Virus record (IMG/VR): IMGVR_UViG_3300037483_000425
Location: 1 to 64,000 of that record
Length of the DNA stretch: 64,000 nucleotides
Origin: a virus
Taxonomy: Duplodnaviria > Caudoviricetes
Reading direction: 5' to 3' (one strand)
Of this stretch, positions 1 through 64,000 are shown piece after piece. Numbering within the stretch: position 1 is the first letter of the stretch; each line of letters begins with the position of its first letter. Both the position numbers and the translations under genes were made by a program. The notes beneath the pieces were generated by a model. It made no database searches. It worked only from the letters and a program-made list of their open reading frames with translations, and was not told the DNA's origin.

Positions 1-68
1 AGCTCATACAGTCTTAACAATTTTTGAACAACCGAGTTATGTAATTTCATAATTACATTGTCCTCCAT
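1..68 (-). CDS. Partial hypothetical protein (5' end; runs off left edge)
   Basis: Manual translation MEDNVIMKLHNSVVQKLLRLYE..., open to the window edge. Confidence 0.4.
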   Translation of the reverse strand, partial: MEDNVIMKLHNSVVQKLLRLYE

Positions 69-125
69 TAGAAAAATATGTTAAATAAAGAATCACTAAC
101 CAAAATTTCTTAGTATAAATTGTCC

Positions 126-572
126 ATGAACTTTAATAAGGGACAACTTGTTCAAGTTGATGATAGATTTGGAATATATCTAGAATTTTTTATCGAAAAA
201 AAGACAAATAGACGAAGACCACCTCAAAAATATTCTGTCGAATATCACAAAATCCTTGTTGGCAAACAAATCGCAAAATGCACATGGAACGAAGAAAAGC
301 GAATATTTAAGAACATTTCTAAGCCTTTTTCGAGCTTTAAGCTGCCCAAAATTAGAAAAGTATCTCCAAGCCTTCTTGCGCGAGACTTGGTTTCAGTTCA
401 ACCTATGAGCCTGTCAGGAAAATTGTCATTTTTGGATTACACATATGGCTCAATAGCCACCAGTTCCTTGTCGAGATCCGCCGGGGGTCCTTTGCTGGCC
501 AGCGGCTCCACTTCCCTTCTTAACTCCGGCTCTTTGGGTCCTTGGATGGGCATTCGCCTTGACCTTCCTTAG
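126..572 (+). CDS. Hypothetical protein: SH3/KOW-like N-terminus plus a gp23-type major capsid protein-like segment
   Basis: ATG at 126; residues LPKIRKVSPSLLARDLVSVQPMSLSGKLSFLDYTYG (342-449) resemble the T4 gp23 VRR..P.LIA.D..GVQPM....F.L...YG segment; last ~40 aa are antisense overlap. Confidence 0.6.
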   Translation: MNFNKGQLVQVDDRFGIYLEFFIEKKTNRRRPPQKYSVEYHKILVGKQIAKCTWNEEKRIFKNISKPFSSFKLPKIRKVSPSLLARDLVSVQPMSLSGKLSFLDYTYGSIATSSLSRSAGGPLLASGSTSLLNSGSLGPWMGIRLDLP

Positions 573-725
573 CTCATTATTCGCATCATAAGGATTAAGC
601 GGATTATCATCAATCTCTGGCTCTTCGTCATTATTGAATGGCAAAGAATCTTGAGTTTTCATTACCTTATCAAGATGTTCATGCCATTCAAGCAAATTGC
701 GGATATATTGACGAAGATTATTCAT
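450..725 (-). CDS. Small hypothetical protein with LRxYIRxxLE leader (putative virion internal protein)
   Basis: MNNLRQYIRNLLE N-terminus; TACTTAG motif upstream at 756-762. Confidence 0.65.
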   Translation of the reverse strand: MNNLRQYIRNLLEWHEHLDKVMKTQDSLPFNNDEEPEIDDNPLNPYDANNELRKVKANAHPRTQRAGVKKGSGAAGQQRTPGGSRQGTGGY

Positions 726-726
726 A

Positions 727-1404
727 TTAGTATGGGCTATCAACCAATTTGGGTTCTAAGTATCTTTCAGGGCTTGCATTGCCACGAGCATTCTTCCCCG
801 CTGTGGTAATCATCATAGAACCTCTTTTGTTCACTTTAATTAGTTTCTTCGACAAAAGAGATTGAACAATTGGATTGTCTGAGCTATAAGGGCCAAGATT
901 ATTGTCTTCAAAATATTGTTTTCTATATCCTCCCTTAATTCCTCCAAGAATTGCCAATACTTTTCTTTCTTGATCAGAAACCTCTTCAGTACCTGGAAGC
1001 ATTTTTTCCATATTATCTGGACGAACACGAATACGGGCAAAAGCACCTCGGCCTCCTGTTGAACCCAAAATTACGGCCCCATTTAGAGGAATGGGATATT
1101 CATCTTTGTCGTGCTCAACTTGTTTTTTTTCAAATGGATTTGCTCCGCCCCAAGACCCCATATGAGTTTTGCTTTGTCCTGTTTCCATGTCCATTACAAT
1201 CACAAAACCTCGATTGCCTTTAGAGGCTCCACCACCTTCGCTTGGGCTGTATGTCTCTCCAGACTCAACTTCAATGTCAGGACTCTTGTATCCAACTGAA
1301 GACAATGCTTGGATCATCGCAGGCGGAAGATCCCTTAAGGGAACATGAATGCCACCTCGTATCTCCTTTAATATTTGAGAAACATATTTACGAAGATTAT
1401 TCAT
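727..1404 (-). CDS. Hypothetical protein with leader motif; possible C-terminal winged helix
   Basis: 225-aa ORF starting MNNLRKYVSQILKE; tightly packed with neighbours. Confidence 0.75.
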   Translation of the reverse strand: MNNLRKYVSQILKEIRGGIHVPLRDLPPAMIQALSSVGYKSPDIEVESGETYSPSEGGGASKGNRGFVIVMDMETGQSKTHMGSWGGANPFEKKQVEHDKDEYPIPLNGAVILGSTGGRGAFARIRVRPDNMEKMLPGTEEVSDQERKVLAILGGIKGGYRKQYFEDNNLGPYSSDNPIVQSLLSKKLIKVNKRGSMMITTAGKNARGNASPERYLEPKLVDSPY

Positions 1405-1410
1405 GTTGCC

Positions 1411-3645
1411 TCACTCGTTTATATTTTCAAGGGCTTCATCAATTAATCCAAAAATTTCATATAACGACATTTCTTCTTGAGGCTCTTCTCTCTTTTCTCT
1501 TTGAGATGGTTGAACCGTTGGAAGAATCTTTTGTTTTTTGCGTCTTCCTCTCTTTTTAGGCTGCGGAACAGGGGGAGGATTACCTGCCTCAATCATGCCA
1601 GCAAGCTCTCTCATAGCGTTTTCAAAGCGACCCCAAGCTTCCATAGCAGCATCACCCCTTCTATGAGCCATTTTTAGATTATAACGAACGTCAGCAAGCT
1701 GAGCCCTTTCACTTTTTGTCAAAACCTTGGCAATTGATGCGCTGGATTTTCCAAGATATCTTTGCGTAATCGCATTCATGTCTCTAGACATCTGCTTTGG
1801 ATTATAATTCTGCTCTGCCGAATCTGCCAATTCACGAATTCGTTGAACAAATTCATTCCTTCGATCATTCCGATTCAATTGAATCGGTTCTTCTTCCTCT
1901 TGTGGCATCATTCCTTTCAATGATTCTGCCGCTTTCTTTAGCGCAATGAAGACTGGGATATTTCCATCTTTTTGAGCCAGCTGCATAACTTGCTCAATAA
2001 TGTCAAGCTGATCAGAAACTTCATCAGAACCCAAATTGCCAGCTTCTGACATATCTTGAGCAATTCCTGCAACATATGCTTTTTCATCCAATCCAGGATA
2101 TTCGCTTGCCAAATATTCTGCAAATGACTGATAACGACCTAGAATTGGGTTTTTATATTCAATGAGAAGAAATTGGTAATCCCAAATAGACTCATTCAAT
2201 TCCTTGGACTCTTTTAGTTTTTTTCCATAAACGGAATATTTTTCAAAAAACTTTTTATAAACTTCTTCAACTGCATCAACCTCTGCAAGATCTAAAGGAT
2301 CTTCAGACTTTTTCTTCATCTTGATATAAGTTGGATCATTTTCATAAACGGTATAACCCGATGGGTGTCCGTCCATTTCGCTATTTTGAAGATTTGCACG
2401 AGCTAAGCCGCCAGGCTCAGCTGGAACACTTGGATGCATTTGCTCAGGATCTGTCGCTCCGCTATCATATCCGCTTTTTGCCCCCCAATCCTTAAACCGA
2501 ATATAATTCCCATCAGTTTGCCCGGTCCTTCTGTGCGGCCAAGCATCTCCTTCCGTTTTCCCCTCCAAGGCTTCGCTCAAGGAATCCCTCGATTTATTAA
2601 TTGCAGGTTCTACTTTAGTAACATCTCTCCAAAATAGATCCTCTTTATCGGGTCCAGTCCATTGAATAACATTTCCTTCTGGCTCATCAAAAACAACAGT
2701 AATAGTGTGATCATCTGCGGTGACTACTTGTCCTTCAGCTCCAGCAGGGATTTTAACAGGATAATAATCTTTTCCACCTTGTTGACGATAAACTTGTCCA
2801 ACGGATCTCACAAGCATACCCTTATGAATCTGTAAATCATCGTCCATCAATTCTCCAGGCAAATCATTTCCCTCTTTATCAAATTCTCCCATTTCACTTA
2901 GAGACTCTTTGGATGGCTCATTAGCTTTCCAGTTCCATTTAGGATCTTCTGGACCTTCTTGCATATACCATTTGCTCATGGTATCATCTGTATTTTTAAA
3001 TGGATTGACGTGCTCTCTTTGAACTCCATCATAGGCTTCAAATCCTGGCCCAATTCCTCCTTGAACCGCAAATTCTCCATTATTAAGCATTGCTTGAAAT
3101 CTTTCTTCTTTTTCAATCATTTGATCATCAGCGAGAGCCCTAAATCGTTCAACTTCAGAGATTTCTTGAGCTGGACCTTCCCCCAAAGCCCAATCAAGCA
3201 TTTCTCCCTCAAAAACTGGAGGTTCATATCCGGAATCCCGAAATCCCATACCATAACCACCCATGGCGGAGCCACCTGCTGACAAAGCGTCAATGTCAAT
3301 ATCGTTCCATCCGTCACTTCCCCTGTGGCTTTCGTATTGGGCCGTGCCTTTATTGGCCGGTCCCATAACTCCTGCTCCAACCAACCCAAGCATCATCCCT
3401 TCTTCCAATGACGTCATTGGTTTTTCTTTCTCAATCTCTCCTTCCCATGCTTCAGGATCTTTAGTTTCCCCAATTAACTCCAAAAAACGATCTTCATCAG
3501 ACTCTATGACGGAGACATTCTCTGAAAACATCTCTACATCATCTTCTAATTGCTTTTCGTAAGACTCTACGACATGATCTCTTGTGTCGTCAAAATCGTC
3601 TTCTTCAATCAATCCTGCAAGCATTTCAATGCGCTTATTATCCAT
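1411..3645 (-). CDS. Large acidic hypothetical protein (putative internal head/scaffold-like protein)
   Basis: 744 aa, very D/E-rich, several [LIS]xE sites, internal SH3-like stretch (KGMLVRSVG...GAEGQVV...ITVVFD); TACTTAT upstream. Confidence 0.75.
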   Translation of the reverse strand: MDNKRIEMLAGLIEEDDFDDTRDHVVESYEKQLEDDVEMFSENVSVIESDEDRFLELIGETKDPEAWEGEIEKEKPMTSLEEGMMLGLVGAGVMGPANKGTAQYESHRGSDGWNDIDIDALSAGGSAMGGYGMGFRDSGYEPPVFEGEMLDWALGEGPAQEISEVERFRALADDQMIEKEERFQAMLNNGEFAVQGGIGPGFEAYDGVQREHVNPFKNTDDTMSKWYMQEGPEDPKWNWKANEPSKESLSEMGEFDKEGNDLPGELMDDDLQIHKGMLVRSVGQVYRQQGGKDYYPVKIPAGAEGQVVTADDHTITVVFDEPEGNVIQWTGPDKEDLFWRDVTKVEPAINKSRDSLSEALEGKTEGDAWPHRRTGQTDGNYIRFKDWGAKSGYDSGATDPEQMHPSVPAEPGGLARANLQNSEMDGHPSGYTVYENDPTYIKMKKKSEDPLDLAEVDAVEEVYKKFFEKYSVYGKKLKESKELNESIWDYQFLLIEYKNPILGRYQSFAEYLASEYPGLDEKAYVAGIAQDMSEAGNLGSDEVSDQLDIIEQVMQLAQKDGNIPVFIALKKAAESLKGMMPQEEEEPIQLNRNDRRNEFVQRIRELADSAEQNYNPKQMSRDMNAITQRYLGKSSASIAKVLTKSERAQLADVRYNLKMAHRRGDAAMEAWGRFENAMRELAGMIEAGNPPPVPQPKKRGRRKKQKILPTVQPSQREKREEPQEEMSLYEIFGLIDEALENINE

Positions 3646-3661
3646 AATAAACCTCTACCAT

Positions 3662-3668
3662 ATAAGTA
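3662..3668 (-). promoter_or_regulatory. Putative late-promoter motif TACTTAT
   Basis: Recurrent TAyTTA(T/G) motif just upstream of the 744-aa gene. Confidence 0.5.
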
Positions 3669-3709
3669 GCCATTATATCTGTAAATTACAGGATTAAGAA
3701 CTAATGTGG

Positions 3710-4117
3710 CTAAATCAACTCTAAAGCGCTAATAAAAGATCTCTTTTCTGGAAGTTTCACTAATATATTCAATTTTCCTTGAAACACTCTCTTTAATGGA
3801 AAGTGGAGTCCATCAATTTTTACTTTTTTAATATTTGGGATCAAACCATCATGATAATGATAAACATCCTCTAGGAATTCTTCCGACACCAAAACAATGA
3901 AACCATCATAGTCAATATCGATTTGGTTTTCATCTAGACATTTTTTAATATAGCCATTTTCACTATCCAAATCAATTACTGTTTCAAATCTAATATGTTT
4001 GCCATGAATGGGTGGAGAATCGTGCTTTTCAGGATGATCTGAATTGCAACTACTCATTATGATCTTTAAATCACAAGGAATAGCCTCTTCTGGCTCTGTC
4101 ATTTGTTCAAGCTTCAT
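3710..4117 (-). CDS. Hypothetical protein
   Basis: 135-aa ORF, 4-nt overlap with upstream gene. Confidence 0.7.
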   Translation of the reverse strand: MKLEQMTEPEEAIPCDLKIIMSSCNSDHPEKHDSPPIHGKHIRFETVIDLDSENGYIKKCLDENQIDIDYDGFIVLVSEEFLEDVYHYHDGLIPNIKKVKIDGLHFPLKRVFQGKLNILVKLPEKRSFISALELI

Positions 4118-4470
4118 GTTAAGTCCGCATTATCAGTGATTCTTTCTGTGATTTTGCGTCCCTTTTCTGTTGCTGCATCAATTTCCTCTAACCCAAATGC
4201 AACACGAACTTTATTAAGGGTATCTGTATCTAAGACTTTCTTTGCGTGATTATAATCAAAATAGATGTGAATATCCATATTACAAATAGGAACATCTTCC
4301 CCGCTTGGTCCTGGCTCAAATTCTCCTGTTTGCTTAAATTCAAACATAAACAACTTGTCAGGCATCTCCTGATCTACAGGGATCTCTATATGTGGTATAT
4401 TGGAATTTTCAGCATAAACTATATCAAAATTCCAATTGGTTTTCTTATTATTTTTCATATGTGACTCCAT
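4114..4470 (-). CDS. Hypothetical protein
   Basis: 118-aa ORF in operon-like packing. Confidence 0.7.
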   Translation of the reverse strand: MESHMKNNKKTNWNFDIVYAENSNIPHIEIPVDQEMPDKLFMFEFKQTGEFEPGPSGEDVPICNMDIHIYFDYNHAKKVLDTDTLNKVRVAFGLEEIDAATEKGRKITERITDNADLT

Positions 4471-4544
4471 GCCCTTTTTGTTCTTATATTGTATACTATT
4501 GTTCTACTAACATTAAATAAATAGATGCCAGAAATCATGTGGAA

Positions 4545-4877
4545 TTACAATTCATTATCTCGGCCCAATAAATGATTTCGTGCTTTAATCGCTTTTTCAG
4601 CGTGTTTTCTTTTTAAGGATTGAAAATCTCTTAATGTTCCTTCCCACGTTTCTATCAGTTCTGGTGTTGAATATTCTTCTTTATGGAGATAAATAACGCC
4701 AATTGCATTATCAAGAATATCTTTTACCTTCTCCCAAGAATGATAAATTTCTTCAGGATCACTATCCTCCAAATAATCTCTTATTTTTTGGTATATTGGG
4801 TACAATCCTTTAATAAATTCAATTTTCTCACCCTCATATTGAAGATCTTCAAAAATAAATTTACGAAGCATGTTCAT
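4545..4877 (-). CDS. Hypothetical helical protein with short leader motif
   Basis: MNMLRKFIFE N-terminus; overlaps upstream stop. Confidence 0.7.
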   Translation of the reverse strand: MNMLRKFIFEDLQYEGEKIEFIKGLYPIYQKIRDYLEDSDPEEIYHSWEKVKDILDNAIGVIYLHKEEYSTPELIETWEGTLRDFQSLKRKHAEKAIKARNHLLGRDNEL

Positions 4878-6070
4878 TTTATCATTTTAAGCCCTTGCAA
4901 ATAATATTGTGCCAATTCATGACTTTTCCCGCCAGGCAATTGCTTGATCTTGTCGCCAATAATCTTTTTCGCCTGATCTTTGATTGCTTTCTTTGTTCCT
5001 TTTACAGCAAGCTTAGCAACATTTTTTACACTTTCTTGATCTCCAGCCTTTCGTGCAATCTTTTCAAACTTTCCCTTCGTCATTTGATTAAGCTTCTGAG
5101 TGTCTTCCAAATCCAAAGCGTCATGTGTCATTGACACAAATCCATGAACCCAATTTTTAACATAAGATTCGGCATCTTTTTGCATAGATTTGGCGATGGG
5201 ACTTTGTTCAACTCTTTGTTTTATCTCAGGTCCCTTGAAAATATTTTTAATAGCACTAAAAGCCCTTTTCAGCATCTCTATCTCATGAAGCATCTCGGCT
5301 TCTGTTAAAACTATTCCAGACCTTTCATAGTGAGCCTTGAATTGGTATCGAGAGCTTCCTGGTCCACTTGTTTTGCTTGTGGCAAAATGTGTTTTTGGCT
5401 CTCTCCACCAACGACCCATTTTCGTTTTAGGCGTAGAATAGTCCAAGGCTGGAATTGATTTTGGAGAAGGAGAAGTTGGACCACCATGCATCCGACCATA
5501 GTGCTTAACAACTTTTGAATATTCTCTTGCTTTATCTGTTAGATCTTTTGTTGTTCCTGCACTAATAATGTCAATCAATGTAAGTGCTGTATCTGGTGCG
5601 TCTCTCAAAAATCTCCCCGCAATGAAATTGTAAGGAGAAGCTAAAAATCCCATCAATGCAGCATCGCCCGTAAACAAATGTGATTCCGTTCGACCAAATA
5701 CATCTTTGTACTTTTCCTTGATCGCCTCAAGCCTTTGACTCTCTTCTTCGTCATAAGCTTCATAATCGGAAATATAACCAGGCAAAACTAAAGAGATAAT
5801 GTCTTCTGCAAGATACCCTGCAATTTTTTGAAGTTTACTTGAAAATTTTTCAGCAAATGATGCAGTTGTCTTTAAAGGATCAATAAAAGCATTCCAAATA
5901 TCTTTGAAAAAATCCTCGGAAGCTCCATAGCCATATCCTCCCATGCCTCCGCCGCCACCTCCGCCATAGCCTCCATAGCCTCCGTCTCCACCTCCGTCTC
6001 CATCTTCGCTTATTAAACGAACATATTCACGAAGCATTTTATGTTGCCTTTTGTTAAGGTCCCCAGACAT
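4874..6070 (-). CDS. Hypothetical protein with leader motif and Gly-rich segment
   Basis: MLREYVRLISE followed by GDGGGDGGYGGYGGGGGGGMGGYGYG; TACTTAT 4 nt upstream. Confidence 0.75.
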   Translation of the reverse strand: MSGDLNKRQHKMLREYVRLISEDGDGGGDGGYGGYGGGGGGGMGGYGYGASEDFFKDIWNAFIDPLKTTASFAEKFSSKLQKIAGYLAEDIISLVLPGYISDYEAYDEEESQRLEAIKEKYKDVFGRTESHLFTGDAALMGFLASPYNFIAGRFLRDAPDTALTLIDIISAGTTKDLTDKAREYSKVVKHYGRMHGGPTSPSPKSIPALDYSTPKTKMGRWWREPKTHFATSKTSGPGSSRYQFKAHYERSGIVLTEAEMLHEIEMLKRAFSAIKNIFKGPEIKQRVEQSPIAKSMQKDAESYVKNWVHGFVSMTHDALDLEDTQKLNQMTKGKFEKIARKAGDQESVKNVAKLAVKGTKKAIKDQAKKIIGDKIKQLPGGKSHELAQYYLQGLKMIK

Positions 6071-6074
6071 AGTA

Positions 6075-6081
6075 ATAAGTA
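6075..6081 (-). promoter_or_regulatory. Putative late-promoter motif TACTTAT
   Basis: Motif immediately upstream of ATG at 6070. Confidence 0.5.
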
Positions 6082-6085
6082 TCTA

Positions 6086-6514
6086 TTACTTGCTCATATT
6101 CCTATTGATAATATTTTTGGCATATTGGATAACAGATTTCTGATAATGATGCATCTCTGGCAATTCATTCACAGAAAACCATCGAGCTTCTTTAATTTCT
6201 CCCCCGTCGACCTGAATTCCGTGTTGAGGATTCAGTTGCTTTGCCAAGAAAATATGAACAGTTTTGTTTTCTCTTTTATTTGAAGTAAATGTTGGAGGCA
6301 ATTCGTAAAGCAAACGAGGAATAACTCCTGTTTCTTCCCATGTTTCTCGCACTGCCGCCTCTTCAATAGACTCATTCAACTCACAATGACCCTTTGGAAG
6401 ACCCCATTGCTCATTCAAAGGATGGCGAATGAATAAAAATTGAATTTCTCCAACTTCATTCATTCGGAAAACAATCGTTCCAGCACAAGTCACATCTTTC
6501 TTTCGTGTTGCCAT
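6086..6514 (-). CDS. Nudix hydrolase
   Basis: Nudix box WGLPKGHCELNESIEEAAVRETWEETG. Confidence 0.92.
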   Translation of the reverse strand: MATRKKDVTCAGTIVFRMNEVGEIQFLFIRHPLNEQWGLPKGHCELNESIEEAAVRETWEETGVIPRLLYELPPTFTSNKRENKTVHIFLAKQLNPQHGIQVDGGEIKEARWFSVNELPEMHHYQKSVIQYAKNIINRNMSK

Positions 6515-6549
6515 CTCTATACTGTATAACTATTATACAAGGAATAGAC

Positions 6550-7074
6550 ATGGACATAGCAATTTATCCGATTTCTGGAAAGCCTTACCACAAAGGTCAC
6601 CACAATGTTGTTTTAAAAGCACTAAATGAAAATGATGTTGTAATATTAATAGTTTCATTAAAAGATCGAGATAACATATCAGGAGCTTCAATGGCAAAAA
6701 TTTGGAAAGATCTAATCCTTCCAAAAATGCCAGAAAATGTCAAAACTGTATTCCTAATGTCCTCTCCAATTAAGCATGTCTTTGAGATATTACAAAAAGC
6801 CGAATCCGAAATGCAACACAATACATTCCGGATCTATAGTGACGAAAACGATATTCAAACTTATAAAAATATTGAATCTCATTATCCATTTTTGTGTTCA
6901 AAAAACTACATAAATCTTAGAACATGTAATCGACAAGATATTGCCGATATAAGTGGCACAAAAATGAGAGAATATCTAAAAAATGGAGATCGAGAGTCTT
7001 TTATCAAATGGCTTCCAAACATCATTGACGGAGAAGAAGTCTTTAATATTTTATCCTGCAAAAATATAGTATGA
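6550..7074 (+). CDS. HxGH-family nucleotidyltransferase (cytidylyltransferase/NMNAT/PPAT-like)
   Basis: IAIYPISGKPYHKGH near N-terminus and ISGTKMRE (KMSKS-like) motif; start MDIAIY at 6550. Confidence 0.85.
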   Translation: MDIAIYPISGKPYHKGHHNVVLKALNENDVVILIVSLKDRDNISGASMAKIWKDLILPKMPENVKTVFLMSSPIKHVFEILQKAESEMQHNTFRIYSDENDIQTYKNIESHYPFLCSKNYINLRTCNRQDIADISGTKMREYLKNGDRESFIKWLPNIIDGEEVFNILSCKNIV

Positions 7075-8280
7075 CAATGGTTTATTTTGAGGATTTTCAA
7101 TCCTTTTTTGTTTCCCATATTTTACGGTCGAAATCACTTTATTCATAGGACCAAAGGCTCCTGTTATTTTATAAAGATTTTCTCGATACATGAAAACCAA
7201 ACCTTCCATTGTAACATTCCCGTCCCCAATCTTTGGAATCGCCTGATCTACAAGCTTGCTCTCTTCTTCCATACGCAATGTATGACAAGATTGTTCAAAT
7301 AGTTTTTGTATTCTTTTGGATTCCTTCTCAATGTCATCAATATGATCAGACTTGACTCCATTCAATATCCTTGTTGAAAACTGGTGAATTGTATTTTCGA
7401 TAGGAGATAAAAGTTTCGTAATGACCTTTTTTTCTTCAGAAACCATATACTTCGTTTGATCAAGCAAAAGTCGATCAAGACTTTTGTATATTTCTTTTAA
7501 AGTTGGAGCGCCTATTAATTTAACCAAGCGTCGTGCAACACCAATTTTTGTTTGTTGAGGAACAATTGGAAACCTCTGCATATCCTCAATCAATCTCTTA
7601 TAAAGGAAATCCCTAATTCTAACATTTTCTTTCACATTTGCCGCTAAACAAATTGCATCAAGTTTTTGGCACGCATTATTTATTGCTGATTCTTTTATTG
7701 GTTTTATTTTGAATAATTTTGGTCCACAAATGTTCCAATCATCAACATTGTTGTTGATTTTGTCTATAAGCATGTCCAGAACTTCTAAATTTCGATGAAG
7801 ATTTGTTTGTATTGGCTCCCCATCAAAACTAAAAAGCATTGGCCCATATTTGTGAAAACAGATTACTTTATGATCGTAATAAATGGTGTTAGGAAGTTCT
7901 GGATTCAAGACTTCTATTGAGAACCATATTCCTCCCGTGTTTCCAAACAACTCTCTTTTATAATTGTATGCAAGCGGTCTCAACGCCTTGTCTAGAGCAT
8001 CATAGGCTTGGATAAAAGACTTCTCAACATTAGGACGGTCTCCAAACTTAAGAGACAAACCATACCGATCCAGCCCTCTATCTTTTACGTTTTGTTTGTT
8101 TCTCGCAACCTTTAATTTGTCTTCTTCAAAATCCCATGTAATGTAGAGATTTTGACCGTCAAACTTTTCATAAGTCTCAAGTTTTCCAGATCCGAGATCT
8201 CGAAATACTTGTTTTATGTCACGAAATCTCAAGTCATGGTCTTCGTAAAGGTGGTTGATATGGCCCCATAACCCAGGCAT
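7051..8280 (-). CDS. RNA-ligase-like covalent nucleotidyltransferase (ATP-dependent ligase superfamily)
   Basis: Motif I EKFDGQN, motif IV EGLV, motif V YKITG; N-terminal GHINHLYED. Confidence 0.65.
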   Translation of the reverse strand: MPGLWGHINHLYEDHDLRFRDIKQVFRDLGSGKLETYEKFDGQNLYITWDFEEDKLKVARNKQNVKDRGLDRYGLSLKFGDRPNVEKSFIQAYDALDKALRPLAYNYKRELFGNTGGIWFSIEVLNPELPNTIYYDHKVICFHKYGPMLFSFDGEPIQTNLHRNLEVLDMLIDKINNNVDDWNICGPKLFKIKPIKESAINNACQKLDAICLAANVKENVRIRDFLYKRLIEDMQRFPIVPQQTKIGVARRLVKLIGAPTLKEIYKSLDRLLLDQTKYMVSEEKKVITKLLSPIENTIHQFSTRILNGVKSDHIDDIEKESKRIQKLFEQSCHTLRMEEESKLVDQAIPKIGDGNVTMEGLVFMYRENLYKITGAFGPMNKVISTVKYGKQKRIENPQNKPLSYYIFAG

Positions 8281-8453
8281 TATTCCACAATTCCATAACC
8301 TTTTGAGATTGCGTTTTCAATAGAGTTTCGGAAAAAAGAAACAATTTCGGAGTCTGTAACATCTTCGTCCGGACCCTTATTATAAGCCTCACGAATTTTG
8401 GTCAACAATTCTTCATTATACTCTATTTCAATGTCATTTCTTTTGATCTTCAT
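8280..8453 (-). CDS. Small hypothetical protein (57 aa, not in ORF track)
   Basis: MKIKRNDIEIEYNEELLTKIREAY...GYGIVE*; stop overlaps next ATG (TAATG). Confidence 0.6.
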   Translation of the reverse strand: MKIKRNDIEIEYNEELLTKIREAYNKGPDEDVTDSEIVSFFRNSIENAISKGYGIVE

Positions 8454-8474
8454 AGCTTATAAGTTTATCATATC

Positions 8475-9209
8475 TTAGCCCAATATTGTTTTGATATATG
8501 CTCTGAACTCTTCTTTTTTAGATTCGTTACTTGGGCCAACTTGAATTGGTGCTGTTGTGTCTTCTTGGCCACGTGTAGATGATGTTCGTAATGCGGCTCT
8601 TTGAGCTTGCGTTGGTTGTGGAGGTCTTCTTTCTCTACGTTCACGATCTGTAGCATCAATATTCACATTCTCATCACCAAGATCTGGCGCTTCTTTGGCC
8701 GCTTTTCCGCTTGTTACGTCTCGAATAGCAGACATAAATGTAGCCAATGCTAGTCTTTCAGAATCGCTTAATTGATCTTCAAAATACTTTCTAAGCTCTG
8801 AAGAGATATCAGCTTCCTTGAAAGATCGGCCTGCACGAATCATATTAAGTGTTGCGATTAATCCATCTGAAGTCACCTCTCCTAATTCTAGTGTCAATGG
8901 GGTTGGACGAACTTCGACCCTATCTTCTTGCGGAGGCTCTTCCATTTGTGGCTCTTCGGCTGGTTGTTCTGGCTCTTCGTCTTCATCTCCTTCATCTCCA
9001 CCAAATATATCGTCTTCACCCCCTTTATCTCCTGCATCTCCGCCCTCTTCCTCTCCGCCTTCTTCATCATCTCCAAAAATTGGATCGGCCTCATTGAGAG
9101 ATTCTCTACTTTCTTCTTCATAAGCTTTTCGCACAGCTTCTTCAGCAAGCACCTTAAAATAAAGAGCAAGGTCCTTCTTTGCGGTTATCAATGGTCTTTT
9201 ATTGCTCAT
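8475..9209 (-). CDS. Acidic low-complexity hypothetical protein (possible prohead core/scaffold-like)
   Basis: 244 aa, E/D/G-rich N-half, ends EEFRAYIKTILG. Confidence 0.7.
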   Translation of the reverse strand: MSNKRPLITAKKDLALYFKVLAEEAVRKAYEEESRESLNEADPIFGDDEEGGEEEGGDAGDKGGEDDIFGGDEGDEDEEPEQPAEEPQMEEPPQEDRVEVRPTPLTLELGEVTSDGLIATLNMIRAGRSFKEADISSELRKYFEDQLSDSERLALATFMSAIRDVTSGKAAKEAPDLGDENVNIDATDRERRERRPPQPTQAQRAALRTSSTRGQEDTTAPIQVGPSNESKKEEFRAYIKTILG

Positions 9210-9410
9210 TTATCGTCTCCCATATTTTGTACGATTACCTGGGCGTTCTCTGTATCGATCACTAATTTTACGACCATATTCTCCCTCTCCATCGCTCTCA
9301 ACAATTCTATTTTTATCTTGTTCAGACTTCTCAATTTCATCCATAAATTTATCGAATGTCATTTCCTTATCGAAATCTTCACCTTGTTCAATTACAAATC
9401 TGTCGCCCAT
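9210..9410 (-). CDS. Small hypothetical protein
   Basis: 66 aa; GGAG RBS and TACTTAT (9430-9436) upstream. Confidence 0.65.
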   Translation of the reverse strand: MGDRFVIEQGEDFDKEMTFDKFMDEIEKSEQDKNRIVESDGEGEYGRKISDRYRERPGNRTKYGRR

Positions 9411-9427
9411 AGTAGTATCTCCTATGC

Positions 9428-9826
9428 CTATAAGTATGTGATTGCAATCATAGATCCTGGATTAATAAGATCCTGTTCTATGCCCATTTTGATTATATCT
9501 TTATTTTTTAGTATTAATTCCAAAATCTTGGTGTTTCCAACAAATATAGACGCATTATCAAAAGATGCCATATTTTTTGCAAAATCAATTACGTCACTTG
9601 TCTTAACCAAAACCCTGAATTGGTACTCAAAATCATTCAAATCTCCTAAAGAGCGAATATTATATCTTTCGCATATGCCTGTAATTGTTGTTTCATTGCA
9701 CGAAAAACAAATTGTAATAAGAGGTTCCTTTTCAGGATCCTCTTTCTCTGTTTTTTGATCAAAAAATTGAGATTCATCAATAGAGTCGGCAATTTCTTTA
9801 CTTACAAATAATCCATTATCTTCCAT
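9428..9826 (-). CDS. Hypothetical protein
   Basis: 132-aa ORF with extended -10-like element upstream. Confidence 0.7.
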   Translation of the reverse strand: MEDNGLFVSKEIADSIDESQFFDQKTEKEDPEKEPLITICFSCNETTITGICERYNIRSLGDLNDFEYQFRVLVKTSDVIDFAKNMASFDNASIFVGNTKILELILKNKDIIKMGIEQDLINPGSMIAITYL

Positions 9827-9833
9827 GACTTGG

Positions 9834-9842
9834 ATTATATCA
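9834..9842 (-). promoter_or_regulatory. Extended -10-like promoter element TGATATAAT
   Basis: TG-N-TATAAT 7 nt upstream of ATG 9826; similar elements upstream of 12244, 12969 and 32918. Confidence 0.4.
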
Positions 9843-9844
9843 TA

Positions 9845-10207
9845 TTATTCTTCGTCAACTCGTGGTTGCATTCTTTCTTCATCAACCCTGTCAATCGCTT
9901 TGTCAATTAGGTTTCTCAATCTTGCATAAAACCATTCTGTTTCTGATTCTGGAACCATTTCAGATAACTGCCTCATGGCCATTCCTAGTTCATGAGGATT
10001 CCCAGGAACCCATTCTGGATCATTGATTGGCAATTCTTCATCCGAAACCTGAGTTTCGGACTTGGGGCTTATAATCGCTGGTTCCATCTCAATCGTCGGC
10101 TCATTAACAACAGCAGGACGACTATCTTCAGATTTCCACTCTTTTAGTTTCTTGTCTGATAATCCATCAATAATAGCCTCAAGATATTTTTTCTTAATTT
10201 TAATCAT
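9845..10207 (-). CDS. Hypothetical protein
   Basis: 120-aa ORF, overlapping start/stop. Confidence 0.7.
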   Translation of the reverse strand: MIKIKKKYLEAIIDGLSDKKLKEWKSEDSRPAVVNEPTIEMEPAIISPKSETQVSDEELPINDPEWVPGNPHELGMAMRQLSEMVPESETEWFYARLRNLIDKAIDRVDEERMQPRVDEE

Positions 10208-10548
10208 TGTTCTTCTTTATTCGCAAATAATTCTTGTTGACCATGAAGTTGCTCCTGAACTCTTGTCCAACGACGTCCAAAATATAATCCTATAAGGGGT
10301 ATCAGAACTGTTGTAGCGAATCCCATGTCAAATGATCTAAATGCAACTGCATAAGTCGCAATGCTTAGTGTTTCTATGGCGCCCAGTCCCGCAAGCATAA
10401 GAGAGAAAAAAAAGGCAATAAGCATTAAAGTTAGTGCAGCATCTTTTCCTCCTTTGCTATTTTTTATCATCCACCAATTGTCTTTCATTATTAATGCTCC
10501 GAAACCGCCATAAAACAGCAGCTTTGTCTTCATAATAATTATGTTCAA
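10204..10548 (-). CDS. Small membrane protein (holin-like, tentative)
   Basis: Two to three hydrophobic helices, charged C-terminus. Confidence 0.5.
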   Translation of the reverse strand: MNIIIMKTKLLFYGGFGALIMKDNWWMIKNSKGGKDAALTLMLIAFFFSLMLAGLGAIETLSIATYAVAFRSFDMGFATTVLIPLIGLYFGRRWTRVQEQLHGQQELFANKEEQ

Positions 10549-10835
10549 GAATCACTAATGACAAAATCAATTCGAAACATTGTCCACTCATTGATTGGAG
10601 AATGACGAACCTTAATAATTAAGGATTCGGTTTCTGTTGATGCATTTTCAATAGACCAATCAAAATCGTAATCCTCTTGTATGCAAATCAGCTCTCCTTT
10701 AAGAAAGTCGCATGCCTCATTTGTAGTCATTAATGCAAGCAAAGACTGAACTTCATTCAGCATTTGACGTACAGCTTTGACTTGTTTTGGTGAACAATCA
10801 ATGTTTTCTAAATAAACAATATCATCTAATTTCAT
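10545..10835 (-). CDS. Hypothetical protein
   Basis: 96-aa ORF. Confidence 0.65.
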   Translation of the reverse strand: MKLDDIVYLENIDCSPKQVKAVRQMLNEVQSLLALMTTNEACDFLKGELICIQEDYDFDWSIENASTETESLIIKVRHSPINEWTMFRIDFVISDS

Positions 10836-11275
10836 ATGTTCCTGTTATATTCATAAATCGCCATTGACGCCGCAATTGCAACATTGTGACTATGAGGCAT
10901 TCCATCAACTGGAATTTCGACAATGTGATCAGATATATCCAATATGTCTTCGCTTATTCCTTTTCTTTCGTTTCCGAGAACAAGCACTGATTTTTTAGGC
11001 CATTTAAATGTATAAATCTCTTTAGAATTTTTGGCCTGCTCTAAAGAGATAATTGAATATCCTAATTTTTTCAAATCCTTGAGCGGATGTAATAAAGATC
11101 TGTGAAATTCAACAGGGATATTATAATCCCTAGCAATGTCTTTTACTAATTTGTTATTTCCTGTAAGGATCAACAATTCTAAACCAAAACACGAAGAAAC
11201 TCGTGCTATTGTTGAAATATTGACGTTACTCTTCATTGGCGAACAAGCGATAATCATCCTACAATATGTCTCCAC
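10832..11275 (-). CDS. SpoU/TrmH-family (SPOUT) RNA 2'-O-methyltransferase
   Basis: NISTIARVSSCFG, VLVLGNERKGIS, VEIP..G..SHNVAIAASMAIYE motifs. Confidence 0.9.
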   Translation of the reverse strand: METYCRMIIACSPMKSNVNISTIARVSSCFGLELLILTGNNKLVKDIARDYNIPVEFHRSLLHPLKDLKKLGYSIISLEQAKNSKEIYTFKWPKKSVLVLGNERKGISEDILDISDHIVEIPVDGMPHSHNVAIAASMAIYEYNRNI

Positions 11276-11601
11276 AAAGTTCGTAATTTGTTCTTTTTTG
11301 GTTTTTCTTCTTCTTTTGGATTACAAAGATTGCAATATGGAAGATTGCACTTATCTTCTTTGGAAGGAAAATTGTGCAAACCTAAATGGCTTGGATCTTC
11401 ATCGAAAAATCCAACAACCCACCATTTTTCTCCACCATAGAACTCTACCATAAGAATTTTGTTTGAAATCGAAAAGCAATGAAAACTATGAAATTTATCA
11501 TGTTTCCACTTCGTAATCCAATCAATTTCTAACAACTCTTCAAGAGTTTCAAATTCAGATACTCGTTGGTTATGGCCTCCAATATATTGCGTAATTTTCA
11601 T
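11254..11601 (-). CDS. Hypothetical protein
   Basis: Likely start MKITQY at 11601 coupled to upstream TAA; C-terminal CxxxxCxxC. Confidence 0.6.
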   Translation of the reverse strand: MKITQYIGGHNQRVSEFETLEELLEIDWITKWKHDKFHSFHCFSISNKILMVEFYGGEKWWVVGFFDEDPSHLGLHNFPSKEDKCNLPYCNLCNPKEEEKPKKNKLRTLWRHIVG

Positions 11602-12125
11602 TACGTCCCATCCACAACAACAACAGAAGGCTGTTGTCTTACTTCCCGAACAATAAAAGCACCTGCAATTGAAAGGGCGATTCCTCCAGCAATTCCCCCA
11701 AGCAACCACCACACAATTCTTTTTTCTTTTTTGGCCATTTTTGTGCTTTCAGCTTCCAGAAACTTAATATGATCATTTTTTAATGCAATTCGTTCTTCTG
11801 AACTTTGCTTGAGTGCATCATGTGACGCTTGAAGGTTGTCCAACTTCAGCTGAAACTGCGCCTTTTCCTTTTCAACAGCTTTTTCTGTCTCGATCATGCA
11901 TTGCTCATCAGCATGCTCAATATCTACTAAAATCTTTGCTGCTGCGTCAGGATTGAAAAGCGTTCCATCAAATGGAGCCTTATCCCCTTTTTTCATAGGA
12001 GAGATTTTTGGATCGAATTGGGCTGCACCCATTGACACATGCTCTGGCGGAGAAGCATGCGCCGGAAATGAAACCAAAAAGAATGAAATTAACGTAACAA
12101 ACGAAATTATTTGCCTTATAACCAT
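11601..12125 (-). CDS. Exported coiled-coil protein with C-terminal TM (spanin-like, tentative)
   Basis: Signal peptide ending AHA, KGDKAPFDGTL motif, coiled coil, C-terminal hydrophobic helix; no lipobox Cys. Confidence 0.5.
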   Translation of the reverse strand: MVIRQIISFVTLISFFLVSFPAHASPPEHVSMGAAQFDPKISPMKKGDKAPFDGTLFNPDAAAKILVDIEHADEQCMIETEKAVEKEKAQFQLKLDNLQASHDALKQSSEERIALKNDHIKFLEAESTKMAKKEKRIVWWLLGGIAGGIALSIAGAFIVREVRQQPSVVVVDGT

Positions 12126-12244
12126 CCGCGTCTCTTCTTTCTTGCAGAATTTCTAACTTTAAAGAATCTCTTCCTCTTCTTCATAAGCCTTTCAGCCTCT
12201 TGAGGATCTACATTCTCTATTGTCAATAATTTTACTTTACTCAT
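12116..12244 (-). CDS. Small basic protein (42 aa, not in ORF track)
   Basis: MSKVKLLTIENVDPQEAERLMKKRKRFFKVRNSARKKRRGWL*; fills the intergenic gap. Confidence 0.5.
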   Translation of the reverse strand: MSKVKLLTIENVDPQEAERLMKKRKRFFKVRNSARKKRRGWL

Positions 12245-12262
12245 AATAGATTTTATCACATA

Positions 12263-12652
12263 TTAGTCAGGAATAACAACTTCAAATCCTGTAACCTCAG
12301 CAATTTTTGCTGTAATTTCATCAGGATCGCTATCTTTCAATATTTTCTCAATTTCTTTCTTCTTTTTCTTGTCTAATTCTTTCTGCTCGGCTTCATATCT
12401 TTCTTCGATAATCTCCATAGCTAAATGGAATTTATTTAATGCTCTTTCTCTATTTTTTATTTCGTCTTCGTGAGCATCTTCTAAAATATCAACCTCTTTT
12501 TGGTGCATCTCTTGCCTCTTTTTAAGAATCTCCAAAAGAGACTTAGAAACGCCAGGAGAGATAACTAAAAAAACAATTATTCCAAGAATAATCATTGGCA
12601 CATACCAATAAGCCCTAATCCAAGCCCAAATTTTTCTAATTGCTAAAATCAT
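12263..12652 (-). CDS. N-terminal TM plus coiled-coil protein (i-spanin-like, tentative)
   Basis: Hydrophobic N-terminal helix followed by charged coiled coil. Confidence 0.5.
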   Translation of the reverse strand: MILAIRKIWAWIRAYWYVPMIILGIIVFLVISPGVSKSLLEILKKRQEMHQKEVDILEDAHEDEIKNRERALNKFHLAMEIIEERYEAEQKELDKKKKKEIEKILKDSDPDEITAKIAEVTGFEVVIPD

Positions 12653-12969
12653 TATTCTTCTCCAAATGGATTCTCTCGGCTTAATGCCTCAAAAATGTCT
12701 TCTTCATCAGACTTCGATGCCTTCATTATTTTTTTGTTCTCTTTGTCAATTTTGTATTTATTTAAGATCTTGATAAGATAAGGATCTTCAGCAATTATTG
12801 CATTAGCTAAGAATTCAAAAATTTCCTGTAAAGATAAGTCCATTCGATATGCAATGGCTCTCAGGTCATTTTTTGTTCTCGTAAATAGTTTTACATGAAG
12901 ATGTTTTCTCAAATCAAAATCATGATTTCTTCTTAAGTCTGGATCCTTCAGATATTTCGCCTTAACCAT
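12652..12969 (-). CDS. Probable ribbon-helix-helix DNA-binding protein
   Basis: KHLHVKLFTRTKNDLRAIAYRMDLSLQEIFEFLANAII strand-helix-helix pattern. Confidence 0.5.
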   Translation of the reverse strand: MVKAKYLKDPDLRRNHDFDLRKHLHVKLFTRTKNDLRAIAYRMDLSLQEIFEFLANAIIAEDPYLIKILNKYKIDKENKKIMKASKSDEEDIFEALSRENPFGEE

Positions 12970-12981
12970 GACTCTATTATA

Positions 12982-13518
12982 TCATGCAATTGGTCCAGCG
13001 GATCCGCCAGGCGGAGGCATTGGAAGCTCTCTTTCTTCTTCCTCTCCGTCTTCACCATAGGCTATGCCGAATTGTCTGTCAAGAATGTCTTCAAATTCCT
13101 CAATTACTTCTAATGGGTAACCATTTTTTAATAAGTTTATTGCGCGTTGAATTATGACAGGTCTTATGTTTAATAGATTTTCAAAATTCTCATGCAAATT
13201 AGCAACTTTTTCTGCAAATATATCAATATTGATTTTTTGCTCACGAGGATCGGCAGGCTGATCCGCTTTCATTTGATCATCACCAACCGTCATATCTCCC
13301 GGGTCTTCCCCTTCAGGATCTTCTTCAAGCAACAACGCAAAATGCTCATCCAATAAAGCTGTTTCTCCTAAATCATCTTCCATAGACGCATCTTGCTGAT
13401 AACGCAGGAAAAGAGAATCTAGTTGACTATCCACACTATTCGGAGAAAGTCTCATTGTTTCTTCTTTTAGAACCTCTAACATAAAAGATTCTAAAAATTT
13501 ATCTACATTTATAGCCAT
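12982..13518 (-). CDS. Acidic hypothetical protein
   Basis: 178-aa ORF; N-terminal KFLESFMLEVLKEE. Confidence 0.7.
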   Translation of the reverse strand: MAINVDKFLESFMLEVLKEETMRLSPNSVDSQLDSLFLRYQQDASMEDDLGETALLDEHFALLLEEDPEGEDPGDMTVGDDQMKADQPADPREQKINIDIFAEKVANLHENFENLLNIRPVIIQRAINLLKNGYPLEVIEEFEDILDRQFGIAYGEDGEEEERELPMPPPGGSAGPIA

Positions 13519-14204
13519 CCTTGCCCTTCTCCACTTATTGCTTGATTTATTAAGTCAGCTCTTTTGAAACGATGCTCAATAACATTCCAATTTAACTCTT
13601 TCATCATAGCAACAATATAGTCTTTTTTGTTATTTAGATAGTCTCGTCTTGCGTGCTCCCACATATCCAAAACGATTACAGGATATGCTCCAACAGGAAC
13701 ATGGCAATCATGCCCATCCACAATAAAGTTGATGTAACGCTTTAGATAGGTGCTAAAAGCCGTGACAACCCATCCTCCATTCTTCGCACTCATCCCGCAA
13801 GCAATAAAATCACGTTGCCAATCATTAAATGTGCCAAAATCTCGATTTAAGCGCATATGAGCAAAACTATCCATTCCAATTTCAGAATAGGGATCGCTTA
13901 TGTTTGAAAAATATAGCTCATGCAAATAAACCGCATTTATCATATATTGTTCATTAATTTTGACATTTCTATATTGACTATTTATATTTGCAGACATTCT
14001 ATCTGCAATATCCATTTCAGCACTTAATGCATTGAAATTTTCCACATAACCATTATAAAGCTCTTTATGCGCTTCTTTGGTTTTAGTAAGAATCATCTCT
14101 GTATTCAAATCATAAATTTTAGGCTGAGCAACATAAGCTTCATTTAAATTTTCGTCCAAGCCTAAACTGTCTCTAATAATTTTTTTAACTTCACCTTTGT
14201 TCAT
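13509..14204 (-). CDS. Fe/Mn superoxide dismutase-family protein with N-terminal extension
   Basis: Ligand motifs EAHKELY, LHELYF, DMWEHA; DFGTFNDW and GGWV segments. Confidence 0.85.
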   Translation of the reverse strand: MNKGEVKKIIRDSLGLDENLNEAYVAQPKIYDLNTEMILTKTKEAHKELYNGYVENFNALSAEMDIADRMSANINSQYRNVKINEQYMINAVYLHELYFSNISDPYSEIGMDSFAHMRLNRDFGTFNDWQRDFIACGMSAKNGGWVVTAFSTYLKRYINFIVDGHDCHVPVGAYPVIVLDMWEHARRDYLNNKKDYIVAMMKELNWNVIEHRFKRADLINQAISGEGQGWL

Positions 14205-14207
14205 AAT

Positions 14208-14579
14208 TTATCCCAATTTATATTCGTCCATTAGCTCTTGATAACTAACCTTAAAAAGATAGTTTTCTGGGCTCGATATGTCCATTATTTGATTTTCTAC
14301 ATCATTGACTGCAACATAATAATCTAATCCAGAATCTTTGTGAGCTAAACGAATTCCAGATCCCAAAGTTTGAATAATATCCAAAGTCAGGTTTTCTGGC
14401 TTTTTCTTTTTGGTTGGTTCCCGAGATTCTGGATCCGGTTCTTCTTCTTCTCCACCATCTTCTTCTTGTGGCTCTTCCAATTCAATTCCTTGCTTTTCAC
14501 AAAAATCTTTCAATTTTCGTTCGAACTCTTTGCGAACAAGAGTCACCACATCTCTATCTGTGATAACAGGATTGACCAT
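14208..14579 (-). CDS. Hypothetical protein
   Basis: 123 aa; TACTTAT at 14601-14607 upstream. Confidence 0.7.
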   Translation of the reverse strand: MVNPVITDRDVVTLVRKEFERKLKDFCEKQGIELEEPQEEDGGEEEEPDPESREPTKKKKPENLTLDIIQTLGSGIRLAHKDSGLDYYVAVNDVENQIMDISSPENYLFKVSYQELMDEYKLG

Positions 14580-14667
14580 ATAAAACCTCTTCTATATATC
14601 ATAAGTATTCATTTGAAAAATAAACAATGTCTATGGATTGCGCGATTGAAGACAATACTTATTCATT

Positions 14668-15291
14668 GTGGGATTAAGGGTAAAATATCTTCAATTTATT
14701 GAAAATTGTGTTGAAAAAGCGAATTTAGATGGAGACAACCTAACAATAGTTGAACTTGGAAATCAACATATGCGTAATTCTGATAATATGTTATCTTTTT
14801 ACAAAGAAAAAGGCATAAAAAAACCAAAAAGAACTGGCAAGGAATACTTCCAAGCCTGCGGATATGACCACACATCAATTGACTTAAATGGAAGTGACAA
14901 AGCTTTGCGAGAAGACCTCTCCAAAGAGATTAAGAATAAAAAACTATTAAATAATTTCGATGTTCTTACAAATTGCGGAACATCAGAACATGTCAAAAAT
15001 CAATATGAATGCTTTAAGAATTGCCATAATTTATGTAATGAAAATTCTGTCATGATTCATATTGTGCCACAACTCGGTAGCTGGAAGAAACATGGCGATT
15101 TCTTTTATAGAAATCAATTTTTTGAAATACTAGCAAAATATTGCCATTATGAAATTATTGACAATACAGTTATTGGCAAACCTCCAACTGCACTTGTAAG
15201 CGTTGGCCTTAAAAAAACAAAAAACGCAGAATTTGTAAGCAAAGAAAAATTTCAAGAACTTTTTACAAAAAACGAATCAAAGTCCAGCTAA
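14668..15291 (+). CDS. Class I SAM-dependent methyltransferase-like protein
   Basis: IVELGNQ, SIDLNG, FDVLTNCGTSEHV, MIHIVP motifs. Confidence 0.7.
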   Translation: MGLRVKYLQFIENCVEKANLDGDNLTIVELGNQHMRNSDNMLSFYKEKGIKKPKRTGKEYFQACGYDHTSIDLNGSDKALREDLSKEIKNKKLLNNFDVLTNCGTSEHVKNQYECFKNCHNLCNENSVMIHIVPQLGSWKKHGDFFYRNQFFEILAKYCHYEIIDNTVIGKPPTALVSVGLKKTKNAEFVSKEKFQELFTKNESKSS

Positions 15292-15501
15292 TTTTGCCCA
15301 ACGACTGCGACTGAGTTCTTTTTCTTTTTCATCGAACGTCATGTTGGCCAGCAGATCAAACGAATCTCGGTTTGTGGTTTGATATTTCGACATTCCACCA
15401 TTTACTTTCTTTGCAGCCAGTTTTTTTATGCTATCTTCTAGCATTTTAGTCCTCATTTCTATGCAAATGTTATCTAAATTCATATAAGCATTATATCGCA
15501 T
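15277..15501 (-). CDS. Small hypothetical protein ending RWAKLAGL
   Basis: Start coupled to the DHH gene stop; track ORF is over-extended upstream. Confidence 0.55.
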   Translation of the reverse strand: MRYNAYMNLDNICIEMRTKMLEDSIKKLAAKKVNGGMSKYQTTNRDSFDLLANMTFDEKEKELSRSRWAKLAGL

Positions 15502-16426
15502 TTTCTTCAAATGGTATCGGGATAAATATGCTACGAGGATTTTGAAGCGTTTCAAAGCCAGCGGCATTCTTATGACCGCCTCCGCCAAATAGTTTAGCAA
15601 TAGCTGAAACATCAGTTTCCCCTTCAGATCGAAGAGAAACAATAGACTTTCCTGAATCTATAAACATAGACCACGCAATAGCAATATCAAACCCATGGAT
15701 ATTTGTTCTTAACAAATGGTGGCATAAATCTGACACGATAACAGGAGAAGAGTCATTAACTGACATAGCATTGTATTCGGATCCATCTGGGGCCAGAATA
15801 CGAACAGGAACAGCCTTCTTCGCCGCAATCTCAACCAACTTTTTCTTAAATCTAAGAATTGCTCTCCCTTCTCCCATAAAAGCTTGAAGCTGACTCTCAG
15901 AACCATCCAAGTCATTAATCCAGTCCAAATTTTCAAAAGACAGTTCCCAACTATCCATAGATGCGAGAAATTCTTTAGAATTATGGACATTCCATTTCCA
16001 AATATCCCGATCTTCGATGCACCTAATCATAAAAGGGGCTTCGTATCCTGGGTTCATGAAATCCCAAGCCATCCGCGCTCCAGAACGACCCATATCAAAG
16101 ACGTAATCACAATCAATTTTACCATCCAGATTTTCAACCGCAGTTTTATGATGATCTAAAATGAGCATCTTATTTGCTCTTCTGTTCAATTCATTGATAA
16201 AATTTGGGTCCTTGTAGGCGAAATCAACCATCAGAACATTTTTTCCATCTACTTCTGGTAACTTTTCTGAGCCATAGCTGGCAAAAAAGAACTTACAGTT
16301 GGGATTGTCCCTCCACACACACCAAGCTGCTCCCCATCCATCTGGACAATTAGAATGAGCGATCACATAATTTATTTCGTGAGGTTGCATGTCGCGCACC
16401 ATATCATAGTCATTAATCAATGTCAA
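15491..16426 (-). CDS. DHH/DHHA1-family phosphoesterase
   Basis: HSNCPDG, VDFAY, LDHHKT, FGGGGHKNAAGF. Confidence 0.9.
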   Translation of the reverse strand: MTLINDYDMVRDMQPHEINYVIAHSNCPDGWGAAWCVWRDNPNCKFFFASYGSEKLPEVDGKNVLMVDFAYKDPNFINELNRRANKMLILDHHKTAVENLDGKIDCDYVFDMGRSGARMAWDFMNPGYEAPFMIRCIEDRDIWKWNVHNSKEFLASMDSWELSFENLDWINDLDGSESQLQAFMGEGRAILRFKKKLVEIAAKKAVPVRILAPDGSEYNAMSVNDSSPVIVSDLCHHLLRTNIHGFDIAIAWSMFIDSGKSIVSLRSEGETDVSAIAKLFGGGGHKNAAGFETLQNPRSIFIPIPFEENAI

Positions 16427-16431
16427 CCGAA

Positions 16432-16438
16432 TATTTAT
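16432..16438 (+). promoter_or_regulatory. Putative late-promoter motif TATTTAT
   Basis: 4 nt upstream of the GTG start of a leader-bearing ORF. Confidence 0.5.
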
Positions 16439-16442
16439 AATC

Positions 16443-16619
16443 GTGGAAGACCAACTAAGACAATTTGTTAGGTCAATAATTCAAGAAAAAGGACCAATTG
16501 TTTCTAGAGAATATAAAGCCTACAAGGGGTCTAAGAAGGCTGGCGCAGACGATCCTGAAGCGATGGCTGCGGCTGCCACAATTGCAATTAAAGGGAAGCC
16601 TGCCAGCAAAGACGAATAA
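16443..16619 (+). CDS. 58-aa protein with leader motif (not in ORF track)
   Basis: GTG start, MEDQLRQFVRSIIQEKG...; stop overlaps next ATG (TAATG). Confidence 0.65.
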   Translation: MEDQLRQFVRSIIQEKGPIVSREYKAYKGSKKAGADDPEAMAAAATIAIKGKPASKDE

Positions 16620-17044
16620 TGTTATTACGTGAATACATACGCTCCGTTTTGCTTGAAAGGCGAGAATATGACATTTCCACAGAAGGAACGAGCTATTCTG
16701 AGAATCAAATAAAGAAATTTATCAAATTCGCAGCCAATGAACTCAAATTAAAAGAAGTTCCAAAAATTGAGATTGTTCAACGCATCCCGAAAGGCACAAC
16801 AGGAGCATATCACTTTGGCGGAGAATCAAAAAAGATCCAGGTTCGTGGCAATGGACGAAAACTCGTTGATATTTTGAGAAGCTTGGCGCACGAACTTGTT
16901 CACCACAAACAAAAAGAACAAAAAAGACTTCGCAAGATAAGTAAATCCGGCATTGGCGGAAAGATTGAAGACGAAGCAAATGCCAAAGCTGGACAACTTA
17001 TCAAAAAATATGGAAAAACGTATAAGCGACTATATAGCGCCTAA
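16619..17044 (+). CDS. Zincin-like metallopeptidase with leader motif
   Basis: LAHELVHHKQ (HExxH) and downstream EDEAN; N-terminus MLLREYIRSVLLE. Confidence 0.8.
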   Translation: MLLREYIRSVLLERREYDISTEGTSYSENQIKKFIKFAANELKLKEVPKIEIVQRIPKGTTGAYHFGGESKKIQVRGNGRKLVDILRSLAHELVHHKQKEQKRLRKISKSGIGGKIEDEANAKAGQLIKKYGKTYKRLYSA

Positions 17045-17138
17045 TATTATCCATATTTTTGTAGAATCCAATGATTCCAAATAGTGTCTTTATAAGAAAC
17101 TTTGTGACTTATAGACCCCGTTCCCTGGATAAATTCAT

Positions 17139-17273
17139 CTATTCCAAAGATTTCAAGTCAGAAACTCTTTCTTGTAAATCTTTTATTCTCTTTACTAACT
17201 CTAAAACTGGATCATGGAATACGATACCATTAGATTTCTCTCTTGGTCGATCATTGAAAGGCTTAATGGTCAT
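17139..17273 (-). CDS. Small hypothetical coiled-coil peptide
   Basis: MTIKPF... start overlapping the MTase stop. Confidence 0.4.
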   Translation of the reverse strand: MTIKPFNDRPREKSNGIVFHDPVLELVKRIKDLQERVSDLKSLE

Positions 17274-17757
17274 TATCTCTCCCCATTGTGAAAAACTCTG
17301 GCTTAGAATGCGCTCCATCAAACACAACAACCATTGAAGGAAAAGGAGCAGGAGCTTCTCCCTCAATCATCTTATTCTTGAATTTCAATCTTCCTTTCAC
17401 GAAATGAACCTCTTTGGCTCGCATGCAAAACTTATGAAAAAATTGAGTATCCGTTCTTGACGGGATTAATACCACAACAATTGTGTTTTCTTTACACCCT
17501 TCATCAAATGCTTTCTCAACCCATTTTCCAATTTTGCGTCCATAAGGCGGGTTCAAGAAAACAATATTGTTGCTCCAATCTTTATTTAATGCATCATCTT
17601 CTATTGAAAAGAAGTTATCACATTTTGCATTATCTTTTGTCGCTGCCGCATCAAGAGTAAACTGAAATCGATCATTCAATGAATTAAAAAATAAGTCGCC
17701 TGTTTCCCATTCATTGCTTTTGGATGAGAACATTGTCGCTTGTGTTGCTTTGTCCAT
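17263..17757 (-). CDS. DNA N6-adenine methyltransferase (phage Dam-like family)
   Basis: SNEWETG, FTLDAAAT, VFLNPPYG, LIPSRTDT, KGRLKF motifs. Confidence 0.9.
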   Translation of the reverse strand: MDKATQATMFSSKSNEWETGDLFFNSLNDRFQFTLDAAATKDNAKCDNFFSIEDDALNKDWSNNIVFLNPPYGRKIGKWVEKAFDEGCKENTIVVVLIPSRTDTQFFHKFCMRAKEVHFVKGRLKFKNKMIEGEAPAPFPSMVVVFDGAHSKPEFFTMGRDNDH

Positions 17758-17760
17758 TCT

Positions 17761-18558
17761 CTAGCCTGTATTCAATATGCTATCAGACTCAATCTTAAGT
17801 TTGCTTCTTTCTTTTGTCTCCACTCTACGAGTAACTTTAGTAAAAGGTCCATTTAGATGGCGCACAGCCTGATAAGCATAAAATTGGGCACCATCCTGCC
17901 TTCTAAGATGCGCCACCTTTGTTATCTCGTCTTCTCTTCCTGGCACCAAATCATTGTACTTTGTAATCAAAGTTGTCCTTTCACTTCGAACCCCTTTAAT
18001 ACCAAGAGGGTTTGGGAAAACAAACATTGGCCTTTGTCTGTCCATCCCATCACCATAAGACCCAAGATCAATCTTTTTTTCACGAATACCTGTTGCCTCA
18101 AGATACAAATCAAAATCAGCATTAATGAAATCGCCATCAACCATCATCATTGAGCCAATTTCATAAAACTCTTTATCAACCAAAATCAATTGAGCAAACA
18201 AATAATAACAAGGAATTGTGCGATCTTCTCCAGATACTTCGACAACAACTTGCCCACAAGGCGGCGTGCTATTGAAGTTTATATCCCCAGATTTCGACTT
18301 GGAAGTTTTTACCTCCAATCCAAACAATCCATGAACGGAATCATTAACTCCAAAATGAAAGAATGCAAGATCAGGACAAACATGCGGTGGTGCTACAACA
18401 TGAAAAACATCAACAAAAACATTGTCATGCAAATATTCAACAAATGGATCCGAAACTACAGAAGATTTCGCAGGAAGCTTAAATCTCTTTTTTGAACCGT
18501 CTTCTGTAAAAAAATGAGAACAAATACTATAAAAAACATTTGGAATGTGCGCTGACAT
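17761..18558 (-). CDS. PD-(D/E)xK restriction-endonuclease-like protein
   Basis: CPDLAF...GLEVKTSK...NFNSTPP; lies directly upstream of the MTase. Confidence 0.6.
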   Translation of the reverse strand: MSAHIPNVFYSICSHFFTEDGSKKRFKLPAKSSVVSDPFVEYLHDNVFVDVFHVVAPPHVCPDLAFFHFGVNDSVHGLFGLEVKTSKSKSGDINFNSTPPCGQVVVEVSGEDRTIPCYYLFAQLILVDKEFYEIGSMMMVDGDFINADFDLYLEATGIREKKIDLGSYGDGMDRQRPMFVFPNPLGIKGVRSERTTLITKYNDLVPGREDEITKVAHLRRQDGAQFYAYQAVRHLNGPFTKVTRRVETKERSKLKIESDSILNTG

Positions 18559-18575
18559 GAACCTCCATTAACGGG

Positions 18576-18965
18576 TTAACAAATTTTTGTTGTTTTTGAA
18601 CTAAACACATCATTGAACAAGTGCGTGCTCCATCCTCGTTCGGCCGGTGTTCCCCTATCTGGTGTAACTTTAGTAAAAAACCCCTGAACTTTATCTTGAA
18701 TTCCAAATGTCAAATCAGGATCTGTATTTCCATTAATTGGATCGTAATACTCAAGCGCGCCATCAATGTAAGAAATAATCACATTAGCATCTTCTTCCAT
18801 TTTTACCTTCTTTTTGATGATTTTGTCTAATTCGTCAAAATCTTCTCCTTTGATCTCTTTAATGTGATCTCGGATAATAAGCGCCTGTTCTTTTGTCAAA
18901 GGCTTGTCATTATTTCTAATTTCAAAAAAGCCCTGTAACCAATATAAAAATTCTATATTATTCAT
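18576..18965 (-). CDS. Phage hypothetical protein with two similar helical halves
   Basis: FLYWLQGFFEI...LTKEQALIIRDHI and ISYIDGALEYY repeats. Confidence 0.7.
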   Translation of the reverse strand: MNNIEFLYWLQGFFEIRNNDKPLTKEQALIIRDHIKEIKGEDFDELDKIIKKKVKMEEDANVIISYIDGALEYYDPINGNTDPDLTFGIQDKVQGFFTKVTPDRGTPAERGWSTHLFNDVFSSKTTKIC

Positions 18966-21106
18966 TTTATTGCTCCATGAGGCAATCCTTCATGATAGCC
19001 TGCCATTGTTTGAGTCTTGTACCGAGCATTTCTCCAAAGTTCGTCAAATGTTCTTGCATTGGAATAGCTCATTCCTGATCGAACTCCCGCCACCAACTCC
19101 CCCACAATCTCTTCAACTGTGCCGCCCTCAGACATTCTTGTATGAGTACCCTCGGAAGCGACCTGTCCACGAGCAGGATCCGCCGCAGAACCCTTATAAA
19201 ACTTTTGTCCATTCGTTGCAGGCGCGGCCGACTCTTTGGCCGGCGCAAGCAAACCGCCAATCATCACCATATTCGCTCCTGCAACAATAGATTTAACAAT
19301 ATCTCCAGAGTAACGAATGCCACCATCTGCAACAAGCAATTTCTCTTCAGCATCTGTCCAATATGCACAATCTTGAATGGCAGAAAATTGTGGAACTCCA
19401 TGACCTGTTACAGTCCTTGTTGTGCAGACAGAATTATGTACAATGCAATTGTTGGCAATAAAACTGTGAGTTGGACAATCTACTTCAATGTCCCAAGTTT
19501 CAATTTCGATTTCTTGTTCTTCTCGATCTCTAAATGTTCCATACCAACAATTTTCAGTAAACCTGTTTGATGTATGAATTTTTACATTGTGCGCTTCGTT
19601 TAGATTATCAAAATTGCATTCAAAACCAGCCGACTTAGACGGAGTGTGAGCATTATAGCTTTTTCCGAGAATAGAACAACAAAAATAAAACAATTCTATT
19701 AATTTTTCACTAGTATTTGTGAAGCAATCCCTGCCATTTTTTTCAGTGTGGCCATCAGAATCAATAAGTCCATCATAAATTCCTAAAACATATTCTTTAT
19801 TACAAGCAAGATATTTTTCATTAAGGCTCTTTTTTTCTCTTTTGCCGAAATCTTCCAAAAGCATAGCAAAATATTTATTGTAGATAATAACAGTTTTTAG
19901 ATTAGCACTTTCGTCAATCGACGGATTAAGTCCATATCCCCGAAGAATGCCAATCAATTTATCAACAATTCTGTCTTCATTTTTCCCAAAATACCAACAA
20001 ACAACCCCACTTCCATTTGGTAAAACTCGTGCATTGCCATCCCCTAAAAAAGTCCCAAATACATACCCTAGATTATATGAACATTTGATCCATCTTTTGA
20101 ATTCTTTGTTTCCATTTGTTTTAATTGTGCCTGTAGTAATTTTCGACCTTATTGAAAACTGAGCCAAATCAATCCCAAAATCAAATTGTAAATGATAATC
20201 AATATTTTTTGGCATCAAAGTCAAAGTTTGATTATTTGTATTTTCAATTTGCTCCCATTTATACTTAGAAGATTTTGGTATTGTCTTTGACTGTTGCTCT
20301 AATAATTTAGATATTCCTTTTGACTGGAATGTCTCCCAAGAAACACTTCGACAATCACCAATCCAATATTTGTGATCAGGCGTAACAAAAGTATCTTTAT
20401 GCCAACTTGATGTTTTCTGTTTAACTACTTTCCTAATTCCGCTATTAATTTTATTAAGTACTCTTACTGGTTTTCCATTCTTATTAATTACAAATTCTCC
20501 AGGATTTATTTTTTCTATATTTTTATATGTACCATTCGCCATAAGAACTTTGGTTCCAGAGGCAAAACAACCAGGACCAACCCCACACTTAATTGCATCT
20601 GCTCCCCACATAATCAAATCATTTGTAGCAGTTCCTGTTGCCACATTTCCTGCCATAATATAAACATCATCGCCCCACTTGTCTCGCATCCACTTGATTG
20701 TCTCTTCCATCTGAATGCTATGACCATGAGCAATGTCAACAATAAACATCCGCGCCCCCGCATTGTAAAGCGCTTCTGCTCTTTCTGGCTCATTAATGCC
20801 AATTGAAACAAAACAATCCCTCGACTCTTCCTCCCCAGGAATAGTGTATGAATATTTTACTCTTCTATATTCAATAACATTTGCTTCAATATCCCAAAAT
20901 CTATGAATGGCCCCAATTCCTCCTGCATCCCACATAGCATTCGCCATTCCTGAATCCGTTACCGTCTTCATGTTGGCCGAAATAATAGGGTTTGGCCTTT
21001 CATATTTCCATATCTTGACGCTCGTGTTCGCTTCAGAACGAGATCTTAATGTGGTCATTTGCGGGATAAGAATAATATCATCAAATGTGTATGATAATGT
21101 TGTCAT
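18962..21106 (-). CDS. IMP dehydrogenase / GMP reductase family enzyme (no CBS domains), intein-interrupted
   Basis: TFDDIILIP, SANMKTVT, VDIAHGHS, GNVAT, KCGVGPG|intein|SVCTTR, ADGGIR, VMIGGLLA. Confidence 0.92.
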   Translation of the reverse strand: MTTLSYTFDDIILIPQMTTLRSRSEANTSVKIWKYERPNPIISANMKTVTDSGMANAMWDAGGIGAIHRFWDIEANVIEYRRVKYSYTIPGEEESRDCFVSIGINEPERAEALYNAGARMFIVDIAHGHSIQMEETIKWMRDKWGDDVYIMAGNVATGTATNDLIMWGADAIKCGVGPGCFASGTKVLMANGTYKNIEKINPGEFVINKNGKPVRVLNKINSGIRKVVKQKTSSWHKDTFVTPDHKYWIGDCRSVSWETFQSKGISKLLEQQSKTIPKSSKYKWEQIENTNNQTLTLMPKNIDYHLQFDFGIDLAQFSIRSKITTGTIKTNGNKEFKRWIKCSYNLGYVFGTFLGDGNARVLPNGSGVVCWYFGKNEDRIVDKLIGILRGYGLNPSIDESANLKTVIIYNKYFAMLLEDFGKREKKSLNEKYLACNKEYVLGIYDGLIDSDGHTEKNGRDCFTNTSEKLIELFYFCCSILGKSYNAHTPSKSAGFECNFDNLNEAHNVKIHTSNRFTENCWYGTFRDREEQEIEIETWDIEVDCPTHSFIANNCIVHNSVCTTRTVTGHGVPQFSAIQDCAYWTDAEEKLLVADGGIRYSGDIVKSIVAGANMVMIGGLLAPAKESAAPATNGQKFYKGSAADPARGQVASEGTHTRMSEGGTVEEIVGELVAGVRSGMSYSNARTFDELWRNARYKTQTMAGYHEGLPHGAIK
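19433..20569 (-). mobile_element. Intein (379 aa) with LAGLIDADG homing endonuclease
   Basis: Starts CFASGTKVLMANG, block B TPDHKYW, GTFLGDG and GLIDSDG motifs, ends HSFIANNCIVHN followed by Ser. Confidence 0.93.
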
Positions 21107-22020
21107 TATATTTTCCACCATTGAATGGTTTTTTCAAGACCATCCCAAAAACGAACCTTTGGCTCATATCCATACTTGGATAATGCTGATATATCAGCTT
21201 GCGTATGCTTCACATCGCCTGGTCTTTCTGGGGCGTGCTCTATATTAAGATCTCCAAACCTCTTTTTAAGAAATTCTAATATTTCGTTATTTGAGGTTCG
21301 ATCACCACAAGCAACATTGAAACAATCACCTTTGAAGATCGTATCAGCTGTTGCAACAATAATGTTAGCATCCACAACATTATCTACATAGCAAAGATCT
21401 CGACTTTGTTCTCCATCCCCATCGGAACGAAGAGGCGTTCCGTGCTTAATCGCATGACACCAAGCAGCAACCGCTGTGCTATAAGGAGAATCACCATATT
21501 GATAGGGTCCAAATACATTGAAATAACGTAAGCAAACAATATCCAATCCGTACAGCCTATGAAACATTTTGGCAAAATCTTCAATCGTTTTCTTTTGCAA
21601 TGCATAAGGAGAAACGGGATTCAAAGGTTCCGTTTCTTTTGTTGGCATATTCTTTGCTCCACCATAAACAGAAGAACTTGAAGCAAAGACAAACCGATTC
21701 ACGTTACCACGTGCCGCCTCCATTAGCTTGATCGTTTTTGCAATATTTGTTTCGGTTGTTTCATAAGGTTGCTCAACAGATAATGAAACCCTTGGCATGG
21801 CCGCTTGGTGAAAAATAACATCGAATTCACTATTGGAGACCTTATCCAAAATGATTGGATCAGCAAAATCCATGGTGAAATTTTCTTTTCCCATGAAAAA
21901 CTCATTGTGACCAGAGGATAGATCATCCACAACGGTAACATCTAACCCCATATTCATTAATCTTTCGGTTAAGTTGCTGCCAATAAAACCGGCTCCGCCT
22001 GTGACTAATATTTTCTTCAT
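21106..22020 (-). CDS. NAD-dependent NDP-sugar epimerase/dehydratase (extended SDR)
   Basis: ILVTGGAGFIG, ASSSSVYG, YALQK, RYFNVFGP. Confidence 0.93.
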   Translation of the reverse strand: MKKILVTGGAGFIGSNLTERLMNMGLDVTVVDDLSSGHNEFFMGKENFTMDFADPIILDKVSNSEFDVIFHQAAMPRVSLSVEQPYETTETNIAKTIKLMEAARGNVNRFVFASSSSVYGGAKNMPTKETEPLNPVSPYALQKKTIEDFAKMFHRLYGLDIVCLRYFNVFGPYQYGDSPYSTAVAAWCHAIKHGTPLRSDGDGEQSRDLCYVDNVVDANIIVATADTIFKGDCFNVACGDRTSNNEILEFLKKRFGDLNIEHAPERPGDVKHTQADISALSKYGYEPKVRFWDGLEKTIQWWKI

Positions 22021-22205
22021 TCTTTCCTCAACTTCTTTAATGTTTCATCAATAAAATCCATAGAAAGGTCCATCCAATAAGCTGCTGTTTCCTGAATCAA
22101 ACTATAATGCTGACCAGGGTTCAAAAGCTTTGCCAACTCTAAGCATTTTTCCGCTTTTGCTAGTTCAGGATCATTTTTATTCACAATATTGTCTAATTTA
22201 TTCAT
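22017..22205 (-). CDS. Small hypothetical protein
   Basis: 62 aa, coupled overlaps. Confidence 0.6.
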   Translation of the reverse strand: MNKLDNIVNKNDPELAKAEKCLELAKLLNPGQHYSLIQETAAYWMDLSMDFIDETLKKLRKE

Positions 22206-22654
22206 AAAATCTCCGATAAAAATGTTTGTATTCTTTCTCTTAATTCAGGATGTGCAGGATTCCCCCATCGATCATACCCAATAACATTACAGATAACAAT
22301 TTTGTCCTTATTGTTGTTAATTGATTCTTGCAATTTCTCAACAAATTCAGATGGAATATTATCTCTTTTGGTAAAAAGATCTGTATTAAGAAATAATTCT
22401 TCCAGATTTGGACGATTACAAACTATTGTTAAATCTGAATCTTCAATTTGGCGAGAGATAACACTAGGATGCCACCGCATAAAACCTGTTGCATATACAT
22501 TTTTATATCCCAGTGCACTCAAATGCATTGCCATGCTAACACTTCTAACCTGACCATAATTGCAAAGTGTTAAAAGTTTTATTTCTTCTTTTTGCTTATT
22601 TGGCAGATCTGACACCAATAGTTTGTCTCTATATTCCATATCTAATTTACTCAT
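22202..22654 (-). CDS. Low-molecular-weight phosphatase-like protein
   Basis: LLTLCNYGQVRS = CX5RS P-loop after the first strand. Confidence 0.6.
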   Translation of the reverse strand: MSKLDMEYRDKLLVSDLPNKQKEEIKLLTLCNYGQVRSVSMAMHLSALGYKNVYATGFMRWHPSVISRQIEDSDLTIVCNRPNLEELFLNTDLFTKRDNIPSEFVEKLQESINNNKDKIVICNVIGYDRWGNPAHPELRERIQTFLSEIL

Positions 22655-22832
22655 TTATAGCCTCCCAATTGCCACCCACATTAAAAGAAAATGTTATGTA
22701 ATCTATCTTTTTGTGGACATAAACCGTCCCAGAAAACCTATTATTTAGTACATCATCTAATTTGGGTCCATTCATTTTAATGGAAAAAGATAAAGAATCT
22801 CTGATTTCTTGAGAGATATTATTAAGTTTCAT
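22647..22832 (-). CDS. Small hypothetical protein
   Basis: 61 aa. Confidence 0.55.
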   Translation of the reverse strand: MKLNNISQEIRDSLSFSIKMNGPKLDDVLNNRFSGTVYVHKKIDYITFSFNVGGNWEAINE

Positions 22833-23407
22833 TTTGTTTCTCCATAAGCAAAATGATGTCGATCAACATGATTTTGCTTAATATTTGCGCTTACATATTC
22901 AAGGTTTGGCATGACTCGATAAATAAGTTCCCACAACCCTTTGTCTGGATATTCTTCTTTAAGTTTGCTTATGTCGTCCGAGCCGGGTGGTCCCGTTACC
23001 ATCATTTCAATAATTAATGAAGCTTTATCACAAACTTTGACCATTTGTTTTGTAATTCCGTCTGGCGGTTCCACCCCTAAAAATGACCAAATTTTGCTGT
23101 CCAAAGCATCTTCAAGACTATGAATGGCATTTCTAACTTCTGGTGTATGATTTTTAATTGGGGAAGGAATGTCTCCAGTATAAGCTTCATGAAAATCATG
23201 CCCCAATGCGTAAACCATCTTATCCAAAGGAAATCCCGCAACCATCCAAATGATTGCTACAAGAACGCTATGATGTAAAACAGAAAACTCATTGTCTCCG
23301 TTATTGCCAAAGCGTTTGTAACGTCCAAGAAGAACTACAATGTCCAATGGGCAAACAAGCCCATGTTCCCCCGATAATGGGGACAATTGTCCGGTCCATG
23401 TTCTCAT
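22829..23407 (-). CDS. HD-domain phosphohydrolase (YfbR/deoxynucleotidase-like)
   Basis: FSVLHHS, GHDFHEAYTGDIPSPIK, VKVCD. Confidence 0.85.
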   Translation of the reverse strand: MRTWTGQLSPLSGEHGLVCPLDIVVLLGRYKRFGNNGDNEFSVLHHSVLVAIIWMVAGFPLDKMVYALGHDFHEAYTGDIPSPIKNHTPEVRNAIHSLEDALDSKIWSFLGVEPPDGITKQMVKVCDKASLIIEMMVTGPPGSDDISKLKEEYPDKGLWELIYRVMPNLEYVSANIKQNHVDRHHFAYGETK

Positions 23408-24096
23408 ACTATCACCTTAATATTCGCCTTCTCAAAATGCGCAGTCGCATTCTCACTCAATGGAAACCTATAACAAATCGGGAATAGAGCGCTTATTCCA
23501 ATATCTTCATTAGTGGTTTTGGAGATAACCTTTTCTTCATTGCCAACTCTCATTACCGACTTTATCTCTATTGAAAAATCTTCCATATCATCGTAATATC
23601 GAATTGCAGCACATACTGGACCTTCGAAAACTTCGCATATTGTTAGCTGTTTTGATCCCAAAAGCATAACAACATTTGACCTTCGATGAAGATTGCCAAG
23701 AGTTACAACTCCCATATATCTTCTAATGCGATCTCCCCTTTCGTTATATTCCGACCATCCAGCATATTTGATGTGCTTATGAGAATTGGGAGAAAATTTC
23801 CATCTTCCCGACCTTCCTATCTCATATTGCTCAGTTGTTATAGAATAGAAAGGGAAATAAAACCTACAAAGACCATCATCTATGCGCCACAACTCTTTTG
23901 CATATGAATATAAAGCTTGAAAAGTCATGTCAGATTTGACATCAATAATCTTTCTGTCTGTATCAAAAGTAACATCATAATTTGTAATCAAATTTGGATC
24001 TTTAATGATTTTCAAATCTTGAACAGAGATAAGCTCTCCATACTTTTTCCAATAAGCATCAAAACAAACACTTGAACAAATATTATTCAGTTTCAT
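23404..24096 (-). CDS. Hypothetical protein
   Basis: 230-aa ORF. Confidence 0.7.
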   Translation of the reverse strand: MKLNNICSSVCFDAYWKKYGELISVQDLKIIKDPNLITNYDVTFDTDRKIIDVKSDMTFQALYSYAKELWRIDDGLCRFYFPFYSITTEQYEIGRSGRWKFSPNSHKHIKYAGWSEYNERGDRIRRYMGVVTLGNLHRRSNVVMLLGSKQLTICEVFEGPVCAAIRYYDDMEDFSIEIKSVMRVGNEEKVISKTTNEDIGISALFPICYRFPLSENATAHFEKANIKVIV

Positions 24097-24286
24097 TCTT
24101 CTTTTCCTCTTTTAATTTGTCAATTTCTGCTTGAAGAGCAGAACATCTCATGTCAACATAATACTCAATCGCCTCGCAAAGCTCTCCGATCGCGCTATTC
24201 ACTGCAATTCTCTTTGTCCAAGACAAAAGATCCAAAAGCTTAAGCGTCTTTGGGGCTTTCTGTTTTAAAACTTGATCTAATTTCAT
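24083..24286 (-). CDS. Small hypothetical protein
   Basis: Likely start MKLDQVL with GAGG RBS. Confidence 0.6.
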   Translation of the reverse strand: MKLDQVLKQKAPKTLKLLDLLSWTKRIAVNSAIGELCEAIEYYVDMRCSALQAEIDKLKEEKKNETE

Positions 24287-24294
24287 ATTTCCTC

Positions 24295-25314
24295 TCAGAA
24301 TAGTTTCTCTTTCCATGTTTTGGGAATATTGTCCTTGTTGTCGATTTCTAACTGAACATGATAATCAAATGACATAGCGCCTCGATTGCGAATATAATTA
24401 ACAATAGATTTGATTCCTTCTTCTAAAGTAATGGTTGGCTTAAATCCAAACTTTTCACGAATCTTATTGGATGAACAAATAGGTCTTTTTACTTCGAATG
24501 GCCTATACGGAACAATCTCAGGTTCTACGTTTGATCCCATAATATTAATAACAAGATAAGCCAAGTCTAAAAGAGAGATTTCCCTATCATCGGGTCCGAT
24601 GTTGAAGATTTCTCCATTCTCTCTCAGATCATAGTCTAACAGCTTGATGAATAAATTTACATCATCCTGGATCATCGAAAAGCATCGCGTTTGACCCCCT
24701 CCATAGACAACAGGACTTCTTCCTTGCAATATAAGATTAACCCATATTGATATAACATTTCTAAACGGATCTGTATATCGTTGCCTGGGACCTATCACGT
24801 TGTGTGGAACCGTGTGAATGACTTCCAGGCCATGCAGTTTTGCTAATAGGTTTAACTGGTCTTCTGCTGCCACTTTCGCCAAGGCATATGGGTCAACCGG
24901 ACATGTCCGCATATCTTCTGTGAATGGAGATTCCTGATCTCCATATCGGCTCATGGAAGAGCAGTTTATAAAACGTTTAACGCCAGCCTTGATGGCGGCA
25001 GTAGCAACGTTGACTGTTCCTGTGAAAACGCTATTAGAGATACTCGCGGGAGCAAAAACACTATATCCTTCATGCGCCAAAGCTGCGGTGTGATAAACAA
25101 CATCGCAACCCATCATTTCTTGTGCCATCGTCTCTACTTCATCGATATCAGTTATATCCAACGTCAACAAACTATGATTTGGATGCTGAATGACGGAATC
25201 AGGATATCCTCCAATGAAATTTTCAAAAGAAACAACCTTGTGTCCTTGTTCTAGAAGTTTTTCAGAAATCCATGAGCCAATCAATCCTGCTGGACCAGTA
25301 AGTGCAATTTTCAT
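24295..25314 (-). CDS. NAD-dependent NDP-sugar epimerase/dehydratase (second copy)
   Basis: IALTGPAGLIG, CSSMSRYG, YALAK, HNVIGP. Confidence 0.92.
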   Translation of the reverse strand: MKIALTGPAGLIGSWISEKLLEQGHKVVSFENFIGGYPDSVIQHPNHSLLTLDITDIDEVETMAQEMMGCDVVYHTAALAHEGYSVFAPASISNSVFTGTVNVATAAIKAGVKRFINCSSMSRYGDQESPFTEDMRTCPVDPYALAKVAAEDQLNLLAKLHGLEVIHTVPHNVIGPRQRYTDPFRNVISIWVNLILQGRSPVVYGGGQTRCFSMIQDDVNLFIKLLDYDLRENGEIFNIGPDDREISLLDLAYLVINIMGSNVEPEIVPYRPFEVKRPICSSNKIREKFGFKPTITLEEGIKSIVNYIRNRGAMSFDYHVQLEIDNKDNIPKTWKEKLF

Positions 25315-25321
25315 AAGAATA

Positions 25322-25546
25322 TTATATATTATCTATCTTTTCAAGATAGCAATCATGTAAAATGACCTTTTCTCTTCCCACTAAAACAACCGAATTTTGG
25401 TGGCTAGGATAAACTTTTGTTTTTGCTATCACCAATCCGATCCTTCCCTCCAATCCCCTTTTCAAATCAGGCACTTGCGGATACCTTTGTCCAGGAGTTA
25501 TCTTTTTTACTCTAACGATGCAAGGAGGTTCAAACTTATAAGACAC
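25322..25546 (-). CDS. Small SH3/KOW-like hypothetical protein
   Basis: VRVKK...GRIGLVIAK...SVVLV pattern. Confidence 0.55.
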   Translation of the reverse strand: MSYKFEPPCIVRVKKITPGQRYPQVPDLKRGLEGRIGLVIAKTKVYPSHQNSVVLVGREKVILHDCYLEKIDNI

Positions 25547-28500
25547 TTATGTAGGTATTTCCATGACCTCAGAAATTTTGGCAGAATATCCTCTTTCATT
25601 AGAATTTACATATCCTAAGTAGCCTTTCAATTTGTCCATATTTGAATCATCCGTCCAATCCCACAAGCATACTCTTTCCTGTTTACCTGATATTCCGCTT
25701 ACAGTCATAATCAAAAAGGGCTTCCCATACTGTGTCTTTTTTACAATATAGTCCTCAAGAATAAACCATACTAACGCAGCCGGCGCATTCTCAGGGAATT
25801 CATTAATTGAAACATATCCCTTTTCTCTCAATTTGTTCTGCGCTTTCTTGGAAAGAATCAAATCTAAATCCATTTCTCCCATAAGCTCTTTGTAAATGGA
25901 TAGCTTCTCTTGAATGCTCCAGTCTGAAGAATCTGTTTCAGCAGCTAAATTATCAAGCTTCTCACATTGCGTATCCCAATTATCTTTCTTAAGCCTCTTC
26001 TTCAAAAGCATCCAATTATCAATAATGGTTCGAAACATATGAGCATAATTGGAAAATAACTTTCCATCTCCAACGCAATTAAGGCTATCAAATGCTCCAA
26101 TCTTAAGCAAAGCGGAAACATTCCTTTTATTGCACTTGCTGTGCTTAAAATTCCCTTCATCGTCCCATAAAAAGTCATAGATTGATGAATACGGTCTTTT
26201 TGACTCAATCTCTGCAACCGCTGTTTTCCCTGCGCCTTTACACGAGATAAAGGAAGGCATGAACTTTTTGGAATTATCAACAACGGTCCAGTGATCCGTT
26301 GCCTTATTAATATCAATATTTGCAATATCATATCCAAAACCTTTTAGCTCAGATATGGCTTTCGCTTTTTCGTCCGGATTTCCGAGCTGAGTTTCAACAT
26401 AAGCACAGAGCCATTCCGGCTCATAATAAGTCAAAAGCCATGCGCAGAGATAAGAGTTAATGGCATAAGAAACGGCGTGAGAATTGCTAACGCTAATTCC
26501 ATTTGCATAAAAAGAGTGATCAGGATGATCAACTTCCAGATCATAAGTTTCTCCATGCCCAATAGTCTCAACTTTTTGAATTTTGTCGTATAAGGCATCA
26601 GATATAACTATACTCATGCCATTGTTTATGATGGCTTTTAGCGGGACCATACCATTTTTTGTTTGGATTTTATGATCCAAAGTACAAATAAGAGTCTTCC
26701 CACTTTCTGTTGTTATTTTTACTAATTTCTTTTTTCCATTACAAATCCGATCTTTCACTTGAACCCACCCATTAATGCTATTTACAAAATCTCCAATATT
26801 TACATCTTTAATTTTCGTATTTCCGATCCCTTTTACTTCAACAATTGTATTTTCCCACAAACACTTATTGAACGAATATTTTGCAAAAGACTTAATGTTT
26901 TCATACAAGGATTCTGCCAGACTTTTTGATATGCCATTATTTAAAGCCCCTTCAATAAATGCTTTTTCTAATTCAAGAGCTTTCATGTATAAAGGCGTCC
27001 CAGGTTCTGGTTTTTTTGACACCACTTTTCTCAAAGTGTCACAATCGTCTAATGGTAATCCTCCAACCACATTGCCCAATTTCATTGCTTGTTCCTGAAA
27101 AACAAGATAACCATAAGTTTCTTCCAAGACTTCCTTGATTAAAGGATGAGGGTATTTTATTTTGCTTGGGTCCTGTTTCGCTTTAGAATATTTCCGATGG
27201 ACATGTGCCTCCATGGGGCCAGGACGATATACCGACGTAAGCGCGGCAATATCGATAATATTTCTCGGCTTGGCTTCCATAAAGAATCTTTGCGTATCTC
27301 TTTGCGAACACTGAAAAATACCAGCAAAATTTCCTGCGCGGTAAACATGTTCGTACACATGTTGATCATCCAAATCAATAACATTTGGATGAAGATTAGA
27401 ATCATACCATTTTTTAATGTCTTCAAATTCTGGATTTTTTATATTATGGTGACGCTCAAGAATAAGAGCAATGCACTGCTCAATAATTTTCAATGTTTCT
27501 AAACCAAGAAGATCATACTTTACCCACCCCAGAGGCTCTAAATAATCTTTCGTCCAAGGTGTCTGTTTGACATTTTTAGACAAAATTGTAGGCATTCTTT
27601 CAAAAATATTCTCTGAAAGAATAATCCCACCAGCATGCCTGCTAATTGCTTTTTGTTCTCCTGTCAATTCTAGAATATGCTCTCCAACATTAGGGTATTT
27701 CTCAATAAATTCTCTAAACCTCAAAGAATACTTCATCGCATTATCATAATCAATTGACACCTTTTCAAGATCGTCTTTTTTTGACCCTGCAATTATCTCT
27801 TTGTCTACATTTTTAATCGCATTATTAGCTTCAACAAACTCAATTCCATAAAATTTAGCAAGATCCTTGGTCAAGCTCTTCAAACTTAAAGAATTGATGT
27901 TTGAAATTGCGATTACATTTTCATCACCAAATTCTTTCATTAAGAGTTTTCTTAATAAGTCTCGATCAGAAAAGTCGCTGTCAATATCAGGAAGTTCGGA
28001 CCTATCTTTGCTTAAAAATCTTGAAAAAAGCAAATCATATTTTAAAGGATCAATTCCTGTAATGTCAAGAACATAACATAATAACGAAGCGCTAGCAGAC
28101 CCTCTGCCGAATCCAACAAGCATATGCTTATGGGCAAGATCTGTAATCGCTTTCATTGTAAGAAAATACTTTGCAAAATCTTTCTCTTTAATGACTTGCA
28201 ATTCTTCATTAAGTCGAACAATGTAATCAAGCTGATTGTCTAAACCTTTTGCTTCCAATCCTTCTTTCGCCATCTTCGCCAATGCTTGCATTGGCTTGAG
28301 ACCCTCCGGAACCGTATACGAAGGTAACTTAACCTTTCTGTCAGGCTCAATGTCTTCAATCATATCATGCGCAATATCGTAAGACCTTTCAATAGCTTCG
28401 CAAACAATATCGTCTTCATAAAAGTCATATTTGGGCTTATGCTCCAAATATTCATCCCACATTTGATCGGCATTCTTTGGATATAGTTCGCACTTTAATT

Positions 28501-29416
28501 CGTCAACAGAATTTGGCAACGGATCATCATCCCACGATCCCGGCCTCAAGCGTCTATAAAGCTCTCTAGCTTTCCACTTGTCCATTCCTGGGTAGTGGCT
28601 ATCCGCCGTTACAATTAGTTTAATCCCAGTTTTTTTGGCAGCTTGAGTTATCAGATAGTTAACGGCATGCTGCGGAGCCAACTTGTTGAATTGAAGTTCT
28701 AAAAAGAAGTTTTCTTCACCGACAGCTTCGACAAAATTGTCGATAACATTTTCAAAACGAGGAAGAATAATGTGTTCTCTTTTCTTGACTTCATCAACGG
28801 TAACGTCTTCCCACTCCAGGTCTTCACATGCCATAAACATTTCGTAAGCCAATGGACCGCCCAAGCACGCTGTTGTTGCAATAAGGTTTCCTTTTGCTTT
28901 CTTTTGGAGTTCGTGATAATCAATTCTTGGGAAATAATATTGTCCCTTTGTATAGCCAAAGGACACGAGGCTAAAGAGGGATTCGAGCCCTTCATTGTTT
29001 TTTGGCAAAATGACAACATGATGTCGCCTTCTAAGAGGGTTTCGCCTTTTAGATCTTGTTGCATTCTCGTCTTCAACTGTTATTGTCTTTAAATCATCAT
29101 CATCTGATGTAATATTCTTTTTGTCTTTTTTTCGCTTTTCGTGCTCTTCTTTCTCTTTCTCCCAGTCTCCTAAATCTGGGTGTAGATAAAACTCAACGCC
29201 CGGAACATATTTGAAATCTCTTCCCTCTTTTTTTAGCTTCTCATATGCCTTATAAGCTTCAGCAAAAGAATTAGCATGACCATGCTCTGTGATGGCCATC
29301 CCATTCATTCCGTTGTTTAAAACAAACTCGAAATGCTCATGGGGTTTGCCGAGTCCATCATAATTGGACGCCCCAGTATGAGCATGTAATCCAAAGAATT
29401 TTTTTGGTTCTACCAT
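25547..29416 (-). CDS. dnaE: DNA polymerase III alpha subunit (family C), intein-containing
   Basis: PHP motifs HAHTG..DG and TEHGH; GRGSASASL, LPDIDSD, SRHAGG, KYDLLGL, SFNK|intein|SHAVSY; likely start MVEPKK. Confidence 0.95.
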   Translation of the reverse strand: MVEPKKFFGLHAHTGASNYDGLGKPHEHFEFVLNNGMNGMAITEHGHANSFAEAYKAYEKLKKEGRDFKYVPGVEFYLHPDLGDWEKEKEEHEKRKKDKKNITSDDDDLKTITVEDENATRSKRRNPLRRRHHVVILPKNNEGLESLFSLVSFGYTKGQYYFPRIDYHELQKKAKGNLIATTACLGGPLAYEMFMACEDLEWEDVTVDEVKKREHIILPRFENVIDNFVEAVGEENFFLELQFNKLAPQHAVNYLITQAAKKTGIKLIVTADSHYPGMDKWKARELYRRLRPGSWDDDPLPNSVDELKCELYPKNADQMWDEYLEHKPKYDFYEDDIVCEAIERSYDIAHDMIEDIEPDRKVKLPSYTVPEGLKPMQALAKMAKEGLEAKGLDNQLDYIVRLNEELQVIKEKDFAKYFLTMKAITDLAHKHMLVGFGRGSASASLLCYVLDITGIDPLKYDLLFSRFLSKDRSELPDIDSDFSDRDLLRKLLMKEFGDENVIAISNINSLSLKSLTKDLAKFYGIEFVEANNAIKNVDKEIIAGSKKDDLEKVSIDYDNAMKYSLRFREFIEKYPNVGEHILELTGEQKAISRHAGGIILSENIFERMPTILSKNVKQTPWTKDYLEPLGWVKYDLLGLETLKIIEQCIALILERHHNIKNPEFEDIKKWYDSNLHPNVIDLDDQHVYEHVYRAGNFAGIFQCSQRDTQRFFMEAKPRNIIDIAALTSVYRPGPMEAHVHRKYSKAKQDPSKIKYPHPLIKEVLEETYGYLVFQEQAMKLGNVVGGLPLDDCDTLRKVVSKKPEPGTPLYMKALELEKAFIEGALNNGISKSLAESLYENIKSFAKYSFNKCLWENTIVEVKGIGNTKIKDVNIGDFVNSINGWVQVKDRICNGKKKLVKITTESGKTLICTLDHKIQTKNGMVPLKAIINNGMSIVISDALYDKIQKVETIGHGETYDLEVDHPDHSFYANGISVSNSHAVSYAINSYLCAWLLTYYEPEWLCAYVETQLGNPDEKAKAISELKGFGYDIANIDINKATDHWTVVDNSKKFMPSFISCKGAGKTAVAEIESKRPYSSIYDFLWDDEGNFKHSKCNKRNVSALLKIGAFDSLNCVGDGKLFSNYAHMFRTIIDNWMLLKKRLKKDNWDTQCEKLDNLAAETDSSDWSIQEKLSIYKELMGEMDLDLILSKKAQNKLREKGYVSINEFPENAPAALVWFILEDYIVKKTQYGKPFLIMTVSGISGKQERVCLWDWTDDSNMDKLKGYLGYVNSNERGYSAKISEVMEIPT
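26483..26863 (-). mobile_element. Mini-intein (127 aa, no endonuclease) in DnaE
   Basis: CLWENT start, TLDHK block B, YDLEV block F, ends GISVSN followed by Ser. Confidence 0.9.
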
Positions 29417-29423
29417 AACTTTG

Positions 29424-29639
29424 TCAACAATATGGGTTGCTTGCGCCTGAATGCTTACCCATTTCAAAGGCATAAAGAAGCATTCTCACAATGTCGTCAT
29501 AAATGACTTCTTTTGGATACCCCTTTCCTTGTTCAAGAAGAGCATCTTCAAACATTTTGTTTAGTTTTTTATCTTCATCATGAAGCCATTCCTCGGCACA
29601 CCCGTAAACTTCAGCTTCTTCTATGTTTACATCATACAT
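29424..29639 (-). CDS. Small hypothetical protein
   Basis: Likely start MYDVNIEE. Confidence 0.6.
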   Translation of the reverse strand: MYDVNIEEAEVYGCAEEWLHDEDKKLNKMFEDALLEQGKGYPKEVIYDDIVRMLLYAFEMGKHSGASNPYC

Positions 29640-29640
29640 A

Positions 29641-29750
29641 AAATGGTGCTGGCCTCTCACCAGCCCGAGCTTATTATGGCGGCTTTGCCTCGTATTTCCT
29701 TCCGGTTTTGCGGGGACCGACTCGATACGTTGAACCCCTCTACCCCATAT
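29641..29750. ncRNA. Candidate structured intergenic RNA element
   Basis: GC-rich spacer with hairpins GCTGG/CCAGC, CGAG/CTCG, GGGG/CCCC; strand and family unresolved. Confidence 0.25.
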
Positions 29751-30306
29751 GGCTTTTCAGCCTATCAAGCTCTTCACGAAGTTTATCAATTTCTTTAGTT
29801 AAAGACACAACATAATTTACAATTGGTGGATTCATCTTCCTGTCTTCAAAAACAGTCAGATTAGACTCTCCAATATTAATTGTCAAGCTTTTTGTTGAAT
29901 TTCTCTTTTCAGAAACATTACCAAAAACTTCATTATTCTTAATGGGATTTTTATTTTTTAGTTCTTCAACCAAAAAAACAGCCACACGAAGACCAAGAGC
30001 TTTCGCCTCACTTATCATGTGGCCAGTTCCACGCGACTTACCGTCCCAAATTGCGATTAATGCATCAGCATGTTTTGCCATCACAACATTTCGTATAACG
30101 CCAGCTTTTTTCCCGTGCCGATCCCAATCTGCCGGATATTCCGCAACAGGGATATTATTTTGCATAGCCCAAAATGATCCCATAGAATCAACTCCTTTGG
30201 CCATGCCAGAAACAACTTCTGTTATATCCCAATCAATACGACTGATCGCCTCCCTTACAAGAGAATAGTCCGTAATGTTGCGACTTCCAGCAATAATGGT
30301 CTTCAT
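29740..30306 (-). CDS. SLOG-superfamily (YspA/DUF2493-like) nucleotide-binding protein
   Basis: IIAGSR, VVSGMAKGVD, AGVIRNVVM, IAIWDGKSRGT. Confidence 0.85.
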   Translation of the reverse strand: MKTIIAGSRNITDYSLVREAISRIDWDITEVVSGMAKGVDSMGSFWAMQNNIPVAEYPADWDRHGKKAGVIRNVVMAKHADALIAIWDGKSRGTGHMISEAKALGLRVAVFLVEELKNKNPIKNNEVFGNVSEKRNSTKSLTINIGESNLTVFEDRKMNPPIVNYVVSLTKEIDKLREELDRLKSHMG

Positions 30307-30578
30307 TGAACAAAACCTGTGTTTTTCTTTTGAGCTTCTTGCGCCATCGCTTCAGCTTCCGCAACCAATGTCTTGATTCTTGTTTCGTGCTCAACCATGT
30401 AATCTGAATCCAAATCAAGTTTAGGAAAATCAGATTTATCTTCTGTTTCGGTTAACCTCATCATTCTCATATGATCAACAATGTCAGAACCCGTGATCAT
30501 AGCAAGCTGAACCAATTGCGCAATATGTGCGATAACATTATCTGAAAGTTTGTATTGTGTTTTCATATTTTTCTCCAT
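30303..30578 (-). CDS. Hypothetical protein
   Basis: 91 aa; GGAG RBS. Confidence 0.7.
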   Translation of the reverse strand: MEKNMKTQYKLSDNVIAHIAQLVQLAMITGSDIVDHMRMMRLTETEDKSDFPKLDLDSDYMVEHETRIKTLVAEAEAMAQEAQKKNTGFVQ

Positions 30579-30708
30579 GAATATATTGTAATACCTAAAG
30601 CTTAAAAATTATAATTCTAATAAATAATCATTTCTACGATAATATCGTTGAGATTCATGCGATATCATATCAAAGAAAAAACTAGATTTATCACATTTTT
30701 CAAATTTA

Positions 30709-30880
30709 TCGACGGTGTGCGCGAACGCCGCACCTTGGGCGACAGGACGTCTGTGAGGCCTGAGCGCATTTATGGGCTTATATATGATCCTTAATGGGTT
30801 TCAAGGGGCTTTATATGATCCATTATTTTTACTGCTTGAACTCAGAGAAAGGCGCTGGATTCCGACCGCGCACGAGGCGA
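30709..30880 (+). ncRNA. Candidate rod-shaped structured RNA or DNA cruciform element
   Basis: Nested pairings GTGCGCG/CGCGCAC, CGTCT/AGGCG, CTGAG/CTCAG, ATGG/CCAT, TATATA/TATATG, TCCTT/AAGGG; G-U pairs favour + strand. Confidence 0.4.
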
Positions 30881-30889
30881 TCGTAGGGG

Positions 30890-32458
30890 TCACATATCAA
30901 GCGCTTCTTGCTCTTTTCTTCTTTCTTCTTTTTCTTCTTCTTTCAATTGCCAATAAGCTTTTTCCCATGCTTCTTGCATAGCCGGCATAGCTTTGTCAAT
31001 GTCTTGACAATAACGTAAAAAGCTCGCAAAATCATCAGGATGCCCTATCGAATTACCATCTGGTGTGATGTCGAATGAATATCCTGTTACCATTGCTCCT
31101 TCCTCAATCGTGCTTGCAATATAGAAATCCAAATCAACAACACCATTTGATGCTTGATTGACAATATCAAGAGCTTTCTCCAACTCTTTTCTTGTCATTT
31201 TAAAATATTCTTCATCATCTGGGTTTTCAAGAGATATGCCGCCCGTCCAACGAATAAAAGGTTCATCTTCTAATCCACCAACCTCCCAGTCAATCCAAAC
31301 ATTAGAAATGTCTTCAGCTAAAGTGTCATAATATTGTTGAGCTTCTTGCTCATATTGCTCTTCAATTGAAACAGCTTCTTCATTTTCATATTCAACATGA
31401 CCAGAATATGCTTTAGTTTCGAAGAAATTGTTCAAAAGCGAACCACCAGCCGTGTCTGAATATGTTCCTCCGCGAATCTTAATTTGACTTTGCGGAGGGA
31501 GTTCAACTTCTCCATTATCATCATAAAAATCAGATATTTGATTTTCACGCGACCATTCTAAAACTTTATCTTCAAAACCTCCTACGTCCAACCCATAAGT
31601 CCTTTCTTCTGGCACTGCCAAATCATATTCTTCATCACCATAATCAATAACGAAATTTCTTATTCTCAATCTTGAAATCGGCTTAATTCCTTCAATGCTT
31701 CGTTCTTTATCTTCAAAAATTTCAGGCTGATTTAAATCAATAGATTCAAAATCATTTTTGTTTACCATATACGCTATGGCTCCACCATTTTGGGCTTCTT
31801 GAATTGCGCATTTCCAATATGATCCTCCTTTAGAATGGCAAGATTTCAAATTCTTGTAATCGCTCATTCTAAGAAGATCAATTGGTGCCCTAGAAATAAT
31901 GATCGCATATCCACTTCCTTCACGAGAATAATCGTCATACAAGTCTTGGATTGTATATAAGACCATCATTGTTCTGGCAATTTCGTCAGTTATTACCTCA
32001 TATATTCCTTCTCCGGTTCTTCTTCTCCACCATCTTCTTCTTTCTTTATTATAGAGAAAGAATGGGGCATGTCTTCTACCGTGCATTTCTATTGCCTCAA
32101 CAACAGCGGCCTCTTGTTCGGGAGATAACATGCTCTTGAATTTTTTACTCAATTCTCTTTCTATTTTGGCCAGAACTTTCCCCAGTCTTCCAACAGTTTT
32201 TTGTGGGCCTTTGCGTGTTTCAACTACTTTGTATGCTTTTTTATTATCAATATCGACTTCATATCCATAATCGTCTTCTAAAATATCTTTAATATCTTTC
32301 ATTGTATCTGAAACGAAAGGAAGAGCTACTCTCAAATTTCCTTTGAATAACTCTTCAAATGGCAAATCACCCCTTTCAGACAATGCATTCTGAACGGTTC
32401 TCATGTCCAATTCCAAAAGAAAGCCTTTCAAAAATTCTCGTAGCAATCTCACATTCAT
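30890..32458 (-). CDS. Large hypothetical protein with leader motif (putative packaged protein)
   Basis: MNVRLLREFLKGFLLE; TATTTAT overlaps the start codon. Confidence 0.75.
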   Translation of the reverse strand: MNVRLLREFLKGFLLELDMRTVQNALSERGDLPFEELFKGNLRVALPFVSDTMKDIKDILEDDYGYEVDIDNKKAYKVVETRKGPQKTVGRLGKVLAKIERELSKKFKSMLSPEQEAAVVEAIEMHGRRHAPFFLYNKERRRWWRRRTGEGIYEVITDEIARTMMVLYTIQDLYDDYSREGSGYAIIISRAPIDLLRMSDYKNLKSCHSKGGSYWKCAIQEAQNGGAIAYMVNKNDFESIDLNQPEIFEDKERSIEGIKPISRLRIRNFVIDYGDEEYDLAVPEERTYGLDVGGFEDKVLEWSRENQISDFYDDNGEVELPPQSQIKIRGGTYSDTAGGSLLNNFFETKAYSGHVEYENEEAVSIEEQYEQEAQQYYDTLAEDISNVWIDWEVGGLEDEPFIRWTGGISLENPDDEEYFKMTRKELEKALDIVNQASNGVVDLDFYIASTIEEGAMVTGYSFDITPDGNSIGHPDDFASFLRYCQDIDKAMPAMQEAWEKAYWQLKEEEKEERRKEQEALDM

Positions 32459-32521
32459 AAATACGTCACAAAAAATTCTAAATTTTTAGAAAATTTATAT
32501 TGATATAAGGTATACTGAGAT

Positions 32522-32719
32522 ATGACAATCAAAAGTTCATCAAAAGAAGATCTGATTGGGGCTTGCGGCGAAGCTATTAAGGCCATGAAACACATCAGAA
32601 ATGAATTAAGAGAAATTGGATTAGATCATTATGCTGAAGTTTTACAGCGTGCAGAAACGAAATTGTGCAATAATTCGCTATATTTCTTCGATGATACCGA
32701 ACCAATGACAATTATGTAA
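32522..32719 (+). CDS. Small hypothetical protein
   Basis: 65 aa; TATACT -10-like element upstream. Confidence 0.55.
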   Translation: MTIKSSSKEDLIGACGEAIKAMKHIRNELREIGLDHYAEVLQRAETKLCNNSLYFFDDTEPMTIM

Positions 32720-32918
32720 ACAAATAACCTGAGCCGCTACAAACTAAGCACTCAGAAACAGAATAAAAAAGAGCCACGTTGCCACGACCTAAGCAGTCTG
32801 GACATTCAACTGGCTCTTTTTCTTCTTTAAAATAATCGTACTCAAAAGCGTCAAAGTCACCTATTTCATATATGTTATGGAATATGGCGCCTTGGCGCTT
32901 TTTCTTGTTGCGGCTCAT
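32712..32918 (-). CDS. Small DnaJ-type zinc-finger protein
   Basis: CPDCLGRG and CLVCSGSG (CxxCxGxG repeats). Confidence 0.65.
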   Translation of the reverse strand: MSRNKKKRQGAIFHNIYEIGDFDAFEYDYFKEEKEPVECPDCLGRGNVALFYSVSECLVCSGSGYLFT

Positions 32919-32945
32919 ATTACTAATATATCACATAGCCGTACT

Positions 32946-35018
32946 TTAAAGCTCACACATATCTCCATCACAAAATTTGGAACCAGATATTTTTGTTTCT
33001 TTAGATTCTGAAAAGTCAATCGCTTTCAAAGAGTTAGTATATTCTTCATATTCTTCTTTTGAACATTCTTGATACGGCGCTTGAGAATAAGAATGGTTCG
33101 ATAATGGCAAAAAGCTTAATGTTTTTACATAAGGAGCGCAAAACTCTATAACACGACCTAAGTCCTTGTTTTCCTCTTCTTTAAATGTGATCGTGCAAGA
33201 CACAGAATTGTCCGACCAATAGTATTGCATTTCTCTAACTGTTAGTGCTTGCTCCCAAATTGATGTATTAAATTTGCTTTTTGTGAAATTCTCTTCTTTT
33301 ACTGGGAAATAGATAACTACCGTTCCACCTTTCTCGGCAAACATTTTAAGAACATCGGAATCTCTAATGAGCATATCTTTAGGAATTTTTAAATTTTGCT
33401 CCTTTTCGATTTCTTGTAATATGGATTCATCTGTCATAGAAAACTCCATACGATATCTCGATTTATAAAGACTCATTACTAGCGGAGAAGAAGCACTACA
33501 CCTAACTGTTCTCCAGTAATATTCACTATGCGTAAAATGAACACCAGGCGTAGCTCCAGCCAAAATAGAAACCGTTCCACTTGGCTTAACTGTTGTCATT
33601 CTTACAGATCTTGGTATTCCCAACCATCGTGAATAAACTCTGTCCCAACTTTTAATGCTAGAGTATCCTGTGTCACAAAAGTCTTTCATAAAAGAATTGT
33701 GTCCGTATAATTTTATAGCCTGTTGAATTCCAGACATTGAACATCCGATTCTTCTATTCCGCATCATAACTGCATTTGTTCTTTCGTCATGCGTTGGAAT
33801 AAGGGTAACTGTTTTAGCATACAAATAAGCAAACTTAAGGGTTTCTAAAAAGTCCTCAGAAGATTTGTGATTGGCCGGGAAAGTCTCTACCAAACAACAC
33901 AATTCATAGTCTTCCAATTGCTGCTCTGCGCAAGGGTTAAATCCAGACACATTATCGTATCTTTCTGATTCAAATGGAATCCAACCATCTTTCATGCGGC
34001 CATGATGTCTAGCATTGTCAATAAAAATAAGACCTGGTTCTCCATTAAATGCAATATTATCTGTCACTTTTGAAAAATCAGATGAAAGATTTGCAAAAAC
34101 CGAATTGTTGCTCGCCCATCTTCTATCTAGCAATTCTTTCGAACAAAGAGAAGGGCTTTTCATTTTTACATAATCAACATCATCGATTTCTCCAATCGCT
34201 AATTCTGCACTTCTTCTTACATTGCCAGCAACAACACATTTTCCAATATAATTCATTATATCAACAATTGTAACTGAATCTATCGGATCTCCAATAAGAT
34301 TATCTAACATTTTTCGTATATTAGAATGTAAATCTATTAAAGGTTGTGGCCCACTAGATTTGCCTCCAAATCCACGAATCAATGCCCCATATGGGCGAAT
34401 TTGATCGTAATTGAATTCAACATAATTTCCATTTTGATATGAGTTAAGAAGCAACTTAACTGACTCAACCCATCCTTCTCGTGAATCTGGTATTTCATAG
34501 ATAATTTTTGAATTTTTAGGTTGTTTTATAATGATAGCCCCATTTCCTTTGGCGTCGAATCCGACACCAACGCCAAGCATTAGCATGTCCATAGCCCAAG
34601 CAAATGGAGAAGCAAATTCAACATTTATATTTTTGGTACTTACATAACCACAATTATTGAGGGCAGCACTTCCGATTTTGTCCACCAACTTTGTGCCCAT
34701 AATCCATAATCCCCTTCCTGGTGGCAAAAACTTAAATTCCCACATACGAGTGAAGAATTCTTGTGCCGTCTTTTGAGCCTTATGTGCATTCCATGGCAAT
34801 CCATTTGTTTTGCAATGATTTTCCTGAACAGAAAATGTCCCTTCAGTTACCCGCTTTAATGTGTCAAAAAATTCTTCCTGAACACCCTCTTCTGTCATGC
34901 GAGAATATGTTCTTTTGTACGTAAAATAAGATAGGGTTCCATAACCCCATTCAGGTTGTTTTTCTCTGTATTTCTCTAAAAATCTATCAGAAAGTTTAAA
35001 TGCCATTATTGTGCTCAC
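32946..35018 (-). CDS. nrdJ: Class II (adenosylcobalamin-dependent) ribonucleoside-triphosphate reductase, monomeric type
   Basis: PPGRGLW, ALNNC, VVAGNVRRSA, FNPCAEQ, TTVKPSGT, C-terminal CDGDMCEL. Confidence 0.93.
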   Translation of the reverse strand: MSTIMAFKLSDRFLEKYREKQPEWGYGTLSYFTYKRTYSRMTEEGVQEEFFDTLKRVTEGTFSVQENHCKTNGLPWNAHKAQKTAQEFFTRMWEFKFLPPGRGLWIMGTKLVDKIGSAALNNCGYVSTKNINVEFASPFAWAMDMLMLGVGVGFDAKGNGAIIIKQPKNSKIIYEIPDSREGWVESVKLLLNSYQNGNYVEFNYDQIRPYGALIRGFGGKSSGPQPLIDLHSNIRKMLDNLIGDPIDSVTIVDIMNYIGKCVVAGNVRRSAELAIGEIDDVDYVKMKSPSLCSKELLDRRWASNNSVFANLSSDFSKVTDNIAFNGEPGLIFIDNARHHGRMKDGWIPFESERYDNVSGFNPCAEQQLEDYELCCLVETFPANHKSSEDFLETLKFAYLYAKTVTLIPTHDERTNAVMMRNRRIGCSMSGIQQAIKLYGHNSFMKDFCDTGYSSIKSWDRVYSRWLGIPRSVRMTTVKPSGTVSILAGATPGVHFTHSEYYWRTVRCSASSPLVMSLYKSRYRMEFSMTDESILQEIEKEQNLKIPKDMLIRDSDVLKMFAEKGGTVVIYFPVKEENFTKSKFNTSIWEQALTVREMQYYWSDNSVSCTITFKEEENKDLGRVIEFCAPYVKTLSFLPLSNHSYSQAPYQECSKEEYEEYTNSLKAIDFSESKETKISGSKFCDGDMCEL

Positions 35019-35132
35019 TCAGTTCATAATATAAGAATTCGCCTTACTATCCCTATTTCTAATAAGGATGTACGTACCATCATCTCTTCGTATTAAATGT
35101 CGAATTTTTAATTACTGTTCAAAATCTCCAAC

Positions 35133-36563
35133 TCAAAAATCTTTTTTGTCTGCCTTCAATTTTTCTTTAAGGCGTCGCTTAAAATCATTATTTTTGTCTT
35201 CTTCAGATTTGGAAAGCTCTGCGTATTCTTCTTGAGAGATTACAGAAAACCGAGATGTTCTCTTGTCCACCTTCATGGGCAGAATGTCCCCATCACGGCC
35301 GTTACGATTCTTTGCATTGAATCCCATCAAGATTCCCTTGATCTTGTCCTGCGGCTTACAAGCTCCTGTAAAAATAAAATCTGGGACGTCCATCTTTCGA
35401 AAGGATTCGCTCATGTTCTCGCCCGTCATTAACTCAGCAGAACTTCCCTCTTTATTGCTCTGAGAAGCTGACCAAACAGCAAATTTGGGAGTCGTTTCAC
35501 GTCCCAAGTTTCTCAAGTCACGATAAATCGCCTTGAACTCGTGACGACTTGCCGTTTCAAACTTTTTAATGGAACACATTTCATCAGCATAATCAACAAT
35601 AACCAAGTCTGGCCAGAAATTCTTTTTCATCATTAATTTCTGAATGTGTCCACGGATTGTTGTGGTCGTGACTTGGCTTGAAGGATATTCTTTAATGATC
35701 AGCCGACCCAGATTATTCCCATTTTCTTCATACCAACGATTAATCCTCTCTCTGTTTTCTGGGATTTCTCTATTGTTTACGCCGGTAAACCATCCGTCAT
35801 ACCTGCGGCCAACTTCTTCTTCTCCCATTTCTAATGTATAATGAAGAACGTTGTATCCCTTTTTAACAGCATATGCTCCCATTGCGACAAGCCAATGAGA
35901 TTTCCCAACAGATGGCGCCCCAACAAAGATTCCAAGCTCACCACGTCCCAATCCCCCATCCAAAACCTCTTTCTGATCGATCTCAGGGATTCCTGTAGGG
36001 ATTGGATCACGCATTGATGTGCTAAATCTGGCCTCTCTATCTTCTTCAAAATCATGCCCAACCGAAACTTCATCTCCGGCCGTAAGCGCATGCTTCATAA
36101 CTTCTAAAACTTCAGGATATCGATCTTCAATAATAAGCTCTGTGCTATGATACAAAGCCTCTTTCATAGCTTGCTTTTTGCAGAAATCTAATGCTTTTTC
36201 TTTGACATAGGGAAGGTCCCGAAGATCAGGCTCTTCCTTCGTCTTCTTCAAAAGCGGAACAATCCTTCTTAATATAATCTTGTCAGAATCCGTTCCATTA
36301 TCTAATGCATCTTTTAGAATTCCTGCCAAAATTGCAATTGTAGGGAAGGTTCTATACTGATGATAGTAATCATAATATCTCTTAACCAGGTATTGAAAAT
36401 GCTCAAGCTCAAAGTATTCAACCTTGATAATCTCGACCATTTGCTCAGCCCAAGAAAAATCAATCAACAATGCTTGAATTACTCTTTCTTGAAAGTCTTC
36501 TCCGTATCCAGAGAAAGTAGGATTATCCATCGAGCTATCGCCCGAAGCCAGTTTATTTGTCAT
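35133..36563 (-). CDS. dnaB: Replicative DNA helicase (DnaB/gp41-like)
   Basis: Walker A GAPSVGKS, YTLEM, VIVDYAD, SASQSNK, KNRNG. Confidence 0.9.
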   Translation of the reverse strand: MTNKLASGDSSMDNPTFSGYGEDFQERVIQALLIDFSWAEQMVEIIKVEYFELEHFQYLVKRYYDYYHQYRTFPTIAILAGILKDALDNGTDSDKIILRRIVPLLKKTKEEPDLRDLPYVKEKALDFCKKQAMKEALYHSTELIIEDRYPEVLEVMKHALTAGDEVSVGHDFEEDREARFSTSMRDPIPTGIPEIDQKEVLDGGLGRGELGIFVGAPSVGKSHWLVAMGAYAVKKGYNVLHYTLEMGEEEVGRRYDGWFTGVNNREIPENRERINRWYEENGNNLGRLIIKEYPSSQVTTTTIRGHIQKLMMKKNFWPDLVIVDYADEMCSIKKFETASRHEFKAIYRDLRNLGRETTPKFAVWSASQSNKEGSSAELMTGENMSESFRKMDVPDFIFTGACKPQDKIKGILMGFNAKNRNGRDGDILPMKVDKRTSRFSVISQEEYAELSKSEEDKNNDFKRRLKEKLKADKKDF

Positions 36564-36575
36564 ATTGTCTCCTTA

Positions 36576-37532
36576 TTAGGTACTGTAAATAAGGAAATGA
36601 AAAGCATTGCAGATTTGATCTGGTTCAAGGCCATCAAGTTCAAGATCTAAATACGATCTCAAAAACTTAATCTTGTTCCACTGCGGCGTGTACTCATCTA
36701 CAATTTTGTTGATCTCTTGAATCTGTCCATACGACAAAAGATTATTATCCAATGTCATTAGTTTCATATTCCTTCGAACAATCTCTTCATTCTCCACAAT
36801 ATTTGTATACATAGCGAGAGGTTTTTTATCCTCAGAAGCATGCTTCTTGCTCTCATTAATGACATCATCAATCGTTATATCATTATCTTTAAAATCAAAT
36901 CTCTTTGCCAATGTCTTAAACCCAACACGAGGAACACCAGGAATGTTGTCAGAGTTATCTCCATTTAGAGCCTTGGCAACACAAAAATTCTTCGGAGCGA
37001 TGTTGTATTCACTAATAACATCCTCCATATTCATAAATGTCTTCTTCCCAGGGCGATAAATCTTTGTCTTTTCATCTAATAATTGATAAAAATCTTTATC
37101 AGATGAAACAATGATCTTATCTAAGTCTTTAAACTTTGTTGTGCAAAGATATCCAATAACATCATCCGCCTCACAATTCTCCACATAAATTTGAGTTACC
37201 GGCAAAGCCTGGAGCAATTGAATTATGCATCTCTTTTGATAATCCTCATTCTCTGGCGTATCAGGAATCGCATCTCCATAAAATCGATTTGTTCGCAATG
37301 GCTTTCGCCTCTGTTTGTACTCAGGAAAAAGTTTAAGACGTTTTGGGGAACCACCGCCTTCCCATATGACAAACACTTTTGTTGGGCTTAGACGTTTGCT
37401 GAGAGCCGCCAGAGCCTTCATAAACCCAACCGTGCCGCCAACAAGCTCTCCATTCCGATCATGTTGAGGATTCGCCATAAAATGACGAATAAAGTTGTTC
37501 ATTGCATCAATTAATAATATCGGACGAGACAT
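36576..37532 (-). CDS. 5'-3' exonuclease / flap endonuclease (Pol I N-terminal, T4 RNase H-like)
   Basis: LLIDAMN, EADDVIG, SSDKDFYQL, GDNSDNIPGVPRVGFKT. Confidence 0.92.
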   Translation of the reverse strand: MSRPILLIDAMNNFIRHFMANPQHDRNGELVGGTVGFMKALAALSKRLSPTKVFVIWEGGGSPKRLKLFPEYKQRRKPLRTNRFYGDAIPDTPENEDYQKRCIIQLLQALPVTQIYVENCEADDVIGYLCTTKFKDLDKIIVSSDKDFYQLLDEKTKIYRPGKKTFMNMEDVISEYNIAPKNFCVAKALNGDNSDNIPGVPRVGFKTLAKRFDFKDNDITIDDVINESKKHASEDKKPLAMYTNIVENEEIVRRNMKLMTLDNNLLSYGQIQEINKIVDEYTPQWNKIKFLRSYLDLELDGLEPDQICNAFHFLIYST

Positions 37533-37533
37533 A

Positions 37534-37950
37534 TTATTTTAAATCCTCTAATTCATCCATAAGAGCCTGAATCTGATTCTCTATTCCTTTTTTCTTGTTT
37601 TTTCTATCTTTTTTCTTGTTTTTTCTATCTTCCTTATTAAATTCCTCAAGCTCCTTCTCGAATTCTCCAAGTTTTTCTTTGAATTCTTTCATTCTTATTT
37701 CATGTTTTTTTAGTTTTTCTTTATATCTTGGATCGTGAACTTTGTAATGTCGCTCAAGTGTTGTCTCAACATATCCATAATCAACATCAACACATAAAAA
37801 AAGCTCTTCAACTGGATATTGAGAATATTTTTCGATTATGCCACTTATTGATGTTTTCCTGTCTTCTACATATTCCAATATAGCTCCCTCATCCATCATT
37901 TCTTTTGGTTTTGTTGGTCTTCTTGGTGGTCTTGGTGGAGTCTTTCTCAT
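37534..37950 (-). CDS. Hypothetical coiled-coil protein
   Basis: 138 aa, basic C-terminus with KKDRKNKKK repeat. Confidence 0.6.
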   Translation of the reverse strand: MRKTPPRPPRRPTKPKEMMDEGAILEYVEDRKTSISGIIEKYSQYPVEELFLCVDVDYGYVETTLERHYKVHDPRYKEKLKKHEIRMKEFKEKLGEFEKELEEFNKEDRKNKKKDRKNKKKGIENQIQALMDELEDLK

Positions 37951-38260
37951 TTTGTTCCTTACATTTTTTATATGTTACAACTACCTTTTCACATGGCTCA
38001 ACTTCATAAGCTTTTATCTCTTTATACAAATTTTCAGAAAACATATCCATCCCATGTTCAGAATCATATTCATAAACAAATTGATAAAATTTTCCATTAG
38101 GATGCTTTATTACAACCATTTGCTCCGAATACCCTCTTAACCCTCGTCCAATCTCTTTTGTATAAACAACAAAACTTGGTCCAGTATCTCCATCATTTAT
38201 TTCATGCCCCATTAAAAAAGCAAGCTCATTAGGATGGAATAACCTTGTTATGTAACTCAT
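37889..38260 (-). CDS. Hypothetical protein
   Basis: 123 aa; EVEPCEKVVVTY-type phage motif. Confidence 0.6.
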   Translation of the reverse strand: MSYITRLFHPNELAFLMGHEINDGDTGPSFVVYTKEIGRGLRGYSEQMVVIKHPNGKFYQFVYEYDSEHGMDMFSENLYKEIKAYEVEPCEKVVVTYKKCKEQNEKDSTKTTKKTNKTKRNDG

Positions 38261-38706
38261 TTCAATCCTGTGCTTCCCAACTTTCCATCTCCACGACTTG
38301 TCTCTTCGTCATAAATCTCATCAGACTCAACAAGCTCAACATCATAATTGACCTTCACAAAAACTCCCTGAGCTATCTTTGTCCCTGGATCAATTGTTTG
38401 AGTCTCTGTTCCAATATTATGAAGATTGATAAATACGTCATCATTATAACCATAATCAACCACACATGAACCAACAACAAGACTCTTCTTTGCAGCAATG
38501 CCTCCCTTGTTCTTGATCTCAAGCATATAACCATTCGGGACTTCTATCTTGAGTCCCGTTGGCAATAAAACAGATTCTCCTGGGGCTATCTCCTTCGATA
38601 GCCTGTCTTTTCTCGGGCAATAAAACAAATCCATGCCAGCATCTGTCGCGTGCGCCCTGACCGGCATCTTCGCACTCTCATGAAGTTTTTTAATTCGAAT
38701 TTTCAT
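38257..38706 (-). CDS. dut: dUTP diphosphatase (trimeric)
   Basis: AGMDL, VVDYGYND, IAQGV, RGDGKLGSTG. Confidence 0.93.
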   Translation of the reverse strand: MKIRIKKLHESAKMPVRAHATDAGMDLFYCPRKDRLSKEIAPGESVLLPTGLKIEVPNGYMLEIKNKGGIAAKKSLVVGSCVVDYGYNDDVFINLHNIGTETQTIDPGTKIAQGVFVKVNYDVELVESDEIYDEETSRGDGKLGSTGLK

Positions 38707-39938
38707 GCGATTTCCTCCATTGCTTCATCTTCGGCAAACATATCATCAATCGTTGGATCACGAACTTCGGCTTCCTTATTCTTCCTATCCATCTTTGTCG
38801 ACATCAAAGCATCATAACATTCTTTTGTTAGATCTTTATAATCTTCCATTAATGTATTCTCGGTCTTCACTCTAGCGAACTTAATCTCTTCAATCTCTTC
38901 ACCAGTTTTGAAGATTGTTATTTTTCTTTTCGATCCTCCGCCATCAAACTTACAAAGTCGACCATCACTCAATTCAATCTCTTTGACAGCGATAAAGCTT
39001 TCCCAAATTGGCATATGCTCTTTCAATCCAACTCCAAAATGAATATCAATCTCACATGTCCTAAAAGGTGCCGCAACCTTATTCTTGGCAGTTCTTGCTC
39101 TTACGCGGATACCGCAAGGCTGCGCTCCAGCAGCAACAGCTAATTTCTTTTCTTGTTCTTTTGGCCAAACCTGAGTAACAGGCTTTATCTCAAGAGCTAC
39201 ACTTTTCGCATATTTAACGAATGAACCACCTTTTGTTTGATGCTTATTCGTATCATATTTGTTGACATTGAATAAGTCATACCATTGATTTACAATAACA
39301 AAAGCGGCAGCGCTCTCATTAATCGCTGGCGTAATCTTCCTCATCCCAAAAGTAATTTGTTTTGCGTTCAGTCCAGGTCTTTGAATATCATCAAAATCCA
39401 TGTCTCGTTCAATACGTGACCCAATTCCTCCTAAGCTATCCCAGAAAATTCCAATAGGAACAGTTTTTCCATATGGTGCCATTTCCTTAAGGAATTCATC
39501 AGCCGCTTCAAAAACGCCTTCAATAGAATCGACCTTTGCATATATAAATCTTTCACTAATATCGACACCTAAACTTTTAAGATTATTAATTGATGTTGCA
39601 AGTTCTGTGTCAATGTATAGACATATTCCACCAGCTTGCTGAATCCCTCTTGCAATCTGATAACAAATATGAGATTTGCCAATCGATTCTGGTCCGTATA
39701 TCTCAACGAATCTGCCACCAGGAATGCCTCCTTGACCTTCATGCATCCCCGAGCAAATCCAATCTAAACCCCATGATTGTGTTGAGTACCATCTTTCAAT
39801 CTTGGCAGGATCTTCGTCTTTTGAAAGGTCATAGTAAACTTGAGATCCGAACTTCTTATTAAGACGAGTTAGCATTCCGGCAGCGAACTCTTTAATTTCA
39901 TCAGCATTAGGTTGTTTCTTATTTTTGCTTTTAGCCAT
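38703..39938 (-). CDS. recA: RecA/UvsX-family recombinase
   Basis: GGIPGGRFVEIYGPESIGKS, YIDTE, WDSLG, KNKVAAPFR; start MAKSK. Confidence 0.9.
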   Translation of the reverse strand: MAKSKNKKQPNADEIKEFAAGMLTRLNKKFGSQVYYDLSKDEDPAKIERWYSTQSWGLDWICSGMHEGQGGIPGGRFVEIYGPESIGKSHICYQIARGIQQAGGICLYIDTELATSINNLKSLGVDISERFIYAKVDSIEGVFEAADEFLKEMAPYGKTVPIGIFWDSLGGIGSRIERDMDFDDIQRPGLNAKQITFGMRKITPAINESAAAFVIVNQWYDLFNVNKYDTNKHQTKGGSFVKYAKSVALEIKPVTQVWPKEQEKKLAVAAGAQPCGIRVRARTAKNKVAAPFRTCEIDIHFGVGLKEHMPIWESFIAVKEIELSDGRLCKFDGGGSKRKITIFKTGEEIEEIKFARVKTENTLMEDYKDLTKECYDALMSTKMDRKNKEAEVRDPTIDDMFAEDEAMEEIA

Positions 39939-39949
39939 AAAATTTCTCC

Positions 39950-39981
39950 AAAAAAACAGGGTGACAAGAGAAATCACCCTG
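39950..39981 (-). terminator. Rho-independent terminator downstream of SSB
   Basis: CAGGGTGA/TCACCCTG stem followed by T7 on the minus strand. Confidence 0.75.
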
Positions 39982-40029
39982 CTTTTATAACCTTCAAGCC
40001 TAATGCTTGTCTCTTAGGTCCATTTTGTC

Positions 40030-40953
40030 TTATTCGTCAGCTTGATAAGCTTCTAGTGCAGCTTTTGCTTCTTCGGTACTCATAACGTCACCACTTTTCT
40101 TAGATTTGTGACCTTTTTTCTTAGGTGCCGGCTCTTTGGATGGTGCTTCCGCCGCTGCATGGTGTTCCGTACCAGAGTCATTTACTTCTTCATCTGTCGG
40201 AGTTGCACTATTGGCAAAATTCTCTAATAGCTTCTGAAGTCCTGCGTAATCATGACGCTGCCACTTAACCGCTTCCATCAATTCCGGAACCCCATTGAGC
40301 CATTTTTCAATTTGCTCAGGGTCTTCGCTCAATGGACGATTCTTGAATTCTGGATCAACCGCCCCAATCTTTTTATTCATTGGCTTTTTCTTACCGGCAA
40401 CATGCACAACACTTACCGTTAGCCAACGAGCATTGTCCGGATCATTCAGAACTCCATAATCGTCATACTTCATAAAAAGTTCCGTCAACCTCTTATGAAC
40501 AAAGCTTGAGCTAAACTTCCAAAGTCTTGGACCTAACTCTTCCTCTCCCTCAACAATAAGTGGAATATATGCAGTCTGCGAAGCAAACAACTTCTTTGCC
40601 AATTCCTTGTCTTGGTTTACTCCATTTTCGTCAACCTCTGTGCTGTCCCATAATTCATCAATGCTTGCTTGAACAGGATCAGGCTCTCCGAATTGCTTAA
40701 GGGTCAATGGAGCTTTAATAAAGCGTCCATTTTCATCCTTTTGTCCACCAAGAGCGTAGTAAAACCATAACTCCTTGAATGGATAATCTTCCTGATCAGG
40801 CCAAGGAAGCAAATATACTTTGTATTCTATGCTGGTCTCGCCATCTGGAAGCTGAGGTGTCCAAAAAATGCTCTTTCTCGATGTTCTTGGTCTCTCTCCG
40901 CTCAAGCGTGCGAGGTTATTCTTTAATTTGTCTAGATTTAGCTTTTTTACCAT
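40030..40953 (-). CDS. Single-stranded DNA-binding protein (T4 gp32-like)
   Basis: FWTP..., LP, YPFKELWFYY, DPVQ...LW, GPRLWKF, acidic C-terminal tail; adjacent to recA. Confidence 0.8.
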   Translation of the reverse strand: MVKKLNLDKLKNNLARLSGERPRTSRKSIFWTPQLPDGETSIEYKVYLLPWPDQEDYPFKELWFYYALGGQKDENGRFIKAPLTLKQFGEPDPVQASIDELWDSTEVDENGVNQDKELAKKLFASQTAYIPLIVEGEEELGPRLWKFSSSFVHKRLTELFMKYDDYGVLNDPDNARWLTVSVVHVAGKKKPMNKKIGAVDPEFKNRPLSEDPEQIEKWLNGVPELMEAVKWQRHDYAGLQKLLENFANSATPTDEEVNDSGTEHHAAAEAPSKEPAPKKKGHKSKKSGDVMSTEEAKAALEAYQADE

Positions 40954-40965
40954 TTTGTTATCAAC

Positions 40966-41011
40966 CTTTCGTTCTCTGTGGTTGTTGAATACCCGAGCTT
41001 TCGTTCTCTGT
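40966..41011 (-). repeat. 14-nt direct repeat ACAGAGAACGAAAG in the SSB leader
   Basis: Exact copies at 40966-40979 and 40998-41011. Confidence 0.85.
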
Positions 41012-41147
41012 CGCCCTTTTGGGTACTCTAATATTATACGATCAAATGGTAAGTTTATAAAAAATCTGCCTCCCTAATTTAATCAATGATTTCAATAACT
41101 TATAAGAATTTTTACTTAAAATTTTAAGTAATAATATCAAGCACTTA

Positions 41148-41543
41148 TCAATCAAATTCTGGAACTGTATAAGGATGGTGAGAAATCTTCTCATCCATTA
41201 TTTTCCCATCAACAATATTCTTCCAAGCGAATGTCATGCCGTTACGATCCTCGGGGACCTTTCTTCCATGAAGAACTGCCTTTTGATTATATTTGAAACC
41301 GAGATCGATCAAATGTCTCATTGATATATTCGGAACAAGATAACAGTTTTCTCCGAAATAACTTGCGGGAATAACATCATAACCTAAAGATTGGAGATCA
41401 GCTAATAAAGATTCGTTAGACTGATTATTGAATTCTGGGCCTGTTTCAACCTCTTGAGGGTTCTCTGCGGTAATAAGCCCTATTTGATTCAGCTTATGAG
41501 AGAAGAACTCTCTCAAAAGAGCTTTAATCAACTTCCGAGCCAT
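41148..41543 (-). CDS. DUF3293/SAM-lyase-like small protein (tentative)
   Basis: ITAENP...N..N..L...L...GY...ENCYLV...LG.KYNQKAVL pattern. Confidence 0.5.
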   Translation of the reverse strand: MARKLIKALLREFFSHKLNQIGLITAENPQEVETGPEFNNQSNESLLADLQSLGYDVIPASYFGENCYLVPNISMRHLIDLGFKYNQKAVLHGRKVPEDRNGMTFAWKNIVDGKIMDEKISHHPYTVPEFD

Positions 41544-42495
41544 CGCCCCACGCCCTCATTGATGGTTCGTAATGCTTCTTATTTTTTTTTCTTTTTTTTT
41601 CAGCAGAGTTTCCGCCCTTCATTCCCAAAGGCCCAGTGTATCCTCTAATCTGTCCAGAAGGCTGTCCTGCCATTCCCATGGCTCCGCCTCCAACTGCCGA
41701 AACCTCATTCGTTGGAGTTTCGCTATCATCCATAGGATCTTCAGGACCATCATCCTTGAATCCACCTTCTCCCTCAAGCTCTCCCAAAATTTCAGATTCA
41801 GTCATTTCAGAATGTGACGCTTTCTCAATAGCATCTTCTAAGTCACCCGAATATTCCATCGCACCATCTTCTAAATTATATGCAACGTATCCATCATAAT
41901 CGCCAAAAACACCTATAATCATTCCAGTTTGAGGATTCTTATATATGTCCCAATTTCCAGATAATTTTCCAAAATTCATATTTCTAGTATCAGTGAACAC
42001 AAACATACCAGCAGAGGTTTGAACAGGCGCATCTCGATACTCTAAAATCATTCTCCTTAAATAAGAACGCAATAATAGTGACTCTTCCATATTATTATAA
42101 ATATGTTCTGGATCCTTTATTCCAGGCCCTGACTGCTTTCTTATGGCATCATGTCCTGCCTTCATGTAGTCAGAATAATAACGAGGAAAAGTATAAGGAG
42201 GATCAAAAGTCGCTCCCTTATCTTCCGGATCATCAGGATCTCCCATCCAATATTCAGTATCTTCAGGCGTTGATGTTTGTTGCATCATTCTGCTTGCCAT
42301 CATTGTTGGTGCCTGATTGGGCATCCCTGTCTGCCCTGCTCTTGGCCAAGGTTTGGGCGGTCTACTTTGAAGATGTGTACTATGCGGCGCCATTGGCCCA
42401 ATAGCTCCACCTCCATGACGATTCCTGTTCTTATTCAATCCGAAAATAGATCTAAGAGTATAAGTTCCGTCAGTTGTTTCATCTTCTTCTTCCAC
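41524..42495 (-). CDS. Acidic low-complexity hypothetical protein with internal leader-like motif
   Basis: GTG start; internal EESLLLRSYLRRMILEYRD. Confidence 0.7.
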   Translation of the reverse strand: MEEEDETTDGTYTLRSIFGLNKNRNRHGGGAIGPMAPHSTHLQSRPPKPWPRAGQTGMPNQAPTMMASRMMQQTSTPEDTEYWMGDPDDPEDKGATFDPPYTFPRYYSDYMKAGHDAIRKQSGPGIKDPEHIYNNMEESLLLRSYLRRMILEYRDAPVQTSAGMFVFTDTRNMNFGKLSGNWDIYKNPQTGMIIGVFGDYDGYVAYNLEDGAMEYSGDLEDAIEKASHSEMTESEILGELEGEGGFKDDGPEDPMDDSETPTNEVSAVGGGAMGMAGQPSGQIRGYTGPLGMKGGNSAEKKRKKNKKHYEPSMRAWGDGSEVD

Positions 42496-42507
42496 ATAAA
42501 TACTTAT
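42496..42507. promoter_or_regulatory. Overlapping back-to-back TAyTTAT motifs (putative bidirectional late promoter)
   Basis: ATAAATACTTAT reads TATTTAT on - (next to GTG 42495) and TACTTAT on + (8 nt before ATG 42516). Confidence 0.6.
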
Positions 42508-42515
42508 TTAGCGAA

Positions 42516-42764
42516 ATGGATAACCTTCGCCAAATAATAAGAACACAACTTTTAGAATATCGAGATGGAAAAACTGAGCCAGATGTTCTCGTAGGAAACA
42601 ATCCAGAATCAACAGATCAACTAATCGACAACATTATTAAAACACTTTATGAACTCAAAGGTCAAGACATTGAACCGTATAAGGAAATGCTCCAAAATAT
42701 GTTCAAAACGATTCAACAAGTCGATACAAGCGACATATCAGATCTTGGCCTTGCCGATTCATAA
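42516..42764 (+). CDS. Small protein with leader motif
   Basis: MDNLRQIIRTQLLEYRD. Confidence 0.7.
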   Translation: MDNLRQIIRTQLLEYRDGKTEPDVLVGNNPESTDQLIDNIIKTLYELKGQDIEPYKEMLQNMFKTIQQVDTSDISDLGLADS

Positions 42765-43040
42765 ATATCGTGATCTTCCATTCTCAATAACTTGAGCAAT
42801 AACTTCTGGCGGGATTTGTGGAAATCTCATTTTTCCCTCCTGATCTCTGCACCAATTTTCAAGCTGAACCCATCCATCAAAGTTTTCAGGGAACAACCAA
42901 GTTGGCCAAGTCTGACTAACAAGATCTTCACGAATCTTTCGATCCGCTTCCATCTTCTTCTTCATCAACTCGTCAATATTGGAGACAAAAGCTTCGGTAT
43001 CAAATTTCGGAATTTCAAATGGCTTTTCGTCTTCTTTCAT
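42759..43040 (-). CDS. Hypothetical protein
   Basis: 93 aa. Confidence 0.65.
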   Translation of the reverse strand: MKEDEKPFEIPKFDTEAFVSNIDELMKKKMEADRKIREDLVSQTWPTWLFPENFDGWVQLENWCRDQEGKMRFPQIPPEVIAQVIENGRSRYL

Positions 43041-43224
43041 ATATCCCCTTTTTTATGCGATAATAGATTTTATATCCAAAATGGCCAATCATAAATCCCG
43101 TGAGCATAATGGTTACAATATACAACCAATATGGTTGAAAGACTGGCATACAATATCCTGACAATCCCGATAATGGCAGGATAATGGAACACACAATAAT
43201 CAGATCTAATTTAGTTATTCGCAT
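43015..43224 (-). CDS. Small membrane protein
   Basis: Two hydrophobic helices, basic C-terminus. Confidence 0.55.
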   Translation of the reverse strand: MRITKLDLIIVCSIILPLSGLSGYCMPVFQPYWLYIVTIMLTGFMIGHFGYKIYYRIKKGIYERRRKAI

Positions 43225-43772
43225 CTTGAAACCACAAATCTTAATGCTGCGTAAACTGCGAAAGCCAAAGGCGGTTCTCCGAACTTGTACTCTTCATTAT
43301 TCCCGCCACCAGCTGCTATTGCCAAATACTCATCATGAGTCAACGTAATCCCAAAATTCTGCAACAAAAACAAGCTTCGATCATGGGTTCTCATAAATGG
43401 GCATTCAGAGTTGTATTTGAAGAATTCTCCCTTATTATCTCGATGCCACTTGCTCTCTTGCTCAATCAGAAGATCGGTCTCTAAATCTCCAACCATCCCG
43501 ATATTGCGAAACAAATTTGCGATAACAATAGAAGAGTGATCCAACTCAAGACCAAATTTTTCATTTAAATCCATACAAACTTTAAGGCACTTAAGATTTT
43601 GATCGACAAGGCCGCCAGGATAAGACTTAATCGTTGCAGGACAAACAGCCAATCGATCCCCCAATTCTTCGAACATTGAAGCAACCGCCTGTCTTTGGCC
43701 AGAGCCATTCTCTGCCAAGCTAGCAAAGGTATTCCAATTTTTCTTAATCTTTTCTTCAGATAGCATAATCAA
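43215..43772 (-). CDS. Degenerate HD-domain protein
   Basis: CPA...YPGGLVDQNL and LFRNIG align to phage HD pattern GGLxxHS / LHDxG but lack the His/Asp ligands. Confidence 0.55.
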   Translation of the reverse strand: MIMLSEEKIKKNWNTFASLAENGSGQRQAVASMFEELGDRLAVCPATIKSYPGGLVDQNLKCLKVCMDLNEKFGLELDHSSIVIANLFRNIGMVGDLETDLLIEQESKWHRDNKGEFFKYNSECPFMRTHDRSLFLLQNFGITLTHDEYLAIAAGGGNNEEYKFGEPPLAFAVYAALRFVVSRCE

Positions 43773-44953
43773 AGCATATCAGAACCCAACAAAAGTTTTC
43801 CAGGTAATTTCATAATATTTCCACCATCCCTTTTGATTTTATTAATCAATTCATCACTAATAAGTTCTGGCGGGAAATCTAACATAGCATTATCATGAAT
43901 AATGAATATTGGAATAATCAATTCTGGAAGCATTTGAAAAATGTTCCAAAACCCAAGCATAGCCGCATCTACAGCTGTGCTCTGAATGTAATTGTTGTAA
44001 AGTTTGTGACCAGAAGCATCCTTCGGATAAATCGCACGTCCAAAGAAGTTCCTAATAAATCCGTTCTTCTTATATTCCTCAATAAGCCTTCTTCTGATTC
44101 TAAAAACATCAAAATATTCTTGAACCATTGGCTGCATCTCTTTACACTTTTCAAGATCCAACCCCGTCTCTTCTGACAGCTTTTTGATTCCAGAACCATA
44201 TAAAACAGAAAGCGTAACTAACTTCGCAATTTCTCTTGTGAACCTTCCCTCAAATAATGTTTCATTAATATCAGAATATATGTCGTCCTTGATCTCCTTT
44301 CCGGCCAACATTAATGCAATTCTTGGCTCCAAAGAAACAAAGTCAAATTGAATTATTTTACCACCATCATATCTCGACTTGATAATCGTTTTGAAATCAC
44401 GATTCAATCTCAAGATTTGAGGACCTCTTTTTACAATATGTCTTCCTGATATTGTCTTAATCTGTTCATAAACAATCCGATCCGCAAATCCATCCTCATT
44501 TGGCTCGAAACTGTCAATAACATCCTCATTTGCTCCATGAATATTATGTGTGGCCAAAAACTCCCACTTCTTATTATGAATCTTTGCCGGAGAGAGCTTC
44601 GCTAAAGCTTTATAAGCAGGAACAAAGACTTCTCTGTAATAGGAGAGATCTGTTTCATCTAAAGCCTTGTTAATCTTTCCAATCGTCTCTGACAAAAATA
44701 GATCGAACTCATGCTCAGGAAGAACCTGTTTCCATGGGACTTCTTTAAAAGTCAATGAACGCATCATTTTGACAAATGCTTTTGAAGGAAGAATCTCTTG
44801 ATGATTCCCACACAAATGCAAAGCGGACAACAAATCCCATTCTGAACTTATGTTTTTTCCAACAATCCAGGTATTTTCTGGGACGTTTTTTGTCCAGCCG
44901 TCAAAGTAATGCTGATCTGCGCCCAAGATGGATTTATCCAGGCAAAATCGCAC
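43769..44953 (-). CDS. Minimal family-A DNA polymerase (polymerase domain only)
   Basis: SGR...PQI, motif A FDFVSLEPR, motif B REIAKLVTLSVLYG, IQSTAVD, motif C IHDN; no exonuclease motifs recognised. Confidence 0.8.
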   Translation of the reverse strand: MRFCLDKSILGADQHYFDGWTKNVPENTWIVGKNISSEWDLLSALHLCGNHQEILPSKAFVKMMRSLTFKEVPWKQVLPEHEFDLFLSETIGKINKALDETDLSYYREVFVPAYKALAKLSPAKIHNKKWEFLATHNIHGANEDVIDSFEPNEDGFADRIVYEQIKTISGRHIVKRGPQILRLNRDFKTIIKSRYDGGKIIQFDFVSLEPRIALMLAGKEIKDDIYSDINETLFEGRFTREIAKLVTLSVLYGSGIKKLSEETGLDLEKCKEMQPMVQEYFDVFRIRRRLIEEYKKNGFIRNFFGRAIYPKDASGHKLYNNYIQSTAVDAAMLGFWNIFQMLPELIIPIFIIHDNAMLDFPPELISDELINKIKRDGGNIMKLPGKLLLGSDML

Positions 44954-44970
44954 AACCTATCTTACCAACA

Positions 44971-47850
44971 TTAAGAGCCGGTTTGTCCACCATCTGTATC
45001 ATCAAATTCAGAAAGGATACTAATAGCGCTCTTCACATTCTGCAACAAGCTATTATATTGGCCATAAGCATCTCCGATGGGTGTAAGAAAACAACTCGTT
45101 TGAAATGAACCTGGCTTAATTGAGTGCTGAATTTTTGTTGCGGCATAGATGTTGTCAATGCTTGTTCCCGTTCTTAGATCACAAAATAGGTTTTGTGTGA
45201 ATTCAAAAATTGGACAACCCATCATTCTCATATCCGCTTGTGCGGGGAATACACGAATAGGCAAACCAGATGTCGCCGCCCCTTCAGGCGATAAGTCTCC
45301 ACGATCTCCCGTTGTAATCATATTAATGGTGGACAATTTTTGATCTTGCATCGTTTTGAATCCGGCATCCAAAACTGCACTATTATTCATTCCATGAAAA
45401 TATGTCGGCATTGTATTTGCAATAAATGACTTAATCTGATTTGCTCCAGCAACAAATCGATACACTTGAGCTTCAGGATCTCCCTTACCATCTACTGGCA
45501 TAATCCTGCGAATATAATTTCTTCCTACAGCTTTTTGAATCAGTTTTTTTAATTGAGATTTATCGTCGCCGTCAAGAACCAAAGGTGCTTCTGGGTCCAC
45601 GCCAGCTCTCGCTTCGCTAACAAATTGACCTAATGTTGAAATAGAGTTGTTTCTCTGTGCGGCCAAGAATTCTCCCTGACTTTGATAAGCAGATGCAAAC
45701 TTGTCAAATATGTGGATTCTCAAGACCGTATATCCATCAAATAAGGACTTAGGCTTTCCTTCACTATCTGGTGCTCCAGGAACACATTCCACATACATAT
45801 CAATCTGGGGCAGCTTAAATCGCCCATCAGGAACTCCCGCCTCTTTCATCCTTTCTTCAATCTCATTATTCAATTTTGTTGGATTATTTCTAAATTCTCT
45901 TTTGGGAATGTTCCTTTTCCCTGTTTCCTTATCTGGCTCATAACTGTAAAGATCTCTCAATCCATATGTTGGATTAGAAATGTCCTCCAAAAATGTATTG
46001 GACAAAAAGCTCATAAATTCTCTTAGTGCCAAATTAGAAGTCCTTCTCAATGTTGCCAGCTTCTTATATCTTTTTTGAAAATCAGAAATGACAATAGGAA
46101 AAGAACCAATGTTCATTCCTTTGCCAAATCCGGCATTATCATTCAATGTATAATAAACGAATTGAATATCATCAAACTTTTTCAAGGCAGCCAAAGGCTG
46201 TCCTATAAACAATGTCATTATTTTCGCCAGTGAAACAAACTGTTCAAACTTATCACCTCCAACAAGTCTATTTTTCAAAAATTCCGTTTCCAAAAATGGA
46301 TCCGGAGTCCTCTTTCCTCCTTGCTTAACCGACCTCCCTTTAATAACGCTTATTTTATCATCAATTGCCTTGCCAATAACAATACCAATGTCTCGCGCTG
46401 CCCCGTTTGTTCCATCTGTTCCATAAAGATCGATCAATGAATCTCTCAATTCTTTGGCATCATGCGAAGGATTGTCTGAAAGATTGACCAATGTTTTCTC
46501 AAGTTCTCGTTGAAGTTTTCGACTTAATTGCAGATTTGAATTTTGATCGCCGGCTGTGCTCAAGATTTGTTGTCCACGAATTTCCTTTGTTAGATTATCA
46601 TTTTTGAAAATGCTTTGCCTTAGCTCAGATATACGCTCTTGCAATTTGTTGATTATTTTTTGTGTGTCCTCAACTTTGGCACTTTGACCAACTTTGCTGG
46701 TATACATGTCAACAGCGCCTTTTGTATATAAAGACAAAGAAACGTCAACTTCTCCATTTGGTCTAAATCCCAAATCATAATTGCTTACAGCATATTTTTC
46801 TTTAACTCTCAAGGCGTTCAGAAAATTTCCAAACACATTATTTCCACTTTTGTCTGGATGTTCCCATCCATATTCAATTAGCATTTCTGTAACATTATAG
46901 AGTCCTGGCTTGATAAAATCAGCTATTTCATGCAATCTCGTTTGGTCATGCAAAGTGAAAGCAAGCTTTGCGGTTCTATGAGACATCAGCCCAGCAGCTG
47001 GTGCCACGTCCACATCGAAACTCTTTAGTGATGCCAAAGGCCGAAATTTGTCAAGAACAGGAACAACACGAGCAGAACTGGCATCGGACGTATTTGCATT
47101 AATAAGAGTTTGTGGCATTAAAAACAATTCCATGCCAGCCTCTCCAAATCCATCAGAATTATTGTCTCCAGCCAATGCAAACTCTGTATCACGAGAAACT
47201 GCTGTCTGCATCTTCAAATCAAACGATCCATTCAGCGGACCATTAGAATATAAAGAAGTCGCTCCATTCAAAAATTTAACAGAAGATAATGTTGATGCAC
47301 GACCTGTGGCCGAAATCGCCGGTCTTTGGAATTGAAATTTAACCGTCAAATAAGGAATCGCTCGGGACCACTCTAATGTTGGAATTGCGCTCAAAAAAAC
47401 TGATAAAGCATTCGCATTTTTATTTGAAGGGGAAATTCTTGAAGTCATAACCTGATAAACGGATAAAGACGTGTTATTTTTGCTTGGATTATTTGGTGTG
47501 CTATTTATGCCTTCATCATTAGAAGATCCAAGAATTTCTTTAATCCCAATTGACTCTCCTGATGCAAACGTAAATTCTGGCTCATAAATGGCTCGGACTA
47601 CCTTATTTGTTTTTCCTGCACCCAGACTAAGATCTAATGCTGTTATTTTCTTAACAAGAGAAGGAGAGATTAAAGACCCTCTTTGTGTTTCAACAACAAG
47701 ACTTGATAATTCTTTCAATAATAAAGGAGGATCATCTTCATTAGGCAACACATTTAAAAGAAGATCGCTGCTTACCAACTCTTCTAAAGAAAAAAGTTGA
47801 TAATACTTTCTCAAGTCAGCAACAGCATCATCTAAAGCAGTTTTTGGCAT
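44971..47850 (-). CDS. Baseplate hub / tail-associated structural protein
   Basis: 959 aa directly after the LysM gene; IEYGW and C-terminal MMGCP...F.D..TGTSIDNIY....I.H.I.PG.F.T pattern typical of hub proteins. Confidence 0.6.
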   Translation of the reverse strand: MPKTALDDAVADLRKYYQLFSLEELVSSDLLLNVLPNEDDPPLLLKELSSLVVETQRGSLISPSLVKKITALDLSLGAGKTNKVVRAIYEPEFTFASGESIGIKEILGSSNDEGINSTPNNPSKNNTSLSVYQVMTSRISPSNKNANALSVFLSAIPTLEWSRAIPYLTVKFQFQRPAISATGRASTLSSVKFLNGATSLYSNGPLNGSFDLKMQTAVSRDTEFALAGDNNSDGFGEAGMELFLMPQTLINANTSDASSARVVPVLDKFRPLASLKSFDVDVAPAAGLMSHRTAKLAFTLHDQTRLHEIADFIKPGLYNVTEMLIEYGWEHPDKSGNNVFGNFLNALRVKEKYAVSNYDLGFRPNGEVDVSLSLYTKGAVDMYTSKVGQSAKVEDTQKIINKLQERISELRQSIFKNDNLTKEIRGQQILSTAGDQNSNLQLSRKLQRELEKTLVNLSDNPSHDAKELRDSLIDLYGTDGTNGAARDIGIVIGKAIDDKISVIKGRSVKQGGKRTPDPFLETEFLKNRLVGGDKFEQFVSLAKIMTLFIGQPLAALKKFDDIQFVYYTLNDNAGFGKGMNIGSFPIVISDFQKRYKKLATLRRTSNLALREFMSFLSNTFLEDISNPTYGLRDLYSYEPDKETGKRNIPKREFRNNPTKLNNEIEERMKEAGVPDGRFKLPQIDMYVECVPGAPDSEGKPKSLFDGYTVLRIHIFDKFASAYQSQGEFLAAQRNNSISTLGQFVSEARAGVDPEAPLVLDGDDKSQLKKLIQKAVGRNYIRRIMPVDGKGDPEAQVYRFVAGANQIKSFIANTMPTYFHGMNNSAVLDAGFKTMQDQKLSTINMITTGDRGDLSPEGAATSGLPIRVFPAQADMRMMGCPIFEFTQNLFCDLRTGTSIDNIYAATKIQHSIKPGSFQTSCFLTPIGDAYGQYNSLLQNVKSAISILSEFDDTDGGQTGS

Positions 47851-47851
47851 C

Positions 47852-48145
47852 TTAACCTATAATCTCCGTAATATCATCTAAGCTCGGAATTCTAATTAGC
47901 GTTCCTGGCGGAGCTTGAATGCTCCATCCAATCTCAGATGCAGCAGCAATTATCCACCAAAGCTTTGCGTCTCCATAAACTTGTCCAGCAATACTATCCA
48001 GTCTCTGACCCTTAGATAGAATCTGAACTGTTGACTTAATCAATCCTGATTCTATACCATTTCGGATAGAAATAATTGCTTTGGATGTACCATACCTTTG
48101 ATTGACTCCAATAATATTTGAACGAGCGTATCTTTTAATTGACAT
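47852..48145 (-). CDS. LysM-like baseplate wedge protein (gp53/tail X-like)
   Basis: GQRLDSIAGQVYGDAKLWWIIA...GTLIRIP. Confidence 0.85.
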   Translation of the reverse strand: MSIKRYARSNIIGVNQRYGTSKAIISIRNGIESGLIKSTVQILSKGQRLDSIAGQVYGDAKLWWIIAAASEIGWSIQAPPGTLIRIPSLDDITEIIG

Positions 48146-51100
48146 TATTGACCTTTCTTATTCGGGTTCCTCAAAGCGATGGAAGCCTTTTGATGATTCT
48201 CAATAAAGTTTTCTTCAGCTGTATCGTTTGCCATATAAGCATCTCCATTAATCCTATGAGCAATCTGTCCAACAGGATACTGAACAGCACGCATGAATCC
48301 TGTATGATCAATGCCTGGCGCGATATCATGGATTACTGCAAACGTAATATTGCATTTCAAAAACTTGGGAGCCCTTGACCCAAACTCAGAAGTTTCCCAA
48401 ACAATCGTTGGCGCAGCAAGTTCCGTGAAAGAAAGCGTTGTAATCACGCCTCCCAAGCCTTTACCCTGAACTGACTCAAAAGCACGAACAATTGAATTTT
48501 GATCAGAGCTAAATGGATTTTCAATGCCTGATGCAAAAACATCTCCATTTTCTGTTATGCCTTGACCTTTAAGCCCCGCTGGAATCAATGGATTATTACT
48601 AAATCCAGCAGCCCTAATGACCCCAATTGGATCAGGAACCAAATCATCATGTGTTACCAAAAATTCTCCACTTGTTTCATCCGCTTCCGCTTGCGGTCCT
48701 GAAGCTATGCGAACTTTGTAATAAGCAACCTGATGCTCTCCATAAGGCTTTACCTTTGCTGTCGACAATCCTGGGACTATTCCTAAAGCAAATATTGGGC
48801 CCACAATTTCAACTTGTGTGCTCGCCGTGATTACCAACTTCTTTCTTGGCTTTTGGCCAAATAATGCCTTCGCTCTTGCTGCTTTTCTTAATGGATCAGC
48901 ACCCTCAGCCGAAGGATATCCAGATCTCTTTGGCAATAATATTGCCGTTTCGCTAGCCTGATATCCATCTTTTGACTCTTCCGTTACCGCAGGATTCCTC
49001 AACATCCTTGAACGTGTTTCAAGAATCTTCTTCTTTTTTGTTTCAACATTCGGATCTCCAATTGTTTTCAAGATATTAGATTTATCGCTTCCAACTCCAA
49101 ATAATCTCTCTAAAGCAAATTTAGAATAATTTGTTCTAATTAAATCACCTATTCTCAATCTAATAACTGGCGTGCTCGCTGGAACCTGAGAAAATGGCTG
49201 GATGAATTTTGTACCAGCCTGATCTGAAACCTGCCTTCCTTCAGTCCAAGATGGATACACCAAAGAAGACAACTTATTAATCTTCCACCACATCAAATCA
49301 AAATCTTCTTTATTTGTAGCGACAATATTAAATGTAAATGTTATCGTTCTTTCCGTTGACGCATATGTTCTAACATTGTCAATTCTTCCAAATGCTTGAG
49401 AACTTTCGTATTGTGGAGTATAGACATCCTCTAAAGAATCCAAAAATGCATGAAATGATATAATCTCATTCGTCCTCAAATCATGAAAGTAAAATGGAAC
49501 ATATTCTGAATCAAGCTGTGTCTCAATTTCTTCAACAACTTCTTTCTTTATTCTTCCGTTTCCATCGACGTCTTTTCCTTTAGCAACCTGATTTTCCTGA
49601 ATCGACGCCAAAGCTCTATCAAAATGATTTGCATTATTGTCATGCGCAAGTAAAGAGCCCGCCTTCAAAATCTCAGCAGGAAACAAGAATTTAGAAAGAG
49701 TGGCTCCTGTTTGCATTCCAGACTTCAGACCAGATCTGCTGTTTCGAATTCTCATTACATTCGTTGCAGGATTAATCGGGAGATTCTCGATAGAAGACTT
49801 CTTTCGATCTTTTGGATCGAATCCTTGTTCTCTAATCTCTTCTGCACGATCTCCCAATTGAGCAAGAACATTTAAAAATGCAATGATTTTAGAACTCTTT
49901 AATATATCAATTAATCCTAAAAATGCTTGCGCTGCATCCAATGGATTCTGAGAATTGGTGAACACATCAGCTACACTATTCACAATAGTATTCCCGCTTC
50001 GCAAAATAGAACGAACAAGAATTGTATATGTTTGAGGTTCTTTTAGTAATCTCTTAAAGCTTGCGCCATCAAAATCAAAGAACACATCCAGGCCTGAGTT
50101 AACGACCGTCAAAAAGTCTCGCTCAGTTTCACGAATACCAATTGCCCTCAAAGAAAATGCACGAAAGCCTGACAAGTCTTCTTTCCCAAATTCTCCAGCA
50201 ACAAAAGGCCCACGATTTGGAACATTGGCAAGCTTTTCTTTTACCATCAAGGACAAAAATCCAACAAAAGCCTGAGTTACCAATCTAATGCTCACAGCTA
50301 ACGCTGTTCCGAGGATTGTCATGCCTATTGGCAAAAATCCGTCATAAGGCTCAAATGGGGTATTCAAGTGTCCCCACGATCTATTGCTAGGATGAATCGC
50401 CTCTTCAGAATCTGTTCTAATCTTTTCTATTCCAAAGTTTTCTTCCATGACGGTGGAAGCACGAACATTATTTGTGTCTACTTTGACCACACCAATCTGT
50501 GTTGCTCCTGGGATTAATGTTAACGCTCCGAAACCTGGATCACTGGGGTTTCCTTCTTGAACGCCGCGAACCTCTCTCGCAGCCCTAAGCATTAATGAAT
50601 GTCCAATTTGTTGAAGTTCGTTCAGCCTAATATCTGACTTATTGCTTATAGAAGGATCTTTAGAAGACGGCGCAGAATATTTTCCAAACTGTCTCTGAAC
50701 TCGTGCAATAACATTTGGAGCAGAATTTTCTGAATCTCTATTTGCATTTCCTAAAAATGGACCATTAACGCCCGGAGAAAAACGATTATTATCAAGAGCA
50801 TTCATAACTGCCCTAATTGTTGGATCATTAGACTGAGGCGTTGTAGACTGCCCAGAATTGTTTGTATTTCCTTCAATGTCCTTTAAAAATGTGTCAGCTT
50901 TGCCTTTTGTTAAAAAATCACCAATTGATGGAAGAAACATGTTCTGGCTATCAGAATATGTTGACAAATTTGGATTATTCATTGTTGATGCATATGGATT
51001 CTCTGCTCCCCTGACTTTATCATCCAAGGGTGCAGGATCTCCATTTTCGTCTCTTGATTTGCTCTTTTGAATTCCTGGAGCTATCTTGAATGTATTTCCA

Positions 51101-51249
51101 TCTCTTCCATCAATCGACAAGCAACGCAAATAATCAGCAAGCGTCTCAATGACTTCATCCTTGAGATCGTCTCCAACTTGCGCTTTCCCATCTTCCCCAG
51201 AGCCATCTATAATATAAATGACTTCTTCATTTTCATCAACTTTTGGCAT
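48145..51249 (-). CDS. Baseplate / tail-tube initiator protein (gp48/gp54-like domain)
   Basis: PFYFHDLR...FHAFLDSLED.Y.P.Y....FGR....Y..TERTITFTF...VYP...P..RLRIGD; between tape measure and LysM genes. Confidence 0.7.
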   Translation of the reverse strand: MPKVDENEEVIYIIDGSGEDGKAQVGDDLKDEVIETLADYLRCLSIDGRDGNTFKIAPGIQKSKSRDENGDPAPLDDKVRGAENPYASTMNNPNLSTYSDSQNMFLPSIGDFLTKGKADTFLKDIEGNTNNSGQSTTPQSNDPTIRAVMNALDNNRFSPGVNGPFLGNANRDSENSAPNVIARVQRQFGKYSAPSSKDPSISNKSDIRLNELQQIGHSLMLRAAREVRGVQEGNPSDPGFGALTLIPGATQIGVVKVDTNNVRASTVMEENFGIEKIRTDSEEAIHPSNRSWGHLNTPFEPYDGFLPIGMTILGTALAVSIRLVTQAFVGFLSLMVKEKLANVPNRGPFVAGEFGKEDLSGFRAFSLRAIGIRETERDFLTVVNSGLDVFFDFDGASFKRLLKEPQTYTILVRSILRSGNTIVNSVADVFTNSQNPLDAAQAFLGLIDILKSSKIIAFLNVLAQLGDRAEEIREQGFDPKDRKKSSIENLPINPATNVMRIRNSRSGLKSGMQTGATLSKFLFPAEILKAGSLLAHDNNANHFDRALASIQENQVAKGKDVDGNGRIKKEVVEEIETQLDSEYVPFYFHDLRTNEIISFHAFLDSLEDVYTPQYESSQAFGRIDNVRTYASTERTITFTFNIVATNKEDFDLMWWKINKLSSLVYPSWTEGRQVSDQAGTKFIQPFSQVPASTPVIRLRIGDLIRTNYSKFALERLFGVGSDKSNILKTIGDPNVETKKKKILETRSRMLRNPAVTEESKDGYQASETAILLPKRSGYPSAEGADPLRKAARAKALFGQKPRKKLVITASTQVEIVGPIFALGIVPGLSTAKVKPYGEHQVAYYKVRIASGPQAEADETSGEFLVTHDDLVPDPIGVIRAAGFSNNPLIPAGLKGQGITENGDVFASGIENPFSSDQNSIVRAFESVQGKGLGGVITTLSFTELAAPTIVWETSEFGSRAPKFLKCNITFAVIHDIAPGIDHTGFMRAVQYPVGQIAHRINGDAYMANDTAEENFIENHQKASIALRNPNKKGQ

Positions 51250-51473
51250 TATTCCCCACTATTATCTATTACTTCATTCATCTTCTTGGATATTGCATCC
51301 ACAAATTCTTTCTCTTTCATAAGCTTTTCCAAAGGATTAAAAAACTGCTCTTGCCAAGCTTTCATATATTTCTCCATATATGCCGAAATCGCCTTTCTTT
51401 CTTCTTTGTCAGCCGATTCTAAAATCTGTTGATACTTTTCGTCTTCAATCAATTGTTTATATAAATCTTTCAT
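51249..51473 (-). CDS. Small hypothetical protein
   Basis: 74 aa, coupled to neighbours. Confidence 0.65.
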   Translation of the reverse strand: MKDLYKQLIEDEKYQQILESADKEERKAISAYMEKYMKAWQEQFFNPLEKLMKEKEFVDAISKKMNEVIDNSGE

Positions 51474-54400
51474 TATGTCTTTTTACTCGCTTTTGTTGAA
51501 GTTAGAAATACATTTTGATCTTTAATGGCAGAAGTTACCGCTTCAGGGTCTAAGAATACCTCAACTTTTACATCAAATTTCATTTTTTGATTCTCGATTC
51601 TAAATTTGTCGTCACCCTTAAGTCCCAGGGCTCGACCAAGATTTTCAATTTGAGGTCTTAGTGTTTTGATATTAATTCCGCTCAAGTGTTTAGTAATTTC
51701 ATTTGCTGCCGTAATCATTTTGGAGATTGCTTTTACTGCGGGCATTTCTGCCATATCTGCATCTCCAACTTTTGACTTCTTGGCATTCGTATTGAATTTC
51801 ATGAACTCATCATGAAATAGTCGAATTCCACCAATCGCTGTGCCCATAGATTCTATATTCACAATTCCGTCAGATATCTCTTTGCGACTTGCGTTTAGTC
51901 TTCCAAATCCTTCAAGCAAAGATTTGTCAGCCAAATTATCAACAGAGCCGCGGATTGTCGTCATTGCCTTTGAGACTTCTTCTGGCTTAATTTGTCCGAC
52001 CTTAATGAGAACACCCAATCCATCAGCCGCTTGACCGAACATTTTTATAGATTCTATTGCCAATATTGATTGGCCAATCTGCTCATCAGAAAATGCTTTT
52101 CCAATATCCAGAAGGTCAGCACGTAAACCCCCATTGCCATCTTTTCCAATAAGCATTGGCTTAACTGTTTCTCTAAAAGTTTCAAGAGTTTTTTCAACCT
52201 GTTTAGGTTTCATCTTTTTAATTCTATTGAAAATATCAAGTTCTACGTCGCTTACATCGGCTCCACCCATTTGGAGCTTTCTTTTCAAAGATTCCGTAGC
52301 TTCTTTCCGTTTTCTTTGTTCAGGAGATACTTCAAGAGCTGTCCCGGCCTCAAGGAATGGAGACATAATTGACTGAACTTTTGCTTGAGCTTTTGCCGAA
52401 GCCTTGTCAAGTCGAGCAATTTCTTTATTAATGTCGTCTTCAGATGGACCTAAAGCAAATCCAGCCTCGCTAAGGCCCATTGTTGCGACTCCAAGCAATG
52501 CCCTATTCTCTTTTGCTGATCTTACCTGCTCTCTTTGAAACATAAGCTTTTCTCTTTCCGCCTCAATTCCTCTTAATCGAATATTTTCTTCAGTTGCCGC
52601 CTCCTGGGCGCGAAGCATCATGTCTTTCTTGGTAAGATCATGCTTTTTACCAAGAGCTATTAGCATATCTGCCTGATGTCCTCGCTCAGCCATTGCTATA
52701 GCTTCTAATTCTTCTTTTTGGATACCAAGTTCCTTGTTCTGGCCAGAAATCTGCTGACGTCGCTGTGCCGCTACCTTTGCAGCGCTTTCTACTTTTTTAT
52801 CAATAAATTCATATTGCTCTGCTACATCAGACCAAGCTTCATAAAATTTGTACGCAATAAGACCAGCCAAAGCAACAGCTGCACCCATCAAACCTCCCCT
52901 TGCCCCCATCATAAGCATTTTTTGCCAACCCATACTTGCAATGGATTTCGTCAAAGATGATGTAACATGAGGATTGCTTAATGCAGCACCAAGCCCAGAA
53001 GCCATCCCCTTTGCTATTCCTGGAACAACTATCATTGCTGCCGCAATCATTCCAGGCTTTGATCCAAGAATTTTCCATAATGTTGGCCAAAAATGTTTGT
53101 CAACCCATGCAACAACATGATCCCAAACTTCTTTCATTAGCTCAACAAAAGCATCTTTTAATTGCCCTGCGACCGGACCTAGCTGTCTTGATATCTCATA
53201 CCAAATGTCAAACAGCAAAGATGCCCCACCTTGACCAGCCTTATCAAACATCTCCTTAAAGGCCGTCGCAAAATCAGTTTCACCACGAACAACACGCGTT
53301 ATCACCTTAAAGAAATCACGCACTTTCTCCATAGCAATCTTCAAGCCAGACAACACAATTTGTCCAACAGCCTTCATTGCCTTTTTCAGTCCTCCAACAA
53401 TTTTGCCCATAGCCGAACTTTCCATGTCAACCATGTCAAAAAATGCATTATTCAGGGCTTTCAAAAGATTTTTCAATGCATCTTCTGCCGTTGAAGGATC
53501 CCCAAGATCTTTAAAGAAATTGCGGAAACCCTGAACAACTTTTCCTGCCATTTTTCTAAATTTATCTGGACTGAAGAAATCTCCAACACCTCTAATAAAT
53601 TGCTTCATTCCTGGGAACATCGTAATGAATGCTCGACCAACACGGCGTCCAGCATGCTCTGTTGCCCAGAGGCTAAGCCTGATATTTCTCATAACTCGCC
53701 AGAAGTCCTTGTTCCAACGAATACCAATTCTCAATCCTCGGACAAACCGATCAAAGAATCCTCCCATTCTATGCCCCTGAAGAACAATTCTTTCGATAGA
53801 AGCTGCCAATCTCTGCATGGCTTCTGCTTGTGTTATTTGCTGTTGTTCCGCTGTTTGTCCAGCTTGCGCAACTTCATCATAACTCTTGCCTTGATTCTTT
53901 AAAGCAAAAACAGCATTCAATGCCTGGTCTTCAATTCCAGCGGTTGCAGCAAGATAATTTCTTTCTTGACGGGTTAGCTTGCTAATATCTTTGCCAGCTT
54001 CGAAGAATGATTGACGAAGCATTTCAATCCTCTTTCCAGGATCCTGCTCCTTAATCATTTTCATCGCATCAATATTGATTCCAAAAGCTTGAGCAAGACG
54101 CGCTGCGCTATCTGCTGCATCCTCAAAGTTGTCAAACTTATCAACAATGCCTAAGAGATCCTTGAAGTCAACACCTAATCGTCTTGTATATGTAGACAAT
54201 TGAGCCATTTCACGAACACCAACTGATCCAAATTTCTTTAGATCTTGAGACATCATTCCGACATCACGAGCAATAACTTTCTGGGATATTCCAAATTGCT
54301 TTCCTAATGAAGTTGAAAAGTTCGTTACGGTTCTTAATGTCTCTTCAAATGTTTTCCCCGTTCCCTGCGTCAATTGGGCCATGGTTTTCATTTGTTCATT

Positions 54401-55210
54401 TGACAATCCAAGACCTTTTTGATATGCCACCATTCGTTCTGCATTTTCTGCAATATGTAATCCGAACTCATGGAATACGGCACCCATTTCTGTTGCCAAT
54501 TCACGAATGGCATTCAATCTATCCCACAAGAATCCCGTCACACGAAAGGTGCTCAATCCTGTTTCAGCCAACTCTCCACGCATAGAACGAGCCGCAGAAA
54601 TAACATTCTTGGCCATATCTGTATGAAAATCACCAAATGTTTTTCGAACATTTTCGTAAGCTTTCCATAGTTCCACGCCTCCGCCACCACGATTCGCTTC
54701 CGCAACAAATGCATTGAATATCTTAAATGGAATTGATAATATAGATTTGCTGATACTAAAGATGCCTTGAACAGCTGTTGCCGCCAAAGAAATTACTCCT
54801 TGGAGTCCGTGACTTAGCGTAGTAAATCCCTTACTTATTCCATCAATAAATCCAACTGAAGCCGCACCCCATGATGACGTTTCTGCTGTTCCTTTTTGAT
54901 ATTGTTCAAATAAGCTCTCAAATCCATCATCTTGTTCTTCCATGGATTCAGCCAGAATTTCTGACATATCTTGCTGTTTTTCAGAGAACTCTTGCGCGGC
55001 TGCGGCTGCATCTCTCAATGAATTCGCTGTACTCTGCGCATTTCTTGCAATATCTCCACTTAGCTGAGCCTCACCTAATGCATTAATAAGCTCATTAGTA
55101 ACCTGAGCTTGTTGGCGGAAAAGACGAGTTGTTTCAGATACAATTCTTTTCCTTTCCGTCAAAAGCTCATTAAGTTGCTTTTGAGTTTCTACATTGTTAG
55201 CGTCAGCCAT
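51473..55210 (-). CDS. Tail tape measure protein
   Basis: 1245 aa, A/G/K-rich helical, hydrophobic central segment; position between chaperone and baseplate genes. Confidence 0.85.
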   Translation of the reverse strand: MADANNVETQKQLNELLTERKRIVSETTRLFRQQAQVTNELINALGEAQLSGDIARNAQSTANSLRDAAAAAQEFSEKQQDMSEILAESMEEQDDGFESLFEQYQKGTAETSSWGAASVGFIDGISKGFTTLSHGLQGVISLAATAVQGIFSISKSILSIPFKIFNAFVAEANRGGGGVELWKAYENVRKTFGDFHTDMAKNVISAARSMRGELAETGLSTFRVTGFLWDRLNAIRELATEMGAVFHEFGLHIAENAERMVAYQKGLGLSNEQMKTMAQLTQGTGKTFEETLRTVTNFSTSLGKQFGISQKVIARDVGMMSQDLKKFGSVGVREMAQLSTYTRRLGVDFKDLLGIVDKFDNFEDAADSAARLAQAFGINIDAMKMIKEQDPGKRIEMLRQSFFEAGKDISKLTRQERNYLAATAGIEDQALNAVFALKNQGKSYDEVAQAGQTAEQQQITQAEAMQRLAASIERIVLQGHRMGGFFDRFVRGLRIGIRWNKDFWRVMRNIRLSLWATEHAGRRVGRAFITMFPGMKQFIRGVGDFFSPDKFRKMAGKVVQGFRNFFKDLGDPSTAEDALKNLLKALNNAFFDMVDMESSAMGKIVGGLKKAMKAVGQIVLSGLKIAMEKVRDFFKVITRVVRGETDFATAFKEMFDKAGQGGASLLFDIWYEISRQLGPVAGQLKDAFVELMKEVWDHVVAWVDKHFWPTLWKILGSKPGMIAAAMIVVPGIAKGMASGLGAALSNPHVTSSLTKSIASMGWQKMLMMGARGGLMGAAVALAGLIAYKFYEAWSDVAEQYEFIDKKVESAAKVAAQRRQQISGQNKELGIQKEELEAIAMAERGHQADMLIALGKKHDLTKKDMMLRAQEAATEENIRLRGIEAEREKLMFQREQVRSAKENRALLGVATMGLSEAGFALGPSEDDINKEIARLDKASAKAQAKVQSIMSPFLEAGTALEVSPEQRKRKEATESLKRKLQMGGADVSDVELDIFNRIKKMKPKQVEKTLETFRETVKPMLIGKDGNGGLRADLLDIGKAFSDEQIGQSILAIESIKMFGQAADGLGVLIKVGQIKPEEVSKAMTTIRGSVDNLADKSLLEGFGRLNASRKEISDGIVNIESMGTAIGGIRLFHDEFMKFNTNAKKSKVGDADMAEMPAVKAISKMITAANEITKHLSGINIKTLRPQIENLGRALGLKGDDKFRIENQKMKFDVKVEVFLDPEAVTSAIKDQNVFLTSTKASKKT

Positions 55211-55247
55211 GAGATCTTAATTCTAGTTCTAAATATCTAATAGCAAC

Positions 55248-55273
55248 AAAAAAGGACCGTAATTACGATCCTT
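55248..55273 (-). terminator. Probable Rho-independent terminator
   Basis: AAGGA(T/C)CGT-AATT-ACG(A/G)TCCTT imperfect stem followed by a T-run on the minus strand. Confidence 0.55.
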
Positions 55274-55572
55274 CAAAGTTCATTGTCCTAATGTCTCTCG
55301 ATTTCCATCGAGCATTTGTTTCTTCGCGGAACCTTTCAGGCTGAACCTGTCTTAGCTTGCCGCGATAAATTCCCTTTTCTGCCTCAGTAAGCGGCCTTTC
55401 TTCTTTCTCGTCTTGGCCATTTTGCTTCTTGACTTCTTTGACAATTTCTCCAATAAAATATCGTCTAAGATTTACTGGCAAAAATCTTGCTTCCCAGTAT
55501 GAAAATCTTCCATAATAAACAAGGAGAAATAGTTCTCGATTATATAAAGAGCGATCATTCAGGCCAAAAAAA
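55263..55572 (-). CDS. Tail assembly chaperone C-terminal frame (probably reached by frameshift)
   Basis: ELFLLVYYGRFSYWEARFLPVNLRRYF; no ATG start; opens at the U7 run in the upstream gene. Confidence 0.65.
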
Positions 55573-56403
55573 TTGTGCCCCAAGAGGCATACCTACCTCT
55601 TCATCCTGTCCACAGGCCGGGCAAGTTGCAATTTGACGCATAACCATCCCTGGCTCATGCTTGTCCATATACTTACGCAATGCCTTGGAATCTCCCGCTC
55701 TCATAGAATCCACAAATCGCGCAATATAACCTTTATCTTCAATATCGTCTACTTGAACAATGCTGTACTTCAATCTCGTTGTGACAAATTGATCTTGCAA
55801 ATTCCCAAGCTTTTTCATCTTATCTTGAATGATATTAATTTCTTCTTCATCATCTCCTGTTAAAAACTTGAAATATACTTTTCTTTTGGAAATTGGCAAT
55901 TCAAATTCAAATACATTAGTGCCAGATCTAACTGGCGACAAATCTAACCTTTTTAGAGGTAATTTATCTAATCTAAATGTGTTTTCAAAATTGTGACCGC
56001 AAGAGTTACACTCAATCTCGGCCGGATATTCGGATCCATATCCTGTAATTCTCAAACTCACCATGATTGCATTTCTGTCTCCCGCAATCATCTCTCCAAC
56101 GTTAATCTCTTTATCCACCAAACATGATTTGATTAATTCAGTGATTACCGTTCCCTTTTTGATAAGAGCACGAGAAGTAAGAATGTCTTCCTCGCGTGCG
56201 GTCATAACTCTAATATCAACCGTTTCTCGACCACATAATGGGGATTTTTCAGGATAGACCATCCCTTTCGATGGCAAAGGAACACTCTCTGCCGGAATAT
56301 CATCCATCGGTTGCATAATCACATTTGAATTGTTAGAATTAAAAACCTTATTACGTTGTGCTCTATCTTCGCTCATAGCGGATTCTGTTATTTCTTCTGC
56401 CAT
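55555..56403 (-). CDS. gp26-like baseplate hub assembly / tail assembly chaperone
   Basis: VPLPSKG..Y, MTAREEDIL, GDRN..M..LRI..YG, CxxC motifs, ends MPLGAQFFWPE. Confidence 0.8.
   Translation of the reverse strand: MAEEITESAMSEDRAQRNKVFNSNNSNVIMQPMDDIPAESVPLPSKGMVYPEKSPLCGRETVDIRVMTAREEDILTSRALIKKGTVITELIKSCLVDKEINVGEMIAGDRNAIMVSLRITGYGSEYPAEIECNSCGHNFENTFRLDKLPLKRLDLSPVRSGTNVFEFELPISKRKVYFKFLTGDDEEEINIIQDKMKKLGNLQDQFVTTRLKYSIVQVDDIEDKGYIARFVDSMRAGDSKALRKYMDKHEPGMVMRQIATCPACGQDEEVGMPLGAQFFWPE
55566..55572 (-). promoter_or_regulatory. Putative programmed frameshift site (UUU UUU U, +1/-2)
   Basis: CAA TTT TTT TGG CCT GAA TGA; only the +1/-2 frame stays open (-1 hits TGA). Confidence 0.55.
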
Positions 56404-56463
56404 AATTTAACCCTTTTTGGATAAACCTGTTCTAGAAAATGATAGGTCAACCCAGGTACTTTG

Positions 56464-56583
56464 TTAATGTGTCCAAGATCTTTTTTTATCATACAAAGAA
56501 ATCTGCCTTAGTTCTTTATATGAAAATTTAAAATAATGCATTAATAGAAATGTTTCTTCATTTTTGAGATCTGGACGATTCAT
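56464..56583 (-). CDS. 39-aa mini-ORF homologous to the chaperone frameshift domain (possibly a relic)
   Basis: NEETFLLMHYFKFSYKELRQISL vs NRELFLLVYYGRFSYWEARFLPV. Confidence 0.5.
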   Translation of the reverse strand: MNRPDLKNEETFLLMHYFKFSYKELRQISLYDKKRSWTH

Positions 56584-56612
56584 CAACTACTAACTATAGC
56601 AATCCTTAAAAA

Positions 56613-57284
56613 TTAAGAATTTGGCTTTCTAATGACGAACACAGATTCTAATGAAACTTCAAGATCATATTTCTTTGCAAATTCATTAACTGCTTTTTTT
56701 ACGCCAGGGAATGTATTGTAATCATCTCCGCACAATATTCCGCCAGGACGAAGCAATCTCCAATAATGCTCTAAGTCTTTCATTACGCTTTCATATTCAT
56801 GAGCAGCATCTAAATAAATAAGTTCTGCTTTTGCTCCCCATTTATTCAATAATTCAAATGCATTATCAGAAGTGTTGGGAAATGGAATAACATAATTTTG
56901 AAGACTTAATCTTTTGACATTTGCAAGAAATTGGTAATAAAGTTGAGGATATCCATGTTTGTGATTTAGTCCTCCCCAACGATGCTGGTTTTTCTTATCG
57001 ACCCAGTGTTCTGGGCTCCCTAGCCACGTATCAACGCAAACTATTTTCCCATCGATATTGTTGTCTTGCAAAGCTTTAGCCATGTTGCAGGCACTCTGGC
57101 CTTTCCATGTCCCAACCTCAATAATTAATTTCGGCCTTATTTGCTTAATTGTTTGCCCAAACCAAGGACGATTTCCTCCCCATCCCTGCAAATCCAATTC
57201 AAATCCTTCTTCTTTAAAGTCTTTATAAATATCACATCCATAAATCGAATGAATCGTTATCGGCCTTTGGTTCTTTTTACCCAT
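56613..57284 (-). CDS. Class I SAM-dependent methyltransferase (Methyltransf_24-like), moron in tail operon
   Basis: IIEVGTWKGQS, VCVDTW, IYLDAAHEY, LRPGGILCGDDY; likely start MGKKNQ. Confidence 0.88.
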   Translation of the reverse strand: MGKKNQRPITIHSIYGCDIYKDFKEEGFELDLQGWGGNRPWFGQTIKQIRPKLIIEVGTWKGQSACNMAKALQDNNIDGKIVCVDTWLGSPEHWVDKKNQHRWGGLNHKHGYPQLYYQFLANVKRLSLQNYVIPFPNTSDNAFELLNKWGAKAELIYLDAAHEYESVMKDLEHYWRLLRPGGILCGDDYNTFPGVKKAVNEFAKKYDLEVSLESVFVIRKPNS

Positions 57285-57328
57285 ATTAAATAATATGACA
57301 TATAAGGCCATTGTATAGCTTTATAATC

Positions 57329-57361
57329 TTTACTGTTCGATATGACTTAGCGATATTGAAA
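57329..57361 (+). pseudogene. Inverted diverged copy of the tail tube 3' end
   Basis: Encodes FTVRYDLAILK vs tube LTIRYDLAVLQ; 23/33 nt identical, 7 of 10 differences at third codon positions. Confidence 0.55.
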
Positions 57362-57380
57362 CCATCTGCCTGCAAATAGC

Positions 57381-57414
57381 AAAAAAATAAAGCCACACCC
57401 ATTGTGAGTGTGGC
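57381..57414 (-). terminator. Rho-independent terminator after tail tube
   Basis: GCCACAC/GTGTGGC stem followed by TTTATTTTTTT on the minus strand. Confidence 0.75.
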
Positions 57415-57438
57415 CAAATTTGACGTGAGAAAACTCAC

Positions 57439-57927
57439 TTAAAATTGTAAAACCGCCAAGTCGTAACGAATTGTTAATGTCACGTCAGCTGACTCAGTAT
57501 TATCATATGCCAATTCTCCAAAGTTTGCTTCTTGAATATAAGCACCTTTGATATCCCAAAGCTCAACAACTGCACCCAATGGGTCAAGCATTTTTAGCTG
57601 AATATCTCGCTTATAAAAATCGGCATAACCACCACGTTGAGTAACGTGTTCTTGGCCTAATCTAATCCATTCCATAACCTGCTGAGCACCAGATGGCGCT
57701 ATCGCATCATGCAAAGCTACACTAAGCTCACCAAATGTGTACTTTGATGCAAGATAACGTGTCGCATTAATATAGTTGATTGTGAATGTTTCTGTGCTGA
57801 TTGTTGGTCGAGCAGCCGTCTTCAAAAGAAAGCTGTCAATGCCTTCAATAGCTAAAAGCCAACGAAACTTTCGTTTTGGTTCGAAAGTATTCGCAAGCAT
57901 ATCTTGAACGTCAAGTACCTCTGCCAT
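57439..57927 (-). CDS. Tail tube protein (T4 gp19-like)
   Basis: EPKRKFRW, RP.I, EW...G.....YKRDI.L..LDP.G.VVE.W.I.GA......G.L.YD; follows sheath; AGGAG RBS. Confidence 0.9.
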   Translation of the reverse strand: MAEVLDVQDMLANTFEPKRKFRWLLAIEGIDSFLLKTAARPTISTETFTINYINATRYLASKYTFGELSVALHDAIAPSGAQQVMEWIRLGQEHVTQRGGYADFYKRDIQLKMLDPLGAVVELWDIKGAYIQEANFGELAYDNTESADVTLTIRYDLAVLQF

Positions 57928-57967
57928 TGTTTAATCTCCTAATCTAAGTAGTCCCTTACTGAAAAAT

Positions 57968-60900
57968 TTATATAGTAACTCCATTATTTGTTACAACGAA
58001 GTCAAGTGCCACGAATTCAACCGTACGTGTTGGCTGAATATAAATCACACCACGAACTGTATTGTTTTCAACATCAGCTTGTGTTGTCGTACTCGTGTCA
58101 ATTCTCACACGGTATCTATCAATACCAGCCTGCTCTTGAATCTTATTAAGAATAGGATTCACACGAGCAGAGAATCGTGCAAGTGTTTCTTCCCTATTTG
58201 GTTCAAATAGGAAGTCATTAGCAACTCGTTTGACTCTTCTTCTAAGCTCAAGAAGAAGTCGACGGACATTGATTCGATCCAATGCCGATTGTGCAGCAAG
58301 CAAGGTCTTCTGACCCCACACAACAACCCCTGGACCTCCTGGGAATGCCGTAATAGGATTGATATCAACCTCGTACAAATCATCAAGATTGCCTTGATTT
58401 AATGTGACCGCAGTTTGCTTCACATTCTCCATAGCACCGCGAGTAAATCCTGCTGGTGCTAACCATGGATGCCCAACCGCATCATTCAACGCGTATGCGC
58501 CAATAACACCAACAGACGGAGGAACGCGCACATTTGTATTTGTAGTAGGATCTTTAATCACCAAGTCTGGAAAATATGCCGCTCCAAAGCTTGAATCTAT
58601 CGCTCTTGCCGCAAATGAGTTTACAGTATTCTGAACATTTACATCCTGTAATGAAGAAGTGATAACGCTATTAACAGTATCCCTTTCTTCAATGTCCATA
58701 ATATAGATCGCATCAAATCTAGACTGTGCTGTGATTAATGCCTGATCAGTGACAACGGAATGTCTAATACCTGGGATTGCTAAAATATTAACATCTACTT
58801 CAGATGTCTCTCCCATAATGTCCAAAGCTTTTCTGTAGGCACGAACTGTTGGGCCTTCATCCTGACCACGAGCTGTAAAGTTCATTTCTTCAATAATAGC
58901 TCTATTTGTTAAGTCGTTCTCATCTTTGTCAAAGATGTTGACTCCATCGAATCCTCCTTGCATAAAGAAAGAGAACTTGGTCAAAGAGCGAACACCCAAG
59001 ATGGACAAGTCAGTGCTCAAATCAAGCGCCCTAGTCTTATTCGAAATATCGTCTGTAATGTTTCCTTCACGAACATATGTCCATTCATCAACCGTTTTGA
59101 GATTCGCTTTTCCGTCAGACCCTGTAACAACTTGAATATTCTCAAGAGAGAAGATATTATTATTGAATACATCGGCATCTAAGTTGCCATTCGCAGAACT
59201 AAATGCCGTTCCTTCATTATTCCCAACCTGAATATTTTGATTAGTCGTCATAAATCCAGGAAAGTATTTTGCAAAGCTTCTAACAGTTTCTTCAGGTTCT
59301 GCACTCTTGTTTGGCTCAGTTGTTGAGATGTTCTTTTCAAACTGAACTCCCCAATATAGATTTCGATTAATAACCTTCTTAGGATCAACGCCTATTGTAA
59401 TGTTCTTTCTAAATGGTGTTGGTGGCTCAACAGAACGCTGAAGAATATCAGCGGATACAGCGACACTTGAGCTAACTGTGGTTAGTGGAGCAGAGCCAGA
59501 GGTAACAAGATGATATTTTCCACGGAAACCTGCCGGCAATGCTGTTGGCTCAACATCCCCATTGAATACTTCATCAGTAATCTCAACACGAACACGACCA
59601 GAAACATTTGGGTAATTCCCATCTACAACAAGTTTTTGTGTTCCGTTTGCTCTGTCAAAGTCAAAGTATCTATATTCGTCGCCAATTGCTTTTCCAATAA
59701 AGCGATCAGATGATGGATTGAGAGACAATCCTCGATAAGACTCTAGAACAACCTTGTTATCGTCATTATCACTTATGTCTCTTACGAGAAGATCAAACGT
59801 GCCAAACTGATCCTCTTCACTTTGACTTGGGGAAATATTCTCAATAGAGAACTTATAAGATTCAGAATCTCCAGCCCCATCAGAAAGACCGTGCAATCTG
59901 AAAAGATTCTTCGGAGAACCACCGAATTTCTGGGATATGACATAAGGACTAATCGCCGCGCTAAACCTATCCTCAAAGTTTTCATAGTTTGGAACAGTTG
60001 GAGAACCCGTATTTCTTGCCTCGCTTCCCGTTGTTATAAATGCGATATCTTGCAAGCTTGCATATTGGCCGCTTGCGAATCCGTCCAATAAAAGTCCGGT
60101 TCCCGTTACCGCTGCCAATGCCGGATGGATATCATAATGTGTATAAAGAAGATATCCAGCCTTTTGCATGCTGAAGGGGTCTTTGTTCAAAAGATTGGCA
60201 AAATAATTTGGAGCAGTTGGATCAAAAGATGCCGTTACAACATTTGGATATGAAGAATCGGTTCCCTTATGTCCATTCAAAAGAAGAACAAATTCTTGCT
60301 TTGCCGTAGATCCATTGAGCAATTGAACAGAGCCAGTCAAATCACCCTTCAATGTTCCCGCACCAGCTGTTGCCGGATCAGTCGCGCTTGGAGCGGAACT
60401 GTCTACTGCCAATGTGGAGGAAAGAAGAGGAATAACTCCAGAAGCCGCCAATAGGACACCACGAATAATTGGATGAGCACTTGTTCCATCTTGAATCTGT
60501 GCAGAAGAAAAGATATCTGAGCCAGCAGACTCGCTCATGTAACAACCCAAGAAATAAGTTCGTCCTGGCTCTCCTTCAGAAACAGCATAAGGATTATCTC
60601 CAAAATTTCCTGTATCTAATGGCTGTTGCTCTCCAACAACAAATCCAGCGGACTCAACAGATCCAATGTTATTGCCTGTAGTAAGCCTTTTCTCCCCCTT
60701 ACCAACACCCAAAACTTTTAGATAAGTTAGTGCCGTAGAATTGTTCAGCCATTCCGAAGCTGCCAAAGGTCCATATTTTTCCCCGTCAGATGGTCCAAAT
60801 TTGGAATTATAATTTTGCAATGTTCCTACGGTAAGAGGAACAAATGCCGGTCCACGCGTTGACGTTCCGATAATACCCGCAGGAGTCCCTATGGGACCAG

Positions 60901-60970
60901 TTTGTGATGGTCCTGAAAGATCAATCTCATTCGCACTTACGCCAGGGCTTTTGAAAGTCAACTCAACCAT
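57968..60970 (-). CDS. Tail sheath protein (gp18-like), copy A
   Basis: SPGVSANEIDLS, GPAFVP, GGFDG, PWLAPAGFTRG, INPI, WGQKTL...SALDRINVRRLL. Confidence 0.93.
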   Translation of the reverse strand: MVELTFKSPGVSANEIDLSGPSQTGPIGTPAGIIGTSTRGPAFVPLTVGTLQNYNSKFGPSDGEKYGPLAASEWLNNSTALTYLKVLGVGKGEKRLTTGNNIGSVESAGFVVGEQQPLDTGNFGDNPYAVSEGEPGRTYFLGCYMSESAGSDIFSSAQIQDGTSAHPIIRGVLLAASGVIPLLSSTLAVDSSAPSATDPATAGAGTLKGDLTGSVQLLNGSTAKQEFVLLLNGHKGTDSSYPNVVTASFDPTAPNYFANLLNKDPFSMQKAGYLLYTHYDIHPALAAVTGTGLLLDGFASGQYASLQDIAFITTGSEARNTGSPTVPNYENFEDRFSAAISPYVISQKFGGSPKNLFRLHGLSDGAGDSESYKFSIENISPSQSEEDQFGTFDLLVRDISDNDDNKVVLESYRGLSLNPSSDRFIGKAIGDEYRYFDFDRANGTQKLVVDGNYPNVSGRVRVEITDEVFNGDVEPTALPAGFRGKYHLVTSGSAPLTTVSSSVAVSADILQRSVEPPTPFRKNITIGVDPKKVINRNLYWGVQFEKNISTTEPNKSAEPEETVRSFAKYFPGFMTTNQNIQVGNNEGTAFSSANGNLDADVFNNNIFSLENIQVVTGSDGKANLKTVDEWTYVREGNITDDISNKTRALDLSTDLSILGVRSLTKFSFFMQGGFDGVNIFDKDENDLTNRAIIEEMNFTARGQDEGPTVRAYRKALDIMGETSEVDVNILAIPGIRHSVVTDQALITAQSRFDAIYIMDIEERDTVNSVITSSLQDVNVQNTVNSFAARAIDSSFGAAYFPDLVIKDPTTNTNVRVPPSVGVIGAYALNDAVGHPWLAPAGFTRGAMENVKQTAVTLNQGNLDDLYEVDINPITAFPGGPGVVVWGQKTLLAAQSALDRINVRRLLLELRRRVKRVANDFLFEPNREETLARFSARVNPILNKIQEQAGIDRYRVRIDTSTTTQADVENNTVRGVIYIQPTRTVEFVALDFVVTNNGVTI

Positions 60971-60981
60971 TTGCTTCTCCT

Positions 60982-60988
60982 ATAAATA
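60982..60988 (-). promoter_or_regulatory. Putative late-promoter motif TATTTAT
   Basis: Directly before the AGGAG RBS of sheath A; TACTTAG (57944-57950) precedes the tube gene. Confidence 0.5.
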
Positions 60989-61005
60989 CACTCTTAATTG
61001 AAAAA

Positions 61006-64000
61006 TTACACATCAAAACTTACACCTGCATTTGTAATCACAAAATCAATCGCAACAAACTCAATAGTTCTGGTTGGAACAATAACAATTCGGCCATTCA
61101 AACGATTCTGCTCGGCATCCTTGTCAGAGTTATTACGCTCATCCATGATTACATCAAATCTCTCGATTCCTTGCTGAGCCTGAATCAAACTAAGCTGAGG
61201 AACAACTTGATTAATGAAACGCAATCTTGTAGTTATTGTGTTTTGTTCGAATACAATATTCTTTCCGATATTCGTAACAATTCTCTTGACCTCTAAAAGA
61301 AGTCGTCTAATATTAACTCGATCCAATGCGCTTTTTGCTTGCTGAAGGTTCTTTTGTCCAAAGATTACAAATCCTTCATTCGGAAAATTTGCAATTGGAT
61401 TAATGCGAGCATCGTATAAAGTATCACGATCCCCAGTTGTCAATCTAACAGCAATGTTTGTCACAAAGTCTAATGCGCCTCGATTAAATCCTGCTGGCGC
61501 GAACCATGGAAATCCAACTCGATCATTGAATCCTAATGCAGACAAAGCCGCAATAGATGCCGGCAATTGCACCTTTCGATTGTTGACAACATCATCAATA
61601 ACAACATCTGGGAAATATGTTGCAGCGTAACTGTTATCCACTGCTCGTGATTCAAAGTTCTCCGCAGTTTTACGCACATCAGGCTTTGAATCGCTATCGT
61701 CAAATAAACGCACGCCTTGATCGTCATAACTTGGGATATCCATGACATAAAGAGCCATAGAGAATTCCCTCGTCTTTGTTGCAACAAAGTCTGTTACAAA
61801 GCTGTCTCTGATTCCAGGGATTGCCAAAATATTAATGGATGGAATCTGAGCGCCGTTCGCAGATAATGTGAATGGATCCAAGAATATTTTTGCAGCAGTT
61901 TGATAACTAAAGATTGCATTATTTTCTTTTCCTGCACCAGCCGGATTGACAGCCAATCCTGTTGCTAAATATGCAGAAGACGCCCCACCATCAGTATCGC
62001 TTGAAGATGCCCTATCATTTAGACGAGAAGCATTCTTATCAAGAATATTCACTCCATCAAATCCGCCATACATAATATTTGTGAACTTATTGAATGTCTG
62101 GAATCTATTAAAGTCTGCTGAAGACGTTAAATTCACTAATGTAGCCATGGTGATACGATCCGTAATCACCCCGTCAGAAACCTTATAACTGGTAGCATCA
62201 GGCTCTGCATTTCTAAGGTATGCGGCCTCTCTAATATGATCTTCAGCTGTACCTGAAAGATTTGCCACATTGCTATTACTAAACGCAACACGAGCTAATG
62301 TGAACTTATTCTCATTGAATGAATCAACATTTGAACCTGTAACCAAGGTATCCAACTTAGACAATCCAACAAACTTGGAATAAGATTTTCCAAGACCGCT
62401 CTTTTCTTTCGTTGTGTTAGAATTCAATGGTACTTTATTTCTTTCGAGCTTAGCTCCCCAATAAAGGCGACCATCAACCTCTTCAGAAACGCCAGGGTTT
62501 CCTGCAAATCCAGCTTCCGAAACGCTTCCACGTGTGACCTTGAATCTGTATGGAAGTGGAGGAACTATGGACCCACTAAGTTGCCCAACAGATCCTGAAC
62601 CTCCTAGTCTAATATTGACACTGGTTGGATCTCCATCAGTATTCAAATCGTTTGTCTTAAGAGCTTCAATGCCTCGGAATCCGAACGGCAAAGCCCTTGC
62701 TGGAATAAGCCTTCTTTCTACAGCTTCTTCCATAACGATTCTTACAACATTGGACTTATTCTCATAACGACCTTCATCAACAATGCGACGCTCATCTTCG
62801 CTATCTGCGTCGAAAATATAACGAACTTTTCTGTCACCAATCTTTCTTGCAACATAATTCTCGCTTCTAGGATCTAAGTTGCAATCAGGGAATCTAGCCA
62901 CAATTTGCGGATCTTGGTCTGTGTCCTCCCATTTTCTAATTTGAACTTCAAATGTACCAAATGGATTTGTTGGATCCGTGCTTGCACGAAGATTTGCAAT
63001 AGAAACCTTAATGCGATTATTCGCATAATTTCCATCGTCTAATGCTTCGAAATAAAAGAGATCGTACTCTGTTTTACCAAATGGCTGAGAAATAAACTTG
63101 GTTGTTTTCGCGGCTTGAAATCTGGTATCAAAGTGACCATAAGCATCGCGGAAAAGCATTGCTGTATCGCCAGAAGAATCCGACGTATTCGAAGTCCCAG
63201 ACAAAATCGCAATAGATCCGGCATCGGTTGAGACGGCCGCCACTTCAGCATCGACAGAATAATCTAGATATAAAAGATGATTCAATTCAGCAAATCTATC
63301 AGGATTTGTATTAAGAATCTTTGCAATATAATCAGAGCTTCCAGGATCTAAAGATGCTGTGAAAATCGTTGCTTTAAGCGTTGAAGAAACAATAAGCTTA
63401 AACTTATTTGAACTATTCAAAGAAGCAACATCGTCAATAACTGGTGTTGCCAACTGTGATCCAGTTAACTCTTCATCTCCATCAGCAACCAGGATTCGAG
63501 ACCCGCTTGTATTGAAAATAACGGCACGAACCACATAAGCATCATCTGTTGCTGATGTTGCAGTAAAGCTGTCATTATCTGTAAAAATAGGCATGCCAGA
63601 CACTTCTTCTGTCTGGACTTCGTGTTTGGCTACCAAGAATTGAACAGGACCAAGATGTCTGTCATCTGTTCCAACCGTTCCGGTAACAATAAATCCTGCG
63701 TTTTTAACTTGACCAGTTAGCCTGGTTTTCTCAATATCATCTGTTGTATCATTAGCACCAGCACCAAGCACACGCATAAATGAGACAGACGTGCGATTGG
63801 CCAAAAATTTATCAATAGCGTATGTTGCCGGATGCTTAGGATCTAATCCGCCAAATCTTGTTTCAAAATCTGGGGACGATCCCAATGTCACCGGCACAAA
63901 AGCAGGACCGCGCGGCGAGGTTCCAATAACGCCGGCAGGAACACCCGCTGGACCCTCTTGACGAGCACTGAGGTCTCTCTCTATTTCAAAAAATCCTGGT
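61006..64000 (-). CDS. Tail sheath protein (gp18-like), copy B; 5' end beyond window
   Basis: Frame open to 64000 (PGFFEIERDLS...GPAFVP); PWFAPAGFNRG, INPIANF, GQKNL...SALDRVNIRRLL. Confidence 0.93.
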   Translation of the reverse strand, partial: PGFFEIERDLSARQEGPAGVPAGVIGTSPRGPAFVPVTLGSSPDFETRFGGLDPKHPATYAIDKFLANRTSVSFMRVLGAGANDTTDDIEKTRLTGQVKNAGFIVTGTVGTDDRHLGPVQFLVAKHEVQTEEVSGMPIFTDNDSFTATSATDDAYVVRAVIFNTSGSRILVADGDEELTGSQLATPVIDDVASLNSSNKFKLIVSSTLKATIFTASLDPGSSDYIAKILNTNPDRFAELNHLLYLDYSVDAEVAAVSTDAGSIAILSGTSNTSDSSGDTAMLFRDAYGHFDTRFQAAKTTKFISQPFGKTEYDLFYFEALDDGNYANNRIKVSIANLRASTDPTNPFGTFEVQIRKWEDTDQDPQIVARFPDCNLDPRSENYVARKIGDRKVRYIFDADSEDERRIVDEGRYENKSNVVRIVMEEAVERRLIPARALPFGFRGIEALKTNDLNTDGDPTSVNIRLGGSGSVGQLSGSIVPPLPYRFKVTRGSVSEAGFAGNPGVSEEVDGRLYWGAKLERNKVPLNSNTTKEKSGLGKSYSKFVGLSKLDTLVTGSNVDSFNENKFTLARVAFSNSNVANLSGTAEDHIREAAYLRNAEPDATSYKVSDGVITDRITMATLVNLTSSADFNRFQTFNKFTNIMYGGFDGVNILDKNASRLNDRASSSDTDGGASSAYLATGLAVNPAGAGKENNAIFSYQTAAKIFLDPFTLSANGAQIPSINILAIPGIRDSFVTDFVATKTREFSMALYVMDIPSYDDQGVRLFDDSDSKPDVRKTAENFESRAVDNSYAATYFPDVVIDDVVNNRKVQLPASIAALSALGFNDRVGFPWFAPAGFNRGALDFVTNIAVRLTTGDRDTLYDARINPIANFPNEGFVIFGQKNLQQAKSALDRVNIRRLLLEVKRIVTNIGKNIVFEQNTITTRLRFINQVVPQLSLIQAQQGIERFDVIMDERNNSDKDAEQNRLNGRIVIVPTRTIEFVAIDFVITNAGVSFDV

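What the first reader, a model, noticed from the sequence alone, without database searches (positions are those of the whole stretch)
120..572. Small + strand ORF carries a stand-alone major-capsid-protein (gp23-like) segment
Seen: after an SH3-like N-terminus the protein reads LPKIRKVSPSLLARDLVSVQPMSLSGKLSFLDYTYG (nt 342-449). The similarity stops where the convergent gene's stop lies (450), and the rest is antisense overlap. Known: T4 gp23-family capsids have a conserved VRR..P.LIA.D..GVQPM..PTG.VF.L...YG segment. Inference: an exapted capsid fragment on a non-structural protein. It could be a decoy or poison subunit against competing phages, an assembly regulator, or a capsid-docking module; a recombination relic is the alternative.
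Basis: partly seen in the sequence, partly recalled or inferred. Interest (0 to 1): 0.7.

Follow-up and report, generated by a model that had tools for sequence, protein, structure and literature searches.

The report
Stand-alone capsid "Gol-segment" mini-protein gene
A small gene of a large uncultured T4-like phage carries only the most conserved 45-residue stretch of a T4-type head-shell protein (the stretch that in T4 binds the host factor EF-Tu), and it belongs to a widespread family of such mini-proteins that I found described in no paper and whose job is unknown.

Summary
The + strand ORF 126..572 (148 aa) has, at nt 321-449, the N-terminal conserved segment of gp23-type major capsid proteins (MCP). 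It is 53% identical to the phage's own MCP, which lies 71 kb away on the same contig, and it maps to T4 gp23 residues about 96-131, the Gol region. It is not a lone relic. About 38 of the 65 database hits I read are small proteins with non-MCP N-termini, this segment, and an end soon after the "YG". Five were checked and are whole genes inside contigs, in non-structural neighbourhoods of big phages.

The ORF's segment fits this family better than it fits MCPs (72.7 v 58.9 bits). Locally the gene sits in a stretch 347 nt longer than the 52-nt spacer a related phage has between the same two genes. Its last 40 codons are read-through, antisense to a conserved neighbour. Its N-terminal 65 residues are an orphan; "SH3-like" is not confirmed for this ORF.

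Most likely it is a real gene whose segment is a portable binding peptide for a partner that the MCP also binds (in T4: EF-Tu, GroEL routing). The partner and purpose are untested. This scan has met the same family on other genomes before.

The parts
126..572 (+). Whole ORF, 148 aa from ATG 126 (TTG 120 is an alternative start), stop at 570-572
   Evidence: The same protein is called on Logan contig L007. Its own frame is the best of six by codon usage for 126-449 (+0.114 per codon, above every off-frame window, but below 99% of true in-frame windows).
126..320 (+). Orphan N-terminal region (residues 1-65); fold unknown
   Evidence: No family hit, no relative in 1.8 billion representatives, no match to the core-subfamily N-domain HMM, AlphaFold2 pLDDT about 45-55, Atlas scores under 0.9.
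321..449 (+). MCP-derived 'Gol-region' segment (KPFSSFKLPKIRKVSPSLLARDLVSVQPMSLSGKLSFLDYTYG). It equals T4 gp23 about 96-131: the end of the N-arm plus the first P-domain strands.
   Evidence: Domain limits of T4 gp23 come from PMC9546572.
450..569 (+). Read-through tail (40 codons, S/G/L-rich), antisense to gene B; probably not a selected part of the protein
   Evidence: Gene B's tail is conserved in relative P0069. Codon score is -0.28 in the ORF frame against +0.15 in B's frame. Tail similarity to MCPs is not above shuffles.
450..725 (-). Convergent gene B (91 aa, P0068), with a G/R-rich C-terminal tail that overlaps the ORF by 123 nt
51..449 (.). 399-nt spacer between gene B's stop and gene C's start. 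The related phage L088 has only 52 nt here, so the ORF's upstream region and first 108 codons lie in a 347-nt indel.
3..50 (-). Start of gene C (MKLHNSVVQKLLRLYE...), cut by the contig end; homologue of L088 537..737
   Evidence: 9/16 identical, E 5e-6

Best explanation
The ORF is an intact member of a family of small phage proteins that carry, outside any capsid protein, the most conserved peptide of T4-type major capsid proteins. Members combine this roughly 45-residue segment with unrelated N- or C-terminal parts and stop where the MCP's I-domain linker would begin.

Shown here:
- The homology and the mapping onto T4 gp23.
- The existence of the family and the completeness of five member genes.
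- The better fit of this ORF's segment to the family than to MCPs.
- The local indel and the read-through tail.
- The segment is predicted to be unstructured on its own, in this ORF and in a core-subfamily member.

Inferred: the segment keeps nearly every residue that MCPs conserve although the rest of the HK97 fold is absent. The constraint therefore most likely comes from a partner that binds this peptide, not from packing inside the MCP fold. The only documented partners of this peptide are those of T4 gp23: EF-Tu domains II/III (the Gol peptide) and routing to GroEL.

My best guess is that the mini-protein binds the partner(s) of the MCP's N-terminal segment in trans. It would then act as a competitor or decoy, either tuning MCP handling or masking/pre-empting a host factor that reads this hard-to-mutate capsid epitope. 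The variable fused part would give each member its particular effect. In this phage the fused part is a 65-residue orphan region.
For: Homology.
Family: of the 65 hits I read from a search of 1.8 billion representatives, about 38 are 58-257-aa proteins with non-MCP N-termini plus the segment and a median of about 15 residues after it.
Complete genes inside contigs, among small ORFs and nucleotide-metabolism or auxiliary genes: P0012/L091, P0025/L092, P0028/L093 (406,873-nt contig, seen on 20 contigs), P0011/L095, P0070/L096.
A cultured jumbo phage (Sinorhizobium phage Phosso) has an MCP-type match plus a second, stand-alone match.
The ORF segment scores 72.7 bits against the family HMM and 58.9 bits against the MCP HMM.
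Coding signal in the ORF's own frame.
The identical sequence is present in runs of three other studies.
The segment is disordered in AlphaFold2 models, while the N-domain of the core subfamily folds confidently as a small beta-barrel.
Literature: the Gol peptide binds EF-Tu and is the most conserved gp23 region (PMC3014915); the gp23 N-terminus targets fusions to GroEL (PMC3012670); the segment ends where I-domain linker 1 starts (PMC9546572).
Against: - No close homologue of this ORF exists (only itself at E below 1e-10), so selection on this copy cannot be measured.
- Its codon usage is poorer than 99% of windows of the phage's other genes, and its GC is 32.8% against 38.3%.
- It has no obvious Shine-Dalgarno (only 29 of 69 genes have one).
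- It has lost one residue (the Pro of 'LPSG') in the segment, and it has no stop of its own before running into gene B.
- Family members were found through the segment, so its conservation among them is partly by ascertainment.
- No partner was demonstrated.
- Some members carry Tat-like leaders (P0007), which fits a cytoplasmic EF-Tu or GroEL partner poorly.
Confidence: 0.55

Rival explanations
1. Non-functional relic. A piece of the 5' part of some T4-type MCP gene, or of a mini-gene, was inserted by illegitimate recombination between genes B and C. It stays open by chance and does nothing.
For: The region is a 347-nt indel relative to the related phage L088. The ORF has no stop of its own and reads through antisense sequence. 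Codon usage and GC are atypical. It is a singleton. There is a one-residue deletion in the segment.
Against: 148 codons are open in AT-rich DNA, with a clear preference for its own frame. Nearly all family-conserved residues are retained, and the segment fits the mini-protein family better than MCPs. The N-terminal 65 residues are not MCP propeptide, so it is not simply a cut-off MCP gene. Many intact family members exist elsewhere.
Confidence: 0.2
2. Capsid-assembly factor or poison subunit. The segment docks onto MCP subunits, of this phage or of a competitor, in place of a neighbour's N-arm or first strand. It would regulate, cap or poison shell assembly, or anchor the protein to the capsid.
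For: In T4 the N-terminal arm and N-fist make intra- and inter-capsomer contacts after expansion (PMC9546572). Here the gene lies next to genes whose N-termini resemble head-internal-protein targeting signals (the comparison with T4 is from memory).
Against: Family members elsewhere lie among non-structural genes. Residues about 106-131 of T4 gp23 are an integral, always-ordered part of the subunit's own fold, so an assembled MCP has no free site for them. Fusions to Tat-like leaders or basic tails are hard to fit.
Confidence: 0.15
3. Assembly artefact. The first roughly 450 nt of the contig come from another phage's MCP-type gene and were joined in by mistake.
For: The ORF lies 120 nt from the contig end. 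Both the IMG/VR and the Logan assembly stop at the same base.
Against: A conservative Logan contig of 5,552 nt runs through the junction. Gene C at the far left is the syntenic neighbour of gene B in the related phage, so both flanks belong to this phage. An identical piece covering 47-197 occurs in another study's run.
Confidence: 0.03

Closest known systems
Gol region of T4 gp23 (Gol / Lit / EF-Tu exclusion system of prophage e14)
   Same: The segment aligns with T4 gp23 residues about 96-131, which overlap the 29-residue Gol peptide. That peptide binds EF-Tu domains II/III and is the most conserved part of gp23 (PMC3014915).
   Different: Here the peptide is not part of a capsid protein but of a 148-aa protein with an unrelated N-terminus. 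EF-Tu binding and any relation to a Lit-like protease are untested.
T4-type major capsid protein gp23 / vertex protein gp24 (Pfam PF07068, HK97 fold; PDB 5VF3, 6UZC, 7VS5)
   Same: About 45 residues are homologous and colinear with the N-terminal conserved block, including the phage's own MCP.
   Different: It lacks the propeptide ('LLENQ...LLRE'), the I-domain, P-domain and A-domain. It covers only profile positions 10-45 of 376 and scores below the Pfam cut-off. It cannot form an HK97 fold.
GroEL-targeting N-terminus of T4 gp23 (Snyder & Tarkowski 2005, as cited in PMC3012670)
   Same: It is the same part of the capsid protein, and that part is known to act as a transferable module when fused to other proteins.
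   Different: That module was defined with engineered fusions in E. coli. Here natural genes carry it, and no chaperonin link was shown (one family member lies 5 kb from a phage Cpn60 gene, which is weak).
PHROG 12830 ('major head protein', 128-position profile)
   Same: It is the best PHROG hit of the ORF (E 0.0017), matching profile positions 93-121 of 128. That is a short family whose C-terminal end is this segment.
   Different: The hit is weak, and the PHROG label 'major head protein' is an annotation by similarity. Proteins of that size cannot be capsid shell proteins.

Membership tests
Stand-alone Gol-segment mini-proteins (undescribed family, defined here by alignment A1) | Conserved segment F-x-F-P-x-V-R-R-V-x-P-x-L-I-A-x-x-L-V-S-V-Q-P-M-S-x-P-S-G-x-x-F-Y-L-D-Y-x-Y-G | tested here: met
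   72.7 bits and E 7e-25 against the HMM of 42 members, built without the ORF. Q-P-M is invariant. One residue (the Pro of LPSG) is deleted.
Stand-alone Gol-segment mini-proteins (undescribed family, defined here by alignment A1) | Small complete gene without the MCP propeptide and without the rest of the HK97 fold | tested here: met
   148 aa. The N-terminal 68 residues do not match MCP N-termini above shuffles, and the MCP profile match is limited to residues 69-119.
Stand-alone Gol-segment mini-proteins (undescribed family, defined here by alignment A1) | Protein ends soon after the 'YG' (median about 15 residues in the family) | tested here: inconclusive
   40 more codons follow, but they are read-through antisense to gene B. 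Family tails range from 1 to 80 residues.
Stand-alone Gol-segment mini-proteins (undescribed family, defined here by alignment A1) | Segment closer to the family than to true MCPs | tested here: met
   +13.8 bits in favour of the family HMM. In two-fold cross-validation 83% of members and 100% of MCPs score higher on their own class.
Core subfamily with beta-barrel N-domain (PGDxVxH...GxGxVVAV...VxVLWS) | Homologous N-terminal small beta-barrel domain | tested here: not met
   hmmsearch of the ORF's N-terminus against the 17-member N-domain profile gives a score of about 0 bits. AlphaFold2 gives no confident fold for residues 1-60 of the ORF. The subfamily's own N-domain folds at pLDDT about 90.
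T4-type major capsid protein (PF07068 Gp23) | Full-length HK97-fold profile match above the curated cut-off | tested here: not met
   17.6 bits against a cut-off of 24.4, covering profile positions 10-45 of 376 only. The phage's true MCP scores 209 bits.
Functional Gol peptide (EF-Tu binder, Lit activator) | Sequence equivalence to the T4 gp23 Gol region | tested here: met
   The family profile aligns to T4 gp23 95-138 at E 7e-9.
Functional Gol peptide (EF-Tu binder, Lit activator) | Binds EF-Tu domains II/III and enables cleavage by a Lit-type protease | not testable with these tools
   This needs biochemistry. The host is unknown.

The most novel reading that the evidence does not exclude
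The mini-proteins are phage counter-defence decoys. Each presents the capsid epitope that host abortive-infection sensors (Lit-like proteases acting through EF-Tu, or other MCP readers) have evolved to recognise because the phage cannot mutate it. The fused variable part (beta-barrel, basic tail, export leader, antitoxin-like tail) then blocks, mislocalises or neutralises the sensor. The family would be the first natural 'capsid-epitope mimic' class of anti-defence proteins. It would also finally explain why the Gol region is so conserved and so often sensed.
Probability: 0.2. Interest if true: 0.85.

Novelty: new variant of a known kind. Interest (0 to 1): 0.62.

Why it matters
The Gol region of gp23 has been a puzzle since the 1980s. 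It is the most conserved stretch of T4-type capsid proteins, it binds EF-Tu, it directs proteins to GroEL and it trips a host suicide protease, yet its normal role is unknown. Natural genes that carry only this stretch, fused to many different partners in many large phages, show that the peptide works as an independent module. They also provide small, tractable proteins for finding its partner, including one in a cultured phage (Sinorhizobium phage Phosso). If they prove to be decoys or EF-Tu/chaperonin modulators, this would be a new class of phage-host interaction proteins. It would also correct the 'major head protein' labels that such ORFs now receive.

Tried and rejected
- Complex prediction of E. 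coli EF-Tu with ORF residues 60-112 gave 'no answer' (score 0.00, controls not run). This is neither for nor against binding.
- No RNA holder was listed among the sequencing runs.
- Read laying showed only identical low-depth contig pieces in three other studies. There were no variants, so no population test of selection, and no independent contig bridges position 450 by 31 nt or more on both sides.
- I first suspected that the ORF tail (113-150) and residues 49-68 also descend from MCP ('TSLLNSGSLG' v 'TSLYGGGKVG'; 'IAKCTWNEEKRIF' v 'MARLLENQAKELL'). Shuffle tests did not support this (12-16 and 29-36 of 200 shuffles reach the score), and the tail is antisense to a conserved gene, so I dropped it.
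- A T4-type late promoter reading of TATAAAT at 114-120 was dropped. TATAAATA occurs only 2-3 times per strand in 76.7 kb, and the sigma-70 scan shows nothing convincing upstream of the ORF.
- No flanking repeats mark the indel.
- blastn of the first 8 kb against cultured phages found no match. The neighbouring 225-aa protein has no relatives in IMG/VR by pattern search.
- The ESM Atlas gave nothing at 0.9 or above.
- Fold search of the core-subfamily model gave only weak small-beta-barrel matches (best Z 4.9 to the chaperone insert domain of FKBP26/SlyD, ribosomal and translation-factor barrels, SH3 at Z 3.3; Foldseek found nothing at E of 0.001 or better). These are not informative about function.
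- The word-indexed profile search returned few proteins (12), so the family's size is not measured.

Full report
**What is there.** The window is the first 64 kb of a 76,685-nt IMG/VR contig that CheckV rates about 25% complete, so the phage is probably around 300 kb. Almost all genes run on the minus strand. They include a class II ribonucleotide reductase, DnaB helicase, a RecA/UvsX-like protein, 5'-3' exonuclease, a DNA polymerase part, a baseplate hub and sugar epimerases. The finding's ORF is on the + strand: TTG 120 or, more likely, ATG 126, to the stop at 570-572. A Logan assembly of run SRR12684493 calls the same 148-aa protein.

**Is the capsid similarity real?** Yes.
- Pfam Gp23 matches residues 76-110 at profile positions 10-45 of 376 (E 0.0027, below the gathering score).
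- The phage's own MCP lies on the same contig at 71879..73756 on the minus strand (625 aa, Gp23 E 1.6e-63). It is 23/43 identical to ORF residues 70-111 (E 3e-11).
- A profile of 69 MCP N-termini matches ORF residues 69-119 at E 6.9e-16. The match is colinear: ORF residue 69 falls on profile position 70.
- A profile of the mini-protein family described below hits solved T4 gp23 structures (5vf3, 6uzc, 7vs5, 8gmo) at E 7e-9, on precursor residues 95-138.

In T4, residues 66-105 are the N-terminal arm and N-fist, and residues 132-160 are I-domain linker 1, the E-loop equivalent (PMC9546572). The segment therefore comprises the end of the N-arm plus the first P-domain strands, and it stops where the linker begins. 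It overlaps the 29-residue Gol peptide. That peptide binds EF-Tu domains II/III, lets the e14 Lit protease cleave EF-Tu, and is the most conserved part of gp23 (PMC3014915). The gp23 N-terminus also targets fused proteins to GroEL (PMC3012670).

**The ends of the ORF.** The convergent gene B (453..725, 91 aa, stop at 450-452) has a homologue on a 1,024-nt Logan contig, L088. It is 61% identical, and the identity includes the G/R-rich C-terminal tail that the ORF overlaps. Codon usage in 450-569 favours B's frame (+0.15 per codon) over the ORF's (-0.28). A weak resemblance of the ORF tail to MCPs is not above shuffles. The last 40 codons are therefore read-through and not a conserved part of the protein.

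In L088 the B homologue is followed after 52 nt by a homologue of gene C, which in the window starts at 50 on the minus strand (9/16 identical). In the window that spacer is 399 nt (51-449). The ORF's upstream region and its first 108 codons thus lie in a 347-nt indel between two conserved neighbours. No repeats flank it.

ORF 126-449 has a clear coding signal in its own frame. It is the best of six frames and lies above every off-frame window, but below 99% of true in-frame windows of this phage. Its GC is 32.8% against 38.3% for the genome. That pattern fits a gene acquired from elsewhere or expressed differently.

**The decisive turn: a family.** The ORF as a whole is a singleton. Only itself is found at E below 1e-10 among 1.8 billion representatives and 5.8 billion clusters. 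I read the sequences of 65 of the 66 weaker hits, and they are of two kinds.
- **Cut-off true MCP N-termini.** About two dozen hits carry the propeptide motif 'LLENQ..LLRE' and 'VRRVFGGLIAN'.
- **Small non-MCP proteins.** About 38 hits are 58-257 aa long. They have non-MCP N-termini, then the segment ('F.FP.VRRV.P.LIA..LVSVQPMS.PSG..FYLDY.YG'), and they end a median of about 15 residues later.

A core subfamily of 17 shares an N-terminal domain ('PGD.V.H...G.G.VVAV...V.VLWS'). Others have short basic leaders, basic tails or a Tat-like leader (P0007), or carry the segment first with another domain behind it (P0032). P0011 even keeps a propeptide-like 'LLKW...LIENQ', which hints that the family descends from the 5' part of MCP genes.

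Five members that I looked up are complete genes inside contigs, among small ORFs and auxiliary or nucleotide-metabolism genes: L091, L092, L093 (a 406,873-nt contig; the protein is seen on 20 contigs), L095 and L096. The cultured jumbo phage Sinorhizobium phage Phosso has one MCP-type match and a second match in a 228-codon frame whose 5' part is unannotated.

The window ORF's segment scores 72.7 bits against an HMM of 42 family segments and 58.9 bits against 90 MCP segments. Two-fold cross-validation separates the two classes for 83% of members and 100% of MCPs. The ORF is a family member by its segment.

Its N-terminal 65 residues match nothing: no Pfam or PHROG family, no hit to the core subfamily's N-domain, no confident fold and no Atlas lead.

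**Structure.** With the family alignment, AlphaFold2 gives the ORF a poor model (pLDDT 57). Only residues about 65-90 are confident, with one short helix at 81-88. For core-subfamily member P0012 the N-domain folds confidently (pLDDT about 90) as a five- to six-stranded small beta-barrel. The segment again has low confidence, with the same short helix. Fold searches give only generic small-barrel matches at Z of 4.9 or less. A conserved peptide that does not fold on its own is what one expects of a motif that folds on a partner.

**How it most likely works.** The shown facts are listed above. The inference is this: the mini-proteins keep nearly all residues that MCPs conserve although the rest of the HK97 fold is gone. 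The constraint on those residues is therefore probably an interaction with something other than the MCP's own body. The only partners documented for this peptide are EF-Tu and the GroEL route of T4 gp23.

I therefore read the segment as a portable binding handle for the partner(s) of the MCP's N-terminal segment. On this reading the mini-protein is a trans-acting competitor or decoy, and its fused part sets the outcome. In the present phage the gene is intact and probably functional, at about three in four. Its purpose is open. The rivals are:
- a dead recombination relic, about 0.2;
- an assembly regulator or poison subunit that docks on MCP, about 0.15;
- an assembly artefact, about 0.03. 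Both flanks belong to this phage, and a conservative contig runs through the junction.

**What is known.** I found no paper that describes stand-alone Gol-segment or MCP-fragment proteins. PHROG 12830, a 128-position 'major head protein' family whose end is this segment, shows that such ORFs are currently mislabelled. After reaching the family reading from my own searches, I consulted the scan's earlier notes. Agents have met the same family on at least seven other genomes and reached the same open verdict on function. Those notes are not independent evidence, but they agree.

**Limits.**
- No close relative of this ORF is available, so selection on this copy is unmeasured.
- No RNA data were listed.
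- The one complex prediction gave no answer.
- Family members were collected through the segment, which inflates its apparent conservation. The whole-length homology within the 17-member core subfamily, where the segment is at least as conserved as the folded N-domain, argues that the conservation is real.

Noticed in passing
window 725, 1404, 6037 (minus-strand starts), 16619 (+); genome 67293 and 70835 (minus): Five or six proteins begin with a shared motif, M(N/K)NL(R/L).Y(I/V)....(L/I).E (for example MNNLRQYIRNLLE, MNNLRKYVSQILKE, MKNLLREYINFLIKE). From memory this resembles T4 capsid-targeting sequences cleaved by the prohead protease after L/I-x-E, so these may be head-internal proteins. 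Gene B, which overlaps the ORF, is one of them.
   Followed up: partly
window 18962-21121 (minus): An IMP dehydrogenase / GMP reductase gene is interrupted by an intein (Hom_end-associated Hint plus LAGLIDADG domains between the two IMPDH halves).
   Followed up: no
window 450-572: The overlap region has 57.7% GC in a 38% GC genome. It encodes the G/R/Q-rich basic tail of gene B, which is conserved in relative P0069.
   Followed up: partly
L088 1-198 compared with window 1411-3645: In the related phage, the homologue of the middle of the 744-aa protein (residues 403-473) ends there and is followed directly by gene B'. In the window the protein runs on for 270 more residues, and a 225-aa gene (727-1404) lies between. 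This indicates module shuffling among these putative head proteins.
   Followed up: no
L090 3896-4576 (Sinorhizobium phage Phosso, PV764938 about 182.17-182.86 kb): A divergent stand-alone copy of the segment ('LPSVKRVMPQIMAHNIVGVSPMAAPKGNIFQMRKRY') lies in an unannotated stretch, in frame with and upstream of annotated CDS XYS97433. The gene start is probably mis-called. This is a cultured-phage handle on the family.
   Followed up: partly
P0007 (81 aa): A family member has a twin-arginine-type leader ('RRRFLGKIAGMVLSATL') in front of the segment. This is odd for a peptide whose known partners are cytoplasmic.
   Followed up: no
window position 1 (contig left end): The IMG/VR contig and an independent Logan contig of 5,552 nt end within one base of each other. 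No run laid on the region extends further left. This may be a repeat boundary or a physical genome end.
   Followed up: no
L023 4998-5240 and 6829-7044: One IMG/VR phage has two adjacent MCP-type genes that both carry the segment, probably a gp23/gp24-like pair.
   Followed up: no
L096 15070-16704: A phage-encoded Cpn60 (GroEL-like) gene lies about 5 kb from family member P0070. This is of possible interest given the GroEL-targeting role of the gp23 N-terminus.
   Followed up: no

Follow-up and report, generated by a model that had tools for sequence, protein, structure and literature searches.

Why should a dozen otherwise dissimilar proteins of one giant phage carry nearly the same short amphipathic helix, mostly at the N-terminus? 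The question arises from a 64,000-nucleotide stretch of viral DNA (the window), for which an earlier note listed about ten proteins sharing a leader that ends in Glu and proposed a capsid-targeting function of the phage T4 type. The window belongs to a 76.7-kb contig representing about 25% of the genome of a far-T4 jumbo phage.

A common leader on unrelated proteins

The leader is described by the pattern M-x(0-4)-L-R-x-[YFI]-[IVLFM]-x(3-5)-[LI]-x-E, which identifies 12 ORFs on the contig, 10 of them within the window and one of those weak (Table 1). All ten leader sequences of the earlier note were recovered where it had placed them, and its list mostly holds, with 41148-41543 as the weak member and with two additional tagged genes lying past the window. 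The core LR.[FYI][IVFLM] begins at or before residue 16 in 10 called ORFs, and in three more after start correction, against a chance expectation of 0.3 on average and 4 at most (per-protein shuffles, 1000 trials). When N-terminal and interior positions are compared, the core is not equally frequent at both but strongly enriched at N-termini (Fisher p = 9e-9), and [LI]-x-E closes 11 of the 12 leaders on the contig. The replication enzymes lack the leader at their N-termini, as had been claimed, and contain only two interior chance matches.

Leu in the leader is encoded by CTT, CTA, TTA and TTG, and Arg by CGT, AGA, CGA and CGC; since these synonymous codons differ, it is the peptide that is conserved, not the DNA. 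With the leader removed, the best pairwise BLASTP E-value among the tagged proteins is 0.05, and the proteins are unrelated outside it. The leader is real, selected at the peptide level and carried by unrelated proteins. Structurally, it is an amphipathic helix that is not hydrophobic overall (mean hydrophobic moment 0.55 vs 0.30 in controls), with hydrophobic residues at positions 1, 4, 5, 8 and 9 (the Leu of L-R being position 1), and it is followed by Gly/Pro/acidic linkers. In both tagged proteins that belong to a Pfam family, the domain model begins right behind the leader, at residue 25 for Acb1 and residue 24 for DUF3293. The tagged genes are mostly scattered among replication and nucleotide-metabolism genes, outside the head module.

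Table 1. Leader-bearing ORFs of the contig, with leader positions and upstream elements
Coordinates	Strand	Length (aa)	Leader	Leader position (nt)	Upstream element	Remarks
450-725	-	91	MNNLRQYIRNLLE	687-725		small, basic C-terminus
727-1404	-	225	MNNLRKYVSQILKE	1363-1404		no family
4545-4877	-	110	MNMLRKFIFE	4848-4877		IFE at +5 to +7
4874-6070	-	398	MLREYVRLISE	6005-6037	TACTTATT at 6081	Gly-rich linker behind leader
16443-16619	+	58	VEDQLRQFVRSIIQE	16443-16487	TATTTATA at 16432	basic, GTG start
16619-17044	+	141	MLLREYIRSVLLE	16619-16657		HELVH, residues 91-95
30890-32458	-	522	MNVRLLREFLKGFLLE	32411-32458		
41148-41543	-	131	LLREFF from residue 9, without [LI]xE			weakly tagged; DUF3293 at residues 24-90 (PF11697, E 8e-9)
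41524-42495	-	323	MEESLLLRSYLRRMILE	42040-42090	TATTTATA at 42103	leader copy internal
42516-42764	+	82	MDNLRQIIRTQLLE	42516-42557	TACTTATT at 42501	divergent from 41524-42495
66676-67293	-					past the window, same contig
70302-70835	-					past the window, same contig; Acb1-like

The codon-usage score of 450-725 is 0.33, vs 0.07 for the overlapping plus-strand ORF 120-572. The adjacent 727-1404 follows 1411-3645, an ORF preceded by the element TACTTATA. The start of 4545-4877 overlaps the stop of 4874-6070, an overlap that suggests one operon; if begun at Met12 (6037), the product of 4874-6070 comprises 387 aa. In 41524-42495, the leader copy is preceded by 135 codons that are in the same frame and coding-like, as is codon usage over the whole ORF, and for this reason the copy is probably truly internal, in agreement with the earlier description. 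An ATG at 42090 and the element at 42103 directly precede this copy, and the locus encodes either a protein of two modules with the leader as their joint or, from ATG 42090, a product of 188 aa. An LE-YRD junction is common to this internal leader and the leader of 42516-42764.

A T4-like phage and its uncultured relatives

The major capsid protein (MCP) is encoded just past the window at 71879-73756 and matches Pfam Gp23 at 2e-74, and the tail sheath is gp18-like; by these two sequence relationships the phage is T4-like. The head module is of the T4 type. The contig holds its gp23 MCP, and the protease and portal are known from relatives only, since the contig stops short of that region. Relative L005, with 76% identity in the MCP, has genes for a Peptidase_S77 protease (4739-5356 in that record; Pfam 1e-22, phrog_207 2e-42) and a T4-type gp20 portal (Pfam 8e-68), and a Peptidase_S77 prohead protease is present in 47 relatives from IMG/VR. 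In alignment, the gp23 cleavage site of T4 (LTE↓A) falls on a conserved L-[RK]-E↓S of the clade MCP. Genome size in the clade is about 300 kb, all members are uncultured, and a scan of metagenomes recovered only relatives of 58-60% identity.

The clade leader and the T4 capsid-targeting sequence

Mullaney and Black reportedly dealt with the capsid-targeting sequence (CTS) of T4 internal proteins in 1996. In the T4 record, the CTS reads MKTYQEFIAE (Y4..F7-I8-x-E10). Residues 4 and 7 set targeting and residues 8 and 10 set processing (PMC9026906), and prohead protease gp21 removes the sequence from IPI, IPII, IPIII and Alt (PMC9026906, PMC3012670).

The IMG/VR relatives provide 104 non-redundant leaders with the consensus L-[RK]-x-[IYF]-[IV]-x-E-E. 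The Glu occupies +7 in 61 of them, and the reduced consensus L-x-x-[IYF]-[IV]-x-E fits the CTS determinants. In addition, [LIVMF]xE is found in 82% of these leaders; of interior windows anchored on that core, 34% contain it. As far as sequence goes, the clade consensus thus follows the T4 CTS template, hydrophobic-x-x-hydrophobic-[I/V]-x-E, closing on the gp21 motif (L/I)xE, and comparative evidence from the relatives supports the original proposal of a T4-like leader ending in a gp21-type (I/L)xE. In the analysed phage, the first three determinant positions fit, whereas the Glu lies mostly at +10 or +11 instead of the +7 of both the clade consensus and T4; unlike the T4 CTS, the leader here opens with L-R and is one helical turn longer. 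N-terminal enrichment of the motif recurs in an independent record, G001 (p = 7e-7), and in one relative, 211 kb of sequence contain about 19 tagged ORFs.

Leader-bearing proteins within the head module of relatives

Between the protease and scaffold genes, relatives encode an ORF of ~80 aa and an ORF of ~140-250 aa, both of which begin with the leader (for example MKLTSxLLKKIIAEEV, MGITKxQLKAIVKECLVEILAEG and MKKSEFREFVKEMF). Position and size suggest a core role for these two proteins. They resemble T4 core-protein propeptides in that head-module proteins bear the cargo leader; in T4, starts ending in (L/I)xE occur in gp67 (MEGLIE), gp21 (..LLIE), gp22 (..LIAE), gp24 (..LLRE) and Alt (MELITE). 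They differ from T4 gp67 and gp68 in sequence, with no homology detected by hhalign (probability <1%). Searches of Pfam and PHROGs gave no significant family (the PHROG matches were all weak, E 0.001-0.04), and cultured phages gave no match. Within genomes, head-module and cargo leaders show no co-variation (permutation p = 0.32, 8 genomes). The protease itself begins with a tag-like LLREY in two relatives, which is probably a coincidence because the clade consensus at that spot is LLNSYEVFDY.

Identity of the tagged proteins

Among the enzyme candidates, the Acb1-like 2H phosphodiesterase predicted at 70302-70835 is the best supported. It scores 40.3 bits with Pfam Acb1 (PF23474; cutoff 27, E 3e-10) and contains both H-x-T/S catalytic motifs, H58-C-T and H135-I-S. 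The AF2 model has a pLDDT of 40 and does not confirm the fold, and a word-indexed homolog search returned only the query itself. This protein was missing from the earlier list because its gene falls outside the window.

The protein encoded at 16619-17044 had been described as an HExxH peptidase. The motif stands, as HELVH, and the likeness to peptidases is weak: Foldseek matches to jannalysin, PprI/IrrE and Wss1 have E-values of 0.06-0.3. Its AF2 model (pLDDT 63) places a helix at residues 3-11, an unstructured segment at 12-27 and a globular domain thereafter, and the protein is possibly a mini-zincin or an ImmA/IrrE-like metallopeptidase. A SAM lyase had also been suspected among the tagged proteins; this suggestion gained no support, as none of them matches a SAM lyase/hydrolase family in Pfam, PHROGs or NCBIfam.

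The 522-aa protein (30890-32458), the largest tagged protein of the analysed phage, belongs to a family of 872 representative clusters at E<=1e-3, all from uncultured phages, with no homologs found in cultured phages. The N-termini of its homologs differ by lineage and include T4-CTS-like forms, M-x-x-F-x-x-[FYW]-[LIV]-x-E, for example MKTFRQFIE and MRTFRQYLE in other lineages; a single body is thus found behind several lineage-specific leaders. Within the clade, the leader is kept in orthologs of three cargo proteins, including that of 4874-6070 in L062 (LLREYIEAVV) and that of 16619-17044 in L002 (MLLEAYIQEVFKE). Several tagged ORFs are small, of low complexity and without a family, no Pfam family was found for ten tagged proteins of G001, and the matches of an Atlas search are all viral hypothetical proteins.

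An upstream element of tagged and structural genes

An element, TAyTTAkw, stands in front of 8 of the 17 structural genes and 6 of the 12 tagged genes, compared with 4 of the 65 remaining genes (p = 6e-4). The structural genes lack the classic T4 late promoter TATAAATA in their upstream regions. Co-regulation of tagged genes with head genes is only suggestive, because TAyTTAkw often lies just 3-7 nt off the start codon and, in relatives, is not a conserved feature in front of the MCP gene (5 of 59).

Proposed loading into the prohead and competing explanations

The reading we favour, as rather probable, is that the leader is a lineage-specific capsid-targeting and cleavage leader, the version of the T4 CTS used by this lineage. 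As the N-terminal helix is built like the head-loading tag of T4, the tagged proteins are probably packed into the virion. During prohead assembly, the amphipathic leader would dock its protein onto the scaffolding core, after which a gp21-type prohead serine protease would cut behind the Glu of the closing [LI]-x-E; in T4, replacing this Glu by Asp abolishes the cut. The mature protein would remain in the head alongside the DNA and, at infection, could exit with it and may act as an effector.

An uncleaved docking or assembly tag would bring the same helix to a partner other than the prohead, such as a common chaperone, a membrane surface, a factory for replication or transcription, or a target in the host. 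Such a tag agrees with the scatter of most tagged genes between genes of replication and nucleotide metabolism, away from the head module, with the weakness of the late-promoter evidence and with the lack of detected co-variation with head-module leaders. However, T4 ipII and ipIII (65.7 and 66.4 kb) likewise lie outside the head genes (101-107 kb), the [LI]xE ending is far above chance both on the contig and in the clade, the leader agrees with the T4 CTS template as defined by experiment, and it also occurs on ORFs within the head module of relatives. We regard a non-prohead tag as unlikely, yet as the alternative to be taken most seriously.

It is less probable still, though conceivable, that the tagged proteins are targeted to the prohead as parts of the scaffold core and are degraded at maturation instead of being injected. 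T4 gp67, gp68, gp22 and gp21, most of which are degraded, have N-terminal segments ending in [LI]xE, and the small, low-complexity, familyless tagged ORFs would suit such a fate. Against this, intact catalytic motifs (the Acb1-like HxT/S pair and HExxH) mark some of the tagged proteins as apparently folded enzymes, and cargo as long as 522 aa in the analysed phage and 1214 aa in relatives is hard to square with pure scaffolding.

That the leader is recognised by a modifying enzyme, as RiPP leaders are, is very improbable, as it shows none of the Cys, Ser or Thr patterns that usually mark modification sites and no radical-SAM domain (PF04055) was found in the contig and four related records (<=211 kb), with 14 of 14 control genomes positive. 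Chance, N-terminal compositional bias or hidden paralogy can be set aside as scarcely credible: amphipathic N-terminal helices are common and the regular expression also matches some interior sites, but the enrichment is strong here and in G001, shuffling predicts 0.3 occurrences, and the bodies bear no similarity to one another.

Should the leader indeed be a capsid-targeting sequence, a more tentative possibility, which we would not yet call likely, is that this uncultured ~300-kb far-T4 jumbo clade pre-loads about 5% of its proteome via one portable leader, with counter-defence enzymes entering alongside the DNA, ahead of phage gene expression. The load would then include the Acb1-like cyclic-nucleotide phosphodiesterase, the zincin-like peptidase and jointed two-module proteins.

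Comparison with known head-packaging systems

The arrangement resembles that of the T4 internal proteins in its short N-terminal leader on otherwise unrelated, fast-evolving bodies, in its T4-type head module and in the scattering of tagged genes outside the head cluster. It differs in number, with at least 12 tagged proteins on a quarter of a genome and about 19 in the 211-kb relative compared with 3-4 in T4, and in the internal leader copy of the analysed phage. Unlike T4 head cargo as known, the set appears to contain enzyme folds (the Acb1-like 2H phosphodiesterase and the HExxH protein), as read from the genes.

Ejection and inner-body proteins of phiKZ, 201phi2-1 and SPN3US are cut after Glu by gp21-related proteases (PMC5694885, PMC7411985). 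These are likewise jumbo phages with many head-packaged, Glu-trimmed proteins; their cleavage motifs are S/A/G-x-E or A-x-E at the end of long propeptides, with no single short common leader, whereas the present clade has a gp23-type MCP and a uniform leader of ~12 residues.

The proposed pathway extends the known T4 mechanism and is not a new one; what it would add is scope and the identity of the cargo. Nor is the leader new as a protein-delivery tool, a use suggested in the earlier note, since the T4 CTS has served this purpose since 1993-1996 (PMC9026906). If the leader works as in T4, the virion cargo of abundant uncultured giant aquatic phages would become listable from sequence alone, this cargo would be far larger and more enzymatic than that of T4, and it might include an anti-CBASS-type nuclease arriving ahead of gene expression. 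A cultured test system would also be gained: the cultured phages nearest by MCP similarity include Flavobacterium phage vB_FspM_immuto_2-6A (NC_055915), in which four ORFs (gp003, gp092, gp076 and gp077) carry an analogous leader of the form M..(N)F[DN]L[KR]xFLxE.

A leader shared by unrelated proteins

The earlier note had claimed a T4-like packaging tag on about ten proteins. All ten sequences it quoted are present in the window, and the shared N-terminal leader on unrelated proteins is confirmed here and extended to relatives. A six-frame scan locates the core LR[QKERS][FYI][IVFL] immediately after a start codon at ten sites within the window and at two further sites past its end. Among 93 called ORFs, the core begins in the first 16 residues 10 times (13 after start correction), compared with 7 interior occurrences in 22,942 positions (Fisher p = 9e-9) and an average of 0.3 N-terminal cores in per-protein shuffles. 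Without their leaders, the twelve bodies show no mutual similarity (best E 0.05).

Leu and Arg codons vary among leader copies, which shows selection at the level of the peptide rather than of a DNA or mRNA element. Hydrophobic residues occupy positions 1, 4, 5, 8 and 9, giving a mean hydrophobic moment of 0.55 versus 0.30 in controls, and [LI]-x-E closes 11 of the 12 leaders, usually followed by a Gly/Pro/acidic linker. A signal peptide or membrane anchor is excluded, since the leader is not hydrophobic overall. One listed case, the DUF3293 protein, is a weak example. The internal copy at residue 142 of 41524-42495 may be a true internal joint, as the upstream part of the ORF has coding-like codon usage throughout, or may head an internally started product, as it is directly preceded by an ATG as well as by the shared element upstream of tagged genes. 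The plus-strand ORF overlapping tagged gene 450-725 scores 0.07 in codon usage versus 0.33 for that gene (typical genes about 0.4-0.5), and may not be a real gene.

Coordinates of features on the contig and in Flavobacterium phage immuto
Feature	Coordinates	Strand	Remark
ORF overlapping tagged gene	120-572	+	
Tagged, peptidase-like	16619-17044		HELVH
Tagged, 522 aa	30890-32458	-	
Tagged, DUF3293	41148-41543		
Tagged, beyond window	66676-67293		starts MKNLLREYINFLIKE
Tagged, beyond window	70302-70835		starts VLLLREYMRILFE
Second motif, window	10545-10835, 22017-22205, 22647-22832, 23404-24096, 24083-24316	-	
Second motif, beyond window	69292-69957, 69977-70294		
DnaE-like, 1308 aa	25547-29473		
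185-aa and 394-aa ORFs	43215-43772, 43769-44953	-	
Tail-sheath paralogs, gp18-type	57968-60970, 61006-64041	-	
Major capsid protein, gp23-type	71879-73756		beyond window; Pfam Gp23 2e-74
Scaffold-like, long coiled-coil	73787-75841		beyond window
immuto leader ORFs	NC_055915 1803-2318, 103806-104354, 117631-118632, 118632-118931		

Related genomes and the T4 capsid-targeting sequence

The viral contig (76,685 bp, the window being its first 64 kb; CheckV completeness about 25%) carries most genes on its minus strand and also holds neck genes beyond the window. The nearest cultured phages, all distant, are Microcystis phage Mel-JY01, Flavobacterium phage vB_FspM_immuto and Rhodothermus phage RM378 (major capsid proteins, MCPs, 33-46% identical); at least 599 related stretches are present in IMG/VR. 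One relative, the 211-kb G001, is rated 65% complete, which indicates genomes of roughly 300 kb. The two adjacent sheath paralogs, each ~1000 aa, have similar N-termini (MVELTFKSPGVS / MAEQTFRSPGFF), and the same pair is found in relatives such as the IMG/VR locus L005.

From 80 related loci, the complete G001 record and two metagenome loci, scans recovered 104 non-redundant leaders at the N-termini of proteins 58-1214 aa long. Their consensus is L-[RK]-x-[IYF]-[IV]-x-E-E, and MK[IL]T-x-x-Q often stands before it. Glu is found at +7 in 61 of the 104; an [LIVMF]xE comes after the core in 82%, compared with 34% for interior windows aligned on this core. G001 alone has ~19 tagged ORFs among 344, and a loose regular expression is likewise N-terminally enriched there (p = 7e-7). 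The LREYIR and LRKIIxEE types of leader are found side by side within a single genome, indicating variants of one motif. For three cargo proteins, the orthologs in relatives still carry a diverged version of the leader.

In T4, MKTYQEFIAE opens both ipII and ipIII, and short N-terminal segments ending (L/I)xE also occur in gp67, gp21, gp22, gp24 and Alt. The ten residues of this capsid-targeting sequence (CTS) are reported to be enough to get a protein packaged, with positions 4 and 7 important in targeting and positions 8 and 10 in processing; the prohead protease gp21 cleaves after Glu (PMC9026906). The clade consensus L1-x-x-[IYF]4-[IV]5-x-E7 maps one-to-one onto Y4-x-x-F7-I8-x-E10 of T4, whereas the leader of the window phage fits in the first five positions and places Glu one helical turn later.

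L005 (MCP 76% identical) has the order T4-type portal, 284-aa ORF, protease, several small ORFs, scaffold and MCP, and its protease is a T4 gp21-type Peptidase_S77 (Pfam 1e-22, phrog_207 2e-42). The protease is present in 47 relatives; the window phage's contig ends before its own protease region. In relatives, the stretch from protease to scaffold contains an acidic ORF of ~80 aa and another ORF of ~140-250 aa, both starting with the leader (MKLTSxLLKKIIAEEV, MGITKxQLKAIVKECLVEILAEG; in closer relatives MKKSEFREFVKEMF). These two resemble T4 gp67/gp68 in size, charge and position, but profile comparison found no homology, and the identification is positional only. When the MCPs are aligned, the clade's conserved L-[RK]-E|S lies at the established maturation site of T4 gp23, LTE|A. 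Genome-specific co-variation of head-module and cargo leaders was not detected in a test of low power (p = 0.32).

Collectively, these sequence comparisons best support a leader that is probably of the T4 capsid-targeting and cleavage type; injection and an effector role of the cargo would be further, weaker steps. A docking tag for a non-capsid partner is a rather unlikely alternative explanation of the same leader. The CTS principle dates back to the 1990s (PMC9026906), and CTS-like sequences in T4 relatives have been noted in reviews; new here are this leader, the size and enzyme content of its proposed cargo in an uncultured clade of jumbo far-T4 phages, and a cultured relative for testing.

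Proposed cargo proteins

The tagged protein 70302-70835 matches PF23474 (40 bits, cutoff 27) with both HxT/S motifs in a domain beginning after the leader, and is a predicted Acb1-type 2H phosphoesterase. The peptidase proposed earlier does contain HELVH, but its fold matches, to mini-zincins and IrrE/ImmA-type peptidases, are weak and come from a moderate model (pLDDT 63), in which the leader forms a separate helix. The proposed SAM lyase is unsupported in Pfam, PHROGs and NCBIfam, where the tagged proteins other than these two and the DUF3293 protein have no family.

The 522-aa cargo, which has no Pfam family, falls in a large family with 872 representative clusters (50% identity). Among deposited phage genomes no cultured-phage member was found, and the sole match, weak and partial (E 9e-6), was to an uncultured-phage record. 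Of its 150 best matches, ~40 start M-x(1-3)-F-x-x-[FYW]-[LIV]-x-E (MKTFRQFIE, almost the T4 CTS, is one of them), and ~11 start with the LL.EYI type. One kind of body is thus fitted with leaders that differ by lineage, which strengthens the comparison with T4. The family's near-invariant box is SRAPIDVLRMSDF-N-QSCHS-GG-Y-CA-EA-GGA-AY, and its conserved Cys and His suggest an enzyme or metal site.

That the tagged proteins are purely degradable core proteins is improbable; it would suit the small ORFs and is at odds with the enzymes among the cargo. A RiPP-like recognition sequence is very improbable, as no radical-SAM domain was found in five records while 14 of 14 control genomes were positive. 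Chance or paralogy, countered by the statistics, is the least probable.

An upstream element

The octamer TA[CT]TTA[TG][ATC] (TAyTTAkw) is rarer than expected contig-wide (41 observed, about 86 expected from base composition) and precedes 8 of 17 structural, 6 of 12 tagged and 4 of 65 other genes (p = 6e-4); by operon, it heads units holding 10 of the 12 tagged genes. Its distance to the start codon is often just 3-7 nt, which would be unusually short for a -10 promoter element, and it was not recovered ahead of the MCP gene in relatives. For these two reasons, possible co-regulation of tagged and structural genes is suggestive only.

Further observations

A cultured relative suited to testing is Flavobacterium phage vB_FspM_immuto_2-6A, in which four annotated ORFs begin M..(N)F[DN]L[KR]xFLxE. 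Two adjoin replication genes (ssDNA-binding protein, primase) and the other two lie shortly before the terminase gene; the annotation of one ORF is cob(I)alamin adenosyltransferase.

A second, distinct N-terminal motif, M-(x)-[KE]-L-[DN]-[NQD]-[IV], without the [LI]xE ending, opens at least seven otherwise dissimilar small ORFs. The 394-aa ORF, directly after the 185-aa ORF, contains a DNA_pol_A domain (family-A DNA polymerase; Pfam 1e-10), and the pair may be a split or fragmentary PolA. The DnaE-like ORF is labeled from an N-terminal PHP-like motif only. The L005 portal (49-3885) reaches 1278 aa with an intein and HNH endonuclease (Pfam Intein_splicing 1e-28), compared with ~650 aa in other relatives.
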